From: Patescibacteria group bacterium
GTDB lineage: Bacteria; Patescibacteriota; WWE3; 2-01-FULL-39-13
Direction: 5' to 3'
Assembly (NCBI GenBank): GCA_048499955.1
Contig: JASNYX010000002.1
Span: 4,513-68,512 of the forward strand
DNA length: 64,000 bases
Shown here: in pieces, positions 1 through 64,000 of the stretch
Numbering within the stretch: the first letter of the stretch is position 1
Layout: each line of letters begins with the position of its first letter
Position numbers and translations under genes: made by a program
Notes under the pieces: generated by a model
Told to the model about the DNA's origin: nothing
What the model saw: only the letters and a program-made list of their open reading frames with translations
The model's database searches: none

Positions 1-472
1 CCACAATTGAACGCTCGTAATTGGTAATGTAGAGATGATTTTCTAATACTTTAGGTTGTCCGGGTGCAAAACTCCACTGAACTCTAACCGTGATTCTCTT
101 TGTTAGGGGGTCAACTGTACCTGAAGATGTTAAATTACCCGAAGCATCCCTATGTGCATCTGAAATAATTACCTGACGTGAATACTTATCAAACGTATCT
201 GAACTCCCTGAAAGTTCCCATGTACCTGAAGTAGAACTTAATCCATATGTTCCATTAACCATATTTGTGAATTCGGATTTTTTGATGTTTCGTACGGCCT
301 CAATACCCTCTTGTAGATATAGTGATGCTTGAAGATTATCCTCTGCTCTTCTATTAGCAGAAAAATTAAAAACAATAGTGTTTGATGCAGCAACACCGAT
401 TAACGCAAACATTGCTATGGCTAGGGTGATTTCCAATATACTCAAGCCTTTTAAGTTCCTTTTAAATCTCAT
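1..472 (-). CDS. Type IV pilin-like / pseudopilin, partial (C-terminus lies beyond the left edge of the window)
   Basis: The minus-strand ATG at 470-472 overlaps the stop of the 469-894 gene (ATGA). The translated N-terminus MRFKRNLKG-LSILEITLAIAMF is a class III prepilin leader, with Gly at -1 and Glu at +5. The frame stays open to position 1. It is absent from the ORF track because it is truncated by the window edge. Confidence 0.55.
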   Translation of the reverse strand, partial: MRFKRNLKGLSILEITLAIAMFALIGVAASNTIVFNFSANRRAEDNLQASLYLQEGIEAVRNIKKSEFTNMVNGTYGLSSTSGTWELSGSSDTFDKYSRQVIISDAHRDASGNLTSSGTVDPLTKRITVRVQWSFAPGQPKVLENHLYITNYERSIV

Positions 473-894
473 TGAATATCCATACCCCCCGACTGATTTA
501 AATTAATATTAATGCTGTCGATGCTAGAGCTAATAGTAATACTCAACGTATTCGTAGGCTCGCCTCTAAGCACCGAAAATTGAGTATCAGAAAGCCCGCT
601 CACATTTACACTTGAGGGTATATCATAATCCTCTTTCCGGGTTGGAGATTCACATGTACCTCTGTAAATTCTCACTTTACTTTCATAAAGGCATAGCCCC
701 CATGCACCTCCTGCTCTGGCGGAAATTGAATACATCTGGGCCTTTCTAATGCTGCTCACAACTTTATCTCTTGTGGTTTGCATGTTACTTCTTAAAACAA
801 ATCCGGTATAAAAAGGTAACGAAAGCAATCCGATAATGGATAATAGTGCTACAACAAGTAATAATTCTGTGTAAGAGCCCCCCTTTAAATTCAT
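469..894 (-). CDS. Type IV pilus minor pilin / pseudopilin
   Basis: The N-terminus MNLKGGSYTELLLVVALLSIIGLL has a prepilin-peptidase motif (G, then hydrophobic helix with E at +5). It is 141 aa and co-oriented with pilC and pilB in an operon. Confidence 0.6.
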   Translation of the reverse strand: MNLKGGSYTELLLVVALLSIIGLLSLPFYTGFVLRSNMQTTRDKVVSSIRKAQMYSISARAGGAWGLCLYESKVRIYRGTCESPTRKEDYDIPSSVNVSGLSDTQFSVLRGEPTNTLSITISSSIDSININLNQSGGMDIQ

Positions 895-906
895 ACTTTA
901 AAAATC

Positions 907-1971
907 CTAATGATTAATGTTTCCGGTGATTTCATATATGGGACCAATTATTGCTAACGCTAGAAATGCCACAGCTAAACCTATCGCTGCCAACATTATC
1001 GGCTCCAACACATTGCTAAGGTTTTTTGTGATGTTATCGATTTCTTCTTCGTAAAATTCGCTTAAATATAAAAGTACGTCTTCAAGATTTCCGGTTTTTT
1101 CGCCAACTTTAATCATTTTTACAGTCATGGTAGGGAATTCGTGGAAATTGTGCCGCTCCAAGGAATCACTAATGTTCTTTCCTTTCACTAGATCTTCCTT
1201 AACCTTGTATAAATGATGTCTAAATGTAACGATATTCAAAGTATTTGCAGATGTTTCAAGCCCGCTAGCTAAAGGGACTCCACTTTGCATTAATGTTCCT
1301 AAATTACGTGTAAATCTGGATAACTGACTATAAATAATCATCTTCCCAAACAACGGGACTCTTACAAGAAAATTTTGCCAAATCGGCTTAAATGTATTTG
1401 TCGAAATTAACCATCTGAAAAATATTGAAAGAGCTATAAATCCGATAAAAATAACAACACCATAACTTTTCATTATTCCCGAGAAACCTATTAAAATGCG
1501 AGTAGACAAAGGCAAAGGAATATCAATATTTTCGAAAAAATCTGTTAACTTCGGCAACACGAATATAGAAATAAAACCACCGATACCCGATCCCGCAAAG
1601 AAAACCATCATCGGATAAAACATAGCTCCCTGTATTTTTTTCCGTAATGCGTAGTCTTTAGAAATTTGTTCACTTAAATATTTTAGGGTTTCCTCTAGCG
1701 TACCCGATTCTTCGCTTACTCTAATCAAGCTAGTGTAAAAATTGTCGAAAACATTGGGGAATTTTTTCAATGCATGATATAACGATTTACCGTTTTCAAC
1801 TTCCTGTATTACCTGTCTGAGTACACTCTTAAAATAGTCCGACTTTGCATTTGAAGCCAAAGTATCTAACGCCTCGTAAATCGGAACACCAGATTTGATC
1901 ATTATCGCCAAGTGCTTAGTAAAAAGTAGCTTATCTATTAAACTGACACTTTTAAAAATAGTGAAAGACAT
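907..1971 (-). CDS. pilC: Type IV pilus assembly platform protein PilC (GspF family)
   Basis: Polytopic membrane protein with duplicated GspF-like segments (IKSGVPIYEALDTLA ... MQSGVPLASGLETSA). It sits directly downstream of the PilB ATPase gene. Confidence 0.85.
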   Translation of the reverse strand: MSFTIFKSVSLIDKLLFTKHLAIMIKSGVPIYEALDTLASNAKSDYFKSVLRQVIQEVENGKSLYHALKKFPNVFDNFYTSLIRVSEESGTLEETLKYLSEQISKDYALRKKIQGAMFYPMMVFFAGSGIGGFISIFVLPKLTDFFENIDIPLPLSTRILIGFSGIMKSYGVVIFIGFIALSIFFRWLISTNTFKPIWQNFLVRVPLFGKMIIYSQLSRFTRNLGTLMQSGVPLASGLETSANTLNIVTFRHHLYKVKEDLVKGKNISDSLERHNFHEFPTMTVKMIKVGEKTGNLEDVLLYLSEFYEEEIDNITKNLSNVLEPIMLAAIGLAVAFLALAIIGPIYEITGNINH

Positions 1972-1974
1972 ATT

Positions 1975-3672
1975 TTATTCGTTTGTAGCTCTAATTAATT
2001 CCTCTAAACTGGTTAAACCCAACGCCACTTTATCTAAGCCATCTTCAAGCATTGTTATCATCCCATTTTTAATTGCTATCTGAGCAATTACTGAAGCGTT
2101 TTCTTTTTGCACAATGGCCTTACGCACATCCTCATCAACTTCAAGAACTTCGTAAATGCCAATTCGACCTGCATACCCTGATCCGCCACAAATATCACAT
2201 CCTTTGCCTTTATAAACTCGGATTTTGTCTGCGGATTTTGCCCCAAAGTGCTTTTTGATTAATGCAGGGGGAACTTCCTGTGCGAATTTCTTTATTTCAC
2301 CCGGATTTAAATCAGTCGAAACTCTACATTCTTCGCAAATCCTGCGAACTAACCTCTGTCCAACAATCACATTTACTGAAGATGCCACTAGAAATGGTTC
2401 TACTCCCATGTCAAATAATCTTGGAATCGTGGTTGCCGCATCATTAGTGTGTAAGGTCGATAACACAAGATGGCCGGTCATAGCAGAATTGACCGCTATT
2501 TTAGCCGTTTCCTCGTCTCGGATTTCGCCTACAAGAATAATATCGGGATCTTGTCTGACAATCGAACGAAGTCCATTTGCAAACGTAAGGCCAGCCTTGG
2601 GATTAACCTGAATCTGGCTTATATTTTCTAAATCAAATTCGACAGGATCTTCGATCGTCATAATATTTACATCACGAGTGTTTAAATCTTTCAGAATCGC
2701 GTACAACGTAGTTGTTTTACCTGATCCGGTTGGTCCGGTAGCCAGAATCATTCCATAGGGTTTTTTATATGCACTATCAATCTTGGCTAGCGAATCACCT
2801 TTAAATCCGAGATCCTCTAATGTCAGCTGATGAGATTTTTCCGAGAGTAACCGAAGTACGACTTTCTCTCCGCCGGTAATAGGTACGATCGACACACGCA
2901 AATTCAATACCTCATCGAAGATCTTCTTAGAAAGCTTGCCATCTTGAGGAATATGCCTTGCATCTGTTCTCAAACTACTTAAAACTTTTATTCTGGTGAT
3001 TATCTGATCATGAATTTTTATTGGAAGACGAACGATATCATGTAGAACTCCATCAATTCTAAATCTTAGAAGTGAATATGATTCTTCCGGTTCAAGATGA
3101 ACATCTGACGACTTATTTTTGTATGCATATTCGATAATGGTATCAACAATTTTAATAATTGAAGGCTCTGCCGATTTTCCGCCGGCACCTTTAACCTGTT
3201 TGATATTTTGTGCAAGAATATCCTCGAAGGCGAGAATGACATCTTTTGCATATAAATCAACCGCTTCACTGATGTTTTTCTCAGTAGCGAAATGAATTAC
3301 AACATTTTGCCCGGTTTTCTTTCTTAAAAAATTAACTATTTCAAGATTTCCGGGATCTGACATGGCAATATGCAAACCTTTATCGTCTTTTGAAAATGAG
3401 ATTACTTTCCGTTTCCGGGCAACAACCTCCGGAACCAAGTGCAGTATCTCGTCCGGAATATGCATAAATTTCAAATCAATGTATGGAAGTCCCAAAGCAT
3501 TAGCAACAAGTTGTCCGAATTGGCTATCCGGAATAATATTTGCATCCGAGATGTATTTATAAAGAGAAACTCCCTCAGCTCTTGCACTCTTTTGAGCCAG
3601 TGCAAACGTATCCGGAGTCATGATTTTAGTATCAAGAAGGATTTTTTCTATCAGCTGATCGTTTATGAGCAT
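1975..3672 (-). CDS. pilB: Type IV pilus assembly ATPase PilB (GspE family)
   Basis: 565 aa. It has the Walker A motif GPTGSGKTTT and an N-terminal GspE_N-like region. Its length fits PilB rather than the shorter PilT. Confidence 0.9.
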   Translation of the reverse strand: MLINDQLIEKILLDTKIMTPDTFALAQKSARAEGVSLYKYISDANIIPDSQFGQLVANALGLPYIDLKFMHIPDEILHLVPEVVARKRKVISFSKDDKGLHIAMSDPGNLEIVNFLRKKTGQNVVIHFATEKNISEAVDLYAKDVILAFEDILAQNIKQVKGAGGKSAEPSIIKIVDTIIEYAYKNKSSDVHLEPEESYSLLRFRIDGVLHDIVRLPIKIHDQIITRIKVLSSLRTDARHIPQDGKLSKKIFDEVLNLRVSIVPITGGEKVVLRLLSEKSHQLTLEDLGFKGDSLAKIDSAYKKPYGMILATGPTGSGKTTTLYAILKDLNTRDVNIMTIEDPVEFDLENISQIQVNPKAGLTFANGLRSIVRQDPDIILVGEIRDEETAKIAVNSAMTGHLVLSTLHTNDAATTIPRLFDMGVEPFLVASSVNVIVGQRLVRRICEECRVSTDLNPGEIKKFAQEVPPALIKKHFGAKSADKIRVYKGKGCDICGGSGYAGRIGIYEVLEVDEDVRKAIVQKENASVIAQIAIKNGMITMLEDGLDKVALGLTSLEELIRATNE

Positions 3673-3708
3673 TACTAAAAGTTTAGCACTACTATCGATA
3701 TTGGGAAA

Positions 3709-3741
3709 ACAAAAAGCCCTCTACAACGAGAGGGCTTTTTT
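3709..3741 (-). terminator. Rho-independent terminator downstream of the major pilin gene
   Basis: The hairpin agccctc-tacaacg-agagggct (3714-3735) is followed by a T-run on the minus-strand transcript and an A/T-run on the other side. It lies between the pilin stop (3764) and the pilB start (3672). Confidence 0.55.
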
Positions 3742-3763
3742 CTAGACTGTACTTAACAAGTTT

Positions 3764-4249
3764 TTATCTTGAAACTTGTACAGTTTCACTTCTTTCAGCT
3801 CTACATGCGGCAACCGTAACAAGGTTATTAGCATCAACTGAAACAGAATAACCTGTAGTCGTAGCCGTTGAATCACTTAGCGGATCTATTGGCATAGTCT
3901 TTAGATATGGAGTTAAATCCGTAGCAAGATCTACACAAGCAGCTTGTGCCCCCGGACATAGTGTTGCACCACCTGAACCGCAACTACCTAACTGATAGGT
4001 GAGCGCGTCAGATACTAATCCGGTCGGAAGCGATCCTTCATTATCAACAGTATACTGATGTACAGCAGTTAATATGCTGTTAACATCTGTCCACCTTCTC
4101 GAGTTTCGGCTTTCTTGGAATCGTCTTACGGGATCAAGAGCCACAAACACGACGACAGCTAAGGTCGCAATGATCGCGATAACAACTAGCAACTCAATAA
4201 GAGTAAAACCTGCTTTAGCGCGGGGTTTACTCTGGGAGGAATTGAACAT
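3764..4249 (-). CDS. pilA: Type IV major pilin (PilA-like)
   Basis: The N-terminus KAG-FTLIELLVVIAIIATLAVV is a canonical class III signal with F+1 and E+5. The 161-aa protein has a Ser/Thr- and Cys-containing C-terminal head domain (4 Cys) and is followed by a terminator. Confidence 0.8.
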   Translation of the reverse strand: MFNSSQSKPRAKAGFTLIELLVVIAIIATLAVVVFVALDPVRRFQESRNSRRWTDVNSILTAVHQYTVDNEGSLPTGLVSDALTYQLGSCGSGGATLCPGAQAACVDLATDLTPYLKTMPIDPLSDSTATTTGYSVSVDANNLVTVAACRAERSETVQVSR

Positions 4250-4387
4250 TTTTTACCTTTCAGAGTGAAGAACCATCCGAAACTCGGATGATTACTTCCG
4301 TTTCAGCTAGGAAACGAAAAAACTACTTACTACTGTATAAAATATATCTGAACTCAACGGAAATGACAAATAGCAATGCAAGTGGGA

Positions 4388-4765
4388 TTATTTACTTAAA
4401 AAATTTTCGACCTGATCTATCAGATCTTTAACAGAAAAATCTTTTTTTACGATATAACCTAAAGCGCCCATTTCTTTAGCCTTTTCTATATCCTCCTTTT
4501 GACCAAGGTTTGAAAATATGACGATCTTAATGTCTTTCAATTGCGGATCTTTTTTTATCTCTGCTATAGTTTCAAAGCCATCTTTTACGGGCATTATAAT
4601 ATCCAAAAGCACTAAATCCGGCTTGTTCTCCCTTGATTTGTCTATAACTTCCTGCCCATTCGCTACAGGAACAACATCGTAGCCTCTTTCCGTTAACTCC
4701 CCTTGCAGAATTTTCCAGAAAAATTCATTGTCATCTGCAATTATGATGTATTTTTTATTTGGCAT
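4388..4765 (-). CDS. Single-domain response regulator (CheY-like receiver)
   Basis: 125-aa REC domain with acidic pocket residues DD and the phospho-acceptor in the LVLLDIIMP context. There is no output domain. Confidence 0.85.
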   Translation of the reverse strand: MPNKKYIIIADDNEFFWKILQGELTERGYDVVPVANGQEVIDKSRENKPDLVLLDIIMPVKDGFETIAEIKKDPQLKDIKIVIFSNLGQKEDIEKAKEMGALGYIVKKDFSVKDLIDQVENFLSK

Positions 4766-4768
4766 TTA

Positions 4769-5512
4769 TTAAACAGTAATTCTCGCAGGAACTAATAAAT
4801 AAAACGTACTTCCCTCTTTTTCCTTCGATTCAAACCACATTTTACCACCTATATTATTTACCATTAAATTACACAAATATAAATCCAGACCATTTCCCTT
4901 AACGCTCAGCTTCTGCGAGTTCGTAGTTCGGTAAAAAGCTTCGCCTATCATCGATATCTCATTGTCCGGTATACCAATACCGGTATCATCAACAGTGAAT
5001 AAAAGACTTCCGTCGAGCTTTTCAGCTTTTATCACGACTCCGCCACCCGGCTTATTATAGTAAACTGCATTTTCTATCAGAATTCTAAGTAATTCACGAA
5101 TCACGTAATCATCATATTTGCAGTCAAATTCAAAACCTTCCGGGATACTGATTTCGACTTCTAAATTCTGCTCGATGATCTCATTCTCTAACTCGGCTAG
5201 TATCATCTTCGAAACCTCATTAAGATTTATGGATACCAATTCGTGTGAATCAATTGATTCTCCAAGATTTGCCTGCACAACCTTAAGTAGCACATTTGCA
5301 AAATCTTCTAATTTTTTTACCGTAAGAGCGATATCATTTGCCTTTTCTTTCGATTTTGCCGACAGCTTGGAATCTTTCAACATAAGTTCAAGATTCCACT
5401 TAATGATTGTAATAGGGCCTAAAAGTTTATGAGCTGCAATAGATATAAAGAGATCTTTTGAAGACCTCAAAATATCCGGGTCAACCTTAGGCAGATTTTT
5501 TTGTTTTTCCAT
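4769..5512 (-). CDS. Sensor histidine kinase (cytoplasmic, no TM sensor domain)
   Basis: It has an H-box (IAAHKLLGPITII), an N/G1 box (DDTGIGIP) and a G2 box (GNGLDLYLCNL) of HATPase_c. It is 247 aa with no predicted membrane helices and lies immediately upstream of the receiver gene. Confidence 0.8.
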   Translation of the reverse strand: MEKQKNLPKVDPDILRSSKDLFISIAAHKLLGPITIIKWNLELMLKDSKLSAKSKEKANDIALTVKKLEDFANVLLKVVQANLGESIDSHELVSINLNEVSKMILAELENEIIEQNLEVEISIPEGFEFDCKYDDYVIRELLRILIENAVYYNKPGGGVVIKAEKLDGSLLFTVDDTGIGIPDNEISMIGEAFYRTTNSQKLSVKGNGLDLYLCNLMVNNIGGKMWFESKEKEGSTFYLLVPARITV

Positions 5513-5682
5513 TTCTATATGTGTATTTTATGCTTGCACTCATGATTTTTAATTGAGTGAAAACACCGATTTATTTTACCCTACAAATTTATATTTGGTT
5601 CCAATTTAGCTATAATAACAACATATCATAATTTGCTAAATGTTTAACCGTATTTTTATTATGATGTAAATCAAAGCAAATC

Positions 5683-5757
5683 GGCCCACTTAGCTCAGTT
5701 GGTAGAGCGGATATTTCGTAAGTATCAGGTCATTGGTTCGATTCCAATAGTGGGCTC
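5683..5757 (+). tRNA. tRNA-Thr (anticodon CGU)
   Basis: Cloverleaf read by eye. Acceptor GGCCCAC/GTGGGCT, D-arm AGCTC-AGTTGGTA-GAGCG, anticodon stem GATAT/GTATC with loop TTCGTAA (U33, anticodon CGT, A37), T-arm ATTGG-TTCGATT-CCAAT. CCA is not fully encoded. Confidence 0.85.
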
Positions 5758-5782
5758 CAGTGTGTGATAATCTATTCAAAGT

Positions 5783-6547
5783 ATGAAGAACTTAATGTCC
5801 AGACGTGCGAATAAAAAAAGCAAACCGGTGGTCGCCAAAATGAAGACTCCAAGGTCTAAATCCGTGTATCTCGTCAGGCGAATCCTTATTACTAATTTTC
5901 TTACCTTAGTTATACTTGGACTCACTTATTTATGGGTAATATACCTATTGTCAAACGCTAACTCATTTTGGGACATATTCAGAGGAAAGCAGGCTTATGT
6001 TGATACAGACACTATTCCTCCCGTAACCCCATATTTGAATCCGATACCTGAAGCCACCAAAGATGACCTCATTAGTATCTCTGGGCAATCCGAGGAAGGT
6101 GTAAAAGTAATGCTATTTATCAATGGCTCAAAGTCTCAGGAAACCATTGCAGATGGAGACGGCCACTTCGACTTTACCGGTATAGCAACTTCAGAACTGG
6201 CACAAAATCTTTATATCATTGCAATTGATGAGTCCGGAAACGAAAGTAAACCATCAACTTCTTATGAATTCGTCAAAGATATAACACCACCGGAATTCGA
6301 AATCACAAACCCTAAAGCAAACGAAGTATTCAGATCAACCGGAAGAACCTACACCGTCGTCGGGAAAACCGAACCGGGAATTACCATAACCATCAACGAA
6401 CAATTCGCCTTGGTACAACCTTCCGGTGATTTTTCAGCAAACATCCGATTAGACGAGGGGAACAATAAGCTCAAAATTAAAGCTACCGACAAAGCCGGAA
6501 ACGAAAAAGAAGAAGAGCTAACCATGAAATACGAGAAAATCGATTAA
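5783..6547 (+). CDS. Hypothetical membrane-anchored protein with two Ig-like/beta-sandwich repeats
   Basis: It has a basic N-terminus, one TM helix, and two internally similar approximately 80-aa segments (…EGVKVMLFINGSK…GDGHFDF… and …TEPGITITINEQF…GDFSANI…KLKIKATDKAGNE). Confidence 0.55.
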   Translation: MKNLMSRRANKKSKPVVAKMKTPRSKSVYLVRRILITNFLTLVILGLTYLWVIYLLSNANSFWDIFRGKQAYVDTDTIPPVTPYLNPIPEATKDDLISISGQSEEGVKVMLFINGSKSQETIADGDGHFDFTGIATSELAQNLYIIAIDESGNESKPSTSYEFVKDITPPEFEITNPKANEVFRSTGRTYTVVGKTEPGITITINEQFALVQPSGDFSANIRLDEGNNKLKIKATDKAGNEKEEELTMKYEKID

Positions 6548-6569
6548 TTTGTATAATCACAAATCCGCA

Positions 6570-7805
6570 TCATTGCTTAATAATATCTCTGAGTCCAAAG
6601 TAAAATCCCACCAAAACCACAAACTCAGTAATTCCCGTAGATACGGCAGCTCCAATATAATCATATTGCTGAATAAGATAAAAATTTAAAGCGAGGTTAA
6701 TAACTAAGCCGATAAAATAGACTTTCAGCATAAGTTTGCTCCTATTTTCCAACACCGCAACCCAATTTAGTGGTGCCGTAGCAAAGAAAGGCAACGAACT
6801 TACCATTAAAATAGCAAATGGCAGCCAACTGGGTGACATTTCATTCCCCCACAGGGCTGGAATTGCCCAATATACGACAAGCATCAATATTGGAACACTT
6901 ATAAACCAAAGCACCAAATTATACGCGAACAATTTACGCAGATATTCCCCAAACCGAGCATCTGAATCTTTACGAATATTCACTAATACGGGATAAAAAG
7001 CATTCATTAAAAAAGTCGGGAACACTAGGAATACTTCGAATAGCTTATACGATAAGCTATAAATCCCTACGGAAACACCCGTAGATAAAACAGATAGCAA
7101 AAACTTATCTACACCAAACATTAGTGAGTTAAATAACATTGCGATGCCAATAATATAGGATGATCCTAAAATAACCTTAAAATATTGTGGATCCCACATC
7201 TCATTCCACTTGAAATATTCCCTGACAAGCGAGATAGAAACACCAAGCGCAAGAATCGCAGAAACCAGATACATTTGAACAAGACCCGATATTGTAGGCA
7301 CCTCAACATTAAGGACATAGATTAGGGTTAAAATAAATGAGCTGAAGGCCCAAACCCCGTTTATTAATAGCTGATTCTTATAGGTAAGCCTAGATTGAAA
7401 TATAAGATTCGTACTGTTTATCAATGAAAACGCTAAAATAATCGGCAATCCCCAAAGTGCAGCAGATTTAACCTCGTTTGAATATGGCAAAAACACTAGA
7501 ATTAAGCCGGACATCACAGTTAGTAACGAGCCAAGAACTAACTTGTATCCGACGATTTTGGAAAAATATTTATATGCGTTCTGTTGATCTTCGGCAAAAG
7601 ATTTAGCAAAGTAAACGTTAGTACCAAAGTCGGCAAAAATATAAAATAACGCAATATAATTTAATACGATTGAATATTCCCCCCAGACTTCACGTCCAAA
7701 GGATCTGATGATGATTATGCTGACTAGAAAGGCGAAAATAGAAAGACTATATCGACTAATCAGTTGATATAGAGTATTTAGTGTTATTTTTCTTCGGATA
7801 TTCAT
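6570..7805 (-). CDS. Polysaccharide/oligosaccharide flippase (Wzx-like, MOP superfamily)
   Basis: 411 aa with roughly 12 predicted TM helices and the typical N-terminal region of Wzx/polysaccharide biosynthesis proteins. Confidence 0.65.
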   Translation of the reverse strand: MNIRRKITLNTLYQLISRYSLSIFAFLVSIIIIRSFGREVWGEYSIVLNYIALFYIFADFGTNVYFAKSFAEDQQNAYKYFSKIVGYKLVLGSLLTVMSGLILVFLPYSNEVKSAALWGLPIILAFSLINSTNLIFQSRLTYKNQLLINGVWAFSSFILTLIYVLNVEVPTISGLVQMYLVSAILALGVSISLVREYFKWNEMWDPQYFKVILGSSYIIGIAMLFNSLMFGVDKFLLSVLSTGVSVGIYSLSYKLFEVFLVFPTFLMNAFYPVLVNIRKDSDARFGEYLRKLFAYNLVLWFISVPILMLVVYWAIPALWGNEMSPSWLPFAILMVSSLPFFATAPLNWVAVLENRSKLMLKVYFIGLVINLALNFYLIQQYDYIGAAVSTGITEFVVLVGFYFGLRDIIKQ

Positions 7806-7894
7806 TTACCAAATTCTAGCACCAATTTTATGTACAATTCACTTAAAGAGCTTATGGTTAACATTGCAAATCGTCGAAATGTGGTTTTAAATGT

Positions 7895-8512
7895 TTGTTA
7901 GCGTTAAAATATACTTATATGTTTTCATTACTATCTTTTCTTAAGGCTCTGGTTATAGAGGTTGTCGAGACAATAGTTGTCGCACTTGCTATATTAGCCG
8001 TTGTTTATTTGCTAGCTTTTCAACCTCACGAGGTGAGCGGCGAATCCATGAATGGTATCGGAAGTTTCCATGACGGGCAATACATTCTGACTGATAAAAT
8101 CACTTATAAACTTCGTGAACCTCGACGTGGAGAGGTTGTAGTGTTCAAATACCCTCTAAACACCTCATACGACTATATTAAACGAGTTATTGGCCTACCC
8201 GGGGAAACTATACGAATTCAAGATAATCAAGTCATTATCATAAATGATGAGAATCCTAACGGCTTTATTCTAGAGGAGAATGAATATCTAGCATCCGAAG
8301 TCCCGACAACAGGCAGATCGTTTGCTGAAGAAAATGAAGAAATAAAGATACCTGAAGGACACTACTTCGTCATGGGAGATAATCGTCCCGAAAGCTCTGA
8401 TTCACGAACCTGGGGCTTTGTTCCCGAAAACGATATTATCGGCAAAAGCTTCTTTAGATACTGGCCCCCAAATGAAGCCGGACTAATACATAATCCTCAA
8501 TATACAAATTAA
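7895..8512 (+). CDS. lepB: Signal peptidase I
   Basis: N-terminal TM, catalytic Ser box (GESMNG), Lys box (KRVIGLPGETI), and the C-terminal GDNRPESSDSR motif. Confidence 0.88.
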   Translation: MLALKYTYMFSLLSFLKALVIEVVETIVVALAILAVVYLLAFQPHEVSGESMNGIGSFHDGQYILTDKITYKLREPRRGEVVVFKYPLNTSYDYIKRVIGLPGETIRIQDNQVIIINDENPNGFILEENEYLASEVPTTGRSFAEENEEIKIPEGHYFVMGDNRPESSDSRTWGFVPENDIIGKSFFRYWPPNEAGLIHNPQYTN

Positions 8513-8546
8513 GTTATTTTAGAAGGTGAATTGTTAAAAGTTGAAG

Positions 8547-8804
8547 TTAAGCGGCTTCAATGATTTTTACCGCTTTTTTCGATTTTGTGAGGTTATAATA
8601 CTCAACTACACCGGTTTTTGTTGCAAAAAGTGTGAAATCGCGCCCCATACCTACGTTTTCGCCCGGTTTGACTACGGTTCCTACCTGTCTAACTAAGATA
8701 GTACCTGCAGTAACCATCTCGCCTTCGTATTTTTTAATACCACGATGCTTTCCCTGTCTATTACCCTGTTGTCTTGTTGCTCCCTGTGCTTTTGTATGTG
8801 CCAT
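8547..8804 (-). CDS. rpmA: 50S ribosomal protein L27
   Basis: [40 protein letters not shown]… is an unmistakable L27 sequence. Confidence 0.95.
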
Positions 8805-8821
8805 AATTAATGATTAGTGAA

Positions 8822-9247
8822 TTAAGTTTCCTTAGTTTCGTCTTTTTTAGCGACTTTTCTTACTTTAGAAGGTTTTTCAACCGTTTCAATTGAAGCTTCA
8901 ACAGCCTCAGTTTCTTTCTTCCAAACTAGCTCATTCTTAACTTTCTCACCAAAATCCACTACTGAAATTATTGAAATAGGCTGTCTATGTCCCTTATGTT
9001 TTCTATATCTTGATTTGGATTTATATCTTCGAACTTCGATTTTCTCATCTTTCAAATCGCTTGTAACTTCAAGTTTTACGCCAAATTTCTCGACTAATGG
9101 TGAACCGACCAATACGTTTCCATCCATCTCTGCAAGCAACACTTGCAACGTTGCGTCGGGAGAAACTCTATCAACCTGAAGTGTTTCACCCTTCTTAATA
9201 ATAAATTGTTTGGAATTTAGGCGGATAACCGCAAAGTTTTCAGACAT
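8822..9247 (-). CDS. rplU: 50S ribosomal protein L21, with a Lys/Glu-rich C-terminal extension
   Basis: Taking the start at the internal Met (MSENFAVIRLNSKQFIIKKGETL…) gives an L21 fold motif. It lies immediately upstream of rpmA, as in the conserved rplU-rpmA operon. The ORF-track start at 9286 adds 13 probably spurious residues. Confidence 0.85.
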   Translation of the reverse strand: MSENFAVIRLNSKQFIIKKGETLQVDRVSPDATLQVLLAEMDGNVLVGSPLVEKFGVKLEVTSDLKDEKIEVRRYKSKSRYRKHKGHRQPISIISVVDFGEKVKNELVWKKETEAVEASIETVEKPSKVRKVAKKDETKET

Positions 9248-9286
9248 AACGAAGAAAATCTTATCAAAAATTACCTGAAAACACAA

Positions 9287-9646
9287 CTATTTGGGGAAAG
9301 TATATGGACCTAACTCCATCTCATTCTCGACCTCCCAGGAAGGGCTTCTCATATAATCATAGCGGGTTTGAGCCATTATCATGTTGTAATAGTTGGTCAT
9401 GAACCAAGTAAGAGCAAGACATACGGATATAATCAGAAAAGGAATAATAGTGTGCCAATCAAGATGATTTTTCGCGTAAATTACCTGAACCGGTCTCACT
9501 GGCACCCTACTTTTAGAGGATTTTGTAGGCTTAACCGGCATATTCAAAGCTTTAGATTTATATGACATCGGCTTCGATACGACTTTTTTTGACTTGGGTC
9601 TAGGCGATTTTGCTGAGGGTTTTGAAACAGTTTTGATGGCAGACAT
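9287..9646 (-). CDS. Hypothetical basic protein with one TM helix
   Basis: It has a Lys/Ser/Pro-rich N-terminus and a single hydrophobic helix (IIPFLIISVCLALTWF). It is co-oriented with and abuts rplU. Confidence 0.4.
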   Translation of the reverse strand: MSAIKTVSKPSAKSPRPKSKKVVSKPMSYKSKALNMPVKPTKSSKSRVPVRPVQVIYAKNHLDWHTIIPFLIISVCLALTWFMTNYYNMIMAQTRYDYMRSPSWEVENEMELGPYTFPK

Positions 9647-9849
9647 TAACTACATTGTTTCAGATCTTAAAAAGGATTTCAATGGTGGAGCACAAAAGAT
9701 ATGCTTAGTTTTAATTTAATTTCCTGAGTATCATCTACTTCCACGGATTGATTATAACTTAAATAACCGAGGACTAAATAACAGCATTACGCCATCAAAT
9801 ACAATGAAAAGTCGCCTTGGTATAATTTCTCACCGCGGATAAACCCATA

Positions 9850-10830
9850 TTATTTTGCAAGCTCGCTTCTCAATCCATTTCGACCTAAGTTTAGCCAATA
9901 CTCGGTTTCTTGAGTAGCATTCCCATTAACAAATTTTTCTTGATGTGCACCCATAAATTCCATGGCGACCCCTGCTAATGCATATGCGTATAAATGCTGC
10001 ACTTCTTCGACCTCAAGTGGATTAAATTTGCCGTATTCCGCGACAGCAAGCTCTGTTCTATCTCGAAGCGAGATTGAGTCAGCTCCTACATACAAAAGAT
10101 TAGCGGCGATAACTGCAAGCTCTTGTATTCGTGGATACCAATTAGCAACAGAAAAATCTAAAATATAAATTTTGCCATCTGTTCCTTTCATGACATTGGC
10201 CTTCGTAAAATCTCCGTGAACAAAAGCATGTGGCAAGCTAGCTACTGGAATTTCTTTGAACTTGGCTATAGTTTGTTCAACAAGATTCAAATCATCAGGT
10301 TTAATAAACTGCTTAACTCTATGAAACATTCTTTCAATATTTGGGATTGCCCAGGAATCAAAAAGGTACGGAGGGTGATAATCGATGCCATTTATCTTTA
10401 CTGCTTGTTCAATAACCGATTGAAACTCTTCCGAATTTGGAGCCCGATCAAGATCAAAAAAAGTTTGGCCATCAATGAACTTCATTAGCACCATAGAAAT
10501 TCCATTAGATTCTCCATATGAATAAGTTATCTCACCTCCGCTAGTTTTTATTAATGGTGGATGATTTACACCAGCCTCTACTGCCTTTCCCATTATTGTG
10601 GTGTAACGCTCAATCCCTATTTGACTTCTCTCTTTAGAGAAAATCTTCGCAACATACCTCTCGCTAGCAGTATCAATAATGACATTACAATCCTCATATC
10701 CAATCCCTATTACAGAAAATTTTATAGGATGCCCAATCTCATAAGCACTAGCAAGACTGCTAATGACCATATCTAACTCACCGGAATAATTGATTCGATC
10801 TAGCGGGGTTTGTTTTTCTGAGCCATCCAT
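9850..10830 (-). CDS. Phosphotransferase-family kinase (APH / choline-kinase-like fold)
   Basis: It has a Brenner-type catalytic loop (HGDFTKANVM) and a DFS metal-binding motif (YILDFSVANW). It is 326 aa. Confidence 0.7.
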   Translation of the reverse strand: MDGSEKQTPLDRINYSGELDMVISSLASAYEIGHPIKFSVIGIGYEDCNVIIDTASERYVAKIFSKERSQIGIERYTTIMGKAVEAGVNHPPLIKTSGGEITYSYGESNGISMVLMKFIDGQTFFDLDRAPNSEEFQSVIEQAVKINGIDYHPPYLFDSWAIPNIERMFHRVKQFIKPDDLNLVEQTIAKFKEIPVASLPHAFVHGDFTKANVMKGTDGKIYILDFSVANWYPRIQELAVIAANLLYVGADSISLRDRTELAVAEYGKFNPLEVEEVQHLYAYALAGVAMEFMGAHQEKFVNGNATQETEYWLNLGRNGLRSELAK

Positions 10831-10876
10831 CGCTATTGTAATAACATAAATTGAAACTTCTTAGATAAATCAAATC

Positions 10877-10953
10877 TGGTGGACCTGAGGGGATTCGAAC
10901 CCCTTACCTCTTCCATGCCATGGAAGCGCTCTAACCAAGTGAGCTACAGGCCC
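10877..10953 (-). tRNA. tRNA-Ala (anticodon GGC), CCA encoded
   Basis: The reverse complement reads GGGCCTGTAGCTCACTTGGTTAGAGCGCTTCCATGGCATGGAAGAGGTAAGGGGTTCGAATCCCCTCAGGTCCACCA. The anticodon stem CTTCC/GGAAG has loop ATGGCAT (anticodon GGC), and the T-loop is GGTTCGAATCC. Confidence 0.85.
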
Positions 10954-11087
10954 AAGAATGAGCTACTGACCTATAAAACAAGTGAAATTATACCAAAGAC
11001 ACCAACGCTTCTACCCCACAGCATATCAACACTACAACCAACTACCTATAACCCCTTGAATGGCCACTGGCAGCTCTTAGAATGCAA

Positions 11088-11279
11088 TTAAAACTGTCCA
11101 AAAAGCATATCTCCTAAAACCACAGCCATGATTATAATAATCACGATTACGGCTAAAGGGATCGCAAATATCGGATTGGTCTTTAGTTGATCCAATAAAT
11201 ATTTTAGTTCCCAACCCGGTTTTTCGGGTGTGTTATTTTGAGTATTATTACTCTGCGTATTTGCAGTATTATCCGACAT
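11088..11279 (-). CDS. Small hypothetical membrane protein
   Basis: 63 aa, with an Asn/Thr/Gln-rich N-terminus and one TM helix (IFAIPLAVIVIIIIMAVVLG). Weak support. Confidence 0.35.
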   Translation of the reverse strand: MSDNTANTQSNNTQNNTPEKPGWELKYLLDQLKTNPIFAIPLAVIVIIIIMAVVLGDMLFGQF

Positions 11280-11305
11280 ATTTTTAATTAACTAAGTAAA
11301 CTAGC

Positions 11306-14173
11306 TTAATTAAGTTTAAATGAATCTCCGGGAACCAGTTCGGAGGTGTAAGTCTTTTTTCTGATTTCTGCACTATATTTTTCAACGGCTTTAGAAAACT
11401 TCGGCTCGTTAGGATATTGGATTTTAACTTCATGGTTCCATTCGACTCCGGATTCTTTGCGAAGTTTTTGGATTTCTCTGACTAATTCTCTCATGTTGCC
11501 TTCTATTTCAAGTTCTTCACTAACTTCAAGACTTAGAGCTACTGTTACAGAGTTATCGGTTTTTACACTCCAAATGTCGTTAAGTTTAGATTCCTCAAAA
11601 CCAAAAACATTCCTTACGTTTAACTCGTCTTTAACTACCTCAAGAACCTCTGAAGAAAGCTTACTTAATACATCTTCTGAAACCATCAAATTCAGCAAAG
11701 GTTGCCTAACAGGTATATTTTTTTCTTTTCGGATCGAACTGCCCACGGAACAGATTCTGCGTACCAGAACCATTTCCTCATGTAAGGCTTGACCACCTGC
11801 AATTAAATCCTCACTGTATTCAGGATACATATGCAAGTGAATCGACTCTAAATCGTTATCATCCTTTAAATGTTGATAAATCGTCTCAGAGATAAATGGC
11901 ACTAGTGGTGCAGCAGCCTTCGAAAACATCATTAAAACATCATAGAGAGTAGAAAGAGCTTCTTGATCTCCTGAATTTATGCGGTCTCTTGATCTTCTGA
12001 CATACCAATTTGAAAGATCATCAACAAAGGTTTCTACCGGCTCGACCACCTTGGGAACGTTGTATTTTTCGATATTTACTGCAAATGCCTTCACCACCTC
12101 ATGAGCTCTCATGAGTATCCATTTGTCTAACACATTTTTGCTATCAATCTTTTTAGCCGGATCCCATTCATTCAGGTTGGCATAAATGATGAAAAATTTA
12201 GCTGAGTTCCAAAGCGGATTTAATACATTCTTGGATTTATTTCGTAGTTCTGTTTCATCAAAGTTAGCATTATTGCCCACCATTAATGGGGAACCCATTA
12301 AATATAGCCTAAGTGCATCTCCACCTATTTTTTGAAGTATATCTTTGGGGTCAGTATAATTGCCGTAGGTTTTACTCATCTTACGACCGTCATTTCCTGA
12401 AATTACACCGGTAGAAATAACATTATTGAAAGCAGCAGAACCAAATAATGCTGTAGAAAGCACATGCATAACATAAAACCAGGCTCTTACCTGCCCGATA
12501 TACTCCACAATATAATCACCGGGGTAATTTTTCTGGAATTTTTCTTTATTCTCAAACGGATAATGTATCTGAGCATAAGGCATCGAACCTGCTTCAAACC
12601 ATGAATCTAAGACTTCAGGTCTACGGCGATATTCTTTTCCTTCTTTTTTGATAACAATTTCATCGATATAAGGTCTATGTAAATCTTTGACTTTCTGACC
12701 TGATAACTCTTCAATCTCATTTATAGATGAAACAACAATGCGATCCCCATCTTCAGATTCCCAAACCGGCATAGGGGTAGCCCAAAACCTCGTTCGTGAA
12801 ACGCACCAGTCAGGCGCCTGCTCGATCCCTTTTTTGAACCTGCCTTCTTTTACATGTTCAGGCATCCAATTAATTTCTTCATTATTTGCGTAAAGCTGAG
12901 GTTTTAGTTCAGATACTCTTAAAAACCATGAAGTTTGAGCTCTTTGAATTAGAGGAGTATTACACCGGTCGTGATAGGGGAATCTATGCAAAATTCTCTC
13001 ATTTTTGAATAATAGACCTCTTGTTTCAAGGTCTTCTAAAATGTACTTATCGGCTTTTTTATAAAACATTCCGGAAAAAGGATTTTCTCCATTGTTACCT
13101 GCAATAAATTTGCCTTCATCATCAACCGTAAGCATCAACGTTAATCCATAATGATTTCCCATCTCAGTATCGACTTCTCCAAAACCCGGAGCAGAGTGTA
13201 CGATTCCCGTTCCTTCTTCCATCGTAGCCATGTTATTGTATGAATACACCTGAAACTCACCGTCTTTATGAGCATAAAAGGTATATATTGGCTCATACTT
13301 CAAACCTAGTAAATCTTTACCCGTAAATTCAGCCAAAACGTTATGATCTTTACCAGAAAACACAAAATCAATCCTGGCAGTACCGACTACATATTTTTCT
13401 GATTCTGATTCGACGAGAGAATACTTTTCCTCTTCATTTACTACTAGTGCCCGATTAGATGGCAATGTCCATGGAGTAGTGGTCCACGCTAAGATGAAAG
13501 CATCCTTAAACTTACCGTCTGACGTGACTTTAAATTTAACAGTGACAGCAGGGTCTTCAACTTCTTTGTAAGAGTTATCCATGGCAATCTCAAAGTTTGA
13601 AACCGGGGTTCCACAGGTTGTGCAATATAAAGAAGTTCTGGTTCCTTCATAAATCAAATCTTTGTCATACAAAGATTTAAATGCCCACATAACTGATTCC
13701 ATATACGATTGATCTGTCGTTTTATAAGAGTTATCCATGTCAACCCATCGTCCGATTCTGTCGATATACCATTTCCATTCTGCTGAGATCCTCGAAGTGT
13801 ATTCATAGCAAGCTTCCGTAAATTTTTCGAGACCGAATGTTTCGATATCACGTCTATTTGGAATACCAAGTTCCTTTTGAACTTTATTCTCTACGGTTAA
13901 GCCATGAGCATCCCATCCCCATACACGTTCAACTCTTTTGCCTTTCATCGTCCAATACCTGGGAATCAGATCTTTAGCGATTGACCCAAGTAAATGTCCA
14001 TAGTGCGGTAATCCGGAAATAAACGGGGGGCCATCGTAAAAAACATACAGATTATCTTGAGATCTTTGTTTGACGGATTTCTCAAAAATACGCTTATCGT
14101 TCCAGAAAGATAATACTTCTGACTCAAAATCCGGAATATTCTGTTCCTTTGGATTCTTAAATTTTTGGCTCAT
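11306..14173 (-). CDS. ileS: Isoleucyl-tRNA synthetase (type 2, eukaryote/archaeal-like)
   Basis: HIGH-region PPFISGLPHYGHLLG and KMSKS-region GRKMSKTYGNY are present, with a large editing-domain insertion. The probable start is ATG at 14173 (MSQKFKN…), downstream of the T-box terminator, rather than the ORF-track start at 14263. Confidence 0.95.
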   Translation of the reverse strand: MSQKFKNPKEQNIPDFESEVLSFWNDKRIFEKSVKQRSQDNLYVFYDGPPFISGLPHYGHLLGSIAKDLIPRYWTMKGKRVERVWGWDAHGLTVENKVQKELGIPNRRDIETFGLEKFTEACYEYTSRISAEWKWYIDRIGRWVDMDNSYKTTDQSYMESVMWAFKSLYDKDLIYEGTRTSLYCTTCGTPVSNFEIAMDNSYKEVEDPAVTVKFKVTSDGKFKDAFILAWTTTPWTLPSNRALVVNEEEKYSLVESESEKYVVGTARIDFVFSGKDHNVLAEFTGKDLLGLKYEPIYTFYAHKDGEFQVYSYNNMATMEEGTGIVHSAPGFGEVDTEMGNHYGLTLMLTVDDEGKFIAGNNGENPFSGMFYKKADKYILEDLETRGLLFKNERILHRFPYHDRCNTPLIQRAQTSWFLRVSELKPQLYANNEEINWMPEHVKEGRFKKGIEQAPDWCVSRTRFWATPMPVWESEDGDRIVVSSINEIEELSGQKVKDLHRPYIDEIVIKKEGKEYRRRPEVLDSWFEAGSMPYAQIHYPFENKEKFQKNYPGDYIVEYIGQVRAWFYVMHVLSTALFGSAAFNNVISTGVISGNDGRKMSKTYGNYTDPKDILQKIGGDALRLYLMGSPLMVGNNANFDETELRNKSKNVLNPLWNSAKFFIIYANLNEWDPAKKIDSKNVLDKWILMRAHEVVKAFAVNIEKYNVPKVVEPVETFVDDLSNWYVRRSRDRINSGDQEALSTLYDVLMMFSKAAAPLVPFISETIYQHLKDDNDLESIHLHMYPEYSEDLIAGGQALHEEMVLVRRICSVGSSIRKEKNIPVRQPLLNLMVSEDVLSKLSSEVLEVVKDELNVRNVFGFEESKLNDIWSVKTDNSVTVALSLEVSEELEIEGNMRELVREIQKLRKESGVEWNHEVKIQYPNEPKFSKAVEKYSAEIRKKTYTSELVPGDSFKLN

Positions 14174-14217
14174 GATAAATAATAAATTAAATAACCGGTA
14201 CTCTAGACAATAGACAA

Positions 14218-14270
14218 TAAAAAAAGCCCTTGTTTTCCCACCAGAATAAACTGATGAAAACACAAGGGCC
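14218..14270 (-). terminator. Intrinsic terminator of the ileS T-box leader
   Basis: An approximately 13-bp stem (GGCCCUUGUGUUUUC / GGGAAAACAAGGGC) is followed by UUUUUUU, about 45 nt upstream of the ileS ATG. Confidence 0.75.
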
Positions 14271-14405
14271 TTGAGTTCAAGACGGTACCACCTTGGATTC
14301 TACTCATTACGGCTATAACGGGCCTGACCGAAAGGTTCTACCCCCTAAATGGGATCTTCCTTTAACGTGAAGCTGAGCTTCTTGCGGTTGATTTCCGCTC
14401 TACGC
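14218..14405 (-). promoter_or_regulatory. T-box riboswitch leader controlling ileS (transcription attenuation type)
   Basis: Minus-strand RNA: T-box sequence AAUCCAAGG-UGGUACC-GUCUUGAACUCAAGGCCCUUGU. Helix A1 is CCAAGG/CCUUGU and the 7-nt bulge UGGUACC can pair with tRNA 3'-ACCA (discriminator A, as in tRNA-Ile). Helix A2 is GUCUUG-AACU-CAAGGC. A competing terminator is GGCCCUUGUGUUUUC…GGGAAAACAAGGGC plus a U7 tract. A possible -10 TATAAT lies at 14415-14420. Candidate Ile specifier AUC is at 14390-14392, but this is not securely placed. Confidence 0.8.
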
Positions 14406-14580
14406 ATTAAGACTATTATATAGCAAGTTCAAACGGTTGAGAATCATTAATATCGGTTTATAGAGATGTGTGTATATGCTTTAATTGTTATTAATGTTTC
14501 ATTTTTCAACACATCCTAAACATTTTAGCCTCTTCCATCTGAGTTTTAGTTCAGGATTCAAAAACTCTCTACCGCTATAT

Positions 14581-15738
14581 ATGACCAACACTCTTAGGTC
14601 ATTTTCAATTTCTCTGATAGGTCTATTCATACCAATATATATATTTCAAATAGCAGAGAAGTTCCCTACGATCACTGAGAACTCAGTAATTAACAGCATA
14701 TTTTATGTCCTGCTTTTTTATCTAATCAGATCAGCAGCAACCATCGGTTTTATGCCTAGGGTAGTAAACGTTATCTTTGGTTATTTGAAATTTAATGGGT
14801 CGATTATGATTGCAAATGTATTACTAGGAATCGCTATTTACTTGCTGATTCTGGCGGAAACACACATTTGGGCACTGGTCTTTGCCCCAATACTTTTAGC
14901 ACTTAACACAACGCTTTACTGGATACCATTTCATACTTACTTTGTTAGAAACTTTAAGTCAGCTACGGGCCATTTCGGAACGAATACAGGTATTAGACTA
15001 TTTCTGGCAGGCATCGCGACTGCTGCAGGTCCGGCATTGGGAGGAATCGTAGTTAAAAATTTTGGTTTTCAGTCACTCTTTTGGCTTGGAATTGTCGCAC
15101 TCATATTATCGGGATTTCCTATACTTTTTGGACTTCCGGAGCATAACCACGGGAAGCACAATGTTATGCAAATTGTGAAGAAATATTTCTTTGATGCAAA
15201 ACACAAATACAACACCATCGCACAAATGTGTATGGGTATTGACGGTGAACTTTACGCTATCTTCTCTCCGCTATTGTTATTTCTTATTTCATCGGACATC
15301 ACAAACGTTGGTTATATAACATCAATCTCAGTTTCACTCGCAGCAGTATTCACACTAGTTGTCGGGAAAGTCGTAGACAAACAAGGGCCAAAGAAAATCC
15401 ACAAAGTCGGATTGATTTTTAATTCATTTTTCTATCTACCGCGTGTTTTCTTAAATCAAAGCTGGTTACTTTATCTGATTGACGTATTCGACAAAATAAA
15501 CGGATCATTCTTAGCAGTACCACTACTTGCAGCCACATACGAGAGAGCAAAAACCAATGAAAACGAATCCGATTTCATGATTTATCGCGAGTTTATGATC
15601 CATCTTGGAATATGTCTGGCGATAGTGCTACTTATGTTTATTATTCTATTAACAGCAAATTGGAGGCTAGTGTTCCTTTTATTAGCGATTGTTTCACCGT
15701 TAACATATCTTGTGAATGTTAAAAATAGTAAGCAGTAA
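14581..15738 (+). CDS. Polytopic membrane protein, transporter-like (MFS-like topology)
   Basis: About 12 predicted TM helices. The probable start is MTNTLRSF at 14581; the ORF-track start at 14485 would overlap the ileS promoter region. No diagnostic motif was recognised. Confidence 0.5.
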   Translation: MTNTLRSFSISLIGLFIPIYIFQIAEKFPTITENSVINSIFYVLLFYLIRSAATIGFMPRVVNVIFGYLKFNGSIMIANVLLGIAIYLLILAETHIWALVFAPILLALNTTLYWIPFHTYFVRNFKSATGHFGTNTGIRLFLAGIATAAGPALGGIVVKNFGFQSLFWLGIVALILSGFPILFGLPEHNHGKHNVMQIVKKYFFDAKHKYNTIAQMCMGIDGELYAIFSPLLLFLISSDITNVGYITSISVSLAAVFTLVVGKVVDKQGPKKIHKVGLIFNSFFYLPRVFLNQSWLLYLIDVFDKINGSFLAVPLLAATYERAKTNENESDFMIYREFMIHLGICLAIVLLMFIILLTANWRLVFLLLAIVSPLTYLVNVKNSKQ

Positions 15739-15741
15739 TGA

Positions 15742-15939
15742 TTAAAAATTTTCTAATATGTTGAGGTTACGGCAAGGAAGAATTTTTTCCGGCCATCTTT
15801 GTTCGGTTCGGAAAGTATAATAGGGATCAAAACAAAAAGCCGCCTTATATACCAAATATACGACGGCCACCAGAGTTACAAATATAATAAGTCCAAATAA
15901 AACTATTTCCTTAAACAGTGGGCTTTTTTTAGAAGTCAT
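15742..15939 (-). CDS. Small hypothetical membrane protein
   Basis: 65 aa with one TM helix, lying between ftsZ and a convergent membrane-protein gene. Weak support. Confidence 0.3.
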   Translation of the reverse strand: MTSKKSPLFKEIVLFGLIIFVTLVAVVYLVYKAAFCFDPYYTFRTEQRWPEKILPCRNLNILENF

Positions 15940-15959
15940 CGAAAATTACAACTACGTGC

Positions 15960-17414
15960 CTATTTCTCACTGGTTTTCTTTAAAAACTGCCCAAGCCAAC
16001 TGGAATTAAGAGCTTCTTTCTTTTTACGTGCTTCACTTCTTTCCTGTTCTTTACGCTTTCGCTCATCTTCTTCAGAATCATCCGCTTGCACAGACTCAGT
16101 TTTTGTTTCAGATGCCGAACTACCACCGGAAGACATTTTCCCGAAGAAACCTCCGAATGTAGCCCCTGCCGACGGTTTTTCTTCTTCATCTTCAATCTGA
16201 TTGTAAGTTGCCGGCTCTGCATCTCTTGATTCAACCGGCTTTTCGATTTCTTCCATTTTTCTTAATTCGGCCTGCATCTGTTCGTAATTAAAACTTCCAT
16301 ATTCTTCGGTACCTTCTCTATCTTCAATCAAACGCTCATCAAATACCTTGCTTTGCTGTTGGCTATCCTCCTGAATCGTATCGTATCTTGAATCTATCTG
16401 ATCTATAACATCTTCATTTTTTATAGTTGGTGCTTCTAAAGGAAGTGCTGACGGCTTAAAATCGGAATCGAAGCCGGTCGCAATAACAGTAACCTTTACT
16501 CCTTGTATTTCGTTATTAATATTAGCTCCAAAAATGATATTAGCGTTATCATTTGCAGAAGCTGAAATTAAGGAAGCGGCAGCATTAACTTCATACATTG
16601 ATAGTGAATCATCTCCGACAATATTAATAAGTAGTCCTGTGTAGCCTTTAATATCAGTATCAAGAAGTGGTGAGTTGATGGCACCTCTAGCAGCTTTCTC
16701 TGCCCTATTCTCTCCCTCGGCAAACCCTATTCCCATCAAGGCTGATCCGGCATTGTGCATAATGGATTTCACATCGGCAAAATCAACATTAACTAGACCG
16801 GCTGAGTTAATAAGATCAGAAATACCTTCAACGGCTTGTCCAACAACCTGATCTACAATCTTAAACGCATCTCTTAAAGGCATTGAGTCATCAACAACAT
16901 CAAGTATCTTTTGATTTGGAATTACAATCAATGCATCAAGCTTATCCTTAAGTTCTCTTACTCCCTGATCTGCCTGATTCATCCTTCTTTTACCTTCAAA
17001 ATCGAAAGGTTTTGTTACAACTCCAACAGTTAGTGCACCAAGTTCCTTAGCGGCTTTGGCGATAACAGGAGCAGCACCGGTACCGGTTCCGCCACCTAGT
17101 CCGGCAGCAATAAACACCATATCGGCACCTTGTAAATGTGTTTTTACTTCTTCAAGTGATTCTGTTGCTGATTCAAATCCTATCTGAGGATCAGACCCGG
17201 AACCGAGTCCGTGTGTCCTTTCAGGTCCAAGTTGTAGTCTTATTTGAGCTTTCGAGTTATTCAAAACCTGCAGATCGGTATTCATGGAAATGAATTCCAC
17301 ACCATCGATCTGGTTATACTCGATCATGGAATCAACAGCGTTTTGACCGCCTCCTCCTACTCCGACTACTTTGATTTTTGCAAGATTTGTTGATTTGGGT
17401 GCAATGTAAGCCAT
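15960..17414 (-). CDS. ftsZ: Cell division GTPase FtsZ with a long charged C-terminal tail
   Basis: It has the tubulin signature GGGTGTGAAP, an N-terminal VVGVGGGGQNAV motif, and a T7 loop. An approximately 150-aa low-complexity acidic/basic C-terminal extension follows. Confidence 0.95.
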   Translation of the reverse strand: MAYIAPKSTNLAKIKVVGVGGGGQNAVDSMIEYNQIDGVEFISMNTDLQVLNNSKAQIRLQLGPERTHGLGSGSDPQIGFESATESLEEVKTHLQGADMVFIAAGLGGGTGTGAAPVIAKAAKELGALTVGVVTKPFDFEGKRRMNQADQGVRELKDKLDALIVIPNQKILDVVDDSMPLRDAFKIVDQVVGQAVEGISDLINSAGLVNVDFADVKSIMHNAGSALMGIGFAEGENRAEKAARGAINSPLLDTDIKGYTGLLINIVGDDSLSMYEVNAAASLISASANDNANIIFGANINNEIQGVKVTVIATGFDSDFKPSALPLEAPTIKNEDVIDQIDSRYDTIQEDSQQQSKVFDERLIEDREGTEEYGSFNYEQMQAELRKMEEIEKPVESRDAEPATYNQIEDEEEKPSAGATFGGFFGKMSSGGSSASETKTESVQADDSEEDERKRKEQERSEARKKKEALNSSWLGQFLKKTSEK

Positions 17415-17432
17415 AATGCCTTCATTTTAGCC

Positions 17433-18701
17433 TCAAGGCAGAAAAGATCTAATGAAGCTAACAAATTTATTTCCAACTTTGCCAATATTAGCATTTTTCT
17501 TTGTATATGTCCTCGATTCCTCATGCATACCCGATGCTAAAATTTGTAACACACCGATAACCGCAGAATGTGACGGCTCCTGAATCTGATCGGCTAGCCC
17601 GACTATTCCTGTAGGTCTAGCGACTCTAACCGGAAGTTTAAATATATCTTCAGCAATTTTCTCTACTCCTTTAGTTAAAGATGTTCCTCCGGTGAGCACA
17701 ACTCCGGCCGGAAGTTTTTCAGCAAACCCTGACTTCTTGATATATAGTTTTACAAACTTAAATGCTTCTTCCATTCTTCTATTGATAATATCGTTTAGTA
17801 AGTTTACCGGAACGGTTTCCATACCAATATTCAGATCACCAACATACATCTCACCTTTCGGAACTTTAGATTCGTATCCACCTTTATTAAATCACAATAC
17901 CAGGATCAGAATCAAAATCAGAACTGTCTTAAGTTTAACTTTTCGGCATCTTCAAGAAGAGCCTCAAAATCCGATAGCCAAATCATTCGTAATATCTTGC
18001 CCGCCGATTGGTAGAACAGCTGAGTAAATGGGGCGTCCTGAATTATAAATTATTAAATCCATAGTTCCGCCGCCAATATCTATGAGTATTGTCCCTAACT
18101 CTTTCTCCGTATCCGTTAGAACGGATTCTGCAGAGGCGTATCCGTTGTAAACCAACTGGTCAACTTCAACTCCAACCTGTTTTATACATTTGGTTAAGTT
18201 CTTAATTGCTGTAGCACTACCATGTATGATGTTTGCTTCAACTTCTAACCTCACGCCGGTCATACCGGTCGGATCCGAGATTCCTTTTTGCTTATCCACA
18301 ACATACTCTCTCGGAAGAACATGAACTATTTCCCTTGAAGAAGGTAAAGACGTAGCTTGAGCGGCTTCATTAACTCGGATAATATCGTCAACCGTGATTT
18401 CAGAATCAATTCCTGAAACAGCTACCACACCTCGTGAATTGAAGGATTCAATATGAGTCCCACTAATCGTAACGGCAACTCTTGAAATAGGATGCCCGGA
18501 CATCATTTCCGTCTTATTTAACACTTCTGAAATGGCTCCGACTGCCTTATCAATATTGTTTACTACACCATCTTTAATCCCTTGAGATTTAACGTTGTGA
18601 GCACCGATTACTGAAACCCGTCCCTTTTCTACTCCAGCAACTACGCATGAAATTTTAGAAGAACCTACATCTAGAGCTACTATGAAATGATCTTTTGGCA
18701 T
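17433..18701 (-). pseudogene. ftsA: Cell division protein FtsA, reading frame disrupted (pseudogene or local assembly errors)
   Basis: The N-terminal actin-fold ORF (17964-18701, …GGGTMDLIIY…ITNDLAIGF*) and C-terminal ORF (17433-17849, …GVVLTGGTSLTKG…) are in the same frame. Between them, conserved FtsA sequence is spread over the other two frames (FEALLEDAEKLNLRQF, then DSSDFDSDPGIVI, then NKGGYESKVPKGEMYVGD). This is consistent with three 1-nt indels in T-runs within about 110 nt. Confidence 0.7.
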
Positions 18702-18876
18702 GTTTATATGTAATTCAAAACAAAGCAGCTTCCCCTACTTATAATGATATAAACCATTATTTACAAATACTATCGGCAGGAGTAGCTGTCCGATGCGAAA
18801 TCTCTGCAATCAGTTAACCAATACCGGTTTAGACGACGAGATATTTCGCTCCAGAACAATTATGACACAACGAGAT

Positions 18877-19674
18877 TCATTCAGCATATTTAATTAATGG
18901 CTTCGAAAACCTTAAATCTATAGTATCGATGTCTTTATTTTCAATCGTATACTTTTGCATAATTTTTTGCAATATTTTGGAAACTTCTTCGTAATTACTG
19001 ATAGATTTATCTTTGGGCAACAACACTTTACCCCCTTCTGCTAAATCAACAGAGATTTCTCCACCGGAAACGTTAATAATTGTTTTACCTGAAACATATG
19101 CGAATGAAGCTATTAAGTTACGGTCTGATATATTTTGCCCTAGCTCAAGATTCTGATCATATTTAACCTGTATTTCATACCCCAAATAGGCCCCTACGGT
19201 GTCCATCACGAAATATTCATCATCCAAAATAAATGTTCCATTCGGAGCTTGGATTATGTATGCCGCATTTCTTTTTTCCAAAACAACATTTAACATTCCA
19301 GGCCATATTTTTTCTGTACTGACCAGCTTGTAATCAGGAAAAGTGCCAACTACTAAATCCGACAAACTTTCCTTATCAACATAAAAAATCTTTACATCCT
19401 TCACATGCTCATTAAATGTATTCGACAAACCAATTAACTCATCACCACTAGCCCCTGAAATTGATATTTCCCTAATATTAAAAAAAGTGCTTATAAAAAT
19501 GAAATAATAGAGAATTACAAATATAGAAAAAAAACATATTAAACCAATAAATCTTGGATTAATTCTGCGGCGTGGTGAATGAACGTATTTATTCCGGCTC
19601 ACTGAATCTGGTACTCTTCGAGTCCTCCTACTTGTAACTGTTGATGCTCTGGTATTCCCGGGTGAAAAAAACAT
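18877..19674 (-). CDS. ftsQ: Cell division protein FtsQ/DivIB (POTRA domain)
   Basis: It has a basic cytoplasmic N-terminus and one TM helix, then a POTRA-like region (IREISISGASGDELIGLSNTFNEHV…). Its position between murG and ftsA fits. Confidence 0.7.
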   Translation of the reverse strand: MFFSPGNTRASTVTSRRTRRVPDSVSRNKYVHSPRRRINPRFIGLICFFSIFVILYYFIFISTFFNIREISISGASGDELIGLSNTFNEHVKDVKIFYVDKESLSDLVVGTFPDYKLVSTEKIWPGMLNVVLEKRNAAYIIQAPNGTFILDDEYFVMDTVGAYLGYEIQVKYDQNLELGQNISDRNLIASFAYVSGKTIINVSGGEISVDLAEGGKVLLPKDKSISNYEEVSKILQKIMQKYTIENKDIDTIDLRFSKPLIKYAE

Positions 19675-19693
19675 AGTTATTTTTGATAAGATA

Positions 19694-20842
19694 TCAGGAT
19701 TTTCTTTTTAATATCTGAACGATATCCCGACCTAAAATTTCACTACCATTTAAGATATAGTCAAAATCTTTTGAATTCTTCACTCGACTCGATGATCCCT
19801 GAAGAATGTCAGTAATAACTTGTAACAGATGTTCGGGGTTTGCGGATTCTTCCTCCATTACATAAGCTTGGCCAGTTTTTTGAAGCATCTTAGCGTTCTT
19901 ACGTTGTTCATCGTTCGAAGACCACGGTATTGGGATTAAAATTGCAGGCTTACCAAGTACCCCTAGCTCGTAAACGCTGTGTGCTCCGCTTCTCGAAAGC
20001 ACAATATCGCAGGAAGAATAAATCCCCCCGATTTCGTCCTCCATAAAATACTCTTTAATCAAAACCTGCTTCTGTAATCCTGACTTGTCGACAACGCCAA
20101 CAATTTCATTGTAGTCGGCCAGACCCTTTCGGTGCCCGCATGACCAAATGATATTAACAACTCGGCATAATCCCGGTAATGCCTTTAGCACTAAACTATT
20201 AATGAACATCGAACCTGCTTTTCCTCCTGTCACATATAAGATCGGGAGATTATTTTCGAAAACTATATTCTTTTCCCCGGATTTTAGTATCTGAAGAAGG
20301 TTTTTTCTCAAAGGCAATCCCGAATACATTAGCTTGCTTCGATTAACCCCGGCGTAATTTTCTACCGGCCAAGCAGTGTAAACTTTCTCAACAAATGGCT
20401 GAACAATCCTATTCGCTAAACCAATTGCGATGGTCTGTTCATGTGACACAGAAGGAATTCCAAGAATTTTGGCAGAAATGATAACCGGAACCGAGATATA
20501 CCCACCAAAGGAAATAATAATATCCGGCCTGTTATTCAACAAATATATAAAAGCACTTACAAACCCTACAGGAATCAAGCCTAAATTATAAAGGAATTGG
20601 GGGAAATACCTGATACTTCGGAATCTAAAATACTTTCCTGCTTTTAGATGCAAGAATTTCACATTACGTTTCGTAACCTCTTGGAATTCAGGTGTAAGTG
20701 AATAACCATCCACGTATTTTTTCCCGATCCAATAATAATCGAACTTACATGAGAGATCTGATGAATTATCTGACAGCCAATCAAGTACAGCTAGTGCAGA
20801 ATTGTGATGAGCACCGGTAAATAATACTTTATAAGTTTTCAT
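19694..20842 (-). CDS. murG: UDP-GlcNAc:lipid I N-acetylglucosaminyltransferase MurG (GT28)
   Basis: N-terminal Gly-rich loop FTGAHHNSALAV, an HEQT motif, and C-terminal RSGAHSVYELGVLGKPAILIP. It is co-linear with ftsW. Confidence 0.85.
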   Translation of the reverse strand: MKTYKVLFTGAHHNSALAVLDWLSDNSSDLSCKFDYYWIGKKYVDGYSLTPEFQEVTKRNVKFLHLKAGKYFRFRSIRYFPQFLYNLGLIPVGFVSAFIYLLNNRPDIIISFGGYISVPVIISAKILGIPSVSHEQTIAIGLANRIVQPFVEKVYTAWPVENYAGVNRSKLMYSGLPLRKNLLQILKSGEKNIVFENNLPILYVTGGKAGSMFINSLVLKALPGLCRVVNIIWSCGHRKGLADYNEIVGVVDKSGLQKQVLIKEYFMEDEIGGIYSSCDIVLSRSGAHSVYELGVLGKPAILIPIPWSSNDEQRKNAKMLQKTGQAYVMEEESANPEHLLQVITDILQGSSSRVKNSKDFDYILNGSEILGRDIVQILKRKS

Positions 20843-20847
20843 AAACT

Positions 20848-22131
20848 TTACCTTCTGTGAGACTCGGAAATACTCCTACTTACATTTAGCACAAGCCCGA
20901 GCCCCAGAAGCATAAACAGAGTAGACGATCCCCCATATGATACTAAGGGAAGCGGTACACCTGTTAATGGCATTATACGCACCATAGAAGTGAGATTCAT
21001 CAACGCTTGTATGGCAATCCAAATTGTAATCCCTTTTACTAATAATGAGCTAAAATTATCTTGTGTTTTCCTAGCTATATAAAAACACCTACCGATAAGC
21101 AATACAAATAGGGAAATTAAAAACAATGTCCCTAGGAACCCTAGTTCTTCGCCAACAACCGCAAAAATTGAGTCTCCTATTACTTCAGGTAGATACGCAT
21201 ACTTTTGACGAGAATTTCCAAAACCAAGCCCCCAAAAACCTCCGGATCCCAATGCAATCATTATCTGTCTGATGTGATATCCAGCACCAAGCTTATCAAT
21301 ATCATCGGGATTCAATAGCGTCTGTATTCTTTCCATACGATACGGCGAGCTTAATGCATATATTGTCGTGGCAATTCCAATTGGGAATAGATACAAAAAC
21401 AAAGTTTTTAGTGGAGCATACGCAAAATAAGCTACAGATATTAGGATTCCAAAGGTAATGAAAGCTGTGGTGAAATCAGGCTCCACTGCAATCAATCCCG
21501 CAATCGCTAAAATCGCAACCAGATAATTTCTAGTAAGTATTGATATGTCTTTTCCTCCGACAAACGACTTACTCACAACCTGAAAACTATTCACTCGAAA
21601 GAATCTTTGTCTGTTATTACCTCTAAAATTAAAGATACTGGATAAAACCGACTGAAACGGAAGCTTCTCATGACCGGTAAAAAATGCTGCCCCGAAAATT
21701 ATTCCCGCTAGCTTAGTAAATTCGCTAGGCTGAAAGCCTACTATCCCAATCATGGGAATTCGAGGAAGCGGATCAGGGTTGAGATATAACCAACGCCTAG
21801 CTCCATAGATTTCAGGAGAAAATGGAGTCGGGAGAAGAATAAAAGCCAAAAAACAAATTGCTAATCCTATCAAAAAACCTGCGTATTTCTTTACAAGCTC
21901 CAAATTAATTACGGACATCACAAAACATCCGATAAGGCCAAGACAGATCCAACACGCTTGAAGTATTAAGAATCTATATTTTGTTCCGAAGTTCTGTTCC
22001 GCGTAAAAAGCCGAGGCATCAAAGACCATCAATACGCCGAAAGTTAATAGAACCAGCATTACCACAAGTAGGAATTTATCAACTTCTCCAATGCCTTTAG
22101 CTGCTAGAATGGTTTTTCTGTTACTTATCAT
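20848..22131 (-). CDS. ftsW: SEDS-family peptidoglycan glycosyltransferase FtsW
   Basis: 10-TM protein with the conserved C-terminal motif LPLVSYGGSSTLFMLLGLGLVLNVSR. Confidence 0.9.
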   Translation of the reverse strand: MISNRKTILAAKGIGEVDKFLLVVMLVLLTFGVLMVFDASAFYAEQNFGTKYRFLILQACWICLGLIGCFVMSVINLELVKKYAGFLIGLAICFLAFILLPTPFSPEIYGARRWLYLNPDPLPRIPMIGIVGFQPSEFTKLAGIIFGAAFFTGHEKLPFQSVLSSIFNFRGNNRQRFFRVNSFQVVSKSFVGGKDISILTRNYLVAILAIAGLIAVEPDFTTAFITFGILISVAYFAYAPLKTLFLYLFPIGIATTIYALSSPYRMERIQTLLNPDDIDKLGAGYHIRQIMIALGSGGFWGLGFGNSRQKYAYLPEVIGDSIFAVVGEELGFLGTLFLISLFVLLIGRCFYIARKTQDNFSSLLVKGITIWIAIQALMNLTSMVRIMPLTGVPLPLVSYGGSSTLFMLLGLGLVLNVSRSISESHRR

Positions 22132-22149
22132 TTATTATAATTCTATCTT

Positions 22150-22980
22150 ATGATTAATAACTTCTTTAGGGTTATTCTTAAAAATGGTCTCGCTATATTA
22201 TCGAGGATGGCAATTAACAAGCATAAGCCGATAATAATCGCTGTATTAGGCAATAATTATGCTTCATTTGCAAAAGAGGCAATCTATGCGATTACTTCTC
22301 TGCGTTACAATACTCGACGAAATCTGGAAAACCCTGATAGTGAATTCAGCATACCACTAACAATTCTTGGTGAATTATCTTACCCGCACACCTATACTCA
22401 ATGGATCCATGTGATCATTAAGAATACATTGAGAACAGCATATTTAAAACCATATAACCACCTTCTGGTTATTCAGATCAAAAATATTACTAATCCGATC
22501 CATGACTATTGGCTGACTAGAATCAGGCCTCAATTCATAATAGACACTTCAAACTGGACAAAAGAAAACATCGAAGAACTCCTCGAAGGTAAAATACCTG
22601 ACGAATTTATACCGATATTAAATGCCCTCGACATAGATATCGCAACATCTGAAGAAATACTGAAAAGCAACTTTTTTCCCACCTCAAGAATTAGTATTAT
22701 TCCTGCGAAGAAAGATTCGTATATTATCGACGCACGCCACTACTACTTCCCCCCAAAGGTAAAAACCATCGTGGAAATCGCAGATTCATTAGGAGCAAGC
22801 AAATACCTTATAACTTCATTAAAAGACGATAGTAAACGTTTTCCGGACGATTACAAAGATATCGAATACATTGACGAGATTGATAAATTCCCCTCCAACT
22901 CGGTTTTCATTTTTCGGGGTTCAAAAAACGAATTTTCCAATGAAATCCGGGAACTCTCAGTTAATGATTTGGAAATATAA
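22150..22980 (+). CDS. Hypothetical protein co-transcribed with the ECF sigma factor
   Basis: 276 aa. Its stop overlaps the sigma-factor ATG (TAATG). The N-terminus KPIIIAVLGNNYASFAKEAIYAI weakly resembles the position of a Mur-ligase P-loop but lacks GKT. No confident family assignment. Confidence 0.5.
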   Translation: MINNFFRVILKNGLAILSRMAINKHKPIIIAVLGNNYASFAKEAIYAITSLRYNTRRNLENPDSEFSIPLTILGELSYPHTYTQWIHVIIKNTLRTAYLKPYNHLLVIQIKNITNPIHDYWLTRIRPQFIIDTSNWTKENIEELLEGKIPDEFIPILNALDIDIATSEEILKSNFFPTSRISIIPAKKDSYIIDARHYYFPPKVKTIVEIADSLGASKYLITSLKDDSKRFPDDYKDIEYIDEIDKFPSNSVFIFRGSKNEFSNEIRELSVNDLEI

Positions 22981-23543
22981 TGATCGCCACAAAGAATGAC
23001 GACGAAAAAAAATTAGTAGAAGCAGCTCAGAAGGATCCTGAATCACTCGGTAAGCTATATGAGGCCTACAATAGTAAAATCCGCAACTACATCCTTTCCA
23101 AAGTGAACAATGACAAATATATTGCTGACGATTTAACTTCAAGCATATTCGAGAAAATGGTCTCGAATATAAAGAATTATAAATGGCAAGGAATCACATT
23201 TTCTGCCTGGCTGTACAGAATTGCAAACAACACTTTAATCGACTATTATCGTGCGTATAAAAACACGAAAAAGCTCGATGAAAATTCCGAAGCAAATGTT
23301 AAAGACCCAAATCTCAATGTAGAAGAAAGCCTCACGACATTTGACAGTGCATCACGCATTCGAAGTCTTCTCAACAAATTGAACACGAGAGAGAAAGAAA
23401 TAGTAATGCTCAAGTTTTATGAAGGATACACTAACAAAGAAATTTCTGATAAATTGGGGATCAGTGAGTCAAACGTAGGGACTATTGTCCACAGATCGAT
23501 ATTGAAACTTAGACAAGATTCATCACTCCAAAGTTATATCTAG
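22980..23543 (+). CDS. RNA polymerase sigma factor, ECF/sigma-70 family
   Basis: Region 2 (…WLYRIANNTLIDYYR…) and region 4 HTH (…EISDKLGISESNVGTIVHRSILKLR…) are present. Confidence 0.85.
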   Translation: MIATKNDDEKKLVEAAQKDPESLGKLYEAYNSKIRNYILSKVNNDKYIADDLTSSIFEKMVSNIKNYKWQGITFSAWLYRIANNTLIDYYRAYKNTKKLDENSEANVKDPNLNVEESLTTFDSASRIRSLLNKLNTREKEIVMLKFYEGYTNKEISDKLGISESNVGTIVHRSILKLRQDSSLQSYI

Positions 23544-24737
23544 ATTAAGATTCATTAAATTATCACGCAGGTTTTGGGAGAAATAATCCACATAATCTAT
23601 CCCGGATACCCAACTTCTACCATCATTAATAAAAGAAGACACCAAAATTGGGAGGTTTATACCCGTGAATTCGGAAACTCTGAAGTTATTCCTAACTAAT
23701 CCGATTCTCGAGGGCTTAATCATAATTTCAACATAGCCTGATTTATCCTTTGCCGGATAATGATCATTCCTACATTTAATTATGTTTAATTCTTTACCCA
23801 GAAGATCCAACTCATCTTTTGGTGGGGTGGAAATTCGTACGTTCTTCTCTGATAAAAGCGATGTAATTAAAATCAGATAGCCTAATTCATCAAGTGCAAT
23901 ATGAGGATACACATAAATGTTAGACAGATCCTTTTTCTCATACCAAAGCTTTAGACGGTTATCAATAATTTCATAGTTCGCACCAACATCCACAAGTTTA
24001 AGTAAAAAGTTAAGGTATCGCGTTAGATCAAAATTCGCAAATTCGATATCTCCATCCGTTAATATCCCCAATGCTGCAAAAAAATTGAATTCAAGAAGTG
24101 ATAATGGACAATCCTGTCGAACCGACGTACTACCGTTAAGCAATAGTGCCAAATTGGGGTTATGCTCATTATATGTAACTCTAATGTTAGGGAATAATTT
24201 TTTCAGTAATAGCTTACCGGCGACCTTGTAGATATCTTCGTCAGCGTCAGCCCTTAATGTGACGGAGGTCGATTCAGTATCAAGGGGTGCAATCAGGTTA
24301 ACTCTTCCGTTATAGACATTTCGCTTAATTCCTAACGAAACATAAAATTTGATCTGCTCTCTGATAATATTCGCAGTCTCAATACTAATGCTTATTTCTT
24401 TTTCCCTCTGAAATAAAGCCGGAATAACTAAATTTAAATAAGGATATTGATGCTCTAAAAAGTTAAGCTCCGTGTTTACTCCTGAATCAATTTTTAAATT
24501 TATTTGATTTACAGTAAGCCATTTCACTTGCACACCAATATTGACGATAAAATCAAGAAAATCGAGCATGAGTTGACACCGAGGAACATTGGTGAGTTGT
24601 AATTCTGTTCGTTTGGAAGCGATAAAATCTGCAATTATCAATATAGCCGCATATACGTCACCGGAAATTTCAACTACTCCGTAGGCGGGCTTTCCGCCTT
24701 TTATGTGCATTAATTGGGATTTTTGTAACTCCGCCAT
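23523..24737 (-). CDS. MurA-like (EPSP-synthase fold) protein, apparently lacking catalytic Lys and Cys
   Basis: The N-terminal pattern IKGGKPAYGVVEISGDVYAAILIIADFIAS…LTNVPR…L…GVQV matches the MurA N-terminus (I.GG…G.V.ISGAKNAAL…N.P). However, the AKN lysine is replaced by DVY, and no GGC catalytic-cysteine loop is recognisable. Confidence 0.45.
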   Translation of the reverse strand: MAELQKSQLMHIKGGKPAYGVVEISGDVYAAILIIADFIASKRTELQLTNVPRCQLMLDFLDFIVNIGVQVKWLTVNQINLKIDSGVNTELNFLEHQYPYLNLVIPALFQREKEISISIETANIIREQIKFYVSLGIKRNVYNGRVNLIAPLDTESTSVTLRADADEDIYKVAGKLLLKKLFPNIRVTYNEHNPNLALLLNGSTSVRQDCPLSLLEFNFFAALGILTDGDIEFANFDLTRYLNFLLKLVDVGANYEIIDNRLKLWYEKKDLSNIYVYPHIALDELGYLILITSLLSEKNVRISTPPKDELDLLGKELNIIKCRNDHYPAKDKSGYVEIMIKPSRIGLVRNNFRVSEFTGINLPILVSSFINDGRSWVSGIDYVDYFSQNLRDNLMNLNLDITLE

Positions 24738-24759
24738 AAAATATAAGTAGAATTATACC

Positions 24760-26469
24760 TTAATTTGATTGCGGCCTATCCGGTAGCAAACCATAATAGT
24801 CTGCGATATCTTCTGCAATCCGCATCCATAGCGGTACTGCAGTTTCAGCAGCATATCCACTAGGATTACTGGGTTCTTCCAACCTTACAATCATAACGAA
24901 ATTTTTATAAGTTGGGAAAAAGCCTACAAAGGTTGCATTTGTACGATGTGGGGCGTACCCACCTCGCACAGGAATCTGTGCTGTTCCGGTTTTTCCGGCG
25001 ATTAAATATTTTTTCGACACAAAATATTTTGCTTCTCCACCGGAAACCGTTTGAGTCAACATCTCGACCATAGTTTTTGCTGTGTTTTCGGATATTGGTC
25101 GATCGAGTATTTCCGGCTCCACTTTTATTACCTTATCAGGGGATATAATCTCTGAAACTAAATGAGGTCGCATAAGCTTGCCTTCGTTTGCAATCAAAGC
25201 AAATGAGGAAAGTACCTGTATCGGTGTAACCGAAATGCCTTGGCCAAATGAAGCATTGGCGAGCTCGATGTCCTTGAGTGGAAACTTCTTGTGCATAAGC
25301 CCTAATTCCTCACCCTCAAGATCAATGTTTGTGTATCGCCCTAAGCTAAAGTTGTTAAAATATTTGAAAAGGGTTTCTGAGCCGACCTTTTGACCTACCC
25401 AAGCAATCGCCAAATTATTGGAAAGCTGTAGTACCTGAGTCATATCAATAACACCATGGTTTTTCCCATCCCAGTTATTTACTTTGTATCCGGAAAACTC
25501 TCTAGGTCCTGTGTCATTATAAGTAGTCCCCAGATCAACCGCACCTAAATCAATTGCCGCCGCCATAGTTATAGCTTTTATCACTGAACCAGGTTCATAA
25601 ACTGACGAAATAATATCGTTTCGAACATCATCTAGGTTTAAATTTCGTTTATCAGCGGAAGGGTCAAACGGTGGATACTTTGCCATTGCAAGAACTTCAC
25701 CGGTTTTAGGATCCATTACTACTACATTCCCGCTTAATGCATTGTATCGGTCAACTCCATCTTTTAGATGATTCTCAACAATAAATTGAATATTCCTATC
25801 AATTGTTAAAACAAGGTCACTTCCATCTACCTCGGGAAGCTTTTCGGCACCACCCCATAAAATTGGGTCACCTATCGCTGATTTTTCAGTTAAGGTCCAC
25901 CCATCATGACCTTTTAGATATCCATCATAATACTGTTCCAGTCCGTAATACCCAACTTCGTTACCCGCCTTGTCTCTTCCAATAAATCCTAAAGCGTTCG
26001 ACAACATTGTGTGCTCCGGATAAAAACGGGAATATGCTTCCTCGAAGCGTATCTCAGGATTCTCAGAAAGCATCGCCTCTTTGATTTCCCAGTTAACCGG
26101 AATCGGAATTTTCACAACTTCTCCCTCTAGATTAGTAGCGTTAATTATCTCCATTTGGGAATCGGTATAATGCTTCGATAGATATTTTTTGAATTCGGAT
26201 AAATCTTTATACCCCGACATCAGGAATCTAGGATAATAACTGGTTATAGAAAATACTACAGGGTAGCGATCTGATGTATAAATAGTACCTCTTTTTGCGG
26301 GAATTTTATTACTAAACCAATGTTGCTCCCTAGCCTGAGCTTTGTACTTAGAGGCGTTAATAACTTGAATTTGAAACAACCTTGAGACGACAAGAAAAAA
26401 TAAAAAGAAGACTACTAACTGGACGAGCTTATCTCTATCCATAAAGATTTTTGGCCATATTTTCTTCAT
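24760..26469 (-). CDS. ftsI: Penicillin-binding protein, FtsI-type transpeptidase
   Basis: It has an N-terminal TM anchor, a dimerisation domain, and the transpeptidase motifs SVIK, SNN and KTGT. Confidence 0.9.
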   Translation of the reverse strand: MKKIWPKIFMDRDKLVQLVVFFLFFLVVSRLFQIQVINASKYKAQAREQHWFSNKIPAKRGTIYTSDRYPVVFSITSYYPRFLMSGYKDLSEFKKYLSKHYTDSQMEIINATNLEGEVVKIPIPVNWEIKEAMLSENPEIRFEEAYSRFYPEHTMLSNALGFIGRDKAGNEVGYYGLEQYYDGYLKGHDGWTLTEKSAIGDPILWGGAEKLPEVDGSDLVLTIDRNIQFIVENHLKDGVDRYNALSGNVVVMDPKTGEVLAMAKYPPFDPSADKRNLNLDDVRNDIISSVYEPGSVIKAITMAAAIDLGAVDLGTTYNDTGPREFSGYKVNNWDGKNHGVIDMTQVLQLSNNLAIAWVGQKVGSETLFKYFNNFSLGRYTNIDLEGEELGLMHKKFPLKDIELANASFGQGISVTPIQVLSSFALIANEGKLMRPHLVSEIISPDKVIKVEPEILDRPISENTAKTMVEMLTQTVSGGEAKYFVSKKYLIAGKTGTAQIPVRGGYAPHRTNATFVGFFPTYKNFVMIVRLEEPSNPSGYAAETAVPLWMRIAEDIADYYGLLPDRPQSN

Positions 26470-26474
26470 AAAAA

Positions 26475-26762
26475 TTATCTGGAGGCAAATTCAGGAGTAG
26501 TGTAGAAATCGATTCTTCCTTTGGCAAAACCTTCCTCAAGAGCCTTATTGCTAACCGTATTGAGAGATGACATTGTGTAATATGTCGCCATTAAGTACTC
26601 GTTCTCCTTTGAAAGACTTTCGATTTTTTTCTCAACAATCCTTAATTCTTCACCTTTACCTACATTAGCATTTGAGAAGTACATTCCAACCACTCCGGTT
26701 ATTACGAACAAGATAGTTAGAAAGATATTAAGCTTTGATATATAACTATTATTATTTTTCAT
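26475..26762 (-). CDS. ftsL: FtsL-like cell division protein (TM helix + coiled coil)
   Basis: 95 aa with one TM helix followed by a coiled-coil segment (EELRIVEKKIESLSKENEYLMATYY). It lies between rsmH and ftsI. Confidence 0.6.
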   Translation of the reverse strand: MKNNNSYISKLNIFLTILFVITGVVGMYFSNANVGKGEELRIVEKKIESLSKENEYLMATYYTMSSLNTVSNKALEEGFAKGRIDFYTTPEFASR

Positions 26763-27621
26763 ACGCCCTCAACTTAGCACTACGCGAAGATGGATTCTTG
26801 AAAATTTCATCTTCCGTCGGAACAACCGGTTCATCTGTAATCGGTTTAAGTTCGGGGTTCCGCTTTAATTCCTTAGCTATACGATCCTCTAAAGAATGAA
26901 AAGATATGATCACCAAACGACCATTTTTGTTTAACAACGGAACAGCCCGACTTAAACTTTCCCGTAAATTTTCTAGCTCACTATTAACTGCGATCCGCAA
27001 CGCTTGAAAAACCCTTGTAGCAGGATGCACTCGACTTTCCCTATATCTCGAAGCGGCTTTTATCACTTCTGAAATGCTTTTCGAGGTAAAGGATGAGTTT
27101 ATTCTTGCGTAATTTTTAATTGCCCTGGCAAAATTTTTCGCCTGAGGCTCTTCGCCGAAATTCAAAAACAAATCAGCGAGCTCATTTTCAGACAGACCCT
27201 TGATCAAATCTTCAGCTTTAACTTGGAGACTGTCATCCATCCGCATATCAAGGGGTCCCTCGTCTTCATAGCTGAAACCTTTGTCTAAATCTTTTAGTTG
27301 AAATGTGCTTAAGCCCAAATCATAGAGGATCCCATCAACACTGTTCCAACCGTTTTCTTGTATTTTCGTATCAATTTCCCTAAAGTTAGCTTTTACTATT
27401 CGCAACTGACCTAAATCCAGATAAGTTGCAAGCCTCTTGCTTGCAAACTCAATTGCACTTTGGTCAACTTCGAATGCTAAAACATTTCCACCCATACCCA
27501 GGATTTTTTCGGTATGGCCACCACCACCTAAATTGCAATCTATATAACGAGCCTCAGGCTTAATGTTGAGAAAATGAATCGCCTCGTAAAGCAAAACACT
27601 TAGATGCTCACTTTGGTACAT
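26752..27621 (-). CDS. rsmH: 16S rRNA (cytosine1402-N4)-methyltransferase RsmH (MraW)
   Basis: SAM-binding motif YIDCNLGGGGHTEKIL and the conserved LGLSTFQL region are present. Confidence 0.9.
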   Translation of the reverse strand: MYQSEHLSVLLYEAIHFLNIKPEARYIDCNLGGGGHTEKILGMGGNVLAFEVDQSAIEFASKRLATYLDLGQLRIVKANFREIDTKIQENGWNSVDGILYDLGLSTFQLKDLDKGFSYEDEGPLDMRMDDSLQVKAEDLIKGLSENELADLFLNFGEEPQAKNFARAIKNYARINSSFTSKSISEVIKAASRYRESRVHPATRVFQALRIAVNSELENLRESLSRAVPLLNKNGRLVIISFHSLEDRIAKELKRNPELKPITDEPVVPTEDEIFKNPSSRSAKLRAYEK

Positions 27622-27630
27622 ATAATTCTC

Positions 27631-28086
27631 CTACTCGCTTTCGTTATTGCCGGGAACAAGATTCGACAGTTTTTCACCTATAATGGAACTATTTTTTTCT
27701 ATCTCCTCAATTTTTATTATCCAACGTGACATATCCCAAAGTTCAACCCACCGACCTAGGCCGACAAAAACACCCTCATCTTTTAACGCTGAATAACCCA
27801 TAAGATATGGTGGGACCACGAATCTACCCTGAGAATCTAATTCGACTTCGGAAGCACTCCCCAAAAGGAAACGACTGGTATCTCTAATAAGTCCTGAGAC
27901 GAAAGGCCCGGAAATACTATCCCGAACCATTTCCTCCCATTGGGCAGGGGACATTATCACGAGACACCCCTCGTATCCCTTTGTGACAATAAGCTTGCTA
28001 CCTATGTCTTCTCGGAACTTCTTGGGAAAAGCTATGCGGTTTTTTTCACCTACTTTTTGGTGATACTCTCCTATAACCATCGGCAT
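27631..28086 (-). CDS. mraZ: Transcriptional regulator MraZ
   Basis: Two SpoVT/AbrB-like repeats carry the DxxxR motifs (GEKNRIAFPKKFRE and LDSQGRFVVPPYL). Confidence 0.9.
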   Translation of the reverse strand: MPMVIGEYHQKVGEKNRIAFPKKFREDIGSKLIVTKGYEGCLVIMSPAQWEEMVRDSISGPFVSGLIRDTSRFLLGSASEVELDSQGRFVVPPYLMGYSALKDEGVFVGLGRWVELWDMSRWIIKIEEIEKNSSIIGEKLSNLVPGNNESE

Positions 28087-28270
28087 CGGGGTAGACCCTT
28101 TTAATGAACTACTGATAAACTGCCGTGAAAAATGTTGGCAGGATTTTAATGTGCAAAATCTCCATACCTATTCCGCCACACATCACCACTTGTCACCACT
28201 CTTATTTGTAATAATAAGTCAGCACCAACAAGTCAGCAATACGAATAAGTACCGTAAGCACATAAATGAC

Positions 28271-28807
28271 ATGGAAAGTGAAGCGGGATTTAAAAAAAAT
28301 TTCATACTCAAGAAGTATGATCGGTGTATGCCTTATAAGAACAAACAGAAAAAGCTCTTACCTAATGCTATTTATCATGTTTATAATCGCGGGGTCGAAA
28401 GAAAATGCATCTATGAAAACTCCAGTGACTATAAATTTTTCATCAATCTCATTGAAAATCTTTTAATAAAGCATAGTAAAGATATTAAACTCCTAGCATT
28501 TTGTTTAATGCCCAACCACTTTCACTTGCTAGTTAAGCAAAAAGATAAATACGGCATGATGAAATTTATGAGAGATTTAAGCTGTAGGTATACCTATTAC
28601 TTTAATCGGAAATATGCCAGATTTGGCCCTTTATTCCAAGGCACATACCGAGCATCCATTATCAAGGATCAGCGACAATATGCAGTCACCAGAAATTACA
28701 TACATCAAAATCCGGTAGATATTTGCAGTGATGTGAAGAAATACCCGTACTCAAGCTATAAACATTATCAGGGAAAAGTTCATTTGGAATTCATCAAAAC
28801 GGTCTGA
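28271..28807 (+). CDS. IS200/IS605-family Y1 (HuH) transposase-like protein (TnpA / RAYT-like), single copy
   Basis: HuH motif MPNHFHLLV and catalytic Tyr region RNYIHQNPV are present, with the N-terminal YHVYNRGVE core. The probable start is MESEAG at 28271. Its 3' end overlaps the glyS 3' end convergently by 28 nt. Confidence 0.75.
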   Translation: MESEAGFKKNFILKKYDRCMPYKNKQKKLLPNAIYHVYNRGVERKCIYENSSDYKFFINLIENLLIKHSKDIKLLAFCLMPNHFHLLVKQKDKYGMMKFMRDLSCRYTYYFNRKYARFGPLFQGTYRASIIKDQRQYAVTRNYIHQNPVDICSDVKKYPYSSYKHYQGKVHLEFIKTV

Positions 28808-30144
28808 CCCGGGGTGCGGATCTGCTCCATGGTATCCCGATCCCGAACAGTAACCGTACCATCCTCTAAAGTCTGATAGTCAATAGTAATACATTTTGGA
28901 GTACCTATTTCATCCTGTGAATAATACCTCTGGCCTATATTTCCACGATCGTCCCAGATAACTCGTAGGCCTCTCGTTATTAGAGAGTTGTAAACTTCTC
29001 TGGCTTTTGCAACAAGTTCAGGTTTGTTCTTAACCAATGGGAAAACTGCCGCCTGATATGGTGTCACAGATTCCGGCAAGCGTAAAACCACACGATCTTT
29101 TTCTTCATAATAAGCATTATCAAGCAACATCAGTAAATTTCGATTTAGCCCCCAGGTACTTTCCATTACATGCGGTACATAAACTTCGCCTGTAAAGGGA
29201 TCTCTATACTCAAGCTTCTGACCTGAATGCTTTGCGTGAGTCGAAAGGTCATAGTCAGTTCGATAGTGGAGCCCGCTTACTTCATCGAATCCCCAATCAA
29301 ATTCGTACTGAATATCAGAGGCGGCCTTAGCGTAAAAGATTAGCTTCGCGTGGGGCTTCCAACGGATTTTTTCTGAATCAATACCTAAAACATTGATATA
29401 CCAATCTTCTAAATGCTTGGCCCATTCGTCCCAATACTTTTTCCACTCTGACTCACTTGCAGGAGGCTTAATGAAATATTGGATTTCCATTTGTTCAAAT
29501 TCAATAGTTCTGAAAATAAACCTCCCTTTTGTTACTTCATTTCGGAAAACCTTTCCATGTTGAGCTATTCCAAAGGGAACCTGAACTCTAGTTGAATCCA
29601 ATACATTTTTAAATAATACGTACATTCCTTGTGCAGTTTCAGCTCGTAAAAATAAGTCCGAACGACTGGTTTCGGTTGAACCGAGCTCAGTTTGAAACAT
29701 TAAGTTAAATTTACGAACTTCACCAAGTTGATTCCCATCGGGCGATTTAACTTTATTGTCTATAAGATACTTTTGAATGTCTTCGATACTCATTAAATCA
29801 GTGTCCAGTTCGACTCCGGATTTTTTTGCATGATCTTCAACAAGATGATCGGCTCTCCACCGTCGATTGTTAACAGTATCTTCTACCATGAGGTCACTGA
29901 ATCCCTTTGCGTGTCCGCTCGCCTCCCAAACTGTGGGATGCATGAAAATTTGGCTTTCAATTCCTACGACATCGGATCGACTTCTAACAAATTTGTTCCA
30001 CCATAGATCTCTAAGCAGTTTTAGCATTTCCACACCTAATGGCCCATAATCATAGACATTCGCCAATCCACCATAAATTTCAGATGAAGGATAAATAAAA
30101 CCGCGCCTTTTACAGAGGGAAACAATTTTTTCGAATTTTGACAT
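28780..30144 (-). CDS. glyQS: Glycyl-tRNA synthetase, dimeric class II (GlyQS type)
   Basis: N-terminus MSKFEKIVSLCKRRGFIYPSSEIYGGLANVYDYGPLGVEM and class II motifs. It is 454 aa. Confidence 0.92.
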   Translation of the reverse strand: MSKFEKIVSLCKRRGFIYPSSEIYGGLANVYDYGPLGVEMLKLLRDLWWNKFVRSRSDVVGIESQIFMHPTVWEASGHAKGFSDLMVEDTVNNRRWRADHLVEDHAKKSGVELDTDLMSIEDIQKYLIDNKVKSPDGNQLGEVRKFNLMFQTELGSTETSRSDLFLRAETAQGMYVLFKNVLDSTRVQVPFGIAQHGKVFRNEVTKGRFIFRTIEFEQMEIQYFIKPPASESEWKKYWDEWAKHLEDWYINVLGIDSEKIRWKPHAKLIFYAKAASDIQYEFDWGFDEVSGLHYRTDYDLSTHAKHSGQKLEYRDPFTGEVYVPHVMESTWGLNRNLLMLLDNAYYEEKDRVVLRLPESVTPYQAAVFPLVKNKPELVAKAREVYNSLITRGLRVIWDDRGNIGQRYYSQDEIGTPKCITIDYQTLEDGTVTVRDRDTMEQIRTPGQTVLMNSK

Positions 30145-30190
30145 GATGAAATTATACCTAAAACCTATAATTTAGGGTATTTTAAAAGGA

Positions 30191-30826
30191 ATGAGGTCGG
30201 GAAGCGTAAAAACTAATGCAATTGTAATAAAAAGATTAAACTACAGGGATTCTGATAAGTTGGTAACCCTATACACCGAAGAATTAGGCAAAATCGTTGC
30301 GATTGCCAAAGGCATGAGAAAGATGAATTCAAAAGCACGCAGCCATCTTGAATTACTTAACTTATCAAGAGTTGAGCTAATTGAATCACACGGAAGATAT
30401 ATCATTACTCATGCGAAAACTATTTCCACATATGCAAACATAAAATCATCATATGAAAAAATTAGCGAATCCTACTATATTCTGGAATTACTCGATAAGC
30501 TTTCACCGGAAGATGAGCAAAATCCCGTCCTATACAACTTTTTAGTCAAAACAATAGAGACCCTAAACGAAATAGATTCGCCTCATCTATTGAATGCGTA
30601 TAATGTGAAAATTATAAAGATACTAGGATATTATGCCGAGTCAAATTTAAGAACCGTAGATCCTAAATTAGTGAATTACACTAGGAATCTGGTAAAGGTT
30701 AGGTATTCTGATTTAGGAAGCTTATATTGCGATGAAGATACACGCAAGCAAACTCTTCTACTGCTTAAAAATTACACCGAAGAAATACTCGAGCGAGAAG
30801 TAAAATCACACAAGAATCTCATGTGA
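30191..30826 (+). CDS. recO: DNA repair protein RecO
   Basis: N-terminal OB-fold motif (NAIVIKRLNYRDSDKLVTLYTEELGKIVAIAKGMRK). It is 211 aa. Confidence 0.8.
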   Translation: MRSGSVKTNAIVIKRLNYRDSDKLVTLYTEELGKIVAIAKGMRKMNSKARSHLELLNLSRVELIESHGRYIITHAKTISTYANIKSSYEKISESYYILELLDKLSPEDEQNPVLYNFLVKTIETLNEIDSPHLLNAYNVKIIKILGYYAESNLRTVDPKLVNYTRNLVKVRYSDLGSLYCDEDTRKQTLLLLKNYTEEILEREVKSHKNLM

Positions 30827-30871
30827 ATACAAGATTTTCTTTGTGCAGATTTTTATACATCCCGACGGTTA

Positions 30872-32926
30872 CTATTCGAGGGTAACTTCTCTGTCGGAGT
30901 TTAAGATAAAATCTGTTCCAATTCCATCAAGACTTACTCGATATGGATCATTTGTTACACCGGACTGTTTCTGAACCAAGATCTGGTAATTATCAAGATC
31001 AATGGTATCAGGTAACTCATACACATATGTAATAACCAGATCGGTCTCTTTCTGTTGTCTTGTAAAACTTTCGATATATGTTTTATCCACAGCCTGGTCG
31101 TCAAAAGAAGCTCCTCGCGGATCTTGGCCGTCAGAAGCAGTAACAGAGAGCATCTTCGATCCTAAGGGCACATAGACCCTCATGTAGGCGTTATAAAAGC
31201 AGCATGGGTCGATATTGTACCAATCGGGTCTTTTAGGATTTTTAATTGTTACACTAACTGTGCTAATTTTCTTTCCATCTTGTACTTCAATTTTCTTGTC
31301 GACTTCTTGAGTTACAAATCCGGGGAGAGTCCAATCAGCTTTTCCTGCACCATAGTTACTTCTGCTAACGTGCAAGTAATCCTGAGTGTTGGGAATCTTG
31401 CGGATTTTTCCTGAATAGCCTAGATTATCAAATGCTAACGCAACATTTGCATCAAAAGCATAAATCATGATGTCTTTGTTACTGAGTGAGTCTAATATGA
31501 CCCTAATTACAGCCAATAAATTTGTGGCTTCAGAGGTGTACATCTTAGTCAAAATACTCTGACCCAGATACTTAATAATCTCCTTACGTCCGATTGTTTG
31601 AGCCAATTTACCTCCGGCGATAACTTCAAGCTCTTTAATAACATTATCAGCACTAAATTCTGTAACAGGAATAGTTACGAATGTGCCATCATCTCTTCTT
31701 ATGGAATATTTTTGCGTATTAACCGGACCGACAGCCTTAAGGATATCAACTGCTAAATCGTTGTTGATCTGCATAACCCCATCGATATCTTGAGGAAGAG
31801 AACGATCTTTTCTCCAGAACTGTGTTAATAAATCATTAACAGCTAGTGGAAAATCAACATTATTACTCGTAGCATCTCTGGCATACCATCTAAAAGTATT
31901 CCCCGACAAATATAAATAATTTCTCAAGTGATAAGGCACGTTTCTATTAACCAATAGCGAGTTACCGGTTCGATCTCCTTCATCTATAAAGTAAGTATCT
32001 ATCGAATAAAAAATCTCAGGTATACCTTCTTTAAATTCGACACCAACTATATAGGTGTTAAAACCGCCGGACATACGCATCTCATAGTTATTTGCCATCA
32101 ATATTAAATATCTCTTTGGAGTGTTTAAACCCATAAATTCAGGAACAGCATTAAAGAATGCTTCCATCTGAGGAGCTTTATTCGCAACCTCTTTGGATAT
32201 CGATTGTATTTCCAAAACATACTTTCTGGCATTTGTGTCAGTATCAATTCCTAAATACGAAAAATACCATGGAAGACTTGTCGGATAATCCGAAGGATCA
32301 ATTTCAGTAAGCTCTTGATCAATCTTCTTCATTCGTTCTGATATCTCAGTGACTTTCGGAGAAAATTGCGGCATAAGACGCATAAGCTTTATTACACGAT
32401 CCTGTGCAGGCAGTTGTGATGCTTCTGACTCCGCTGTTTTAAATCCTAAATCCACTGCGTGAGGCTCAAGTATTTCAATTACTAGATTTCCTAAACTGAC
32501 ACTTTCCTCTGCAACCTTAATTAAATGCTGGCTATCATTGTAGTAAATTTCAGCTTTGGGGAGCTTTCTTAAATTTGAAGCATTCGCCTCGTAAGCAATC
32601 TTGAAGTCACTCAAACCGGTCTCAATATCAGATAAACCTCTCTTCATTTGTTCCAGATCTAAATTTTCCAAACCTTGTCTAACTGTATATGTAGAATCCT
32701 TTAGCTTTTTACCTTGCTGCATAATTGCCAGTGCCGGTCGTACAAAGAAGAAGTAGCTAATACTCAAGAATAAAACACTCAAAGCTAGAAATGACCCCAA
32801 AACAATAAAGAGAACTTTTTTGTTTACCTTGATTTTAGGGAAACTGAAAGATGCTTTTGTTTTTAACGGTTTGAAATTATTTGACGACTGACCGGGTTTA
32901 TTTTTTCCAAATGCAAATCTATCCAT
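30872..32926 (-). CDS. Large membrane-anchored extracytoplasmic protein (possibly DUF4012-like)
   Basis: 684 aa, with N-terminal cytoplasmic basic segment and one TM helix. The rest is predicted extracytoplasmic. It lies directly downstream of the priming sugar transferase gene. The family assignment is a tentative recollection. Confidence 0.5.
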   Translation of the reverse strand: MDRFAFGKNKPGQSSNNFKPLKTKASFSFPKIKVNKKVLFIVLGSFLALSVLFLSISYFFFVRPALAIMQQGKKLKDSTYTVRQGLENLDLEQMKRGLSDIETGLSDFKIAYEANASNLRKLPKAEIYYNDSQHLIKVAEESVSLGNLVIEILEPHAVDLGFKTAESEASQLPAQDRVIKLMRLMPQFSPKVTEISERMKKIDQELTEIDPSDYPTSLPWYFSYLGIDTDTNARKYVLEIQSISKEVANKAPQMEAFFNAVPEFMGLNTPKRYLILMANNYEMRMSGGFNTYIVGVEFKEGIPEIFYSIDTYFIDEGDRTGNSLLVNRNVPYHLRNYLYLSGNTFRWYARDATSNNVDFPLAVNDLLTQFWRKDRSLPQDIDGVMQINNDLAVDILKAVGPVNTQKYSIRRDDGTFVTIPVTEFSADNVIKELEVIAGGKLAQTIGRKEIIKYLGQSILTKMYTSEATNLLAVIRVILDSLSNKDIMIYAFDANVALAFDNLGYSGKIRKIPNTQDYLHVSRSNYGAGKADWTLPGFVTQEVDKKIEVQDGKKISTVSVTIKNPKRPDWYNIDPCCFYNAYMRVYVPLGSKMLSVTASDGQDPRGASFDDQAVDKTYIESFTRQQKETDLVITYVYELPDTIDLDNYQILVQKQSGVTNDPYRVSLDGIGTDFILNSDREVTLE

Positions 32927-33157
32927 AATTTTATATTTTCCGGCAAGTCGAAACTAATTTGCGAAAAAAGCCGGAGATACGAATGGCCAAACAGCCAAAA
33001 CGCTTCAACTATTCTACTAATAATAACTATTTTATCAACCGGTCAGAAATGGCCAATGAAATACACTTCAATGGTAATTGCCAAAAGCCTAAAGCGATAA
33101 AGCAGATATTTATAACTAAACTGCTCCCTTAATTATTTATAAATAAACATTCTTCTG

Positions 33158-33871
33158 TCAATATCCCTCTGCACCTTTTGCTTTTATAATTGCTAAAGGT
33201 GTCATTAATAATATCCATATATCAAATAAGATAGACTTTCGTCTGGCATATTCAACTTCCATGTCGATTCGTTTATCAAAATCTATTTCAGATCTACCAC
33301 TTACCTGCCAGTAACCGGTAATGCCCGGCTTTACGGTATAAATAATATTCAGCTTTTCTTTGTTTTCAGATGACTTTGTAATATACATCTCAAGCTCATC
33401 CGGCCTTAATGGTCTGGGGCCAATAACACTCATATCACCTCTTAATACATTGAACATCTGAGGGGTTTCATCGATTGAATATTTTCTAATAAAACGTCCA
33501 ATTTTTGTAACACGTGGATCATTTTTTATTTTGTTGTTTCCGCTTCTGATTTGTTTATATAACTCAGCATCCGTGAACAATATCTGATCAGCATTATGTA
33601 CCATAGATCTAAACTTATAAAACTCAAATGGGTGCATGCCTTTCCCAATACGCTTGTGAGAATAAATCGGTGAATGACGGTCTTCCAACCAAATCAGAAA
33701 AGAAGTAGCTATATATAGCGGCGAAAAAAGAATAAAAAACGCACAGGCAATCGCGATATCCATCATTCGCTTAACAAAGTAGTAAAATTGATTGTTTTCC
33801 GCTTTTGTTTCCATACTAATTAAGCATTCTCTTTGTAGATTTCTAAAGTTTCTTCTGCCATACGTCGCCAA
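33158..33871 (-). CDS. Polyprenyl-phosphate sugar-phosphate transferase (WbaP/WcaJ-type priming enzyme, PF02397)
   Basis: Conserved C-terminal catalytic domain motifs are present (VIGPRPLRPDE, KPGITGYWQVSGRSEIDFDKRIDMEVEY). There is an N-terminal TM. Confidence 0.88.
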   Translation of the reverse strand: MATYGRRNFRNLQRECLISMETKAENNQFYYFVKRMMDIAIACAFFILFSPLYIATSFLIWLEDRHSPIYSHKRIGKGMHPFEFYKFRSMVHNADQILFTDAELYKQIRSGNNKIKNDPRVTKIGRFIRKYSIDETPQMFNVLRGDMSVIGPRPLRPDELEMYITKSSENKEKLNIIYTVKPGITGYWQVSGRSEIDFDKRIDMEVEYARRKSILFDIWILLMTPLAIIKAKGAEGY

Positions 33872-34962
33872 GAATATCTTTTAACATTTTCGTATCCTTT
33901 TTCAGTCAGCTCTCTCCTTAATTCAAAATCCCGATGGATCTGAATCATTTTATCTGACAAATCTATGTTGCTCTTAGGGTTAAAATAATGAACACTTTGT
34001 CCGAAAACTTCTCGGTGAACAGGGATATCCGATACTAAACATGGCACACCAAATGATTGAGCTTCAAGTGGCGTAATACTAAATCCTTCCTGGAGTGAAG
34101 GGAATACATACGCCCATGCTCCTTTATACAAATATGCTAAATCTTTTTCCGAAACGTATCTTCCTTCACTAAATTTAGTTGCATAAATAAGGTTGCGATC
34201 TAAACCAAGTGCGTGTGAAAAACCGGCAACCCGCTCTGCATGGATATCTTTGCCTCCTGCTATTACCAATTGCGTATTTGATATGTCCGATTCTTTCATA
34301 AGCTCTTTATATGCGATTACAAGCATATTAAGATTCTTATGAGGAAATGCATTACCAACGTACAAGAAATATTTATTGATCACCCTCATTTCTTCTAATC
34401 GTGTTCTTAGAACCCCCATATCAGTAGGTGCGAGCTTAAGTAATCCATGATCAACACCTTCGTAAATAACCTTTGTCTTTGAACCTAACCCGGCCGAATA
34501 AGTTTTTTCAATATCATCAGAAACAGCATTACTTGGAACAATAATCTTTCGTGCTCTATGCATCGCAGTTTTTATAACAAACTCGTATCCATACTGCTTT
34601 ATCATAGAAGTTCCACCCTGGTGCTCCTGATACTTCCCCATTGTCAAATCGTGAACAGTAACCACAAATTTTTTGGGATATAAAACCGGTACATTAAAGT
34701 GGGGAACATGAAGTAAATCCAAACGTGCCTGATAAAACTCTTTTAACATATCAACCTGTTCACTAAACGTATACCAAGCTGAATCTACTATCCATTTTTT
34801 AAAATTCGGAACAGTAGGCCTATATTTATCATGATCGCGTTTACCGATAAAAATTATGTATTCATTAGTTGAGTCAATATTTTCCAACTCACGAATAAGA
34901 TTCCTAATATATCTTCCTATGCCGGAAGACGCGTATAGTCTGGCATCAATTCCTATTTTCAT
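33820..34962 (-). CDS. Glycosyltransferase family 4 (GT-B)
   Basis: C-terminal GT1/GT4 signature is present (…FPSLQEGFSITPLEAQSFGVPCLVSDIPVHREV…). Confidence 0.85.
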   Translation of the reverse strand: MKIGIDARLYASSGIGRYIRNLIRELENIDSTNEYIIFIGKRDHDKYRPTVPNFKKWIVDSAWYTFSEQVDMLKEFYQARLDLLHVPHFNVPVLYPKKFVVTVHDLTMGKYQEHQGGTSMIKQYGYEFVIKTAMHRARKIIVPSNAVSDDIEKTYSAGLGSKTKVIYEGVDHGLLKLAPTDMGVLRTRLEEMRVINKYFLYVGNAFPHKNLNMLVIAYKELMKESDISNTQLVIAGGKDIHAERVAGFSHALGLDRNLIYATKFSEGRYVSEKDLAYLYKGAWAYVFPSLQEGFSITPLEAQSFGVPCLVSDIPVHREVFGQSVHYFNPKSNIDLSDKMIQIHRDFELRRELTEKGYENVKRYSWRRMAEETLEIYKENA

Positions 34963-35075
34963 ATTGTCTGTAATTATAGCTTATCTTAGATTTAAGGATA
35001 TGAAATGCCCAAAAACCCCCTAAGATCTAACCTTAAGAATAAGCGAAAACTGATCATATCAATAAGCATGGTGCT

Positions 35076-35996
35076 CTATTCCCTCCCTGTTAAACGCCTT
35101 TTAAGCTTAAGTCCGGAAATCCCCCAATAAATAAACTGAGTTATAAACTTTGGATAAACCGGTTCATAGTATTTACGATAAAAGATCTTCATAGAGTTGA
35201 TACCGGCATCAATCTGCTTCTTCTTAGTTGTCCCTGATGCTTTGGAAATAGATGAGGACACTTTTTTTGTTCCTTTAGATGCACCCTTGTAGTGAATAAC
35301 TCTTGATTCAGGGTTATAGATAATCTTTCCTGAATTTAATACTTTTAATTGATAACACAGGTCTATATCTTCGCCATTAAGGAAATAATCTTCAGACCAC
35401 CAATTTATTTTTTTACCGGCATCTCTTCTAATAAGCATATATGCACCTATACATGCATCAATTTCATGAATAGTTCTTAAATCAAGGTGTAATAAATGAT
35501 ACCCACCTAATAATTTAGGGAAAATAGCACCGAAATATTTTTCTAGGCCAAGAAAATAGCAGAAACTTCTCCATGGCGTAGGAAACCCCCTGTGACAATC
35601 CCAATCAATTCCTCCCGACCATAAGTCAACTTTGCAAGTAGTTAAAGCAACATCCGAATGCAACTCCATGTATTCGTATGGAATAGTAATTGAGTTTTTC
35701 TCAAGAATAATGTCGGGGTTGAGAAACAGTACATATTTAGAGCTGGAATCTGACTCTTTAACACCAAGGTTGTTACCTTTCGCAAATCCGTTGTTCTCGT
35801 TTTTAACTAATCTGAACCACGGATCAACCGTCAACATATTCTCAAGGTCGCTACGAATACCATCCGTCGAATCGTTATCCACGACAATTACTTCCCAATT
35901 GAAATTCGCAGACGACAAACAAGTGCGAAGACTATCCAGCATTTTTAGCGTAACTTCTCGGGCATTATAGGTTAAAACTATTATAGATATGTCCAT
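35076..35996 (-). CDS. Glycosyltransferase family 2
   Basis: N-terminal ISIIVLTYNAREVT…VVDNDSTDG (the DxD-containing GT-A fold motif). Confidence 0.85.
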   Translation of the reverse strand: MDISIIVLTYNAREVTLKMLDSLRTCLSSANFNWEVIVVDNDSTDGIRSDLENMLTVDPWFRLVKNENNGFAKGNNLGVKESDSSSKYVLFLNPDIILEKNSITIPYEYMELHSDVALTTCKVDLWSGGIDWDCHRGFPTPWRSFCYFLGLEKYFGAIFPKLLGGYHLLHLDLRTIHEIDACIGAYMLIRRDAGKKINWWSEDYFLNGEDIDLCYQLKVLNSGKIIYNPESRVIHYKGASKGTKKVSSSISKASGTTKKKQIDAGINSMKIFYRKYYEPVYPKFITQFIYWGISGLKLKRRLTGRE

Positions 35997-36263
35997 TTAT
36001 GCGAGTATAACAAACCACAACGCTTCTAGAAGCTATCTGAAAACCTCGAAAATCCTCATAATTACAACGGATCTAAAAAGCTTTCCAAAGGGAGCTTGAG
36101 GAGCGGAAAGATATCGAAAGGACAACGACATCCGCCGAAATCGTTTCGAACTTTGGAACGGTTTTAGATGAGTTCTAAGCTCCCTTATGCAAAGATCCTC
36201 AAAATGATAGACTTTTCAAGAACATCACTTTGATTTATCTTTCAGGTAGAATCTCTTCAATTT

Positions 36264-37544
36264 ATGCAAGCATTACTTAAAAAAATCTGGATAGGAAACA
36301 GCTTCATTCTTAGCAAATCCTTTCTCGTCGTATTCGTATCACTAATGGCAAATGCTTTTGCCTATTTGTTTCAGCTACTGACAGGTAGATATTTTAGCTT
36401 GGAAGAATACGGCCAACTGAACGCCCTTTTTTCTCTCAGCGGGATCATACCACTAGCAGTTGGAATATTCATAAGTGCAACTCCTAAGGTCGTTGCCGAA
36501 ATAAAAGATCACGATTATCCCAACAGAATTTCTGCACTTTTTTTTACGTTACTCTACTTCGAAACCGGAATCTCGCTGGTCATAATAGGCGTGATGTTGC
36601 TTTTCTCGGGCTTCATTGGTGATTATCTAAACATTTCAAACATAGATCTAATCAGAATTTTTTCAGTAGCAGTTGCCGCGGGGATCTTTACAACATTTCT
36701 AAACCCGTTCTTACAAGGACTATTAAGGTTTAAAGCCTACTCCTTCTCACTATTTCTAACGGCAGCATTAAAATTGGCCGTAGCTGTCGTGGTTATATAC
36801 CTCCAATTGGATGTAGCAAGCATTTTTATAGGGCTAACTGTTACAACGCTAATCATGGGACTAATCGTAGTCTTAGCCTTAAGGAAAAATATCGTTAATA
36901 AGTTCGGAGAATTTGCAAAAGCTGATTTTAGAAAATTAATATACTATTCACTTGCAAGCTCACTAGGTCTAATCGGTCTGAACATGCTACAAAATATAGA
37001 TTTAATAGAAGTAAAACATTTTTTTGATGAAGCGACTGCCGGGATATACGCATCAACCTCGGTTATCGGAAAAATTGTTTTTTACGCAGCTTCACCTGTG
37101 GGAATAGTAATGTTACCTATCTGCTCTGAAAAATATATTAAAGGTGAAAATTTTATCAAGCCATTTGCAAGTGCACTGGCGATTGCTTTGTTTGTAAGCG
37201 GATGTATAACTGTAGGGTATATGCTCTTCCCTGAAGCAGTTATTAACATTCTCTTCGGATCAAGATACTTATCCGCGAGGGATCTTCTTCCACAGTATGC
37301 TTTTTTTACACTCACCTACACTATTTTATATATAGTAACCTTATTTTTAATCTCAATTTCTAAATTCAAAGCAAGCTCGCTCCCAATGATTTCTGTTCTC
37401 GTTCAGTATTTCGGAATTAAATTATTTGCGGACTCTCCTAGTACCGTGATTTATATATCCACAATATCCATTCTGATTGTTGTAATACCAATGTTATTTA
37501 TAGTTTATAACCTGTATAAGGCACACGGCGAAAATGAAAATTAA
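36264..37544 (+). CDS. Oligosaccharide flippase (Wzx-like, MOP superfamily)
   Basis: 426 aa with 12-14 TM helices and the typical N-terminal polysaccharide-biosynthesis-protein region. Its stop overlaps the following GT2 start. Confidence 0.75.
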   Translation: MQALLKKIWIGNSFILSKSFLVVFVSLMANAFAYLFQLLTGRYFSLEEYGQLNALFSLSGIIPLAVGIFISATPKVVAEIKDHDYPNRISALFFTLLYFETGISLVIIGVMLLFSGFIGDYLNISNIDLIRIFSVAVAAGIFTTFLNPFLQGLLRFKAYSFSLFLTAALKLAVAVVVIYLQLDVASIFIGLTVTTLIMGLIVVLALRKNIVNKFGEFAKADFRKLIYYSLASSLGLIGLNMLQNIDLIEVKHFFDEATAGIYASTSVIGKIVFYAASPVGIVMLPICSEKYIKGENFIKPFASALAIALFVSGCITVGYMLFPEAVINILFGSRYLSARDLLPQYAFFTLTYTILYIVTLFLISISKFKASSLPMISVLVQYFGIKLFADSPSTVIYISTISILIVVIPMLFIVYNLYKAHGENEN

Positions 37545-38304
37545 TTTACTTTCAGTAATCGTGCCAGTATATAAAAAAGAAAAAACAATAATCACGGAGA
37601 TAGAAAAAATTCACGATACCTTACAAACCACCCATTACCCATTTGAATTAATAATCGTCGTAGACGGAACTTCACTAGATAAATCTTACGAAAAAGCCAA
37701 AGAAGTAAAACTAAAAGGGGTCAAAGTTTACGGATACAAGACAAACAAAGGCAAAGGGCAAGCCGTGAGATACGGAATGTCAAAATCAATTGGCGACATA
37801 ATAATGTTCATAGATTCAGGAGGGGATATCGACCCGCAAGGTATAGTAATGCTTCTCGAACACTTAAGATGGTATAACGCCGACATAATAGTCGGTAGCA
37901 AAATGCATCCGGTCAGCAAAATCAATTACCCTTTAAAGCGAAAAATTTTCAGCCTTTTATATTTCTACATGATAAAGATGATGTTTGGATTAAAAATCCA
38001 TGATACCCAAACCGGACTGAAGGCATATAAGCGAAAAGTTTTAGATAAGGTATTAGAAAGATTAGTAGTCAAAAGATTTGCCTTCGACATCGAAATCTTG
38101 GCAGTTGCCAACAAGCTGGGCTTCAAAAAGATTTATGAAGCTCCCGTGGTTGTGAATTGGGATCCGAATGAAACTTCGATTGTGGGTTTATTTTCAAGCA
38201 ACGGAATTTTGGAATTTTATCGCAGATACTCTAGCTGTCTGGTATCGGATGAAAATTCTGAACTACTACAAAGGCAAGCGACACCGGGTGAAAATATTCG
38301 ATAA
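37534..38304 (+). CDS. Glycosyltransferase family 2 (dolichol/polyprenol-phosphate sugar synthase-like)
   Basis: LSVIVPVYKKEKTI…IVVDGTSLDKSY…FIDSGGDIDPQ, which is the DPM1/GtrB-like arrangement. It is 256 aa. Confidence 0.85.
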   Translation: MKINLLSVIVPVYKKEKTIITEIEKIHDTLQTTHYPFELIIVVDGTSLDKSYEKAKEVKLKGVKVYGYKTNKGKGQAVRYGMSKSIGDIIMFIDSGGDIDPQGIVMLLEHLRWYNADIIVGSKMHPVSKINYPLKRKIFSLLYFYMIKMMFGLKIHDTQTGLKAYKRKVLDKVLERLVVKRFAFDIEILAVANKLGFKKIYEAPVVVNWDPNETSIVGLFSSNGILEFYRRYSSCLVSDENSELLQRQATPGENIR

Positions 38305-38528
38305 GGAACTAGGACTATATGTAAACACAGGCGATATGACCGGCAAAAGCCAAGTCATAATAGAATTTGTCGATAGATGGTGGAAACGCATATTTCGAAC
38401 CGGCCACAAGTAAGCATAATCCAGCTCATGTATACCATCACTTCCCCACAAAACCTCCTATAGCGTATACTTGAAAGACACGCTTGACTGGCGTGATAGT
38501 ATTTATAGTATAAAACCTGCTCAAAAAT

Positions 38529-39158
38529 ATGGGCAAAAAACTAGAGTGGATAACTATCGTTATACCTCTTCAAAACACGTCAAATTATATTGACATAATA
38601 CTTCAGAAGCTCACCTATAAAGCTTATAGGCTCAAATATAAGTACGATATAAGTACCGAGTTTGTGTTTATTGATAATGGAAGTACTGATAATACCCTCG
38701 ATATAATTCAGCAAAACTTTAAGCATCCAAATGTTGTCTGCCACAGAGAGCCCGAGCCTCTTTCATATAATGATGCTGTTAGATCTGGAATAGAAAAATC
38801 TTCAGGGGAATTCATACTATGTATGAACACAAACCTTAACTCTCCATTAACCTTGATCGACGAATTTATAAAGAATATCAGGGACGTTAACACAGTTTTC
38901 ATATCGACCGGTATTTTTATGTTTCACAGAGTGATCGCGGATACCGTATTTACAAAAACAGGTGTCTTCAAATCAAGCTTTGAAAATGAGATTAAATATC
39001 TTTCAAATAAATATGAATTAATAATAAGATATATAGGATATAGCTCCGAGAACAACCTTAATTCTCTAAAGGAAACACTTATGTACTTAGTAAATTTATA
39101 TCACCGAAGAACAGATCAATTAAAAATTAAAGTAAACGATTTGTTAGGTTACTATTAG
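38529..39158 (+). CDS. Glycosyltransferase family 2-like (short)
   Basis: ITIVIPLQNTSNYI…FVFIDNGSTDNTLDII motif pattern. A promoter-like TTGACT-N16-TAGTAT lies just upstream, around 38485-38512. Confidence 0.55.
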   Translation: MGKKLEWITIVIPLQNTSNYIDIILQKLTYKAYRLKYKYDISTEFVFIDNGSTDNTLDIIQQNFKHPNVVCHREPEPLSYNDAVRSGIEKSSGEFILCMNTNLNSPLTLIDEFIKNIRDVNTVFISTGIFMFHRVIADTVFTKTGVFKSSFENEIKYLSNKYELIIRYIGYSSENNLNSLKETLMYLVNLYHRRTDQLKIKVNDLLGYY

Positions 39159-39163
39159 ATTCT

Positions 39164-40053
39164 ATGCACCCAATATATCCTACAGATGAAATAGAAGAGA
39201 ATCTCGCGATACCCTCCGAAAGCGTTTTTCCGGGTGAATTTTATGATCGATTGGGAGCACACCTCGACTCTGAACTAGTTAATGTACTTCGAAGAGATGG
39301 TCACAATATCGAAGAATTAAAAACGAAACCACCGGTATATATACTTATGCATGGTTATGGCGGGCCTATTGATAAAAACGGAACGCCAAATGTAGAATCC
39401 CGTTATTGTATTAAAGCTACCCTAGAACTCATCTAGTATTTCAAACGAGAAGCATCAAAGCGTGATCATGAATATTATCCGACGATTTTAGTGAGTGGAG
39501 GTACTGATTTCGGATATTATGCGTTTTATGCAGAGGAACTTATCAGGCAAATCCATATTCTCACAGGAGATCCTGATTACACTAATTTTGCAGACATTTG
39601 GGACCAAGGAACATATAAACGACAAAATCCGATTATGCACATGCTGTCGGAACAGGCGGAGAAGTGGAATTTGCGATGAACTTTCTCGCAGGTGAAAGCG
39701 ATCCGGATAAGCCGGTAATCTCGGTATGCAGACTCGGCCATCAAAGTAGAATTCAAAATTTCGCAAACGCACACGATTTCAAATTAACACCATTAACAAT
39801 CGAAGGAATTCTAATGCATTTTAGAACACAGGAAACTATCGATAGATTTATGCGAATCCACCCCGAACAGACTGATAGCATAAGAGGATTTTCAGCCGCC
39901 GAACGACGAAAAGCTACAATATCACGACTATTGGCAGATCCCTCTGAAGCAAAGACACTCGAATCACTCCTCAGAGTTCTACAGAAGCATCTCGGAGACA
40001 ATTTCAAAGATAAACTGTTCAGACTTATCGGACAAAACAAAGTAGAAAATTAA
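39164..40053 (+). pseudogene. DUF218 / YdcF-SanA-like family gene interrupted by an in-frame TAG (39434-39436) and a frameshift (about 39619-39679)
   Basis: Three ORF pieces concatenate into one YdcF-like protein: …VYILMHGYGGP…KATLELI*YFKREASKRDHEYYPTILVSGGTDFGYY… (the first two pieces are in the same frame, separated only by TAG), then frame-shifted …PVISVCRLGHQSRIQNFA…. The ISGG and V..DP.H..R motifs match the YdcF/DUF218 family. Confidence 0.45.
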
Positions 40054-40135
40054 CTAGAGTTAAACTCACTTTACTAGTCAATCTCATCATGCAATACTCG
40101 AGAAGTTATTAAAGGTCTTACTTTTTTAATCCATC

Positions 40136-41194
40136 ATGAAAAAAATTCTAATAACAGGATCTGCAGGACTAATCGGATCGCAAGCTGTGTCATTTTTTAT
40201 AGAACATGGCCATTCAGTTGTCGGCATCGACAACGATATGAGATCGTATTTTTTTGGGCAAGATGCCAGCACTTCATGGAACAAAGAAAAGCTGATACAC
40301 GATTTTAAAGACAAGTACGAGCATAAAGACGTAGATATCAGAAATAAGGAACAGATAGAGGAAATCATGAAAAACAACGAGTTTGACTTGATTATCCATA
40401 CAGCAGCTCAGCCTTCCCATGACTGGGCAGCAAAAGAACCGTTTACTGACTTTAGTGTCAATGCTGAAGGTACATTAGTCCTCCTTGAAAACTGTAGAAA
40501 ATACTGTCCCGAAGCAGTTTTCATATTCACCTCTACAAATAAAGTCTATGGAGATATGCCAAATAGCTTACCTTTAATTGAACAAGATACTAGGTATGAG
40601 ATTTCAAAAGAACACCATTTTCATGAACATGGAATAGATGAAACGATGAGTATTGATCAAAGCAAACACAGTGTTTTCGGTGCATCGAAAGTAGCCGCGG
40701 ATATTTTAGTTCAAGAATACGGACGATACTTTAACTTAAAAACAGCATGCTTTAGAGGCGGCTGTCTAACCGGACCCGCACACAGCGGAGCCGAACTACA
40801 CGGATTTCTTGCTTACCTTGCCAAATGTGTTGTAACAGGCAAAAAATACACGATTTTCGGATATAAAGGGAAACAAGTCCGAGACAACATACACTCATAC
40901 GATTTGGTTAATGCTTTTTACCATTTTTATAAAAATCCCAGATCAGGGGAAGTTTATAACATCGGCGGATCCAGACATTCCAATATCTCGATGAAGGAAG
41001 CAATCGCAAAGCTGGAAAAAATTACAGGCAAAAAAGCAAATATTGAATATACCGATCAAAATCGGGAAGGCGATCATATCTGGTATATATCAGATGTTAG
41101 GAAATTTCAAAATCATTACCCCGGATGGTCATATAAATACAGCATGGATCAGCTTCTAAACGAGATCGTAGAAAAAGGGCATTTTCAAAGTTAA
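40136..41194 (+). CDS. NAD-dependent sugar-nucleotide epimerase/dehydratase (extended SDR)
   Basis: Rossmann motif [10 protein letters not shown] and catalytic YxxxK (…[11 protein letters not shown]…). It is 352 aa. Confidence 0.85.
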
Positions 41195-41226
41195 TTCATT
41201 TAAGAATACATGATAAAACAATAAAT

Positions 41227-42396
41227 ATGCCTCATGATTACAAGAATTTGAAAATAATAATATCTACACATGAATACTTCAAAGGAAGCGGCCAAGAACT
41301 AAAGGAATTTCTAATTAGAAAAAAATCAAAGAAGTTGCTATATGTTGCTCATAAACTATTCCTGGCCTCTCCGAATATTTCCTACGCTGAAACCTACGAA
41401 AATGGCGAAATTAGCAAGAAAGAATCCTCATCCGAGCTTCCTAAAATGCAATGGCTACTATATTTAAGAGATGCATTTTACAACTTGTATTATGTATTAA
41501 CTTCTAAAGGCAAATATGATTATTACATCGGAATTAATTCTTTCAACGCGATTTTCGGTTTGTTGTTTAGATTTCTGGGCAAAGTAGACAAAGTCGTATT
41601 TTTTACAATCGACTATGTAATGGAAGACCGCTTTGAAAACAAATTACTCAACAAGCTTTATGTAGGAATGGACCGTATCGCATTTTGGAATAGTGACTTT
41701 ACCTGGAGTGTATCCGACAGAATGTCAAACCAACGTATAAAAGAACTTGGTCCGGAAGCTGAAACCAAAAAGCAGATCGTAGTTCCCATTGGGATTCCTG
41801 AAGAAGCACAAAAGGTTCAGGCCACTAAAAAGAAGAATGTACTAGTATACAGTGGAGAGCTAGCCCCAAAATACGGATTGGAAATAATTCTTGAATCTGC
41901 ACCTAAGATAATTGAACAAATTCCCGACTTGGAAATAAGAATTATCGGAGACGGAAGACTAAAAGAGAAGCTCGTAAACTTGTCCAAAGATCTGAATATC
42001 GAAAGCAACGTAAACTTTATGGGCTATATTAATACCACAACAGAACGTATTAGGTGGTTGAAACTTCTAAAAGAAAGTACCTTGGGAATTGCAACCTATG
42101 AAGAAGATAAGAAATCTTTCAAGCAGTTCTCAGATGTTACTAAACCAAAAGATTATATGGCCTGCGGACTTCCGGTAATAACAACGGGGTTAATCCCATT
42201 ATCTGAAGACATCAAAAAATATAATCTAGGTAGAGTAATAAAAGATAATACTGAATCCTTTGTTGAAAATATTTTAGAATTACTCCAAAATCCTGCAGAA
42301 GTAAAAACAATAGAGGCCAATATTGAAAAATACTGCAAAGATATGACATGGGAAAATATATTCCTCAAGTCATTCAGCGAGATGGAAACCGAATGA
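41227..42396 (+). CDS. Glycosyltransferase family 4-like (GT-B)
   Basis: The C-terminal half has the GT4 pattern (…LEIRIIGDGRLKEKL…NVNFMGY…ACGLPVITTG…). Confidence 0.7.
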   Translation: MPHDYKNLKIIISTHEYFKGSGQELKEFLIRKKSKKLLYVAHKLFLASPNISYAETYENGEISKKESSSELPKMQWLLYLRDAFYNLYYVLTSKGKYDYYIGINSFNAIFGLLFRFLGKVDKVVFFTIDYVMEDRFENKLLNKLYVGMDRIAFWNSDFTWSVSDRMSNQRIKELGPEAETKKQIVVPIGIPEEAQKVQATKKKNVLVYSGELAPKYGLEIILESAPKIIEQIPDLEIRIIGDGRLKEKLVNLSKDLNIESNVNFMGYINTTTERIRWLKLLKESTLGIATYEEDKKSFKQFSDVTKPKDYMACGLPVITTGLIPLSEDIKKYNLGRVIKDNTESFVENILELLQNPAEVKTIEANIEKYCKDMTWENIFLKSFSEMETE

Positions 42397-43145
42397 TCAA
42401 CACCCCTCTTCAAAAACTTAAAACCTATGGCCTTAAAACTTTTATATACTACACATGGTTAGAAATAGTAAAACATCTGTACTGGTACACGATCAGGCAA
42501 TCATTCAGTCAAAATCAGGAGGATCTGATTATCGACAAGATCTTGGGATACAAAAAAAACGGATTTTATGTAGATGTTGGAGCATATGATCCCGACAGAT
42601 TCAGCAATACCAAGCGGTTCTATTTGAAAGGATGGACCGGAATAAACATTGAACCCGACACACTCAGTTACGAAAAATTTCTAAACAAACGACCGAACGA
42701 TATCAATCTAAATATTGGAATCTCAGATAATCCGGGGGTGCTCACCTATTACAAAATGGAGCCCCAAACACTTTCGACTTTTGTAGAAGATGAGGCGAAA
42801 GAATACATCAAACAGGGATATTCCTTATTGGAAAAGAAAGAGGTCGAGGTAAAATCTTTAGCCGAGGTATTTGATTCTTATCGTGCAAATAATCCAATAG
42901 ACATACTCAGTATAGATACAGAAGGCCTTGATATGGAAGTATTAAAAAGCAATGATTGGACGAAGTATAAACCACAAATTATATGCATAGAATCAGTAAA
43001 ACACCTCAAAATTGATCGGGAAACACCTTCGGTCGACATGAAAGACTCAGATCAACAAAAATATTTAAGCCAATATGACTATACAAAAGTTTTTGACAAC
43101 GGTTTAAACTCAATATATCAACTTAAGGCAAACGGAGAAATCTAA
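42393..43145 (+). CDS. FkbM-family SAM-dependent methyltransferase
   Basis: …KNGFYVDVGAYDPDRFSNTKRFYLKGWTGINIEPD… is typical of the FkbM domain. The probable start is ATG at 42393, overlapping the upstream stop (ATGA). Confidence 0.8.
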   Translation: MINTPLQKLKTYGLKTFIYYTWLEIVKHLYWYTIRQSFSQNQEDLIIDKILGYKKNGFYVDVGAYDPDRFSNTKRFYLKGWTGINIEPDTLSYEKFLNKRPNDINLNIGISDNPGVLTYYKMEPQTLSTFVEDEAKEYIKQGYSLLEKKEVEVKSLAEVFDSYRANNPIDILSIDTEGLDMEVLKSNDWTKYKPQIICIESVKHLKIDRETPSVDMKDSDQQKYLSQYDYTKVFDNGLNSIYQLKANGEI

Positions 43146-43320
43146 ATGCTAAATTCCCAACATTACTCTAAACAATCACAACATTTCGACTTGGAATATC
43201 AAAAATCACCTGAACATATAAACGACATAGCAAATCCAAATGTAGTAAACCCATTTTTGAAATTTACCCGAGTTACACTAAATCTGCTCATAAATAAGTT
43301 TTATATGTTTCACATCATTT

Positions 43321-44337
43321 ATGGTGAAAAACAATAATACTCTGGTCTCTATAATTATTGTCAACTGGAACGGAGAAAAATGGCTGAATACTTGCTTTGA
43401 AACAATTTATGCCCAAACCTATCATGACTTCGAAATCCTTCTTGTCGATAATAATTCCGGAGATAATTCCGTTGAATATACAAAAAAAGAGTGGCCGCTT
43501 GTTAAAGTTATAGAGCTTGACCAAAATTATGCTTATGCAGGAGGTAACAATCGTGGTGCCTTACACGCTAAGGGTGAATTATTGCTGTTTTTGAACAATG
43601 ACACCAAACTTTTCCCTGACTGCCTTGAGAGACTAGTCGACAAACATAAATCTGGATCCATCACGATCCCCCTCCAGTTAGTTGGGGAATTCAGCTCGAA
43701 TCTGCATACCGAATTTATGGGTAACGGCGTAGATATTTTCGGATATCCATATGGCATATCAGATCGGGAACAACAAAAGGTATTCTATGCCGATGGTGCT
43801 GCACTGTTTCTTGAAAAATCGTTATTTTTTGAATTAGGACAATTTGATGAAAAACTCTTTATGTTCCAAGAAGACATTGATTTATCATGGAAAGCCCGCA
43901 TCACAGGAATAGAGATTACAACCTGCCCCAACGCAAAGCTTTATCACTTTAGCGGTGGTACAGCACCAGGTGGCAACTCTACAGGAAAAGACAAATACTC
44001 ATTAAGCGAGTTCAGACGTTTCCATAACGAAAAGAATATAATCCGTAACATTTTGAAAAATTATTCACTGATGTTGGCAATCCCGATACTAGGAACACTA
44101 ATGTTTATACATGCAATCGAGATAATCGGGCTTACGCTTTTTGGTGGGTATAAACTTGCGTTATGCTATTTGAGAGCATATTGGTGGAACATCTCCAACT
44201 TGCAGGATACAATGGCGATGAGACGGTTTATACAAACCAAGAGAGTTCTAAGTGACTTCGATATAATAGGTAATATGTATTTTAGATACTCAAAGCTAAC
44301 TGCAATTTTACGTCTGGGGAAACCAAATTTAGCTTGA
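43321..44337 (+). CDS. Glycosyltransferase family 2 with C-terminal TM helices
   Basis: LVSIIIVNWNGEKWL…ILLVDNNSGDNS…LNNDTKLFPDCL (the GT-A motifs). Confidence 0.85.
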   Translation: MVKNNNTLVSIIIVNWNGEKWLNTCFETIYAQTYHDFEILLVDNNSGDNSVEYTKKEWPLVKVIELDQNYAYAGGNNRGALHAKGELLLFLNNDTKLFPDCLERLVDKHKSGSITIPLQLVGEFSSNLHTEFMGNGVDIFGYPYGISDREQQKVFYADGAALFLEKSLFFELGQFDEKLFMFQEDIDLSWKARITGIEITTCPNAKLYHFSGGTAPGGNSTGKDKYSLSEFRRFHNEKNIIRNILKNYSLMLAIPILGTLMFIHAIEIIGLTLFGGYKLALCYLRAYWWNISNLQDTMAMRRFIQTKRVLSDFDIIGNMYFRYSKLTAILRLGKPNLA

Positions 44338-44347
44338 TAAAACTCAT

Positions 44348-47300
44348 ATGTCTTTCTGGATTAACTTAATTCGAGGAAATTACATACTAGCCGGTGGAGA
44401 CCACACATACTGGCTCGATCTAAGAGGATTTTTTCTCAAAAAGATTTATGCCTGGCAAAACTTTGCTAGCCCCGGAGAACCTAACCATACGATTCCTGAA
44501 TCTATCATTTCACTTGTTTTTAGCTTATCGGATCGTTTAAATATAAGCTATGGAAATTTTCAGATTATTTTCCTGTTCTTGCTCTTGTCACTTAGCGGTG
44601 TAGCTTTTGTACTTTTACTTAAGGAAATTGAACAAACTTTTAAACTTAATAAGACTATGTATCCTGCACTATTAATCGGTGCGATCTTTTATGTTCTTAA
44701 CCCATTTAATTTCAATATATTGCAGATAGAAAAGATATTGCAGTCAATCGCCTTGCCGATTTGTTTGTATTTCTTATTTTTAGGTAACAGAAAAAACAAC
44801 ATTCTATATCTGGTAGTTGGGGCTGCTTTCACAGCGTTACTTTCTCCTATGTCTATAAACTTAGCGGTATTTGTTGCGGTGTTTATCTTTTTGTTCATTC
44901 ACTCACTTTCCGCAGGAATCGCCAAGAGAGAAAAAATGTCTCATCTATTCAGTTTTCTAATATTTTCACTGTTTAGCATTTTATTTAACCTGTGGTGGAT
45001 ACTGCCTACACTTACATCTCTGCTTACAAGTTCAAACGAATCAATTAGCTTCCTCAGATCAACAAATTTTATAAATTCTGTATGGTTACATGACCTTATC
45101 CGAATGATAACTTCATGGGCTTGGAATAGCGGGCATAGAGATGTTCCTTATGTCGCATTCGCAGAAAGATATAACTCAGGGATATTATTATTTGTAAGTT
45201 TCGCACTTTCAGGAATCCCCTTAATATTTGCACTCAGTAAAATTCGAGGGAAATACAATTTGGTGTATCTATACAGTTTAATCGTCATATTAATAACACT
45301 ATTTCTGGCAAAGGGAGCCACACCTCCTTTTGGATATATATATTCGACGATTTTCTCCAAAATCCCATTATTCTCAATGTTTAGGGAACCATCAGCCAAA
45401 TTCATGCAAGCATACTTTTTACAAATATCTTTACTTCTTAGCTTATTCGTAAACTATTTACTCTCACTTAATTTGCAAACAAAATATAAGAGAGCCTTAG
45501 TTTCTGTGGTGCTATTGGCAGTACTAATTAACGCAGGACCAATACTATCAGGAGAAATAATCTGGGATAAATGGAACGGGTCAATGAGAAGCCTTGTCAC
45601 CAGAATTCCATATTATTGGGAAGATTTTCGCCAAAGCCAAGCAATATCAAATGACCAAGGCACTATTGTGGTGTACCCGGGATCCGGTTATGGAGCTACT
45701 TATAATTGGAGAGAGGGCTTTAACGGAACGGATGTTACGAAGTTTTTTACTAATAATCAGGTTTTAAGTTATTATACTTTCCCTATTGATAGCAAATCCA
45801 AATCAGTAAACTTGATGTTCCCAAAAGCAACTCAAAGTGAACTTCCCAAAAATTTATTTGGCCTGTTCAATATTAAATATTTATTGCAAACAAATGATAG
45901 TGATTGGAGATATTCAGGACTTCCCGGATACACAGTAACAAGCACAAATAGATTTATAGGTAAGACACCTTTCACCGAAATAAACCGATGGGGAAACTTT
46001 GATGAAAGATATCTCGATAGACTCGAAAATCGAGAAAAAGATTATGCGAAAAGAAACGAGCTTTATATCGAGCTAATCAATGAACCGGCACTAAAACTAC
46101 ATCAAATTCAGGAAGACCGATTTGTACCTAAATTTTTTGCTCCTGAAATAACCGTTAATGCAGGTCTTGATAGTATACCCGGAGCAATTGGGCTTAATCA
46201 GAATATAAATAGGCAGGCAGTAATCGATAAAAAAGACTTCCCTGATTCGCCCGAAACAAATTTTACCTTTCTAACAAGCAATCCAACTCTATCCGAAAAC
46301 AAAGAAAATCAAAGTTGGAACATCGGCTGGTCGTGGCCAACCGTGAGTATATCTCCAGAGGACTTTCGATACCGGCTGATTAATATCAAAGAATTAGCCA
46401 GGTTCTGGACAACTAAGGACCCTTTATCAACTGCAGATATACATATTTGGCATGGAGCGAAACGAATTGCCGAAATTGAGTCTTATGTTCTTTCTGAAAA
46501 CACTGAAAAGATATTGCTGAAAGAATACATGAACCAGATGAGAGCTGCGATTACTATTTTACAGAATATTCCCCATGAGGAAAGAAATAAAACTTATTAT
46601 CGTATGACTTCCAAGCTTCTCGGATATATAAATAAATCGAATGATGCAATTTCCAAGATCTCTGATCCGCCACTTTCAAAGCTTGATATCTCTGACTTAG
46701 AAGATTTATTAGAACAAGCCGAAAATGAGGCGAATACTCGGTGCAAGATGGTTTGCTATAAGTTTGATCTAGCTGAAGACGGTGTCTACAGCATTTACCT
46801 GTATCGACATGAGCTGGAGCAACTACCGGTAAACGATGCTCAAATAACATTAGAAATCGAGGGCCTTCAAATAACGAAAACTATATCTGAACTACTGGAA
46901 CAGGACTCTAATTCATACCTGATTAAAATTTCTGAAGTTAGTCTCAGCAACGATCTACACTATATTAACTCGAACATAAACAGCATTGGCACTGATCTCA
47001 TAATAAAAGGCGACCTGGCACCACAAACTATTGATATCATAAAGGATAATCTCGACATACATGTACAAAACTTTAGTATTCCACTTCTGAAAAAGCTTCA
47101 GACATCGAGACCAAGTGAAAATCATGAGATGCCGTTTCCCCTAAATATTAAGGAACGTAAAATTTCCGAATGGAAGCCGAATCAAAAATATGTAATCTCG
47201 TTCGACTATGAAATCAATAAATCATATGTCGGCGCTTCAGTAATGGAAAATATAGAAATAACAGATAATTTGGAGTTAAATAATCTGAATATCAGAGAAA

Positions 47301-48343
47301 CTAGGAGAGAGGCCTTTGGTGTAATTCTTGATGAAAATAACATTGAGGAACCGGAATGTGCATATAAAGAAGCTGATATATGCTTTTCCAACTACAGCCA
47401 AGAATTCACCTCAGGGAATCTGAGGTCAACCGCTTCAGTATACATTTACACATACACAGAAAATAACTGGGGAACTGCCAAAATTCGAAATCTACAAATT
47501 AGGGAAAAGCACGAACCTAGGCTTGCCTTGGCAAAGGAAAACTTTAAGCCGGTGACTACAAATCCGGATATTATATTTTCGAAAGTAAATCCGACAAAGT
47601 ATAAAGTCGACATACGGAATATCAATGATAATTTCTTACTGGTATTTAGTGAAACTTATCACCCGAGGTGGGTTATTCACAAACAGGAAAGTGACAATTT
47701 TTTCACGAATTTACTACTATCAATTAAACCAATCGGAAAACACACGCGAGTCAACGGATACGCAAATGCTTGGTATTTATCTCCTGAAGATTTAGGCAAT
47801 CAAAAAAACATAGAATTAACAGTGGAATACCTACCTCAACGACTCATCGCGATCGGTGCTCTAAGCGGGATTATCACTGCGGTTTTACTGACACCGATCT
47901 TATTAACTTTATCCAAATTATTTAATTCGCGTCTTAAAAAATCAAGTATATTGACTCTCACTAATCCACTTCGAGATAGCTTTGAAAAAGTACAAAAACC
48001 TTTCAATAGGCTTATTAACGATCTTTCGGGAAAGAAATACCGATCTTTAGTAATCGGCATGTTAATGATTTTAGCAATATATAATTTATTTGATTTCACA
48101 AGCGGAATTATTAACGAGCTTAGCATTGTGCTTGTTACGTGTTTGATAATATTAACGATAATGAAACAAAATCATGTGGGCAAATTCTTACCACAAGTCA
48201 CTATTTCGTTAGTTGTATTATTCCCGATATTGATCAGTTTGCATTTAAAAACTGCGACTGCAATCAACGCAATATTAATATTTATCCTAATGCTTATAAT
48301 TGTTTGTAAAGAAATCTGGAGGATCTACAAATCTGATGCTTAA
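44348..48343 (+). CDS. Giant polytopic membrane protein (1331 aa), putative GT-C-type glycosyltransferase with a large extracytoplasmic domain
   Basis: It has roughly 10 N-terminal TM helices, an approximately 700-aa soluble region, and about 4 C-terminal TM helices. Its genomic context is a glycan island. No catalytic motif was confidently recognised. Confidence 0.55.
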   Translation: MSFWINLIRGNYILAGGDHTYWLDLRGFFLKKIYAWQNFASPGEPNHTIPESIISLVFSLSDRLNISYGNFQIIFLFLLLSLSGVAFVLLLKEIEQTFKLNKTMYPALLIGAIFYVLNPFNFNILQIEKILQSIALPICLYFLFLGNRKNNILYLVVGAAFTALLSPMSINLAVFVAVFIFLFIHSLSAGIAKREKMSHLFSFLIFSLFSILFNLWWILPTLTSLLTSSNESISFLRSTNFINSVWLHDLIRMITSWAWNSGHRDVPYVAFAERYNSGILLFVSFALSGIPLIFALSKIRGKYNLVYLYSLIVILITLFLAKGATPPFGYIYSTIFSKIPLFSMFREPSAKFMQAYFLQISLLLSLFVNYLLSLNLQTKYKRALVSVVLLAVLINAGPILSGEIIWDKWNGSMRSLVTRIPYYWEDFRQSQAISNDQGTIVVYPGSGYGATYNWREGFNGTDVTKFFTNNQVLSYYTFPIDSKSKSVNLMFPKATQSELPKNLFGLFNIKYLLQTNDSDWRYSGLPGYTVTSTNRFIGKTPFTEINRWGNFDERYLDRLENREKDYAKRNELYIELINEPALKLHQIQEDRFVPKFFAPEITVNAGLDSIPGAIGLNQNINRQAVIDKKDFPDSPETNFTFLTSNPTLSENKENQSWNIGWSWPTVSISPEDFRYRLINIKELARFWTTKDPLSTADIHIWHGAKRIAEIESYVLSENTEKILLKEYMNQMRAAITILQNIPHEERNKTYYRMTSKLLGYINKSNDAISKISDPPLSKLDISDLEDLLEQAENEANTRCKMVCYKFDLAEDGVYSIYLYRHELEQLPVNDAQITLEIEGLQITKTISELLEQDSNSYLIKISEVSLSNDLHYINSNINSIGTDLIIKGDLAPQTIDIIKDNLDIHVQNFSIPLLKKLQTSRPSENHEMPFPLNIKERKISEWKPNQKYVISFDYEINKSYVGASVMENIEITDNLELNNLNIRETRREAFGVILDENNIEEPECAYKEADICFSNYSQEFTSGNLRSTASVYIYTYTENNWGTAKIRNLQIREKHEPRLALAKENFKPVTTNPDIIFSKVNPTKYKVDIRNINDNFLLVFSETYHPRWVIHKQESDNFFTNLLLSIKPIGKHTRVNGYANAWYLSPEDLGNQKNIELTVEYLPQRLIAIGALSGIITAVLLTPILLTLSKLFNSRLKKSSILTLTNPLRDSFEKVQKPFNRLINDLSGKKYRSLVIGMLMILAIYNLFDFTSGIINELSIVLVTCLIILTIMKQNHVGKFLPQVTISLVVLFPILISLHLKTATAINAILIFILMLIIVCKEIWRIYKSDA

Positions 48344-50015
48344 TCATATTATCGGAAATCTAGAAGATCAAACCGGCATATTTTTCAGGAGTTGGTGGTA
48401 TAGGCACTACAGCGAATTGGGAGGACTTAAAACCTACAGTGAATACTATGGTTATCCAACCGGTACTGATCTTAAGATTTTCACCAACCAACCATTGTTA
48501 TCTTTGACTTATGACGCAATGGTTTACTGGTTTAACCCTCTGATTTTCACGAATATTTATACTGTTCTTCAAGTCATACTAAATATAATTTTGGCAAATG
48601 TTTTGCTAAGGCATCTCGGGATTGATAAAAAGATCTCCTTTCTAGTATCTCTAGTTTTTATATTTTCACCATTCCTTTACTATAATATCGGAATACATCC
48701 GTCCTTATTAACTCTGTGGCCATTTATATGGTTTTTGAAGCGCCTTACTCAATTTGAGGCAGGAGTTAAAAGTAATTTCATTACAGGTTTTTCATTAGCT
48801 GTTACTTTTCTATTCAATAACTACTTTGGATACTTCGGATTGATTTTAATGACGGTTTTTATTTTCACAAACATACTTTTGAATAGAAATAACGTAATAG
48901 CACAACTAAGACGTCTGGTGCTCATGTCAGCATCATTTTTAAGCGTAACCATTGCAGGCTTGCTTCCTTATTTATTAGGTAGTAAACCCGGCGTTACAGT
49001 ACAAGCCGTAACTCGGCCACTTGAAGATTTTTTCTACTTCAGCTCAAGGCCATGGTATTTTTTCTTGCCTTCACCTGATAACCCGTGGATCGGAAAAACC
49101 ACCACCAATATAATAAACTGGCTGCAAAACGATTGGGGATACTGGTTAACGAGCAACTATTTTCCTAGCGAACACACAACATTATTTTTGGGATATACAA
49201 CCTTCCTCTTTGCAATTTTAGGAGCATACTACTTGCTATTCAAAACTGATAATAACGAAATTAAGCAAAGAAACTCCATTCTTGCATTAGGCATATCTGC
49301 AATCGTTTTGATGATGTTGAGTCTTCCTCCTTACTTCACGATTTCGATGTATAAAATTTATACGCCAAGTTACTTACTTCTTAATGTTTTTCCATATTTT
49401 AGAGTATTAGCACGAATGGGAATAATAATACTATTAATTGAATTAATATTCTGTGCATATGGGTATCAATACTTTATTCGGATATTAAAAAGTAAATGGT
49501 CGCAAGCAAGTTGGGTTGTGATCCTGCCCTTTATTATAGTTAGTTTAATGGAATTCTACGTACCTATAACTTTCGTAAAAGTAGAAGAACCACCCCAGAT
49601 TTTCCAATACATTAAAACAAATACCGATGAGGAATCAGTCTTAGCTGTTTATCCTTATAATGGTGCTCTCCCAACTTTATTCTGGATTAGTGAGCACGAG
49701 AGAAGAATCATGAATCCTAGAGACTATACTGATGCATCTCGACATTTTATTTCCGAAGAATTTACACAAGAGTTAAAAACAGATGAAGGACTACAAAGAG
49801 CAAAGGAACTTGGTGCAACTCACTTGGTCTTTTTTAGATATGGTGGAAATAAAGATCGTATTGACGAGTTAAACTATTTCGATAATTCTCCTAAACTTGA
49901 GAAAATCATCGAATTTAACTCTGAATCGAAAGACGAACAATCTTATTTCTTATACAAGGTGAAAATATGGGGAAATACAAAACAAACGTCCGGAGTTTTA
50001 TATAAAATTCTTTAG
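48336..50015 (+). CDS. Polytopic membrane protein (about 560 aa), putative GT-C-type glycosyltransferase
   Basis: The start ATG at 48336 overlaps the stop of the upstream giant gene (translational coupling). There are many TM helices plus a C-terminal soluble domain. Confidence 0.5.
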   Translation: MLNHIIGNLEDQTGIFFRSWWYRHYSELGGLKTYSEYYGYPTGTDLKIFTNQPLLSLTYDAMVYWFNPLIFTNIYTVLQVILNIILANVLLRHLGIDKKISFLVSLVFIFSPFLYYNIGIHPSLLTLWPFIWFLKRLTQFEAGVKSNFITGFSLAVTFLFNNYFGYFGLILMTVFIFTNILLNRNNVIAQLRRLVLMSASFLSVTIAGLLPYLLGSKPGVTVQAVTRPLEDFFYFSSRPWYFFLPSPDNPWIGKTTTNIINWLQNDWGYWLTSNYFPSEHTTLFLGYTTFLFAILGAYYLLFKTDNNEIKQRNSILALGISAIVLMMLSLPPYFTISMYKIYTPSYLLLNVFPYFRVLARMGIIILLIELIFCAYGYQYFIRILKSKWSQASWVVILPFIIVSLMEFYVPITFVKVEEPPQIFQYIKTNTDEESVLAVYPYNGALPTLFWISEHERRIMNPRDYTDASRHFISEEFTQELKTDEGLQRAKELGATHLVFFRYGGNKDRIDELNYFDNSPKLEKIIEFNSESKDEQSYFLYKVKIWGNTKQTSGVLYKIL

Positions 50016-51730
50016 TTACGCTTATCAGTTTTGTCTACAGAAATACTTGTTTCTGACTTCATCTTTGCTTCTTCCTCTGCACTTTGTTTGATTGTCTCTT
50101 CAATCTGTTTATCTTCGCTTTTAGCTGAAAGGTGTGTTCCTAAACTCTTCACCGCATTTATCCAGAATTTTGGCGAAGTCCAATTAACTTTAGTTTGATC
50201 CTTATCGAAATCGAGTAAATGACCTACAAGCTTCCAAGCTGAATATACTAAGAATTTGATATCATCAAGATTTCTAATGGAAAGAACTTTCCGCATAATA
50301 TATTGCGGCGTGAAAAATGATGAGTACAACTCTTGTGTTAGTGCATAAAGCTTTTCATGTTCAAAAGGAATCTTCATGACCGGACCTCTCATGTCAAAAG
50401 CTTCGTAATCAGTAGGGTCAACCAGTAACCAATCATTCTCTATACATTCTTTATATAAAGGTGTTCCCGGATAAGGAATAACAATCGTAGCCTGCATGGT
50501 GTCAACGTATCCGTTCTTGAATAATCTTTTTGCCAAAGCAATAGTGTTCTTAGCATCTTCATATGTTTCCCAAGGATACCCTAACATGACTGTCAAATGA
50601 GGTTCAAGCCCTGCCTTTTTTGCCATTTTCACACCATCTTCGATCTGATGTACTTTAAGGCCTTTATCAAGTTTATCTAAGGTTTTCTGATTTCCGGACT
50701 CCATTCCATATAAAATGAATCTAAAATTGGCCTCTCCCATCAAGTCATAATACTCTTGGGTCAATGCGTTCAAACGCATATTACATCCCATTACAACTTT
50801 TTTGTTATATCCGGACTCAATCAGTAAATTACAAAACTTTTTCAGAGGCGGCCCTACGAATAAAGTTCCGGCATCGTCAAAAATTTCCTTCACTCCGTAG
50901 TTATCAACGACGTGTTTTACTTCTGCAAATAATCTTTCCGGCGAAAACCGGCGGTATGTACCTAACGGATTTATCGTATGATCCCATACACAGAAAGTAC
51001 ATCGATTCCACCAGCAGTCCTTACCTGAATACATATATGTTGCCGGTGAATATTTATAGTTTCCGTTTGCATACGCATAAAGCTCCCACCTAGTGAGATC
51101 TCTGTCAACGAATGGCAATGAATCGAGATTATGTGTTTGCTTAAGCGGGCCTGAAACCCAGAAGGCATCTTTCTCTTTTGTTAATTCGTTGTCTTCAAGT
51201 TTAATGAAATCAGAAAGTTTAACACTTGTATCACTTCGTCTTCCCCAAATACCTCCGGGCAAAACAGTTCCTTTGCTTAAAGAATCTGCAAGATCCGACA
51301 GCAAAAAATCATAATCCCCGCCTGTAATAACATAGTCTACATTGCTATTTATCATTGTTTCTTTTGGAGCAAAGGTTACTTGGTCACCTACAATAACAAC
51401 CTTCATTTTCGGAAATCTTGCTTTTATTTCATTAATAATCATCCAATGTTGCTTTACTACCGGCGACTTAGTTTCAATCATTAAAAGATCAAACTGGCCT
51501 TCTGCAAGCTTTTCGAGCCAAGTCTGATATGACCACTCCTCAGCGATACCATCAAGCCAAGTAACATCATAGCCACGTTCCTGGGCTAGTGAGGCTGCAT
51601 ACGCGGGCACCATAGGGTAGATGTATGTCTTAGCATTGAAATATTGGAATTGGCGATTCTGTGAAAGAAGAGGCACACCTTTGTCGGTCTCAATCGGAGG
51701 ATATCCTACCGCTACCTTATAGTTTTTCAT
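50012..51730 (-). CDS. B12-binding domain radical SAM protein (class B radical SAM, methyltransferase-like)
   Basis: N-terminal cobalamin-binding Rossmann-like region (…KMKVVIVGDQVTF…) followed by the radical SAM cluster motif CWWNRCTFCVWDH (CxxxCxxC). The probable start is MKNYKVAVGYPP at 51730. Confidence 0.85.
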   Translation of the reverse strand: MKNYKVAVGYPPIETDKGVPLLSQNRQFQYFNAKTYIYPMVPAYAASLAQERGYDVTWLDGIAEEWSYQTWLEKLAEGQFDLLMIETKSPVVKQHWMIINEIKARFPKMKVVIVGDQVTFAPKETMINSNVDYVITGGDYDFLLSDLADSLSKGTVLPGGIWGRRSDTSVKLSDFIKLEDNELTKEKDAFWVSGPLKQTHNLDSLPFVDRDLTRWELYAYANGNYKYSPATYMYSGKDCWWNRCTFCVWDHTINPLGTYRRFSPERLFAEVKHVVDNYGVKEIFDDAGTLFVGPPLKKFCNLLIESGYNKKVVMGCNMRLNALTQEYYDLMGEANFRFILYGMESGNQKTLDKLDKGLKVHQIEDGVKMAKKAGLEPHLTVMLGYPWETYEDAKNTIALAKRLFKNGYVDTMQATIVIPYPGTPLYKECIENDWLLVDPTDYEAFDMRGPVMKIPFEHEKLYALTQELYSSFFTPQYIMRKVLSIRNLDDIKFLVYSAWKLVGHLLDFDKDQTKVNWTSPKFWINAVKSLGTHLSAKSEDKQIEETIKQSAEEEAKMKSETSISVDKTDKRN

Positions 51731-52156
51731 ATCTTTAGAACTTTCATTTGAATCCATATACAACATATAGACTATAATAAATATATATATGAATCAACGC
51801 CCAAAGAAGCTAGTCGAAACAGGCATAAACCCCGGAACATTAAATGAGGCTTCACCAATCTTTAAAATGATTCCTTTAGAAGGCGAAATCGAAGCCATTT
51901 CCAAGGCCTTTTCAAAATCATCGCCAACATCTACTACAGAATAAAATGTGTACTCTAAATGCCAGAAGTACTCTATCTAGTTTTTGATCCAATTAAAAAT
52001 CTACTTCTAATCACTTGTAAAAACATTATTCCGATGTCATCAAACTGATCAATTAAGAGAGAATGATCTTGAGCGACTATGCGTTTAATTCTGCACCATA
52101 ATCTTGTTTCCAATACCCCAGATTTAAATTGCAACCATTCATGATAATAGCTACCG

Positions 52157-52642
52157 TCAATATGCAATACTTTTCTTCAAGGTTGTTCCTTCTATTTCTT
52201 CACCGATATAATTTTCGAATTTTTTAATTGCTGATTCGGAAAAATCGGTATCGAGTATCTCAGGATTCGGAGATTCCCATTTTGTGGGGAATTGAAAATG
52301 ATCTAACCAAATTCCTTTTATTTTTAACTTCGACAGTTCTTCGATTTCTTGCAAATGGTAATCTCTGACATTTTTATTTATAGGTGAGACAGGGAAATAT
52401 TCTTCTGATACCGTTTCTTTTCCATGGGCATCAACAGCTTTCGCCTCCGGAAATTTTTCTAATAATGCTCGACCTTCGAAACATCGATATGAAATATAGA
52501 TATCCGTATCGGGGAAAGCTTCAGTGACCAACGATAAATCATTGTCTGCAGAATGGCTTAAAATAACGAAACTACACTTTAGCTTTGCTAATTCAAGAAG
52601 CTTTTCTTTAGGGAGTTTATCGAGGTAAATTCCGTTATGCAT
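52157..52642 (-). CDS. Hypothetical protein, possibly the N-terminal part of a frame-disrupted gene
   Basis: 161 aa with no recognised family. Conserved-looking open reading continues downstream in another frame (51973-52167) and again in the original frame (to 51794). Confidence 0.4.
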   Translation of the reverse strand: MHNGIYLDKLPKEKLLELAKLKCSFVILSHSADNDLSLVTEAFPDTDIYISYRCFEGRALLEKFPEAKAVDAHGKETVSEEYFPVSPINKNVRDYHLQEIEELSKLKIKGIWLDHFQFPTKWESPNPEILDTDFSESAIKKFENYIGEEIEGTTLKKSIAY

Positions 52643-52910
52643 TTTTTGGGGTCTCCGGGGGATAAATTTGATTACCTTCTAAATCTTCGATAATTATAGC
52701 CGTTGTAGGGCACGATTTTGCACCTTCGATAATTTGAACGGCATCATCCCATGTTCCATCCTTAACAAACGCAATACCGTCATCATCAAGATCAAAAGTT
52801 TCAGGAGCTCTAATCACACAAATTCCCGCACTAATACAAAGATGGTTAATAACTTTAATTTTCACTTTTGAACCGGGTTGAGAAGCGAAAGAGTTTTGTC
52901 CGTTTTTATC
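52635..52910 (-). CDS. Small ferredoxin (single [4Fe-4S]/[3Fe-4S] cluster type)
   Basis: HLCISAGICVIRAPETFDLDDDGIAFV…AKSCPTTAI has the CxxGxC…CP arrangement of small clostridial/archaeal-type ferredoxins. The start is probably an internal Met (MDKNGQ at 52910) rather than the ORF-track start, which overlaps the upstream GT2. Confidence 0.65.
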   Translation of the reverse strand, partial: DKNGQNSFASQPGSKVKIKVINHLCISAGICVIRAPETFDLDDDGIAFVKDGTWDDAVQIIEGAKSCPTTAIIIEDLEGNQIYPPETPKNA

Positions 52911-52950
52911 CATAGTATCCCGAGTGTAACAAATAGGTTGAAAGTCTGCA

Positions 52951-54162
52951 TCAGCTTTCAGCTCGACCATAGTTGTCTTCTGTTTTCCTCGTAAATAAGA
53001 ATCCTTGTAAAAATTTATATCCATACCATAAATGCGTAAGCATCACACCGGGAAAGCTTAATAATGAAATCTTTAGGTCTCTGCTTTTACTGAGTACCCA
53101 AAACGAATTTACCAAAAGGATTATTAAATATGAAAATAACGCAAAAAGATAAATTCGAGCCAGAAACTCTAACACTACGCTATCGGTTACTAACGCTGCG
53201 ATTAAGATTAGAGGCCCTAAAATATTCCCTAGTAAAAATAATGATGGGATGAAATAAAACCATCTGCGAGAAGTCTCAGGCAAAGCTCGTGCAAAATAAC
53301 CACGATGCAACCCGAATCTTCCATTTTGTATTAAGTGCTTTTTAAATAACGGCCTTTTATGGTGATAAACAAGAATCTCCGGATCATACATAATCTTTTT
53401 CCCGAGGCGTTTAGTTAAGTCTAAACATAATTTGGTGTCCTCCCCCGGATAATAGTCTGAATCGAAACCTTTCACTGCCTTAAAGTCTTCCGCCCTTACA
53501 ATCAAATTCATAGAAGGGAAATCGTCGACCTCTCGTTTATTTTGGGGTAAAAATCGATAGGTGCTCCCAAACCCGCCTACGGGACTCGCGGTCACCCACC
53601 CCGAAGCTTTTTCCATAATATCAGCGTCATCAGGTGTGATGCCGGGGCCTCCAACAGCAGCGATATCTTTGTCGCCAAAATACGGTGCGGCAGCCATTAA
53701 CCAGTTTTCGGATGGATAAGCATCATCATCAATAAAAGCGTAGATCTGGCCTTTTGCATGTTTCATGGCTAAATCTCTTTTTTCAGCAGGCTTATTCTTT
53801 GTTGAAGCATCTGAAATAAATTTTACTTTAGGAAACATTCTACCCATCACCGGTTCAGTAGTGAAAACAAGAATCTCGAAATTCGGGTAATTTAAGTTTC
53901 GATATTTAACTATAGATTCAGCTAAAAATGAATTCCATTTTTCACATATAATTATCACGGAAACAAATGGATATTCATTTTTGTCTGAAAAGTTTTTCGG
54001 GATATGGGGATCTTTCACAAGGCCAATTTTAACAAAGAATGAACTGATACTAAATGTACCAGTGTTGCAATTAATAAGCGAATAACAATTCTTGTATAAT
54101 TCACTAATGAGCGAAATAAAAAAATTCTGGCTAGCCTTTTTGATTTCATTTACCGCTTTCAC
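52951..54162 (-). CDS. Glycosyltransferase family 2 with C-terminal membrane helices
   Basis: …YPFVSVIIICEKWNS…FEILVFTTEP… followed by 3-4 C-terminal TM helices. The true start may be an internal TTG/GTG, since the first roughly 60 residues look like a spurious extension. Confidence 0.75.
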   Translation of the reverse strand: MKAVNEIKKASQNFFISLISELYKNCYSLINCNTGTFSISSFFVKIGLVKDPHIPKNFSDKNEYPFVSVIIICEKWNSFLAESIVKYRNLNYPNFEILVFTTEPVMGRMFPKVKFISDASTKNKPAEKRDLAMKHAKGQIYAFIDDDAYPSENWLMAAAPYFGDKDIAAVGGPGITPDDADIMEKASGWVTASPVGGFGSTYRFLPQNKREVDDFPSMNLIVRAEDFKAVKGFDSDYYPGEDTKLCLDLTKRLGKKIMYDPEILVYHHKRPLFKKHLIQNGRFGLHRGYFARALPETSRRWFYFIPSLFLLGNILGPLILIAALVTDSVVLEFLARIYLFALFSYLIILLVNSFWVLSKSRDLKISLLSFPGVMLTHLWYGYKFLQGFLFTRKTEDNYGRAES

Positions 54163-55459
54163 ATTATCATTTCTTTTTGTCTATATTACAAAGCTTAATC
54201 ACCTAACACTTCAAAGCGAAGACTACCTCGGAACAGCAACATTGCCATTTTCGATACTTAAAGAAGGCAATTTCGAATTAAATGAGTATTACGAAGAGTT
54301 AACATCTGCATATCCTCAACCTGATGACTCAACCTTAACCCCATACTATCTTAAGGAATCAAACGGTAATTACTACTCGATCCGACCTGTACTTACAGCG
54401 TTTTTGGCGACCCCGGTTTATATCTTTCCGGTATTACTCGATATTAATATCGACATTGAAACAATCAGAATAATGAGCAGATTTGGAGGGGCATTCATAA
54501 CTGCTCTTTCGGCAGGATTTTTTTATCTCATAGCAGATAAACTGACTAAAAATCGGAAATTCAAATATCTTCTTTTTATTGTTTACTGCTTCGGCACAAA
54601 TTCACTAAGCACTAGCAGCCAAGGTTTGTGGCAACATGGGTCGAGTCAGCTATTATTATCGCTCGGATTGTATTTGCTTTTGAATCGTAAAGTTTTCGGA
54701 TCGGCTCTGGCATTCGGATTTGCGGTCATTTCACGCCCCACGAATCTACTTACATACCTAATCTTCGGGTTATACATCTTATTTCAAAAAACGGAAAATC
54801 GAGCTGAAAAAATGAAGAATATCGCAGTCTACGCAACCGGAGGAATTATCCCTATCCTCCTAGAGTTGCTGTTTAATCAAATCGTATTCGGAAATCCGGA
54901 TAATCCCGGATATGCCGAGCAAATGTCCGGTTGGAGAGCAAATTGGCTGGAGGGTATTTTTGGAATGTGGATCTCACCAAGCAAAGGCATACTTATAAAC
55001 TCACCTGTTTTGATTTTTATTTTTTATGGGGTCTTCGTAAAATTTAAAGAATTCATGAAAACAAAAGAAATGAATATCTACATCCCTATAATTTTATCTG
55101 CAATTCTATACACAATCGCAATGGGCAAATGGTATAGCTGGTACGGAGGCTACAGCTGGGGATATAGAATGGCAAGTGATGTACTTCCGTTTATGGTTCT
55201 TCTGTTGATTCCTGCCTTAGAGAGTTTCTATAATCAGAACTCTGTTTTCCGTAATTTGATACTTACATTAACAGGTATCAGCATATTTAATCATCTATTC
55301 GGATTAGTATTCTTTGATGGAATCTGGCACACTGTTCACGACGGTAAAAAACCGGGATGGCTCTGGAGTATTAGTGAAAGTGAATATATATTTGATTTCA
55401 AACGAATACTATATAAGCTTGGGATTGGCGACAACCCAATAAAAATACCGACAGACTAA
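54107..55459 (+). CDS. Polytopic membrane protein, putative GT-C-type glycosyltransferase
   Basis: About 12 TM helices. The probable ATG at 54107 lies only 6 nt downstream of an extended -10 element (TTGTATAAT, 54092-54100), suggesting a leaderless transcript. Confidence 0.5.
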   Translation: MSEIKKFWLAFLISFTAFTLSFLFVYITKLNHLTLQSEDYLGTATLPFSILKEGNFELNEYYEELTSAYPQPDDSTLTPYYLKESNGNYYSIRPVLTAFLATPVYIFPVLLDINIDIETIRIMSRFGGAFITALSAGFFYLIADKLTKNRKFKYLLFIVYCFGTNSLSTSSQGLWQHGSSQLLLSLGLYLLLNRKVFGSALAFGFAVISRPTNLLTYLIFGLYILFQKTENRAEKMKNIAVYATGGIIPILLELLFNQIVFGNPDNPGYAEQMSGWRANWLEGIFGMWISPSKGILINSPVLIFIFYGVFVKFKEFMKTKEMNIYIPIILSAILYTIAMGKWYSWYGGYSWGYRMASDVLPFMVLLLIPALESFYNQNSVFRNLILTLTGISIFNHLFGLVFFDGIWHTVHDGKKPGWLWSISESEYIFDFKRILYKLGIGDNPIKIPTD

Positions 55460-57729
55460 TCCAATCTCTCGAAAATTGTTAATCTATACTCTCCCTGAGT
55501 TATCTCATCAAAACGCATATCCTCTGTTACTTCGGTAGGATGAGTCACATTTGTTTCAATAGACGTCAGTACAAGTAACTTTGTATTCTCATCATAGATT
55601 TTCGTGTCATGAAACCGGGAATCATATATAACAATTTGATCTCTAACAAAATAAAATTTACCGAAATCGTCATCTTCTAATCGATCAGTATAATATGCGA
55701 TTAGTGGTGACCACTCGGGATTTTCAATATAAATAACGGCATTATTTGTCATACTCCTGTTTGCTGCAAGCTCAATCAAAAAACTAAGATCCGAATCATA
55801 TCCCTGGCCGTAGAAATCATTGGCGCGCACAACACCCAACACGGAAACAGCAACGATCATGATCGCCAGTAATCCTTTATTAACACAATCACAGATAATA
55901 ATATTGCGATACTTTCGGATTACCGAATATAGCATATGAAGAGCGATAAACATCAAGAAGATATAGAAACTTGACGGCGAAGTGCTACCTAACGGATGGT
56001 AAATATTTCCGATCGCAAGAGCTAAAACCCCATATAAATATGCACTTAAAATTCCAAAACCGATTCTTCGGAAAAGCCCGATAGCAATAAGTAAACCGGA
56101 GAAATAAAACAGAACAGACAAGGCTCTACCCGTAAAAGAATAATTCCCAAGAACATATCTGAAAACATTCAGAAAATAACGATAAAAATCAGTAACACTA
56201 TTCGATGATTCGGGAAGATAAAACTGCCCAATCTCATAGGCATTTAACGGGAAAATGAAATATACCAACGGAGCCAAAATTGAAACCAGACCCAGAACGC
56301 CTAAAAGTAAAACCTTCCGGTTATTAACAATAAATTCTCTAATTCTCAACTCCCCTTTAATGCGTAGTGACGCATATGCACATGCAAAAACCACATAAAA
56401 CCAAAAGAACTCTGATTTATACGAGTAAAACAATCCACCAACCAAAAATGAAATGATCCCCGCCATTAAACCCAAAGCCATATAGTCAGACCTCGATTTA
56501 TAAACCTGAAATAGCATTACCAGCAAAATTATCCAAAATAATAGAAATACCAGAAACGAAAAAAGCCCTGTCTCAACCCACGTCTCCAACCATAGGTTAT
56601 GAAGTGGTAATTTGAGGTTTAGAGCAGCTCTGTCAATGTAATAGTAAGCATCCGCCCACTTAGAAGTTCTAAAATACTCGCTAAAAGAGTTAACCCCGAT
56701 TCCGTACAAGAAATTTTCGAAACCTATTATTATCCCTACTTTTAACAAAAACAAATGTGAATAAAACGAAACTGCCCTATACAAAAAGGCAGAACGCATG
56801 GACTCCATAAACTGGCTTATAAATAGCAATGGAACCCCGGCAGCTATTAGCCCACTCGTTAAATAAAAACCTGCACTCGAAATAGATTTCCTCAAATTCC
56901 TGCTTCCCACAAAAATCAGATATGTGAATAATGTGCCACCAACTAGAAATCCTAAAAACGCACTTCTAGAACCGGTTAATTTCAAGGCGAATAACAAAAA
57001 AACCGATAGCACCAGAAGCCAAATGATTTGAGGCTTACTCAAGTGGTTCGATTTTTCTTCAACAGAATCAGAGTTGAAAAACCTAAATCCCCGAATAGCC
57101 ATAACTTTGCTTAATATCCAAGCACGTGCCTCGCTCAGCTGTGCATCTCCGTGTAAAAACAGGGTCTTGAGTATAAATCCCATAAGGAGGAAAAATATAG
57201 CTGAAACAAAAGCTCCGAAATGGTTTACATCCCAAAACGTAGCACCGTATCTGGTTGGGTACCCGGGTACCGGCCACACGCCTCCGCTTGCAATACCTAA
57301 GTTTTCCTGTAAATAAATTTGCCTAATCATAAAACCCGCCATGAAAGTAATCGCCAATGCATACATTAGAACAATATTTTTCACTCCGGACTTTGACTTC
57401 TTTAAAAAATCCTTCAGCAATACATATAAAAACAAGACGGAAGCCTGGAATAAAATGAACTTGGTTGAATCAGGAATCGAATTCGAAGCGAACAAACTTA
57501 GTATCTGAAAGCCCACAAGGAGTGAAAGGAGAATAAAAAAGATGTCCTTAGAATAGCTTTTCAAGTTTCGCACGAAAACGTAAAAACCTCCGAAAGCACA
57601 CACCGCTAGTAGAATTTTAGAATACACTAAATCGGGATCAAAAATTGAGTATGCTTCCTTGTGCGTGAAAGGAATCAAAAGCACAAGAGCAAATATAAGT
57701 ACCGATTTAAGATTTAGTGTTTTAATCAT
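55456..57729 (-). CDS. Large membrane protein with O-antigen ligase/polymerase (Wzy_C)-like motifs
   Basis: It has …LTGSRSAFLGFLVGG… and …GYPTRYGATFWDVNHFGAF… motifs, shared with the adjacent paralog. The probable start is ATG at 57729, overlapping the upstream stop (ATGA). Confidence 0.65.
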   Translation of the reverse strand: MIKTLNLKSVLIFALVLLIPFTHKEAYSIFDPDLVYSKILLAVCAFGGFYVFVRNLKSYSKDIFFILLSLLVGFQILSLFASNSIPDSTKFILFQASVLFLYVLLKDFLKKSKSGVKNIVLMYALAITFMAGFMIRQIYLQENLGIASGGVWPVPGYPTRYGATFWDVNHFGAFVSAIFFLLMGFILKTLFLHGDAQLSEARAWILSKVMAIRGFRFFNSDSVEEKSNHLSKPQIIWLLVLSVFLLFALKLTGSRSAFLGFLVGGTLFTYLIFVGSRNLRKSISSAGFYLTSGLIAAGVPLLFISQFMESMRSAFLYRAVSFYSHLFLLKVGIIIGFENFLYGIGVNSFSEYFRTSKWADAYYYIDRAALNLKLPLHNLWLETWVETGLFSFLVFLLFWIILLVMLFQVYKSRSDYMALGLMAGIISFLVGGLFYSYKSEFFWFYVVFACAYASLRIKGELRIREFIVNNRKVLLLGVLGLVSILAPLVYFIFPLNAYEIGQFYLPESSNSVTDFYRYFLNVFRYVLGNYSFTGRALSVLFYFSGLLIAIGLFRRIGFGILSAYLYGVLALAIGNIYHPLGSTSPSSFYIFLMFIALHMLYSVIRKYRNIIICDCVNKGLLAIMIVAVSVLGVVRANDFYGQGYDSDLSFLIELAANRSMTNNAVIYIENPEWSPLIAYYTDRLEDDDFGKFYFVRDQIVIYDSRFHDTKIYDENTKLLVLTSIETNVTHPTEVTEDMRFDEITQGEYRLTIFERLD

Positions 57730-60700
57730 TGTTGTTGTATTAGCATCAATGCGGTTGGGTCTTCCGGTGGATTCCCCCATTCTACTAGCTGATTTGAAAT
57801 AACTATGATCCTGTTTCTCAAACTTGCAAAGCGGCTCTGTTGATATGCCAACCGACGTGCTGGTGGTATTAACTCCAACTTTTTGTATTCAGCCAGTCTT
57901 GTGCCAAGCTCAATTTTGTAGATTTCAACACGCGATCTTGATTTAAATAATACCCAGTCCCCTGCTGAACCTTTAACGTCTAATGATAATGGGAAATCGA
58001 CTTTTGCTTCTTCGCCTTTAACAGAATAATAAATTTTATTTGGAGTTAAGAATGACAGTGCTTCATCAGGCTCGGCATCCTCAATTTTCTTTACTATATC
58101 CGGACCTGAAATCGACGATACGCGATGATCACTATAAAATAGTACAACAGCATGGCCGGCAGTGTTGTAATAAAGCTTCTTATCGGGATGATCTTCAACC
58201 GGATAGATATCATTATGAATCTCGATTAAGGCGGCTTTATCTCGATTGGCATCAGGATAATAAATCTTATCAACATTCCAAGCTAAAGTGAAAACTGATA
58301 ATACGAATATACCAATCAGTGCTACAAACCTAACAACCTTATGGTCAAGTGAAAACTCATTTTTGATAATGTTATTGGCCCAATAAAGAAATCTCTCCGA
58401 AAATCTTCCTGCAATTAAAGCTAGAAACGGATACATAGGCATTATGTACCATTGTAGTTTGTCTCTTGAATATGTGAAAAAACTGAATAAATAGACAATG
58501 ACTAACATTAAAAGCAAATACTCTTTTCTTCGATTTTTATCAATAAATGGAAGGCATACAATACCCGCAAGCAATGGGGCGAGCCATAATCTAAATGAAG
58601 TTTTTATCACAGTTAAATACCATAGAGGCGGCTGTATGTGGCCTAAACCATCTACACCACGCTTTAATACGTGTTCAAAAAAGTAATCATCCAAAAAATC
58701 ACTACCGTGCCTTATATACTGTAATATATGCCAAGGTCCCGCAATAAGTGTCGCTCCAATAATCATCACGAGCCCTAATCCGATACTTTTATAATTTTTA
58801 TTGACAACTGATAAGTAAAGAAGATATGCGATATAGGTTGGTAGTAATAACAATCCGATAATCCCCTTAGTCAAAATCCCAAAGCCTATGCTTAGTCCGA
58901 CCATGAAAGAGTAGTAGATTGAACGCCTCTTTGATATCGATATGTAGTTTTGTATAAGACGGTAGAAAAAATAAAACGATAGAAGTATAAAAAAAGTCAC
59001 AGAAACATCGAGCATACCGTTTCGGGAGTAGTAAACATACTGAATCGTCGACAGAAGCAATAAAGCTGAGAATATACCCGCAAGACGGTTATACATTTTC
59101 GCTCCGGTTCTATAAACTAGGATAACCCCACCAACCCCGGCGACAGCTGACCAAAACCTGGCAGCAAACTCGGCAAAATCACGATATCCTACAAGCTTAA
59201 ACATCAGTGCAGTCAGCCACATATAAAGCGGTGGTTTTTCAAACCAATATTTTGAAAGATTATCCCATCTTAGGGAAAGCCACTCCCCTGTCATTACCAT
59301 ATTTTTTGCTACTTTTGCATAAATAGCTTCATCTACGTCGATTAAAGCCGATGATCCAAGTTTAATGAAAGTGAAAAATACTGCAGGAGGAACAATAATA
59401 AGATACGGAGTTAAAGTTGATTTGCTCCACCATGAAAAGATATCAAGCAACTTTATATGGAAACTATTTGAAACATACACATATCCAATTCCAAGGAAAA
59501 TTGATATCCAAAAGAACTCCATATTGTACGAATAGAATATTCCGGCGGTTAAAACCGAAATTACACTTCCCAGAACTCCAATGCCCAAATACTTCATTTT
59601 ACGTTCATCTGCATTAAATACTGAGTAAATAAGCGAACTCAAAAGCAGCACAATAAATGAGGCGTAAAGCGTAACCCCAACAGCACCACTTTCTGCTAAA
59701 ACTTCTCCCCAAACGCTATGAGACGGAACTCTGGATTCTCTTAGTTTTGGCTCCCGATCAAAGTAGTCAGAAGCGGTTTCGGTTTGCCTGAAAGCATAAT
59801 CGAAAGTTCCATATCCGGAACCGATGAAGAAATTATTGTGAAAGATTTCCGCAGATGCATCAAGTAGCATAAAATGGGTATCGGTAGAATCAAGCCTATA
59901 ATGCATATATCGCGAAATTTTCGACTTAATATCCACACCTTGCACCACTGAGTAGATCAGAATCCCCAAGGATCCAAGCAAAAGTCCGGCCACGGCGAAC
60001 ATTAGCGGTTTCTTGAGTTTAGTCCAATAATATACTGCAAGACTAATTAACATTCCGACAGCGATTCCAATCCAGGCACTTCTTGATTGAGTCATGAAAA
60101 GTAACCAAGAAAGAAATCCCAGAAAACCAACATACATAAACTTTCGCTTGAGGCTTTCTGAAATAAAAATATAGCTAAAAGCTAAGGGGATTAATGTGAT
60201 CAGATATCCTCCATAGTGATTTACGTCCCAAAAGGTGGAACCTAAACGTGGAAGCACATTCGGTACAACCCATACTCCACCTATAGTTTCCCTACAGCAC
60301 ATCCTAAGATAGAACTGTATGACCGCAAATATCCCGGCAAGCAAGCCGATAAACAGATAAACATTGAGAATCGTAAAATAATTTTCTTTATTTTCCTTTA
60401 TAACGACCTTAAAAAGCAGATAGTAGTAAACGGCCAATGAATAAAACGCAAAAAGTGCAGCACTCTGAGAAAACACCTCTGAATTTACTAGAGATACACC
60501 CCTAGTTACTAAAAGCATGGCCAAAAGTACAAAGAACGGGTCTTTTATAAATTGGTCTTTTACTTTATTCCATATGACATGTTTTGGGGTCTTAATCATC
60601 CAAACAACAACGGAAGTAATCGCGTAAACTAATGTTCCAAGTAAGAAAATTCGTATCGGGAGTAAATCCCAAATTACTAAGCTAAAAAGCTCTTTGTGCA

Positions 60701-60824
60701 TCAAGGGAACAAATAAAAGGCTTGCTAAAAAGGCTCGTAAAAAACTTTTATGTGAAAGATAAACGGAAGCAGCAAGAAGTATGCCAATAGCAATAAAAGC
60801 TGTGTTGTCAGGAAATAAAATCAT
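57726..60824 (-). CDS. 1032-aa fusion membrane protein: N-terminal Wzy_C (O-antigen ligase/PglL-like) domain plus C-terminal PMT/ArnT-like GT-C glycosyltransferase domain
   Basis: N-terminal half: …LPRLGSTFWDVNHYGGY… and …MTQSRSAWIGIAVG… (Wzy_C-type). C-terminal half: DEAIYAKVAKNMVMTGEWLSL…FEKPPLYMWL… matches the DE-motif loop of the PMT_2/GT39/GT83 families. Confidence 0.7.
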   Translation of the reverse strand: MILFPDNTAFIAIGILLAASVYLSHKSFLRAFLASLLFVPLMHKELFSLVIWDLLPIRIFLLGTLVYAITSVVVWMIKTPKHVIWNKVKDQFIKDPFFVLLAMLLVTRGVSLVNSEVFSQSAALFAFYSLAVYYYLLFKVVIKENKENYFTILNVYLFIGLLAGIFAVIQFYLRMCCRETIGGVWVVPNVLPRLGSTFWDVNHYGGYLITLIPLAFSYIFISESLKRKFMYVGFLGFLSWLLFMTQSRSAWIGIAVGMLISLAVYYWTKLKKPLMFAVAGLLLGSLGILIYSVVQGVDIKSKISRYMHYRLDSTDTHFMLLDASAEIFHNNFFIGSGYGTFDYAFRQTETASDYFDREPKLRESRVPSHSVWGEVLAESGAVGVTLYASFIVLLLSSLIYSVFNADERKMKYLGIGVLGSVISVLTAGIFYSYNMEFFWISIFLGIGYVYVSNSFHIKLLDIFSWWSKSTLTPYLIIVPPAVFFTFIKLGSSALIDVDEAIYAKVAKNMVMTGEWLSLRWDNLSKYWFEKPPLYMWLTALMFKLVGYRDFAEFAARFWSAVAGVGGVILVYRTGAKMYNRLAGIFSALLLLSTIQYVYYSRNGMLDVSVTFFILLSFYFFYRLIQNYISISKRRSIYYSFMVGLSIGFGILTKGIIGLLLLPTYIAYLLYLSVVNKNYKSIGLGLVMIIGATLIAGPWHILQYIRHGSDFLDDYFFEHVLKRGVDGLGHIQPPLWYLTVIKTSFRLWLAPLLAGIVCLPFIDKNRRKEYLLLMLVIVYLFSFFTYSRDKLQWYIMPMYPFLALIAGRFSERFLYWANNIIKNEFSLDHKVVRFVALIGIFVLSVFTLAWNVDKIYYPDANRDKAALIEIHNDIYPVEDHPDKKLYYNTAGHAVVLFYSDHRVSSISGPDIVKKIEDAEPDEALSFLTPNKIYYSVKGEEAKVDFPLSLDVKGSAGDWVLFKSRSRVEIYKIELGTRLAEYKKLELIPPARRLAYQQSRFASLRNRIIVISNQLVEWGNPPEDPTALMLIQQQ

Positions 60825-62005
60825 TATTTAATAGTAAGGAGCCTGCGATAGACCTCGATTGTTTGGGAAGCAGTCTGTTCCCATCCATATTTCGAAGCAA
60901 TTTCGGCTTTATATTCACTGCTCAAAGGCTTACTTTCAGACGCATTAATTATAGCACGCTGAAGCTCTTCGACGTCCCAAGGCGAACAATAATATGCGTT
61001 ATTTCCTAGGTATTCTTTAATTCTATCTCCCGAGGCAACAACACGCATTCCGGCAACTGCGGCCTCCAGAGCCACCAAACCGGTGGTTTCAAACCAACTC
61101 GGGTGAACATAGATCCCTTGATGCGACATAGCGGAAGCAACAATATTTTGGGATCGTTGTCCAAGATAGTAGATATTAGGTGAAAATCGATCTTTTATTT
61201 TGAACCTATACTTATATTCAGGGCTTCTTTTGGTCATGTCTCCAATGAACACAAGCTTATAATTTTCCAATTCATTTCGTTTTTTTAGAGATTCGAAAGC
61301 TTTAATGAGATTTAGTTGGTTCTTTCTGGGCTCAACTCTTCCGACATTTAATATTATTGGGGTATCCGTGAAATCCTCTCCGAATTCATCCATCATGAGT
61401 TTTAGAAATTCTTTATTGTCCGATCTGCTAAAAATTTCCAAATCAACCCCATTCACTATTTTTGCCCACGGAAATTCCGGGACATTAAAATCCAGTTTAA
61501 TATCCTCTGCTTCTTTGTCGGTTTGGACAAGAACGATATCCGACATCTTAATAATTTCTCTCTGCTGATATCTGATACCCGCCAATATTTGCACCAGTGA
61601 AGGAAAAGCCTTCCCATAGTTAGTTGCGGATCTATAAATATTCTTCCACTCATCTCGTAAAGGTTGAGACGATACCGCCCAGTTATACAACCTTCTAATA
61701 TCAAAACGATAAAGATCTTCATACTCTCGTACTTCCTGAGCTGAATGATGAATTGCAGATAAAACTATCGGCTTGTTATGCTGCCTCGCCCATACAGCTT
61801 GTAAGTAAGTTTCACAGACCCAATCTAAATTAAAAAGATGAACTAAATCATAATTATCGATATCTGTAATCTTGATTTCAGGTCTAATATCAATTTTTAT
61901 TGATGGATCGATCTTCTCGATAGCTGATTTGGTATGTTCCATTTGAGAAGTATCTCCGCCTTTTGGATCATATAAATCAATTCGAGATTGGAATAAAATC
62001 TTCAT
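60824..62005 (-). CDS. Glycosyltransferase family 4
   Basis: …HPSWFETTGLVALEAAVAGMRVVASGD… (the E-x7-E GT4 motif region). Confidence 0.85.
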   Translation of the reverse strand: MKILFQSRIDLYDPKGGDTSQMEHTKSAIEKIDPSIKIDIRPEIKITDIDNYDLVHLFNLDWVCETYLQAVWARQHNKPIVLSAIHHSAQEVREYEDLYRFDIRRLYNWAVSSQPLRDEWKNIYRSATNYGKAFPSLVQILAGIRYQQREIIKMSDIVLVQTDKEAEDIKLDFNVPEFPWAKIVNGVDLEIFSRSDNKEFLKLMMDEFGEDFTDTPIILNVGRVEPRKNQLNLIKAFESLKKRNELENYKLVFIGDMTKRSPEYKYRFKIKDRFSPNIYYLGQRSQNIVASAMSHQGIYVHPSWFETTGLVALEAAVAGMRVVASGDRIKEYLGNNAYYCSPWDVEELQRAIINASESKPLSSEYKAEIASKYGWEQTASQTIEVYRRLLTIK

Positions 62006-62011
62006 AGTAAT

Positions 62012-63136
62012 TTAACTTAAATATAAACGTCGATAACCATCCCAAAAGTTTTCTAACGAATACTGAGAAGCTTGGAGAACCCCTTTACCTAGCAAAACTT
62101 GCCTGGTATTTTCATCCGACAGCAACTGTTTGAGTGTGTTTTTCAGTTCGGTGATATCCCTAACCTTAAAGTATACTGCAGCATCCCCACCCACTTCTTT
62201 CAGAACCGGAATATCTGATGCTATTACAACTCTCCCGTTCGCAAGTCCCTCTATCAAAGCAATGCCGAAACCTTCTGCATTCGTAGGGAGAACATAGTAG
62301 TCGAAAACAGATAAAATGCCTGTTTTCTGTTCTTGCGGAAACCTATCCGTAAATGCGACTCGATCAGAAATACCCAACTCGTTTACAAAATTTTTACATT
62401 TATCAAGTAATTTTCCGCCCCCTGCTAAGAAAAGAAACAACTCATTTTTGTCATCATTTATTAACCCGGCAAAAGCTCGAATTAAAATTTCATGACCTTT
62501 TTCTTCTGTAAATCTCGAAATATTACCGATGATAGTCTTGTCCTGAGGAATTCCATATATGCGTCGAATTTCAGATGCCATATTAGCATCATATTTTAAG
62601 CTTTCTAGATCTATACCATTCGGAATAACCGTGATTTTTGACTCATTAATCTTCTCGCTATTAATACGTTGCCTTTTCAATTCCTTTGTCAAAGCAATCA
62701 CTCTTGTAGCTAAAAAATTGCCCGCTATATAGTTGGCAATAAAATTCGGAACAATTGAAATATATTTCTTAAGACCGGAATGATTCCACTCTAGAAATGA
62801 CGTATGTACATGGTAAATTCTTTTTTCACAACTTGCCCACCAGGCACCAATCATAGCCAGACAGCCGGTGCGCAATTCGTGTGCGTGAATCACATCAATA
62901 TTTAAGTTCTTAATTGTTTTATAAATACCATACGAATAGGAGATATCGAATTCCGATTTGGGAAACAACTCAATATGTTTTATCGCACCATAATCAAGAT
63001 ACTCCCTTACCATCGGACCATTCGGACAGGCCACGTAAATTTCTATCTCTTCATGAAGTCCTCTAATGATATCTGAAATCTGTTGTTCTATACCGCCAAA
63101 TTCAGCGGAGTGGTAACACATCAATAATTTTTTCAT
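62012..63136 (-). CDS. Glycosyltransferase family 4
   Basis: …LPTNAEGFGIALIEGLANGRVVIASDIPVLKEVGGD… (the GT4 C-terminal domain). Confidence 0.85.
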   Translation of the reverse strand: MKKLLMCYHSAEFGGIEQQISDIIRGLHEEIEIYVACPNGPMVREYLDYGAIKHIELFPKSEFDISYSYGIYKTIKNLNIDVIHAHELRTGCLAMIGAWWASCEKRIYHVHTSFLEWNHSGLKKYISIVPNFIANYIAGNFLATRVIALTKELKRQRINSEKINESKITVIPNGIDLESLKYDANMASEIRRIYGIPQDKTIIGNISRFTEEKGHEILIRAFAGLINDDKNELFLFLAGGGKLLDKCKNFVNELGISDRVAFTDRFPQEQKTGILSVFDYYVLPTNAEGFGIALIEGLANGRVVIASDIPVLKEVGGDAAVYFKVRDITELKNTLKQLLSDENTRQVLLGKGVLQASQYSLENFWDGYRRLYLS

Positions 63137-64000
63137 TGTTCTTTCACATTTTCGAAACTTTTATTAATTAACATTAATTGTTTGTTAACTTTTCCGTCCC
63201 AACTATTTTGCGAAGCCAACTTTTTACGTGCATTTATTTTTTCTTCAGAGTTTTCCTGCAATGCCCTTTCGATATTAAAAACAAAACCGGCATCATCCTT
63301 TGAAACATATCCATCAACATCAAATCCTTCATAAGCAGGAAGGTTCGTAACTATAGTAGGTAAACCCGCAGCTAAAGCTTCAAAATATTTCACAGGGAAA
63401 CAACCTTTCACAGTATAATCATTCAAATTATAGGGTATAAAAAAAGCATCAAAATGAGCGAAATAATAGGGCATCGTTGACCAGGGTCTTAGCCCTAAAA
63501 AGTGCACGTTACTCAATTGTTTAAGTGCACTCAAATCAAGATCAGGATCTGAAACTTTCTCAGGTCCGATCAAAATGAAATGATACCTGCGATAAGTTTT
63601 TGCAACCTTCTCGATTAACTTTATATTATTCTTATAGCTATCAATTGCACCGGAAAATCCAACTCTGGGATGTGGAATATCTGAAATATCTTTCGGTTCA
63701 GATAATTTCTCGACAGGCAAATCAAAAACTTCTACTGCAGCAGCATTCGGCAAGAAATGCACATCAGGTCTCCACTGTTTAAACTTCGTCACTAAACCGG
63801 GTGCACTGGCAAATACTAGATTGGCTTTTTCAGCCAACCATTTTTCCCGGTGTAAAACCCAATCCACACCCTGCAGTCCTTTTTGATTGAAAATTATCTT
63901 TAGTTCATCATCAATCCATTGCACCCAAGATATTAATGAAGGGGTAACTTTCTTCCGTTGGGAATATTCGGGAAACGCAGTGTATTCATCTACAACGTCA
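63133..64000 (-). CDS. Glycosyltransferase (GT-B, GT4-like), partial; N-terminus lies beyond the right edge of the window
   Basis: The frame is open from the window edge. The ORF-track start at 63924 is a GTG, and upstream in-frame sequence (…YEDVVDEYTAFPEYSQRKKVTPSLISW…) has no stop. The C-terminal region FFIPYNLNDYTVKGCFPVKYFEALAAGLP is GT-B-like. Confidence 0.6.
   Translation of the reverse strand, partial: DVVDEYTAFPEYSQRKKVTPSLISWVQWIDDELKIIFNQKGLQGVDWVLHREKWLAEKANLVFASAPGLVTKFKQWRPDVHFLPNAAAVEVFDLPVEKLSEPKDISDIPHPRVGFSGAIDSYKNNIKLIEKVAKTYRRYHFILIGPEKVSDPDLDLSALKQLSNVHFLGLRPWSTMPYYFAHFDAFFIPYNLNDYTVKGCFPVKYFEALAAGLPTIVTNLPAYEGFDVDGYVSKDDAGFVFNIERALQENSEEKINARKKLASQNSWDGKVNKQLMLINKSFENVKEQ

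Follow-up and report, generated by a model that had tools for sequence, protein, structure and literature searches.

The ileS locus

The window, meaning here the whole 64-kb stretch of DNA that was analysed, contains on its minus strand a gene whose product matches TIGR00392 with 827 bits, which identifies the gene behind the leader described below as ileS. The best PDB matches of the encoded isoleucyl-tRNA synthetase (IleRS) are eukaryotic cytoplasmic, T. thermophilus and IleRS2 enzymes. The bit scores of the structure matches, 650–680 bits to eukaryotic, T. thermophilus and IleRS2 structures compared to 308–325 bits to type 1, confirm the type 2 assignment made in an initial annotation of this DNA. 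The same annotation had described the host as CPR-like, and all of the closest 80 IleRS loci (80/80) do come from CPR/Patescibacteria MAGs, the nearest being WWE3-like. The genes around ileS encode an MFS-type transporter, FtsZ and tRNA-Ala and are unrelated.

The TATAAT box reported upstream of the gene is present, and forms the downstream half of a promoter-like site matching the consensus at 10 of 12 positions (Table 1). A -10-like box lies at a comparable distance from the closing stem of the Stem I domain in relatives. The transcript is predicted to start at approximately 14408, 3–5 nt 5′ of the first helix. The minus-strand leader would then be ~190 nt long, running roughly from 14408 to 14219, with only ~40 nt between the predicted start and Stem II.

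Table 1 Features of the ileS leader and gene, in window coordinates, with the elements that make up each feature and the basis on which it was placed.
Feature	Position	Strand	Elements	Basis
ileS	11306..14173	(-)	955-aa isoleucyl-tRNA synthetase, type 2 (eukaryote-like); ATG 14173-14171	
Promoter-like site	14415..14443	(-)	TTCTCA 14443-14438, 17-nt spacer, TATAAT 14420-14415	Consensus match only
Stem I domain, three-way junction	14365..14405	(-)	Closing stem GCGU 14405-14402 with ACGU 14368-14365	MFE fold and grammar parse
Specifier hairpin (Stem I, 4 bp)	14384..14398	(-)	GCGG[AAAUCAA]CCGC; 7-nt terminal specifier loop 14394-14388; Ile codon AUC 14392-14390, then conserved purine A 14389	Grammar parse
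Extra hairpin	14369..14381	(-)	GAAGC-UCA-GCUUC, between Stem I and closing stem	MFE fold and grammar parse
Stem II	14331..14363	(-)	Lower helix AAAGG 14363-14359 with CCUUU 14335-14331; S-turn strands AAGA(U) 14358-14354 and GUAGAA 14341-14336; upper hairpin UCCC-AUUUA-GGGG 14354-14342	Alignment to model R1
Stem IIA/B pseudoknot	14311..14330	(-)	IIA CGG 14330-14328 with CCG 14321-14319, IIA loop UCAGGC; IIB GGC 14324-14322 with GCC 14313-14311; F-box CCGUUA 14321-14316	Alignment to model R1, family covariation
Single-stranded linker GUAAUGAGUAGAAUC	14296..14310	(-)	RAG motif (GAG) 14305-14303; purine run AGAA	
Antiterminator (discriminator core)	14263..14295	(-)	A1 CAAGG 14295-14291 with CCUUG 14267-14263, 5 bp; T-box bulge UGGUACC, 7 nt, 14290-14284; A2 GUCUUG-AACU-CAAGGC 14283-14268; -9.8 kcal/mol	
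Intrinsic terminator	14219..14270	(-)	Hairpin 14270-14226, ~21 bp, including CAUCAG/CUGGUG pairing; U7 14225-14219; -25.0 kcal/mol	

Architecture of the leader

The 5′ part of the leader forms a three-way junction in place of the K-turn, a feature that the initial annotation had overlooked. Its closing stem encloses, in order, a junction AGA, the specifier hairpin, a junction AA and an extra hairpin, which stands where most relatives have a K-turn. The same topology was found in eight relatives (L088, L089, L101, L114, L123, L131, L167 and L179). Their closing stems covary (AACGC/GCGUU, GCGUU/AACGC, AGCGC/GCGCU, UCCGU/ACGGA), and their extra hairpins are unrelated in sequence. Stem I in the window is without its distal half and without the platform that binds the tRNA elbow. 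The AUC triplet suggested earlier as a possible specifier is the best candidate. It sits in the terminal loop of Stem I before ileS, and the corresponding loop format, NNAUCA(N), is common to ~95 ileS leaders. A naive hairpin search for Stem I was too noisy and was abandoned.

The leader had been described as apparently lacking Stem II, which proved to be wrong, as Stem II and a IIA/B pseudoknot are present at 14363-14311. Across the family the lower helix of Stem II is 99% paired with 5/5 pairs covarying, and the S-turn motifs AAGAA and UAGA vary little or not at all. The S-turn position equivalent to A39 is U (14354) in the window and A in at least 90% of relatives. The base opposite this U is G instead of A, so that the change may be compensatory. 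Helix IIA of the pseudoknot is invariant across the family, and IIB is paired in 83% of cases compared to 72.5% in shuffles, with 36 compensatory cells compared to 13.6.

No Stem III helix was found between the pseudoknot and A1 in the window, and none was predicted by RNAalifold from 100 family members, an absence that had likewise escaped notice. CCG and GGUGGUACC are only 26 nt apart. In relatives L001, L073 and L079, a hairpin is inserted exactly at the position of this linker. A window-specific linker hairpin in the MFE fold (CGUUAU-AGCC-GUAAUG) was treated as spurious because none of the relatives shares it and its formation competes with that of the pseudoknot.

The 3′ part of the leader contains the antiterminator and terminator that the initial annotation had recognised. 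The UGGUACC bulge between A1 and A2 and the A2 hairpin were confirmed as described, the UGGU of the bulge being complementary to the tRNA 3′ ACCA. The A1 helix is also present but with only five base pairs, as the sixth pair claimed for it is a C·U mismatch. In 100 relatives A1 is 93% and A2 99% paired, with double-sided changes in 8/9 pairs. The terminator is indeed strong, overlaps the 3′ strand of A1 and is followed by U7, which ends 45 nt from the ileS ATG; its hairpin is longer than had been stated, and because of this length it is missed by a simple scan. The 3′ strands of A2 and A1 double as the 5′ arm of this hairpin, GGCCCUUG (14270-14263), and because these nucleotides are shared, terminator and antiterminator are mutually exclusive. 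In 89 of 113 distinct family members a hairpin with a folding energy of -8 kcal/mol or lower ends at a U-run, and ~15 have no U-run.

Model searches and covariation

Searches with the Rfam T-box model RF00230, which the initial annotation had proposed as a check, did not match the T-box, whether run on the 64-kb window with the gathering score as cutoff or on 14100-14600 with E ≤ 10. The lack of a significant hit had been named as evidence against a T-box and, taken formally, that is the outcome obtained. As the motif is plainly there and RF00230 covers class I only, the missing hit is a false negative and was not taken as a refutation. When applied to relatives, RF00230 gave 30.8–68.6 bits (E 8.5e-13 to 4e-3), and relative L056 was unmatched. 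These matches tie the class to T-boxes, and, as the scores fall under the Rfam T-box threshold (gathering cutoff 93 bits), genome annotation misses these elements.

A covariance model, R1, was built from a homogeneous seed of 14 metagenomic leaders that excluded the window. In 64 kb, R1 had one match (68.7 bits, E~8e-17), located at 14261-14389(-). Together with the intact A1, bulge and A2 and the overlapping terminator, this match bears out the earlier identification of a T-box-type antiterminator/terminator switch before ileS. The conserved T-box blocks all occur in order, namely the AUC-A loop, AAGA, GUAGAA, CGG..CCGUUA, GAG and GGUGGUACCG. R1 wrongly placed its Stem I on the extra hairpin, which shows that the extra hairpin occupies the Stem I position of the simple class.

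The grammar parser imposes pairing in Stem I, the closing stem, A1 and A2. The 100% pairing that it returns is therefore no evidence, and the covariance-model alignment was used instead, together with controls. Across the 100 members aligned, the share of paired cells is 96.1% compared to 66.3% in shuffles, with 853 compensatory cells compared to 266. Slid registers of the same alignment are 33–50% paired, and RNAalifold returns the same 27 pairs from the 100 members. Plain MAFFT alignments (11, 45 or 24 leaders) gave no consistent structure beyond the conserved core and were replaced by the parser and the 14-sequence seed.

Distribution and codon-gene correspondence

Of the 80 CPR ileS loci, 10 have the reduced layout, which was also found in at least 120 metagenome contigs. 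Among the metagenomic matches listed, 100 of 120 leaders have an IleRS-like gene downstream. AUC is the loop codon of the ileS leaders that were parsed, and other loop codons also follow the gene: GUC is found before ValRS, GAC before AspRS or PEP carboxylase, and AAC before AspRS. The closest WWE3 IleRS relatives (L002-L019) have no T-box, which shows the element to be dispensable in this lineage. The idea of a class restricted to CPR was dropped, because only a few metagenomic contigs encode an IleRS more than 65% identical to that of a named CPR genome and some encode a different IleRS type (~31–35% identity). A literature search found no publication linking T-boxes to CPR. The T-box database TBDB ran its class-II model in Actinobacteria only.

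Proposed mechanism and alternative explanations

The ileS leader is very probably a functional T-box riboswitch for tRNA-Ile(GAU) that acts by transcription attenuation, an assignment built on homology, covarying conserved helices, the correspondence of loop codon and gene, and the mutual exclusion of terminator and antiterminator. In the mechanism proposed, the anticodon of tRNA-Ile would pair with the AUC displayed in the 7-nt loop of the ultrashort Stem I. The S-turn of Stem II would clamp the codon-anticodon duplex sideways, positioned by the IIA/B pseudoknot, as in actinobacterial ileS T-boxes. With uncharged tRNA, the 3′ ACCA would pair with the bulge UGGU and stabilise the weak antiterminator (A1 and A2), so that RNA polymerase could read into ileS. 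With tRNA charged or absent, the far more stable terminator would form and transcription would end at U7. The leader would thereby bind tRNA, sense its charging state and report it through transcription. The complementarities of AUC with GAU and of UGGU with a tRNA bearing A73 are those of general bacterial tRNA-Ile; neither the window nor 60 related contigs yielded a tRNA-Ile gene.

One alternative, though unlikely, is that so small an RNA depends on a protein or on a second RNA contact in place of Stem III and the platform, and is T-box-like but assisted. Both of these parts have been published as needed and both are missing, so the switch might be weak or might require a helper: an antiterminator without Stem III is reported to bind tRNA poorly, and a short Stem I leads to slow capture, ill-suited to a co-transcriptional decision (PMC7583486). 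The Stem I junction of the window also holds an extra hairpin. However, no candidate partner was found, the neighbouring transporter, FtsZ and tRNA-Ala genes being unrelated, and the RAG linker and purine run, which carry Stem III function, have been kept. Assistance of this kind would refine the T-box explanation and is not exclusive of it.

It is very unlikely that the leader is a decayed T-box relic that has lost tRNA sensing and serves only as a partial terminator, constitutively active, before ileS. Such decay would be in keeping with the lack of an RF00230 match, the absent Stem III and Stem I platform, the U at the S-turn position equivalent to A39, and the nearest WWE3 relatives being without any T-box. 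But the reduced layout has been kept, in the CPR genomes and metagenome contigs counted above, through heavy compensatory change and with invariant functional motifs, and its loop codon follows the regulated gene. All helices are intact in the window, where UGGUACC and AUCA are perfect, and a relic would not retain a weak antiterminator in precise overlap with a strong terminator.

The probability that the T-box acts on translation, or on both translation and transcription, is very small. The decoding half belongs to class II, so far known as translational, ~15 of the 113 family members lack a U-run, and in relatives L042 and L049, which show no convincing terminator design, a helix covers a Shine-Dalgarno-like AGAGG/AGAG by the start codon. 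The alternative helix of the window is, in contrast, a 21-bp hairpin with U7 immediately after it, which stops 45 nt before the ATG and leaves the start region untouched, and no Shine-Dalgarno sequence is sequestered in the window. Finally, a chance motif is next to impossible given the E value of the independent model R1, and so is leader-peptide attenuation through a 20-codon ORF that can be read directly in the leader (AUG 14407, MRRAEINRKKLSFTLKEDPI*, with two Ile codons), which was rejected because its AUG lies at or before the predicted transcript start without a ribosome-binding site, relatives have no AUG there, and the two-sided helix changes do not preserve the peptide.

Significance of a reduced T-box

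T-boxes are a model system for the recognition of one structured RNA by another. In current structural models, co-transcriptional T-boxes are said to need the Stem I platform for fast tRNA capture, and Stem III is described as an integral, indispensable part of the aminoacylation sensor (PMC7583486). More than 100 natural leaders without platform and Stem III, mostly bearing terminators and with covarying helices, offer a direct test of both claims, and their small size as constructs suits structural and kinetic work. If a T-box of this kind works unaided, the long Stem I would be dispensable in transcriptional T-boxes, and Stem III would not be needed in every discriminator. The element would then be the smallest natural tRNA-sensing switch, with ~150 nt before the terminator. 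The finding also places T-box regulation of aminoacyl-tRNA synthetases in the CPR, a large and mostly uncultured group with few known regulatory RNAs.

These leaders may represent an uncatalogued class of minimal T-boxes, common in CPR/Patescibacteria and environmental metagenomes, that combines an ultrashort Stem I with a transcription terminator, has no Stem III helix and serves Ile, Val, Asp and Asn. The proposal is tentative and falls somewhat short of being probable.

Comparison with known T-boxes

The initial annotation had called the element a textbook T-box, a description that does not hold, as RF00230 does not match it and an ultrashort Stem I with the codon in the terminal loop is the actinobacterial class-II layout. 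With class I (RF00230; e.g. Bacillus subtilis tyrS) the window shares the logic of specifier-anticodon and UGGN-NCCA pairing, a weak antiterminator and a strong terminator that share 3′ strands, the transcriptional read-out, and Stem II with the IIA/B pseudoknot. Only class I has the long Stem I with K-turn, internal specifier loop, AG bulge and distal double-T-loop platform binding the tRNA elbow, and a Stem III helix flanked by conserved purines, of which the window keeps just GAG and the purine run. The leader had also been termed glyQS-like. A short leader and a transcriptional terminator are indeed common to both, but the window has Stem II, the S-turn and the IIA/B pseudoknot. glyQS possesses a full Stem I and Stem III without Stem II or pseudoknot, whereas the window shows the reverse, with Stem II and pseudoknot but no platform and no Stem III.

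The closest likeness in layout is to the actinobacterial ileS T-boxes with an ultrashort Stem I ('class II') of M. tuberculosis and N. farcinica (PDB 6UFG, 6UFM; Sherwood et al. 2015 as cited in PMC7583486, PMC7778990). In both, a very short Stem I without an elbow platform presents AUC followed by A in its terminal loop. The RAG/GAG linker, the UGGNACC bulge, A1/A2 and ileS as the regulated gene are likewise alike. The comparison with N. farcinica was made by published residue numbers rather than by alignment of actinobacterial sequences, and on this basis the numbering fits, with the codon at 16-18 and A19. The N. farcinica S-turn G37-A38-A39 / G67-U-A69-G70-A71 matches the motif of the window's family (GAA / GUAGA). 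The spacing from UAGA to the F-box (87-CCGUCA-92 in N. farcinica) is equal, and the IIA/B pseudoknot, compact in both, bears an F-box of the form CCGU(U/C)A.

Several features separate the window from actinobacterial class II. Sequestration of the Shine-Dalgarno sequence, a class-II trait, is not seen in the window. Instead of the sequestering helix it has an intrinsic terminator with U7, which lies 45 nt upstream of the ATG and leaves the Shine-Dalgarno sequence uninvolved. The window has no Stem III helix and, in the place of the K-turn, a three-way junction bearing an extra hairpin. Its host is a CPR/Patescibacteria bacterium with a type 2 IleRS and not an actinobacterium, and its family also uses Val, Asp and Asn codons. 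Judged by published descriptions, the decoding half of the leader is thus of the actinobacterial ultrashort-Stem-I type, and the terminator and the lack of Stem III set the element apart.

Architecture of the window ileS leader

The leader preceding ileS is very probably a true T-box. Its most likely ligand is tRNA-Ile, as judged from what is generally known of bacterial tRNA-Ile, and its most likely mode of action is transcription attenuation. Its architecture is reduced, consisting of a class-II decoding module coupled to a terminator, without Stem III. From 5' to 3', the elements are the Stem I domain, Stem II, the pseudoknot, the linker, the antiterminator and the terminator, as detailed in the table.

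Features of the ileS leader (window coordinates)
Feature	Sequence	Position	Strand	Remark
Promoter-like site	TTCTCA-17-TATAAT	14443-14415	-	promoter-motif match
Stem I domain closing stem	GCGU/ACGU	14405-14402 with 14368-14365	-	encloses three-way junction
Specifier hairpin	GCGG[AAAUCAA]CCGC	14398-14384	-	first junction arm
Extra hairpin	GAAGC-UCA-GCUUC	14381-14369	-	second junction arm
Stem II lower helix	AAAGG/CCUUU		-	
Stem II S-turn strands	AAGA(U) and GUAGAA		-	
Stem II cap	UCCC-AUUUA-GGGG		-	
Pseudoknot	IIA CGG/CCG, IIB GGC/GCC, F-box CCGUUA		-	
Linker	GUAAUGAGUAGAAUC		-	15 nt, between pseudoknot and antiterminator
Helix A1	CAAGG/CCUUG	14295-14291 with 14267-14263	-	flanks UGGUACC bulge
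T-box bulge	UGGUACC	14290-14284	-	7 nt, read in sequence
A2 hairpin	GUCUUG-AACU-CAAGGC	14283-14268	-	directly 3' of bulge
3' side of A2 and A1	GGCCCUUG	14270-14263	-	doubles as start of terminator hairpin
Terminator hairpin		14270-14226	-	~21 bp, then U7
U7 tract	U7	14225-14219	-	ends 45 nt before ATG at 14173

The A1, bulge and A2 arrangement described in the initial annotation is present on the minus strand of 14218-14420, and the TATAAT box noted upstream lies within the promoter-like site. The terminator does share its 5' arm with the 3' side of the antiterminator as proposed, but its hairpin is longer than had been listed. Predicted energies are -25.0 kcal/mol for the terminator vs -9.8 kcal/mol for the antiterminator, with one strand in common. 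When the terminator is formed, the minimum free energy fold predicts that the T-box 5' half (14261-14296, minus strand) adopts a hairpin, CAAGGUG-GUAC-CGUCUUG, which hides the UGG of the bulge and would serve as an anti-antiterminator; no such hairpin was seen in relatives. A 20-codon ORF with two Ile codons, MRRAEINRKKLSFTLKEDPI* (14345-14407, minus strand), runs across Stem I and Stem II. Its first codon coincides with or precedes the predicted transcript start; the ORF is unconserved among relatives and is probably not translated.

The ORF downstream was identified as ileS (TIGR00392, 827 bits). The encoded enzyme is a eukaryote-like type 2 IleRS, as first annotated, scoring 650-680 bits against cytoplasmic, T. 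thermophilus and IleRS2 structures vs 308-325 bits against type-1 enzymes.

Detection by covariance models

The Rfam class-I T-box model RF00230, which the initial annotation had named as a check, gave no match in the whole window at the gathering score, nor on 14100-14600 with lax filters at E<=10. RF00230 is described as a class-I model by the TBDB authors, who required a custom model for truncated-Stem-I T-boxes and used it only on Actinobacteria and class-I hits (PMC7778990). Run permissively on relatives (L handles denote CPR genome ileS loci or metagenome contigs), RF00230 returned significant E-values, all under the 93-bit cutoff (L079, 68.6 bits; L049, 54.5; L073, 53.0; L043, 47.3; L042, 37.0; L001, 30.8); L056 gave no match in this run. 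The significant but sub-cutoff scores indicate that the class is homologous to T-boxes and has been overlooked by standard annotation.

A second model, henceforth referred to as R1, was built with an explicit structure from 14 non-redundant metagenomic leaders, excluding the window and all genome loci. R1 produced a single match in the 64-kb window, at 14261-14389 on the minus strand (68.7 bits, E~8e-17), and thus no second T-box. Among 80 CPR loci it recovered 10, identical to the set found by motif (E 6e-9 to 7e-24). Whether other aminoacyl-tRNA synthetase genes carry T-boxes had been raised initially; none was found by Rfam or R1 upstream of the dimeric-type GlyRS in the window (28780-30144, minus strand). 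Approximately 730 nt, to 30871, separate this gene from the next large ORF (>=330 aa).

Neighboring genes at 1975-3672, 15960-17414, 20848-22131, 24760-26469 and 50012-51766 encode a PilB/GspE-type pilus ATPase, FtsZ, FtsW/RodA, a class-B penicillin-binding protein and a radical-SAM protein, the last with a partial HpnJ match (159 bits vs the 578-bit cutoff). For large ORFs at 6570-7805, 30872-32926, 36264-37544 and 48300-50015, NCBIfam returned nothing at E<=1e-15.

Covariation and variation of the decoding domain

Covariation was assessed in 100 members aligned to R1, using 500 shuffles and 3' partners slid by 1-3 columns as controls. Standard pairs occupied 96.1% of cells vs 66.3% in shuffles, and 853 cells were changed on both sides vs 266, in an alignment that is model-fitted and hence biased toward structure. 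Neither value was matched by any of the 500 shuffles, and sliding the 3' partner reduced pairing to 33-50%. Double-sided changes were observed in all helices except the invariant IIA (CGG/CCG). RNAalifold, run independently on the R1 alignment, returned the identical 27 pairs and none besides. For the IIB pseudoknot, 83% of cells were paired vs 72.5% in shuffles, slid registers were near zero, and 36 cells were compensatory vs 13.6.

Most relatives carry a K-turn-like GUUUGA...GA where the window instead has a three-way junction. At least 10 independent leaders share the window-type junction, with covarying closing stems and extra hairpins of unrelated sequence. R1, which derives from the K-turn class, placed its Stem I on the extra hairpin, and the true specifier hairpin therefore falls just beyond the reported match. 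With respect to Stem III, the pseudoknot and GGUGGUACC lie only 26 nt apart, and this stretch shows neither a predicted nor a covarying helix (RNAalifold, 100 members). GAG (14305-14303) and the purines after it are retained in the window; in L001, L073 and L079 an additional hairpin sits exactly after AAG/GAG.

Specifier and downstream gene

Leaders of ileS have the loop format NNAUCA(N). The same architecture with a GUC loop precedes ValRS in L086, L107 and L200 and, in L096, an adenosine deaminase gene followed by a ValRS-like gene. GAC loops precede AspRS (L081, L156) or an archaeal-type PEP carboxylase (L154). AAC (Asn) loops precede AspRS in L117, L136 and L194, which suggests a non-discriminating AspRS also charging tRNA-Asn. 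Metagenome contigs with the minimal architecture and other specifiers also include L083, L090, L110 and L163. This codon-gene concordance, the strongest non-experimental evidence of function, supports the loop triplet as the specifier and confirms AUC at 14390-14392, the candidate originally put forward. No tRNA-Ile gene was found in the window or the related contigs searched.

Distribution

The best 80 IleRS loci among 185,579 species genomes were all from CPR/Patescibacteria MAGs, in agreement with the CPR-like context first noted; those nearest to the window were WWE3-like (57-69% identity). Upstream of ileS, TGGTACC occurred at a distance of 64-164 nt in 9 of these 80 loci and of 289 nt in a tenth locus. 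There, at L079:2552-2721 (Moraniibacteriota), the T-box has the loop CUAUCU, and the 289 nt between its end and the annotated ileS match reflect either a mis-set start or an intervening small gene or long spacer. These 10 leaders have in common, in order, a short AUCA-loop hairpin, AAGAA, GUAGA(A/C), CGG-N6-CCGU, AAG/GAG and GGUGGUACC. Searching metagenomes with a pattern that combines this layout and a short linker yielded at least 120 contigs, and 100 of those listed have an IleRS-like gene directly 3' of the leader.

The element is sporadic; by R1, the closest WWE3 relatives among the 80 loci have no T-box. The nearest IleRS relative with one is L001 (OZ246395.1, a 945-kb chromosome labelled 'Saccharibacteria'), of a subclass with a K-turn and Stem III. 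A tRNA-Ala(GGC) just downstream of ileS (window 10877-10953, minus strand; L001:8119-8195) ties the two by synteny. Assignment to CPR is not possible for most metagenomic members: IleRS identity to named CPR genomes exceeds 65% in only a few, and in some the IleRS is of another type. Several records with a clearly CPR-type IleRS and leader (L043, L060 and others) are titled 'uncultured Gammaproteobacteria' or 'Pseudomonadales', and one 'Bathyarchaeia'; the taxonomy given at source seems to be wrong in these cases.

Comparison with known T-boxes

No description of this architecture was found in the literature searched, nor, within its incomplete coverage, any pairing of T-box with CPR, Patescibacteria or Saccharibacteria. 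The main value of the result lies in the family of such leaders rather than in the single window locus.

In the T-box that precedes ileS of Nocardia farcinica, the codon occupies 16-18, followed by A19; S-turn G37-A38-A39 lies opposite G67-U-A69-G70-A71, and the F-box is 87-CCGUCA-92. Numbered from the closing stem, L106 and other K-turn-class relatives carry AUC in positions 16-18, A in position 19 and GAA in positions 37-39, and all family members share the N. farcinica spacing from UAGA to the F-box. These coincidences place the decoding half in the actinobacterial 'ultrashort Stem I' design. The initial interpretation thus stands for a T-box before ileS in a CPR context but not for a glyQS-like leader. 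The A39 equivalent is U in the window and A in at least 90% of relatives; the facing base is G, not A, and may or may not compensate for the U.

Ultrashort Stem I has been linked to translational control, and Stem III has been called 'indispensable for function' (PMC7583486). For the Mycobacterium tuberculosis element, the key role in sensing is assigned to the GAG linker immediately 5' of Stem III. A U-run-ending hairpin of -8 kcal/mol or stronger is present in 89 of 113 distinct family leaders; a minority, including L042 and L049, instead have a helix over a Shine-Dalgarno-like sequence. In these two CPR ileS leaders (L042:2792-2992, L049:2759-2960), Stem III is present, the pseudoknot spacer is longer, and helix CCUCUAUAG/CUAUAGAGG covers AGAGG/AGAG adjoining the start codon, with no terminator design. 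CPR accordingly has both transcriptional and translational versions.

In the subclade of L093, L106, L115, L125, L144, L149, L151, L168 and L173, GGGGC/GGGAC precedes a U-tract ~60-90 nt after GGAUGGUACC and, by eye, pairs with GUCCC, a linker segment upstream of A1. The apparent terminator would thus enclose the whole antiterminator rather than compete for its 3' strands, and switching may depend on whether the RAG linker is free or sequestered.

Compared to actinobacterial class II, the window element has a three-way junction where a K-turn is expected, is without Stem III, and carries as its platform a transcription terminator with U7.

Follow-up and report, generated by a model that had tools for sequence, protein, structure and literature searches.

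The window analysed here, a 64,000-nucleotide stretch of DNA from a Patescibacteria group bacterium, probably holds the core locus by which a bacterium of candidate division WWE3 (Katanobacteria, CPR/Patescibacteria) assembles its cell-surface glycan, vertically inherited and enlarged in this lineage, in which a Wzx/Wzy_C pathway would be combined with GT-C enzymes working at the outer face of the membrane. The glycan made is most probably a heteropolysaccharide, either of the secondary cell-wall type or a surface one, in which one part is conserved and another varies between strains. The centrepiece of the locus is a protein that unites a Wzy_C domain with an ArnT-like one, an arrangement that was not found in the literature that we searched.

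The fusion protein has 1032 aa and is encoded at 57726..60824 on the minus strand, with scores of 59 bits for Wzy_C, 72 bits for PMT_2, and 50 bits for PMT. Its Wzy_C region covers residues ~25-455 and is followed by an ArnT/PMT-like GT-C region (~465-845) and then by a C-terminal domain outside the membrane; the predicted topology also places the loop motifs of both domains outside. The ArnT structure 5ezm in the PDB is matched at E=4.6e-23 by the single protein and at E=1.9e-46 by the profile, while no solved structure was matched by the sequence of the Wzy_C half. The same domain architecture is found in 58 clusters, and 58 independent loci, drawn from many assemblies, some of them complete genomes, carry the open reading frame unbroken. 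The two halves are equally conserved within the family, with mean identities of 41% (Wzy_C) and 42.5% (ArnT-like) and with 42 and 34 invariant columns, among them the SRS, H369, DE, and EKPP positions. The initial annotation had listed two Wzy_C proteins and one PMT/ArnT-like protein; these domains are all present, but the ArnT-like one is not a separate protein, since it lies within one of the two Wzy_C proteins, which is therefore a fusion. The other Wzy_C protein (774 aa, 55456..57780, minus strand; 39 bits against a cutoff of 31.7) is 28% identical to the fusion (E=9e-32; hhalign probability 100%, E=3e-62) and is, by these sequence comparisons, a paralogue of its N-terminal half. Its gene is present in 10 of the 58 loci and is confined to the sub-lineage of the window.

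Five large membrane proteins had been described as GT-C-like or Wzy_C proteins, and all of them fall into one of these classes, rather than being transporters, and they are not all plain Wzy polymerases; four have GT-C homology or a GT-C fold, and none of these four has a transporter fold. The 1331-aa protein (44348..48343, plus strand) appears to be a distant AftD-like GT-C, as its family profile matches AftD (6w98/6wbx) at E=6e-8. The protein alone gave zero Pfam matches, and three of its eight relatives match PF11847 (GT-C_AftD). Its predicted topology of ~10 N-terminal TM helices, ~750 aa outside, and five C-terminal TM helices agrees with the published AftD layout (bioRxiv 10.1101/2019.12.22.885152). 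The next gene (48336..50015, plus strand) encodes a DUF6311-type GT-C of about 560-571 aa, with PF19830 matched in its relatives. An AlphaFold2 model of the 571-aa protein (pLDDT 90.4) was compared by Foldseek, and the leading matches were all GT-C enzymes (E=1e-6 to 8e-3), with STT3, AglB, DPY19, AftA, ArnT, and PglB on top, so that, judging from the model, we are confident of a GT-C fold. The families of the 1331-aa and 571-aa proteins align with a probability of 97.9% (hhalign, E=6e-13) and are, on the basis of this profile alignment, homologous, as distant paralogues. The 455-aa protein (54092..55459, plus strand) is a putative PMT_2-related GT-C, an assignment resting on sub-threshold matches: it resembles LA_3751/LA_3752 (NCBIfam NF047440, E=3.7e-16, below cutoff), and 13 of 40 relatives match PMT_2, although a profile comparison against stand-alone PMT_2 proteins gave no significant result. 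Its family has 4582 representative relatives and is present in 36 of the 58 loci.

Searches against Pfam, NCBIfam, and the PDB confirmed almost every item noted previously and delimited a dense glycan-assembly locus that runs from position ~30.9 kb to the window edge. That the locus reaches this edge stood, but its start should be placed at the DUF4012 gene (30872) instead of at the priming transferase, because the two genes adjoin in at least 27 related loci. As had been claimed, it also continues further, since the GT4 gene at 63133..64000 overruns position 64000 (one frame to base 63999, tblastn); another contig of the sample (L083, 4.7 kb) carries the full gene of the same organism, for a GT4 of 426 aa, preceded by a 527-aa PMT_2 protein just outside the window. 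GC content is 0.34-0.38 within the locus and 0.35-0.40 outside; thus, there is no compositional island. Translational coupling had been suggested for many genes, and same-strand short overlaps do exist, yet at five junctions only (1, 4, 8, 8, and 11 nt).

The DUF4012 protein (684 aa, 30872..32926, minus strand; Pfam E=3e-9) combines a single predicted N-terminal TM helix with a large domain outside the membrane. Its partnership with the priming transferase is conserved, the two standing side by side in 30 of the 58 loci, and the DUF4012 family is enriched in CPR bacteria and tied to CPS/EPS loci (PMC6744442). The priming enzyme itself, the one polyprenyl-phosphate sugar-phosphate transferase of the initial annotation, is a small phosphoglycosyl transferase of 237 aa (33158..33871, minus strand; Bac_transf E=8.4e-60, NCBIfam EPS_sugtrans 256 bits) that resembles the C-terminal domain of WbaP/WcaJ. 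It is followed by a GT4 (33820..34962, minus strand; Glycos_transf_1 E=2e-25, with Glyco_transf_4), a GT2 (35076..35996, minus strand; Glycos_transf_2 E=4.8e-17), and a Wzx-type flippase with ~10 TM helices (36264..37544, plus strand; Polysacc_synt_3 and Polysacc_synt); the second Wzx-like gene reported at 6570-7805 was likewise confirmed. The GT2 at 37534..38304 (plus strand) is DPMS/GtrB/ArnC-like, its best PDB matches being P. furiosus Dol-P-Man synthase (5mlz, E=1.6e-12) and ArnC; its top NCBIfam matches are AglJ, PpgS, PgfS, and ArnC, every one under cutoff, and with zero predicted TM helices it has no predicted anchor. From these matches, it is a candidate polyprenyl-phosphate-sugar synthase that could supply donors to the GT-C enzymes.

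Several genes in the middle of the locus appear broken, and several open reading frames of the window appear frameshifted. A truncated GT2 (38529..39158, plus strand) retains only positions 1-87 of the 168 of Glycos_transf_2, and three short pieces at 39164..40053 (plus strand), possibly one broken gene, have zero Pfam matches and no counterpart in related loci. Further along the plus strand are an SDR nucleotide-sugar epimerase/dehydratase (40136..41194; Epimerase E=9e-43) that resembles RmlB and GalE below their cutoffs, a GT4 (41227..42396; Glycos_transf_1 E=9e-20), an FkbM-family methyltransferase (42348..43145; Methyltransf_21 E=4e-20; TIGR01444 47 bits, above the cutoff of 37.7), and a GT2 with a C-terminal TM helix (43321..44337; Glycos_transf_2 E=1e-24). 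The minus strand carries a B12-binding radical SAM enzyme (50012..51766; Radical_SAM and B12-binding) that is HpnJ-like (TIGR03471, 159 bits against a cutoff of 578) and 74% identical to a homologue in L061, a DUF4015-like gene for a putative glycosyl hydrolase, apparently in pieces (51794..52642; a weak E=0.008), a 4Fe-4S ferredoxin (52635..53024; Fer4_13, Fer4_15, and Fer4_19) that is the likely electron donor of the radical SAM enzyme, and a membrane-anchored GT2 of 403 aa with two TM helices (52951..54162; Glyco_trans_2_3 and Glycos_transf_2). The SDR, FkbM, radical SAM, and ferredoxin genes had all been recognised previously. A conserved GT4 trio closes the window, again on the minus strand, at 60824..62005 (Glycos_transf_1 E=1e-21), 62012..63136 (E=2e-29; in 51 of 58 loci), and 63133..64000 (TuaH-like, E=9e-24; the gene cut by the edge). 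The glycosyltransferases thus number ten, five GT4 and five GT2 including the truncated one, and not the 11 or more counted initially. Neither a nucleotidyltransferase nor an rml gene was found in the window, in agreement with the reported absence of nucleotide-sugar synthases, and the same holds for Wzz/Wzc, with zero matches among window ORFs of at least 100 aa. Domain searches of the window also found no GtrA-type flippase or LCP ligase.

For comparison, we used 58 related loci (55 non-redundant), mostly from WWE3, in which the fusion gene is full-length. Their common order is (AftD-like)-(DUF6311-like)-GT-C-GT4-GT4-GT4-fusion-Wzx-variable genes, continuing with priming transferase-DUF4012-recO-aaRS-dcw. 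Recurrent members are the GT4 trio, the 455-aa GT-C, DUF4012, and the priming transferase. The gene immediately upstream of the fusion is a GT4 in 49 of 51 loci, and the fusion is followed by Wzx in 36. The variable middle of the relatives holds rml genes, and glycosyltransferases and dTDP-rhamnose genes have been noted as unusually abundant in WWE3 (PMC3812714). The cassette is flanked by recO, class II aaRS, and mraW genes, as in the window, and nearly all sampled WWE3 bacteria keep it at the same chromosomal spot. With this synteny and the uniform GC, the description of the locus as an island does not hold, and the window copy is a local enlarged version of the WWE3 cassette, inherited vertically. 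Horizontal acquisition was considered and rejected on the same two grounds, namely, the gene order shared with related loci and a GC content matching the flanks.

The domain identities, the fold class, the conservation, and the synteny are results of these comparisons; from them we infer the substrates, the order of steps, and the acceptor as follows. At the cytoplasmic face, undecaprenyl phosphate would be primed by the small phosphoglycosyl transferase, and the oligosaccharide, which would contain a sugar modified by the SDR enzyme and be methylated by FkbM, would then be extended by GT4 and GT2 enzymes before Wzx flips the lipid-linked product. At the outer face, the Wzy_C domain of the fusion would either polymerise the Und-PP-linked unit or move it en bloc to an acceptor glycan, a role that the 774-aa paralogue may share in the sub-lineage of the window. 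Sugars from polyprenyl monophosphate could next be added by the ArnT-like domain and by the stand-alone GT-Cs (AftD-like, 1331 aa; DUF6311-like, ~560 aa; LA_3751-like, 455 aa; and the out-of-window PMT_2), with donors made by the DPMS/GtrB-like GT2 at 37534-38304. Of the earlier proposal of lipid-linked assembly with en-bloc transfer, the lipid-linked assembly and the steps at the outer face are retained, and en-bloc transfer possibly so, but the pilin link and the island are not, nor were PglL-type markers found.

A lipoglycan similar to LPS or LM/LAM is an unlikely product in our judgement. In that case, the GT4 trio would act like PimA/PimB or BgsA/BgsB and build a glycolipid anchor in the membrane, the GT-Cs would extend it outside with polyprenyl-phosphate sugars, and a WaaL-like Wzy_C would ligate a strain-variable Und-PP-glycan to the conserved core. 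Such a core (GT4 trio, fusion, and GT-Cs), next to a variable middle that ends at the priming transferase, follows the logic of LPS core and O-antigen; a Wzy_C half that is ~41% conserved across lineages with differing glycosyltransferase sets would be expected of a ligase more than of a serotype-specific polymerase; typical WWE3 loci have a single Wzy_C domain; and AftD-like and PMT_2-like enzymes with a DPMS-like GT2 parallel LM/LAM synthesis. The GT4s also weakly match the glycolipid-anchor synthases IagA/BgsA, Mgs, and Dgs, but all these matches are generic and far under the cutoffs, the locus searches found no lipid-anchor-specific enzyme, and lipoglycans are not known from CPR bacteria.

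O-oligosaccharyltransferases are members of the Wzy_C family, and a PglL/TfpO-like Wzy_C could move an Und-PP-glycan en bloc to Ser/Thr residues of surface proteins, such as those of pili or the S-layer, or PMT_2-type GT-Cs could glycosylate proteins stepwise, as in PMT or S. mutans Pgf. We regard such protein O-glycosylation as quite improbable. The Wzy_C domain and the PMT/PMT_2 homology are present, and PgfS and AglJ are among the best matches of the DPMS-like GT2. The pilus genes reported previously do exist (PilB, PilC, and N_methyl pilin at 907-4249), with a pilin that contains 20.5% Ser+Thr, compared with 12.1% in the other proteins examined, and a glycosylated S-layer is among the possibilities raised for WWE3 (PMC3812714). 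Nevertheless, the pilin lies ~27 kb from the locus start, and none of the 58 fusion loci has pilin or PilB within 10 kb, which leaves the pilin link unsupported; the PglL-type markers PglL_A and Wzy_C_2 are unmatched at E<=0.01; the cassette has no conserved candidate substrate protein; and the number of GT-Cs and the long outside region of the AftD-like protein suit polysaccharide acceptors better. An ordinary capsule or O-antigen locus, with plain Wzy proteins or unrelated transporters and a fusion arising by annotation or assembly artefact, is disfavoured as highly improbable. The locus does contain the standard Wzx/Wzy parts, from the priming transferase through Wzx and Wzy_C to a large set of glycosyltransferases, and the apparent frameshifts call for some caution about the assembly, but the recurrence of the intact fusion and the GT-C assignments speak against this reading, with MFS and GPCR matches in the 571-aa fold search at a probability of only ~0.1 or less. 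As the initial annotation held, the enzyme mix is more elaborate than that of a textbook capsule or O-antigen locus. A candidate polyprenyl-phosphate-sugar synthase is also present. LCP or teichoic-acid genes were found neither in the window nor in the Pfam tables of five relatives.

The proposed heteropolysaccharide pathway resembles several known systems in part. The 1331-aa protein shares with mycobacterial AftD, an arabinofuranosyltransferase, its size class and its arrangement of N-terminal GT-C TM bundle, long outside region, and C-terminal TM bundle, but it is under every Pfam threshold, so that the likeness is one of profile and predicted topology, and decaprenyl-phospho-arabinose pathway genes were not seen; AftD homologues have been reported in Actinobacteria only (bioRxiv 10.1101/2019.12.22.885152). 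The C-terminal half of the fusion aligns to ArnT (GT83; compare PMT, GT39) over ~330 residues, and the acidic first-loop motif (DE) and EKPP are invariant in its family. However, at 110 bits against an equivalog cutoff of 567 it is not an ArnT orthologue, lipid A is absent from the WWE3 group, and the WWE3 domain is fused to Wzy_C. Three-component extracytoplasmic glycosylation systems, such as GtrA/GtrB/Gtr*, CsdA/CsdB/CflA, and Citrobacter ORF12-15 (PMC11127046), similarly pair a DPMS/GtrB-like GT2 as donor candidate with GT-C activity outside the membrane; the WWE3 locus differs in lacking a detected GtrA-family flippase, in a GT2 that lacks the C-terminal TM helices of GtrB, and in having at least five GT-C enzymes instead of one.

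Gram-negative Wzx/Wzy and WaaL systems share the priming transferase, cytoplasmic GT2/GT4 enzymes, Wzx, Wzy_C-family membrane proteins, and conserved ends around a variable middle. In contrast to them, the WWE3 locus has no Wzz/Wzc co-polymerase or lipid A-core pathway (lpxC and kdsA are missing from WWE3; PMC3812714), its Wzy_C is fused to an ArnT-like GT-C, and its priming enzyme is partnered by DUF4012. The dual-chain rhamnan-PSP pathway of Lactococcus lactis uses the WpsG flippase, the WpsI polymerase, and the WpsJ GT-C en-bloc transferase (PMC9574508). Compared by described roles, it is also a monoderm system with Wzx-type flipping of a lipid-linked oligosaccharide, polymerisation by one polytopic enzyme, transfer of the chain to another glycan by a GT-C, and a GT2 and GT-C pair that adds monosaccharide side chains. 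It differs in that WpsA/B give a P-linked intermediate, whereas Bac_transf priming would give a PP-linked one, and in its rhamnan ABC transporter and LCP gene, which the window lacks. Thus, if the proposed pathway is correct, the WWE3 fusion would unite in one polypeptide two steps that are performed elsewhere by separate proteins, namely, by WpsI and WpsJ in Lactococcus and, among Gram-negatives, by Wzy or WaaL together with a Gtr-type GT-C.

From the DUF4012 gene at 30872 to the window edge at 64000, all sizeable ORFs encode proteins of glycan synthesis, a few fragments excepted. They comprise DUF4012, a 237-aa Bac_transf priming enzyme, five GT4 and five GT2 genes (one of the latter encoding an N-terminal half only), Wzx, an SDR enzyme, FkbM, a B12-binding radical SAM enzyme with a ferredoxin, and five large polytopic proteins. 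The initial annotation had this inventory right overall, except that the GT2 and GT4 genes number 10 rather than at least 11; its picture of many translationally coupled genes has to be narrowed, as short same-strand overlaps occur at only five junctions of the locus. The last GT4 is truncated by the window edge, and a 527-aa PMT_2 protein comes next, as seen on a small contig from the same sample. The left half of the window encodes PilC, PilB and an N_methyl pilin of a type IV pilus (907-4249), a two-component pair, LepB, L21, IleRS and a Wzx-like protein; it also contains the complete dcw block (mraZ, mraW, PBP, ftsW, murG, ftsA and ftsZ), recO, a class II aaRS gene and a transposase gene of the IS200 type. 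GC content stays between 0.34 and 0.40 across the whole window with no step at the locus, as in an ordinary low-GC chromosome.

Several local features of the window deserve mention in their own right. The ftsA gene (17433-18701, minus strand) is divided into two same-frame ORFs about 114 nt apart, and the gap holds three in-frame stops; FtsA-like sequence runs on across this gap in another frame, which implies two nearby frame changes, and the split reflects either a faulty assembly or the genuine disruption of a division gene. Inside the locus, short ORF pieces with no detectable family (39164-40053) and DUF4015-like pieces resembling a putative glycosyl hydrolase (51794-52642) look like frameshifted genes. 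When 38300-40140, 51760-52660 and 17400-18720 were compared by blastx with the ORFs of related loci, no match was found. The IS200-type Y1 transposase gene (28151-28807, plus strand) separates mraZ from the class II aaRS gene; in relatives the aaRS gene and mraW are close together without it. The second Wzx-like flippase gene (6570-7805) is well away from the main locus; its neighbours are a tRNA-Thr gene (5684-5759) and a gene for a small secreted-type protein (5783-6547) whose Ig-like domains are of the Big_6 and Glucodextran_B families.

The most distinctive protein of the locus is a 1032-aa fusion (57726-60824, minus strand) of a Wzy_C domain and an ArnT/PMT-like GT-C domain. Its family comprises 58 clusters with a single two-domain architecture, whose named sources are candidate division WWE3 or Patescibacteria, and a scan of species-representative genomes yielded 76 loci, including those of the complete genomes CP006914 (RAAC2_WWE3_1) and RIFOXYC1_FULL_40_10. 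It is on the basis of these relatives that the window is assigned to WWE3. ORFs predicted in every locus were compared with the window proteins, taking as a base the 58 loci with a full-length fusion; the resulting figures are minimum counts, many loci being cut by contig ends. A GT4 gene stands directly upstream of the fusion in 49 of the 51 loci with enough flank, and the second and third members of this GT4 trio recur in 51/58 and 44/58 loci. The priming transferase (34/58) and DUF4012 (30/58) are also common, as is the 455-aa GT-C protein (36/58), with lower counts for the DUF6311-like (20/58) and AftD-like (8/58) GT-C proteins. Clustering of the unmatched ORFs showed that the fusion is followed by a Wzx gene in 36 loci. 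Past DUF4012, the neighbours match those of the window, namely recO (26 loci), a class II aaRS gene (22) and mraW. In the stretch that separates the fusion from the priming enzyme, the relatives hold rml genes and varying glycosyltransferases. Given these shared neighbours, the conserved order and the variable middle, the locus is a vertically inherited cassette of fixed position. The initial annotation called the locus an island; we reject a horizontally acquired island, given the uniform GC content and the flanks conserved across related loci.

In the sub-lineage of the window, a 774-aa paralogue of the Wzy_C half has been added (10/58 loci), and the middle of the cassette has been expanded and partly inverted. 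A four-gene module in 50012-54162 (a DPMS-like GT2, a membrane GT2, a ferredoxin and an HpnJ-like B12 radical SAM enzyme) recurs in one related locus, L061, upstream of its GT4 trio; the radical SAM homologue there is 74% identical, compared with 35-57% for its neighbours. The use of B12 by this enzyme is notable in a CPR organism with a reduced genome. As for taxon labels, some contigs with the fusion or its ArnT-like half (L012, which is JAWABG010000068.1, L044 and L079) are labelled Woesearchaeota, Gammaproteobacteria or Muribaculaceae, and many are labelled "uncultured Candidatus Saccharibacteria". The WWE3-type synteny of these contigs suggests that such labels stem from errors of binning or automatic naming.

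Both halves of the fusion are recognised well above family cutoffs. Residues ~236-387 match Wzy_C with 59.4 bits (Pfam PF04932, cutoff 31.7), and residues 501-698 match PMT_2 with 71.6 bits (cutoff 26.1) and PMT with 49.6 bits (PF13231/PF02366). The C-terminal half also matches the ArnT structure 5ezm, with E=4.6e-23 for the single protein and 1.9e-46 for the family profile, but at 110 bits against an NCBIfam equivalog cutoff of 567, it is not an ArnT orthologue, that is, a lipid A Ara4N transferase. WaaL activity is known to require conserved Arg and His residues in outside loops. The family invariants of the Wzy_C half include FWDVNH, R193, SRS (S247, R248), H308/R310/D312, GxGxGxF and H369. 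When the PDB was searched with this half, by sequence and by profile, no WaaL, Wzy or PglL structure was matched. In the ArnT-like half, the acidic D498 and E499 of the first outside loop and the EKPP motif (E529, K530, P531, P532) do not vary among 36 family members, nor do Y598, Y599 and R601. The first TM helix of this half (469-487) is predicted to come after the last Wzy_C helix, so that the DE loop would face outward and the two parts would be topologically compatible. The halves are equally conserved, with a mean identity of 41% for Wzy_C and 42.5% for the ArnT-like part, and 42 and 34 invariant columns, respectively. That the Wzy_C half is kept equally across lineages with differing glycosyltransferase sets leans slightly towards a ligase, or a polymerase of a conserved backbone.

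The 774-aa protein (55456-57780, minus strand) carries its own Wzy_C match (39.1 bits, PF04932 cutoff 31.7), and its first 450 residues are paralogous to the Wzy_C half of the fusion (28% identity, E=9e-32; hhalign probability 100%). Its C-terminal part consists of five TM helices and a soluble tail in which the GT-C half is barely traceable, aligning with the fusion just past the EKPP motif with a probability of 21% over 53 columns. The protein may conceivably be a decayed copy of the fusion.

Taken alone, the 1331-aa protein (44348-48343, plus strand) has no match in Pfam, NCBIfam or the PDB, PF11847 being absent even at E<=10, and only two full-length relatives exist besides its own entry (P0075 and P0076). 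Its AftD-like character emerges from the family: a profile including its distant relatives matched the mycobacterial AftD structures 6w98/6wbx with E=6e-8, and PF11847 (GT-C_AftD) was found in 3/8 relatives, with a best E of 4.4e-7. The alignment of the family profile to AftD starts at AftD residue 51, and the essential residues of AftD are K39, D41, E251, K361 and D474. AftD uses decaprenyl-phospho-arabinose as its donor, and the window showed no genes of the pathway for this donor. The predicted layout of the 1331-aa protein, with ~10 N-terminal TM helices, ~750 outside residues and five C-terminal TM helices, is the published layout of AftD, whose mean length is 1381 aa (bioRxiv 10.1101/2019.12.22.885152). 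The adjacent 571-aa protein (48336-50015, plus strand, with 48336 as its probable start) belongs to a family that in part carries DUF6311. The best structural matches of its model (pLDDT 90.4) are all GT-C proteins (STT3, AglB, DPY19, AftA, ArnT and PglB), with TM scores of ~0.5 to STT3, PglB and AglB. The WWDYG motif, searched as W[WY]D[YWFN]G, is absent from every protein of the locus and from 38/38 members of the 571-aa family, which rules out an oligosaccharyltransferase of the STT3/PglB/AglB type and leaves a similarity of fold only. The 571-aa and 1331-aa families are homologous (probability 97.9% over 422 columns), and the adjacent genes are therefore old paralogues.

The GT-C assignment of the 455-aa protein (54092-55459, plus strand) is the weakest of the five GT-C or Wzy_C assignments, and we describe it as a putative GT-C enzyme. 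Its family is very large (4582 representatives at 50% clustering, E<=0.001), uncharacterised and without its own Pfam model. The protein matches the NCBIfam entry "LA_3751/LA_3752 putative glycosyltransferase" at 3.7e-16, below the cutoff, and 13/40 of its relatives have a PMT_2 match, but when the family was compared by profile with PMT_2 proteins that stand alone, no significant similarity emerged (probability 1.7%). A single-sequence AlphaFold2 model was unusable (pLDDT 41), and a PDB search with the 571-aa and 455-aa family profiles gave no match.

A possible source of donors for such enzymes is the GT2 at 37534-38304, which overlaps the end of wzx. Dol-P-Man synthase, ArnC, AglJ, PpgS and PgfS all make polyprenyl-phosphate sugars, the donor type of GT-C enzymes, and these are its nearest matches (Dol-P-Man synthase 5mlz at E=1.6e-12). 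Since the scores lie below curated NCBIfam cutoffs, no TM anchor is predicted and no GtrA-family small flippase was matched among the window ORFs scanned, we assign it the donor-making step only by inference. A search for a Wzz/Wzc co-polymerase gave no Wzz or GNVR match within the window, and the DUF4012 protein has one predicted TM helix compared with two in a Wzz-type co-polymerase.

The best-supported reading of this gene content is a two-stage assembly. An undecaprenyl-diphosphate-linked oligosaccharide would be assembled by a Wzx/Wzy_C-type route, and GT-C enzymes would then elaborate the glycan outside the membrane from polyprenyl-phosphate sugars, with the fusion coupling the polymerase or ligase step to the GT-C step. 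A more specific version, which we consider rather doubtful, is that the fusion is a dedicated two-active-site machine particular to WWE3 and close CPR relatives, which ligates or polymerises a flipped Und-PP-glycan and also glycosylates that product, with a polyprenyl-phosphate sugar as donor, and which together with AftD-type enzymes builds an LPS-/LAM-like lipoglycan or a glycan-on-glycan wall polymer that defines the envelope of these ultra-small monoderms.

Among the rival readings, an LPS/LAM-like lipoglycan as such would fit the layout of conserved core and variable middle as well as the AftD, PMT_2 and DPMS parallels, but no anchor-specific enzyme supports it, and we regard it as unlikely. 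Protein O-glycosylation had been suggested from the window alone, which also holds a pilus operon, and now seems improbable. Neither Wzy_C protein has a Pfam match at E<=0.01 to PglL_A or Wzy_C_2, accessory domains of the PglL/PilO/TfpO O-oligosaccharyltransferases, which move an Und-PP-glycan to protein Ser/Thr. There is no conserved substrate gene, and pilin or PilB lies within 10 kb in 0/58 loci, a result on which we reject a pilin-linked TfpO system. In the window itself, ~27 kb separate the pilin from the start of the locus, and the nearest Wzy_C gene is ~51 kb away from it. A plain capsule locus, in which the large proteins are ordinary Wzy polymerases or transporters, is highly improbable in view of the GT-C evidence for these membrane proteins and of a fusion that is intact in dozens of independent assemblies. 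Nor does the locus resemble the LCP-dependent wall teichoic acid or wall polysaccharide type: neither a LytR-CpsA-Psr ligase nor Tag/Tar-type genes were found in the window or in the Pfam tables of the related loci L002-L006.

To our knowledge, the envelopes of CPR/Patescibacteria are almost uncharacterised, and their surface structures are thought to mediate host attachment. The locus is a concrete, lineage-wide candidate for the main surface glycan of WWE3, with the fusion as a testable centrepiece enzyme whose invariant residues are known in both halves. As a natural fusion of Wzy/WaaL-type and ArnT-type GT-C domains, it could reveal the way in which side-chain glycosylation is linked to polymerisation or ligation, and it has possible uses in glycoengineering. 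Kantor et al. found glycosyltransferases and dTDP-rhamnose genes to be abundant in WWE3 and proposed polysaccharides, glycoproteins or a glycosylated S-layer (PMC3812714), and Meheust et al. placed DUF4012 among CPR-enriched envelope families (PMC6744442). In the literature, we found no description of a Wzy_C-ArnT fusion, of the cassette, of DUF6311 or of AftD-like proteins in CPR, and the only name for the fusion in public records is "glycosyltransferase family 39 protein". AftD-type enzymes have otherwise been reported only in Actinobacteria (bioRxiv 10.1101/2019.12.22.885152), and the present locus extends AftD/DUF6311-type GT-C enzymes well beyond that group.

The locus overturns no known principle of glycan assembly; its component families are all known, and its general scheme recombines pathways that have already been described. 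Among monoderms, the nearest described logic to the pathway proposed for WWE3 is the Wps pathway of Lactococcus, in which a Wzx-type flippase and the polytopic polymerase WpsI are used, the GT-C enzyme WpsJ moves a lipid-linked glycan onto rhamnan, and side-chain sugars are added by separate GT2 and GT-C pairs (PMC9574508). Further reference points are mycobacterial arabinan synthesis and the Gtr-type three-component systems (PMC11127046), which need GT-C fold transferases such as those present in the locus.

Follow-up and report, generated by a model that had tools for sequence, protein, structure and literature searches.

A glycosyltransferase-radical SAM unit in surface glycan loci

The conserved core of the locus described here is a two-gene unit, comprising a membrane-anchored family-2 glycosyltransferase (GT2a) and a radical SAM protein (rSAM); this pairing is the main new result of our analysis. 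Judging from sequence and gene context, the rSAM probably modifies a sugar on a membrane-bound intermediate in cell-surface glycan synthesis. The unit lies within a 64,000-nucleotide stretch (the window) of a Patescibacteria genome of the candidate division WWE3 type:

50012-51766, minus strand: rSAM with N-terminal Rossmann, B12-type domain; ORF of 584 aa (Pfam Radical_SAM)
52951-54018, minus strand: GT2a, membrane-anchored family-2 glycosyltransferase, 355 aa; ORF reaches 54162 (Pfam, NCBI protein)

In 32 of the 33 loci from other phyla, the distance from the GT2a end to the rSAM start lies in the range -35 to +136 bp, and GT2a is upstream of rSAM in every WWE3-type locus (17/17). This placement directly after a membrane GT2 bears out the glycan-biosynthesis role that had been proposed from the sequence alone. 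The pair also occurs in Solidesulfovibrio (L028, L032), including the culture-collection strain Solidesulfovibrio alcoholivorans DSM 5433.

GT2a is identical along its length to a 355-aa NCBI protein (P0383, 100%), and passes the Pfam thresholds of Glyco_trans_2_3 (34.5 bits) and Glycos_transf_2 (31.5 bits). It possesses C-terminal hydrophobic/transmembrane helices, modeled by AlphaFold2 at residues 226-342 (pLDDT 91), and its Foldseek neighbors are cellulose synthase (BcsA), hyaluronan synthase and PcManGT. Alignment of the family reveals DDD at 97-99 as conserved and GEDT at 192-195 as invariant, together with Q231-N-G-R-Y/F-G; these may correspond to the D,D,D, TED and QxxRW elements of the catalytic signature. 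Among NCBIfam profiles, GT2a matches MftF, EpsD and AglG weakly, and the HpnI model gives no match.

The recurrent gene order around the unit is PMT_2 (GT-C), flippase, a second GT2 (GT2b), GT2a, an optional ferredoxin, an optional accessory protein (u336) and rSAM. Some lineages encode GT2b and GT2a as a single fused protein (633, 571 and 544 aa). The best matches of GT2b, all weak, are the polyprenyl-phosphate sugar synthases AglJ, PpgS and ArnC; GT2b, u336 and rSAM lack transmembrane helices. In most WWE3-type loci the flippase and GT2b are directly upstream of GT2a. The cassette of the window is rearranged, which counts against our main reading: flippase and GT2b lie on the opposite strand at a distance of 15 kb, and u336 has decayed. 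The order of the flanking GT-C/Wzy_C genes is the same in the closest relative (L067). The surrounding genes are:

36264-37544, plus strand: Polysacc_synt (Wzx-like) flippase, displaced cassette member (Pfam)
37534-38304, plus strand: GT2b, short soluble GT2, displaced cassette member (Pfam)
42348-43145, plus strand: FkbM methyltransferase (PF05050, 72.9 bits)
54092-55459, plus strand: GT-C-like protein (NCBIfam LA_3751/LA_3752 family, 59 bits, under cutoff)
55456-57780, minus strand: Wzy_C protein (Pfam Wzy_C)
57726-60824, minus strand: Wzy_C and PMT_2 fusion (Pfam Wzy_C, PMT_2)

The glycan island recognized in the sequence-only reading is real; it extends over approximately 30.9-64 kb and comprises GT2, GT4, GT-C/PMT_2, Wzy_C, Polysacc_synt flippase and epimerase genes. 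The FkbM methyltransferase placed by that reading about 7 kb from rSAM is indeed found there, at 6.9 kb.

A radical SAM family with an extended cluster motif

Homologue alignments begin at approximately residue 14-17 of the 584-aa rSAM ORF, and Met12 (nt 51733) is therefore the likely start. This yields 573 aa, the length previously given for this minus-strand protein, which also contains the string CWWNRCTFCVWDH quoted with it. The Radical_SAM domain (PF04055) scores 61.7 bits against a Pfam threshold of 29.5 (E 1.2e-16, residues 254-411). The cluster motif had been read as the canonical Cx3Cx2C; its spacing is in fact C251-x4-C256-x2-C259, and this Cx4Cx2C pattern is invariant in the clade (44/44 family members). 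Of the further Cys residues in rSAM, C328 alone is invariant, and neither a SPASM nor an auxiliary-cluster set is conserved.

The AlphaFold2 model of rSAM (pLDDT 79.9) is matched best in Foldseek by AprD4, TsrM, MgmA, OxsB and TokK. The cobalamin enzymes amongst its matches are TsrM, MgmA, OxsB and TokK, with E-values from 1e-17 to 1e-10, and CysS. The model also aligns with MiaB, HydE and others through the radical SAM core fold, and MiaB ranks below the class-B enzymes. The cobalamin-binding N-terminal domain proposed earlier thus stands as a Rossmann-plus-rSAM architecture, but its B12-binding score (PF02310) is 27.3 bits, under the Pfam threshold of 32.1. Many rSAM homologues, including intein-bearing ones, pass this profile at 34-40 bits.

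Amongst NCBIfam profiles, HpnJ (TIGR03471) scores best at 158.7 bits over residues 46-496, with BchE far behind at 68.7 bits; rSAM orthologues from outside the Candidate Phyla Radiation (CPR) score 148 bits on the HpnJ profile. The HpnJ equivalog cutoff is 577.6 bits, so rSAM is not an HpnJ member, and hopanoid context is likewise missing: shc/hpnF, hpnH, hpnI and hpnK were seen neither in the scanned ORFs of the window nor among the recurrent neighbors of 60 loci. Membership of the AprD4 family (NF033070) was also rejected at 36.3 bits (cutoff 500), although AprD4 is the best structural match. Neither MiaB nor RimO families were matched at E <= 0.01, which agrees with the prior assignment to a class-B architecture rather than a MiaB-type housekeeping enzyme. 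Further weak NCBIfam matches are to the ladderane lipid rSAM (44 bits), ApyD and rSAM_ocin_1.

The best 120 rSAM homologues listed share 69-93% identity, and those that are named belong to WWE3/Patescibacteria. Across WWE3-type loci rSAM is 73-81% identical; those comparisons give 36-44% for GT2a. This disparity, together with GT2 linkage in several phyla, suggests that the sugar modification is specific, probably unusual and of central importance to the envelope. Conservation reaches 97% of sequences or more at 115 rSAM positions across phyla, and many of these positions belong to the N-terminal domain. In some homologues the cluster motif is interrupted by an intein, located at either Cys1 or Cys3. 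The family is found in species representatives labelled WWE3, Microgenomates and Shapirobacteria, and also in those labelled Verrucomicrobia, Methylacidiphilum, Solidesulfovibrio and Acidobacteriota. Such an enzyme had been called rare outside antibiotic pathways, a description that does not suit a family present in representatives of so many lineages. Our literature searches found nothing on any of its members.

A cassette-specific ferredoxin and a decayed accessory gene

Between GT2a and rSAM, the window contains a ferredoxin gene and the remains of u336:

52635-52913, minus strand: ferredoxin, single-cluster, 92 aa, from Met38 of the 129-aa ORF 52635-53024 (Fer4_13)
about 51797-52642, minus strand: u336 accessory-protein pseudogene (tblastn with intact copies)

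The 129-aa ferredoxin ORF is over-long, as 16 orthologues begin at Met38. The protein passes the Pfam thresholds of Fer4_13 (34.3 bits versus 24.5), Fer4_15 (30.9 versus 22.4) and Fer4_19 (26.7 versus 24). In an alignment of 17 orthologues with a common start, the motif C-I-S-A-G-I-C...C-P (CxxAxxC...CP) contains three invariant Cys, with Ala at the second Cys position in all 17. A [4Fe-4S] ferredoxin (CxxCxxC...CP, four Cys) was rejected because only three Cys are conserved; the four cluster-ligating Cys that the sequence-only reading had made its own test of this ORF are not there once it is correctly delimited. The potential generally required by radical SAM clusters is about -450 mV or below. 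The CxxAxxC...CP pattern with three Cys is a recognized [3Fe-4S] signature, and the potentials of characterized ferredoxins of this type range from about -203 to -85 mV (PMC6237146), a span that would therefore make this ferredoxin a poor rSAM reductant.

The u336 pseudogene is broken into three fragments in two frames, contains one in-frame stop codon and has lost ~28 aa by deletion (tblastn). Intact copies in relatives are 310-340 aa with four invariant Cys (CPTH ... DTCYCxRC), all of which are replaced in the window (VSPIN, DTDFSESA); the closest relative retains an intact copy (L067:10373-11305). The sole Pfam match of u336 is a weak one to DUF4015. The 161-aa ORF 52157-52642, considered as a gene between ferredoxin and rSAM, is one fragment of this pseudogene. 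The ferredoxin had been described as lying two genes upstream of rSAM; it is upstream and on the same strand, but the intervening 'gene' is this decayed copy.

The ferredoxin sits between GT2a and rSAM in 15 of the 17 WWE3-type loci and also in four further places reached through the ferredoxin itself. Within the cassette it always directly follows GT2a, and it is kept where u336 is missing or, as in the window, decayed. These data uphold its description as a dedicated ferredoxin, in the sense of a cassette-specific orthologue group. The rSAM-ferredoxin pair is likewise found in related loci, but only in the WWE3-type clade; none of the 33 loci outside it has the ferredoxin, which is therefore accessory rather than core.

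The cassette-specific [3Fe-4S]-type ferredoxin is most likely the electron carrier of rSAM in the WWE3 lineage. It could instead serve the four-Cys u336, or be a general-purpose ferredoxin that happens to reside in the cassette, which we consider unlikely. Such a role would accommodate the observation that the ferredoxin adjoins u336 whenever both are present, and that it stays with GT2a and u336 in the loci whose rSAM lies several genes further off (L001, L006, L011, L013, L024). The invariant Cys of u336 could bind a metal or cluster, the nearest non-cassette ferredoxin sits in a SUF/NifU operon, and the expected [3Fe-4S] potential is high. However, the ferredoxin directly precedes rSAM without u336 in L012, L014, L015, L016, L018, L019, L023 and L061-L064, and the copy in the window is intact, with 78% identity to its orthologues, despite the decay of u336. 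Moreover, rSAM is the sole cassette protein with an obligatory electron need, and all ferredoxin orthologues of at least 59% identity whose context was examined are inside the cassette.

Proposed pathway and candidate chemistries

On balance, we favor a model in which GT2a and rSAM form a module of a lipid-carrier glycan cassette. GT2b and/or GT2a would load a sugar onto a membrane-anchored acceptor at the cytoplasmic face. The rSAM would then cleave SAM reductively at its Cx4Cx2C [4Fe-4S] cluster, in the WWE3 lineage with electrons delivered by the ferredoxin, and the resulting 5'-deoxyadenosyl radical would modify the sugar. The product would be exported by the Wzx-like flippase, and GT-C (PMT_2) and Wzy_C enzymes may then attach it to an acceptor at the surface. 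That rSAM acts on a lipid-linked intermediate is plausible given the membrane anchor of GT2a, the weak resemblance of GT2b to polyprenyl-phosphate sugar synthases, and the adjacent flippase and GT-C genes.

The data show the gene anatomy, the family placement and the linkage of GT2 with rSAM and with the ferredoxin; we infer the substrate, chemistry, cofactor content and electron route of rSAM. By analogy with HpnJ/HpnI, our tentative first choice of chemistry is a non-methylating radical rearrangement, which would convert a hexose to a carbocyclic or rearranged sugar; this remains short of an even chance. HpnJ and BchE, the two top-scoring profiles, are non-methylases according to a published review. 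The HpnJ reaction itself was proposed from a knockout only, which counts against this reading.

Our second choice is C-methylation by a cobalamin-dependent class-B enzyme, yielding a branched-chain C-methyl sugar on a lipid-linked intermediate; it is a strong alternative because most class-B enzymes are methylases, including the aminoglycoside enzyme GenK and MoeK5, yet we think it rather doubtful. Methylcobalamin would be regenerated from SAM and the ferredoxin would give two electrons per turnover, an electron-consuming reaction that fits a dedicated carrier. The Rossmann-plus-rSAM fold with its cobalamin-enzyme Foldseek matches, the strong cross-phylum conservation of the N-terminal domain and the B12-binding scores of many homologues all point the same way. 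Against it stand the sub-threshold B12-binding score of the window protein, the non-methylase identity of its two best profiles, AprD4 as its top structural match, and a [3Fe-4S] ferredoxin that is unlikely to reach cob(I) potentials. The one N-terminal alignment obtained, a weak one (0.6 bits) with MgmA/QCMT, also counts against it, placing GDQ of rSAM opposite GGP, and GGDYDF opposite GEGE. To our knowledge, CPR bacteria generally lack cobalamin synthesis, which we also count against methylation.

Less probable still is an AprD4-like, cobalamin-independent radical dehydratase, deoxygenase or oxidase that acts on a glycoside bound by the N-terminal domain. AprD4 with bound paromamine is the best Foldseek match (E 3e-18, target-normalized TM-score 0.72) and AprD4 is the second-best PDB sequence match; a second review places it among enzymes unrelated to the B12-dependent class, the B12-binding score of rSAM is sub-threshold, and a [3Fe-4S] ferredoxin of higher potential would be well placed to accept or shuttle electrons. 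However, the AprD4 profile scores far below both its own cutoff and HpnJ, rSAM and AprD4 share 15% identity, and no conserved AprD3-like reductase partner is found beside the rSAM gene. We regard as more improbable again that rSAM modifies a lipid carrier or anchor (a polyprenyl or acyl chain) or a protein/peptide instead of a sugar, in the manner of the lipid rSAMs HpnP/HpnR, Tes and Grs, or of RiPP methylases. The weak ladderane, ApyD and rSAM_ocin_1 matches are consistent with this, and several lipid-modifying rSAMs are class-B-like. The cross-phylum partner of rSAM, however, is a glycosyltransferase, with no conserved lipid-synthesis or precursor-peptide gene as a neighbor and no conserved auxiliary-cluster Cys.

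Significance

CPR/Patescibacteria have tiny genomes and depend on hosts via cell-surface contact. In the rSAM family the class-B scaffold occurs with a naturally variant Cx4Cx2C motif. The family also offers a test case for the cobalamin need of that scaffold in organisms thought unable to make cobalamin. The Solidesulfovibrio alcoholivorans pair may make the question experimentally accessible. More speculatively, and with considerable reservation, the GT2a-rSAM unit could be a widespread, unrecognized envelope-glycan step in which a hexose on a lipid carrier becomes carbocyclic or is rearranged in another way, possibly with no cobalamin. If so, HpnJ- or calditol-like chemistry would have shifted from hopanoid and archaeal lipids to a Wzx/GT-C surface-glycan pathway, and a Cx4Cx2C enzyme would be important to CPR bacteria, being more than 70% identical across WWE3-type genomes with inteins at its cluster cysteines.

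Comparison with known systems

The closest parallel to the GT2a-rSAM unit is HpnJ/HpnI. HpnJ is the best-scoring named family for rSAM and both share the Rossmann-plus-rSAM architecture; HpnJ is proposed to contract the ring of the glucosamine attached to bacteriohopanetetrol by HpnI, a lipid-bound sugar, and rSAM is paired with GT2a. Unlike rSAM with its Cx4Cx2C, the more distant class-B relatives with the highest HpnJ-profile scores possess SRGCPxxCxFC, and rSAM loci feature a Wzx/GT-C glycan context in place of the HpnK deacetylase and hopanoid genes. The moenomycin carbon methylase MoeK5 co-localizes with HpnJ in a published similarity network.

AprD4 (PDB 6FD2), the radical SAM 1,2-diol dehydratase of apramycin biosynthesis, likewise features a class-B-like N-terminal domain and a glycoside substrate (paromamine), but within an antibiotic pathway. 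As AprD4 is listed as unrelated to the B12 enzymes, class-B architecture can exist outside the B12-dependent class. The class-B criterion is base-off cobalamin about 11 Å from the cluster, for which the review consulted gives no diagnostic sequence motif. The class-B methylases of sugars or related substrates, GenK (gentamicin), MoeK5 (moenomycin) and Fom3, together with the structurally solved TsrM, OxsB, TokK and MgmA/QCMT, share the domain architecture of rSAM and belong to natural-product biosynthesis. However, most of their profiles align with its core only, its N-terminal domain is divergent and its cluster motif one residue longer, and the rSAM family belongs, in many phyla, to loci for primary cell-envelope glycans rather than to antibiotic clusters.

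The cassette itself resembles the Gtr, Arn and archaeal Agl polyprenyl-phosphate glycan pathways, with a short GT2, a second GT2, a Polysacc_synt flippase and PMT_2 GT-C enzymes. Matches to these families are far below cutoffs, so the analogy is one of gene content and not of membership; we know of no radical SAM step in such pathways. Finally, the ferredoxin resembles single-cluster [3Fe-4S] ferredoxins (Fer4_13/Fer4_15) that partner specific enzymes, such as the P450-associated ones of actinobacteria: it is small and acidic, carries CxxAxxC(x)nCP and adjoins its presumed partner enzyme. It differs from them in its presumed partner, an rSAM rather than a P450, in an N-terminal extension of ~20 aa, and in its confinement to the WWE3-type cassette.

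Organization of the radical SAM locus

Housekeeping genes fill the window's first 30 kb (a type II/IV secretion ATPase, two aminoacyl-tRNA synthetases, FtsZ, FtsW and a PBP), and a glycan island extends from approximately 30.9 kb to the window end. The arrangement noticed in the sequence-only reading is real, with four corrections needed, and its interpretation holds in part. A radical SAM gene (rSAM) lies inside the island, and the FkbM methyltransferase reported nearby was found. Read 5' to 3', the minus strand from 50.0 to 54.2 kb encodes a GT2 glycosyltransferase (GT2a), a small ORF, a 161-aa ORF and rSAM.

Features of the rSAM locus (ORF scan unless stated)
42348-43145 (+): FkbM methyltransferase (ORF/family scan)
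50012-51766 (-): 584-aa ORF, rSAM (also Pfam Radical_SAM)
51797-52642 (-): u336 pseudogene (from relatives with intact copies)
52157-52642 (-): 161-aa ORF, a fragment of this pseudogene
52635-53024 (-): small ORF, ferredoxin
52951-54162 (-): GT2 glycosyltransferase ORF, GT2a

Homologues of rSAM are 560-575 aa long and their alignments begin at window residue 14-17, so the real start is probably Met12, in agreement with the 573 aa first given. GT2a is identical to a 355-aa NCBI protein (P0383), which places its gene start at ~54018. Alignment of the small ORF with 16 orthologues sets the ferredoxin start at Met38, giving 92 aa (52635-52913). An ORF does stand between ferredoxin and rSAM as first described, but it is a fragment of a dead gene. 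Intact copies of this gene, u336, encode 310-340 aa with four invariant Cys (CPTH ... DTCYCxRC) and have only a weak profile match, DUF4015/glycoside-hydrolase-like. None of these four Cys survives in the window copy, which is frameshifted (two frames), is interrupted by an in-frame stop and has a deletion of ~28 residues; the gene is intact in L067, the closest relative found. Scanning 49.8-54.4 kb for promoters and terminators gave no signal exceeding shuffled expectation, and no terminator between ferredoxin and rSAM. Two tRNAs are the only RNA elements in the window, with no cobalamin riboswitch among them.

A distinct branch of class-B-type radical SAM proteins

The Pfam Radical_SAM match of rSAM scores 61.7 bits (E 1.2e-16). 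Where an N-terminal B12-type domain was proposed, the AlphaFold2 model (pLDDT 79.9) has a Rossmann domain, followed by the radical SAM barrel, and the B12-binding Pfam match is 27.3 bits, under the curated threshold of 32.1. The cluster motif had been read as canonical Cx3Cx2C; it is instead C251-WWNR-C256-TF-C259, a Cx4Cx2C spacing invariant in 44/44 aligned full-length family members, and the canonical SRGCPxxCxFC is carried by more distant class-B relatives. Outside the motif, C328 is invariant, C312 occurs in 40/44 and C441 in 29/44; no extra Cys set is conserved, which argues against an auxiliary SPASM/twitch cluster.

Curated NCBIfam cutoffs rule out rSAM as a true HpnJ (158.7 bits, cutoff 577.6), BchE (68.7 bits, cutoff 481) or AprD4 (36.3 bits, cutoff 500), and PhpK scores 64 bits (cutoff 600). 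The top Foldseek match is AprD4 (TM-score 0.72 on target), followed by TsrM, MgmA/QCMT, OxsB, TokK, CysS and then MiaB. A housekeeping, MiaB-like identity was rejected on the absence of any MiaB/RimO profile match and on the class-B structures that outrank MiaB, in keeping with the first assignment. As these scores fall below their cutoffs and no MiaB-type family matches, rSAM belongs to none of the scored NCBIfam families. Our literature search found nothing relevant on this family. It is an uncharacterised, distinct branch of class-B-type radical SAM proteins, whose defining traits are the Cx4Cx2C site and an obligate membrane GT2 partner.

The best 120 database matches of rSAM are 69-93% identical, and those that are named belong to candidate division WWE3 or Patescibacteria; among homologue clusters at 50% identity, only 225 score below 1e-30. 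The sequence-only reading considered such a modification rare outside antibiotic pathways, which is incorrect for this family: species-representative genomes yielded 57 rSAM loci across many phyla. Twenty-one are at least 73% identical to rSAM and are labelled WWE3, 'Saccharibacteria' or Patescibacteria (WWE3-type loci). The other 36, at 44-53% identity, are found in Solidesulfovibrio (including S. alcoholivorans DSM 5433), Verrucomicrobia, Methylacidiphilum, Acidobacteriota, Microgenomates, Shapirobacteria and others. Over the whole set, 115 rSAM positions reach a conservation of at least 97%, and the N-terminal domain contains many of these.

Several homologues contain inteins with LAGLIDADG endonucleases, inserted at Cys1 (P0123) or Cys3 (P0122, P0125, P0126) of the cluster motif; the intein-related homologues are P0122-P0126 and P0150, with at least two different insertion sites. 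Inteins prefer highly conserved active-site positions. After splicing, P0123 has a Cx17Cx2C spacing.

The conserved partner of rSAM is a glycosyltransferase

Gene linkage was counted by tblastn with the window proteins, ORF-caller labels being unreliable in some high-GC loci, and only where enough flank was present.

Genes accompanying rSAM (33 loci outside the WWE3-type clade; 17 WWE3-type loci)
GT2a upstream of rSAM: 32/33, with its end at -35 to +136 bp relative to the start of rSAM; 17/17
Ferredoxin in locus: 0/33; 15/17, directly after GT2a
u336 in locus: 0/33; 8/17, directly after ferredoxin

The conserved partner of rSAM is GT2a, not ferredoxin. GT2a has membrane helices at its C-terminal end, and its best family matches are MftF, EpsD and AglG; the closest folds to its model (pLDDT 91) are cellulose synthase, hyaluronan synthase and the archaeal PcManGT. 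The window GT2a is only 36-44% identical to those of most WWE3-type loci, which share 50-62% identity with GT2a of L001 and L002, and is 60-66% identical to a separate, likewise Wzy_C-flanked subgroup (P0384-P0400). Two GT2a subtypes therefore accompany one highly conserved rSAM.

The recurrent cassette begins with GT-C (PMT_2) enzymes and continues with a Wzx-like flippase, a short soluble GT2 (GT2b), GT2a, optional ferredoxin and u336, and rSAM. Some lineages encode a GT2b-GT2a fusion, and the best matches of GT2b, all under cutoff, are the polyprenyl-/dolichyl-phosphate sugar synthases AglJ, PpgS, PgfS and ArnC. In L002 and L003 a 241-aa protein unrelated to u336, with no Pfam match, lies between GT2a and rSAM. 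The window cassette is rearranged, with flippase and GT2b on the plus strand at a distance of 15 kb. Upstream of GT2a are a GT-C gene on the opposite strand and two Wzy_C proteins, an arrangement common to L067: a 1032-aa fusion of Wzy_C (O-antigen ligase/polymerase-like) and PMT_2 GT-C (57726-60824, -) is followed by a 774-aa Wzy_C protein (55456-57780, -), a pair that recurs there. The L040 cassette lies in a cluster resembling those for deoxy-amino-sugar synthesis (a GDP-mannose 4,6-dehydratase family protein, a DegT-family aminotransferase and an acetyltransferase) with a second, canonical class-B radical SAM protein (L040:12532-13971; Cx3Cx2C; B12-binding 49 bits). Such a canonical class-B protein lies shortly downstream of the GT2a-rSAM pair in several non-WWE3 loci (L040 and also L041, L051, L052); some cassettes thus hold two different B12-type radical SAM proteins.

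Several neighboring ORFs were also recorded. Adjoining rSAM on the opposite strand are ORFs of 1331 aa (44348-48343, +) and 571 aa (48300-50015, +) with hydrophobic stretches and no Pfam/NCBIfam match, which may be novel membrane glycosyltransferases. Just downstream of GT2b, a 209-aa ORF (38529-39158, +) matching only the N-terminal half of the GT2 domain is followed by a 129-aa ORF with no family match (39664-40053, +); together they may represent a split or degraded GT2 gene. The closest relatives of the window feature a 159-163-aa gene with no Pfam match directly after rSAM (L067:13058-13537, L068:12067-12558); the window lacks it, and there the rSAM stop adjoins the 571-aa ORF of the opposite strand.

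Ferredoxin is an accessory of one lineage

Fer4_13, Fer4_15 and Fer4_19, all single-cluster ferredoxin families, match the small ORF above threshold. Four cluster-ligating Cys had been anticipated, and the 17-sequence alignment contains exactly three conserved Cys (C-I-S-A-x-x-C ... C-P). CxxA/GxxC(x)nCP is a recognised [3Fe-4S] pattern (PMC6237146), and by sequence this ferredoxin is a normal member of its class despite its three Cys.

The rSAM-ferredoxin pair, which the sequence-only reading proposed to look for in related glycan loci, recurs in the WWE3-type clade but not beyond it. A motif scan of the loci outside this clade detected no ferredoxin-like small ORF; apparent homologues and CxxXxxC...CP ORFs there were rejected as spurious out-of-frame matches in high-GC DNA. 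The description of the ferredoxin as dedicated is supported by its frequency in WWE3-type loci and by an independent orthologue look-up, which returned the same cassette (PMT_2, PMT_2, Polysacc_synt, GT2b, GT2a, ferredoxin, rSAM). From this lineage-limited occurrence, we regard the ferredoxin as a cassette-specific accessory. Loci with a missing or decayed u336 still keep the ferredoxin, an argument that it serves rSAM and not u336; when rSAM is displaced, however, the ferredoxin remains beside GT2a and u336. The nearest ferredoxin outside the cassette group (L065:6001-6216, 71 aa, 55% identity) belongs to a SUF/NifU/cysteine-desulfurase operon in a different Patescibacteria genome, which suggests that the cassette ferredoxin derives from a housekeeping ferredoxin linked to Fe-S assembly.

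Proposed function and closest analogies

The gene anatomy, family placement and linkage statistics are shown by the analysis, and we propose a pathway on this footing. GT2b and/or GT2a would put a sugar on a membrane-anchored acceptor, and rSAM would alter that sugar by radical chemistry before flipping and transfer. The GT2a-rSAM linkage supports the sugar-modifying role that was first suggested, on a membrane-bound intermediate. In WWE3, the ferredoxin would carry electrons for rSAM. Characterised [3Fe-4S] ferredoxins have potentials of -203 to -85 mV (PMC6237146), which makes a purely reductive role difficult; the protein may instead shuttle or accept electrons.

The sequence-only reading predicted C-methylation by rSAM, and class-B methylases do occur in natural-product pathways with sugars, such as MoeK5 and GenK. 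We lean tentatively, at less than even odds, to a non-methylating rearrangement, and hold methylation to be only slightly less probable. The lean comes from three observations: the HpnJ score exceeds that of every methylase profile by >90 bits, BchE, next in the profile ranking, is also a non-methylase, and the best structural match, AprD4, is placed by a recent review with enzymes that are unrelated to the B12-dependent class. That review offers no sequence rule by which cobalamin binding could be read.

Functionally, the nearest analogy is the pairing of the GT2 HpnI with the class-B radical SAM protein HpnJ, in which HpnI attaches GlcNAc to bacteriohopanetetrol and HpnJ is proposed to contract the sugar ring. 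Calditol synthase of Sulfolobus is a second radical SAM enzyme proposed to act on a lipid-linked hexose, turning it into a cyclitol.
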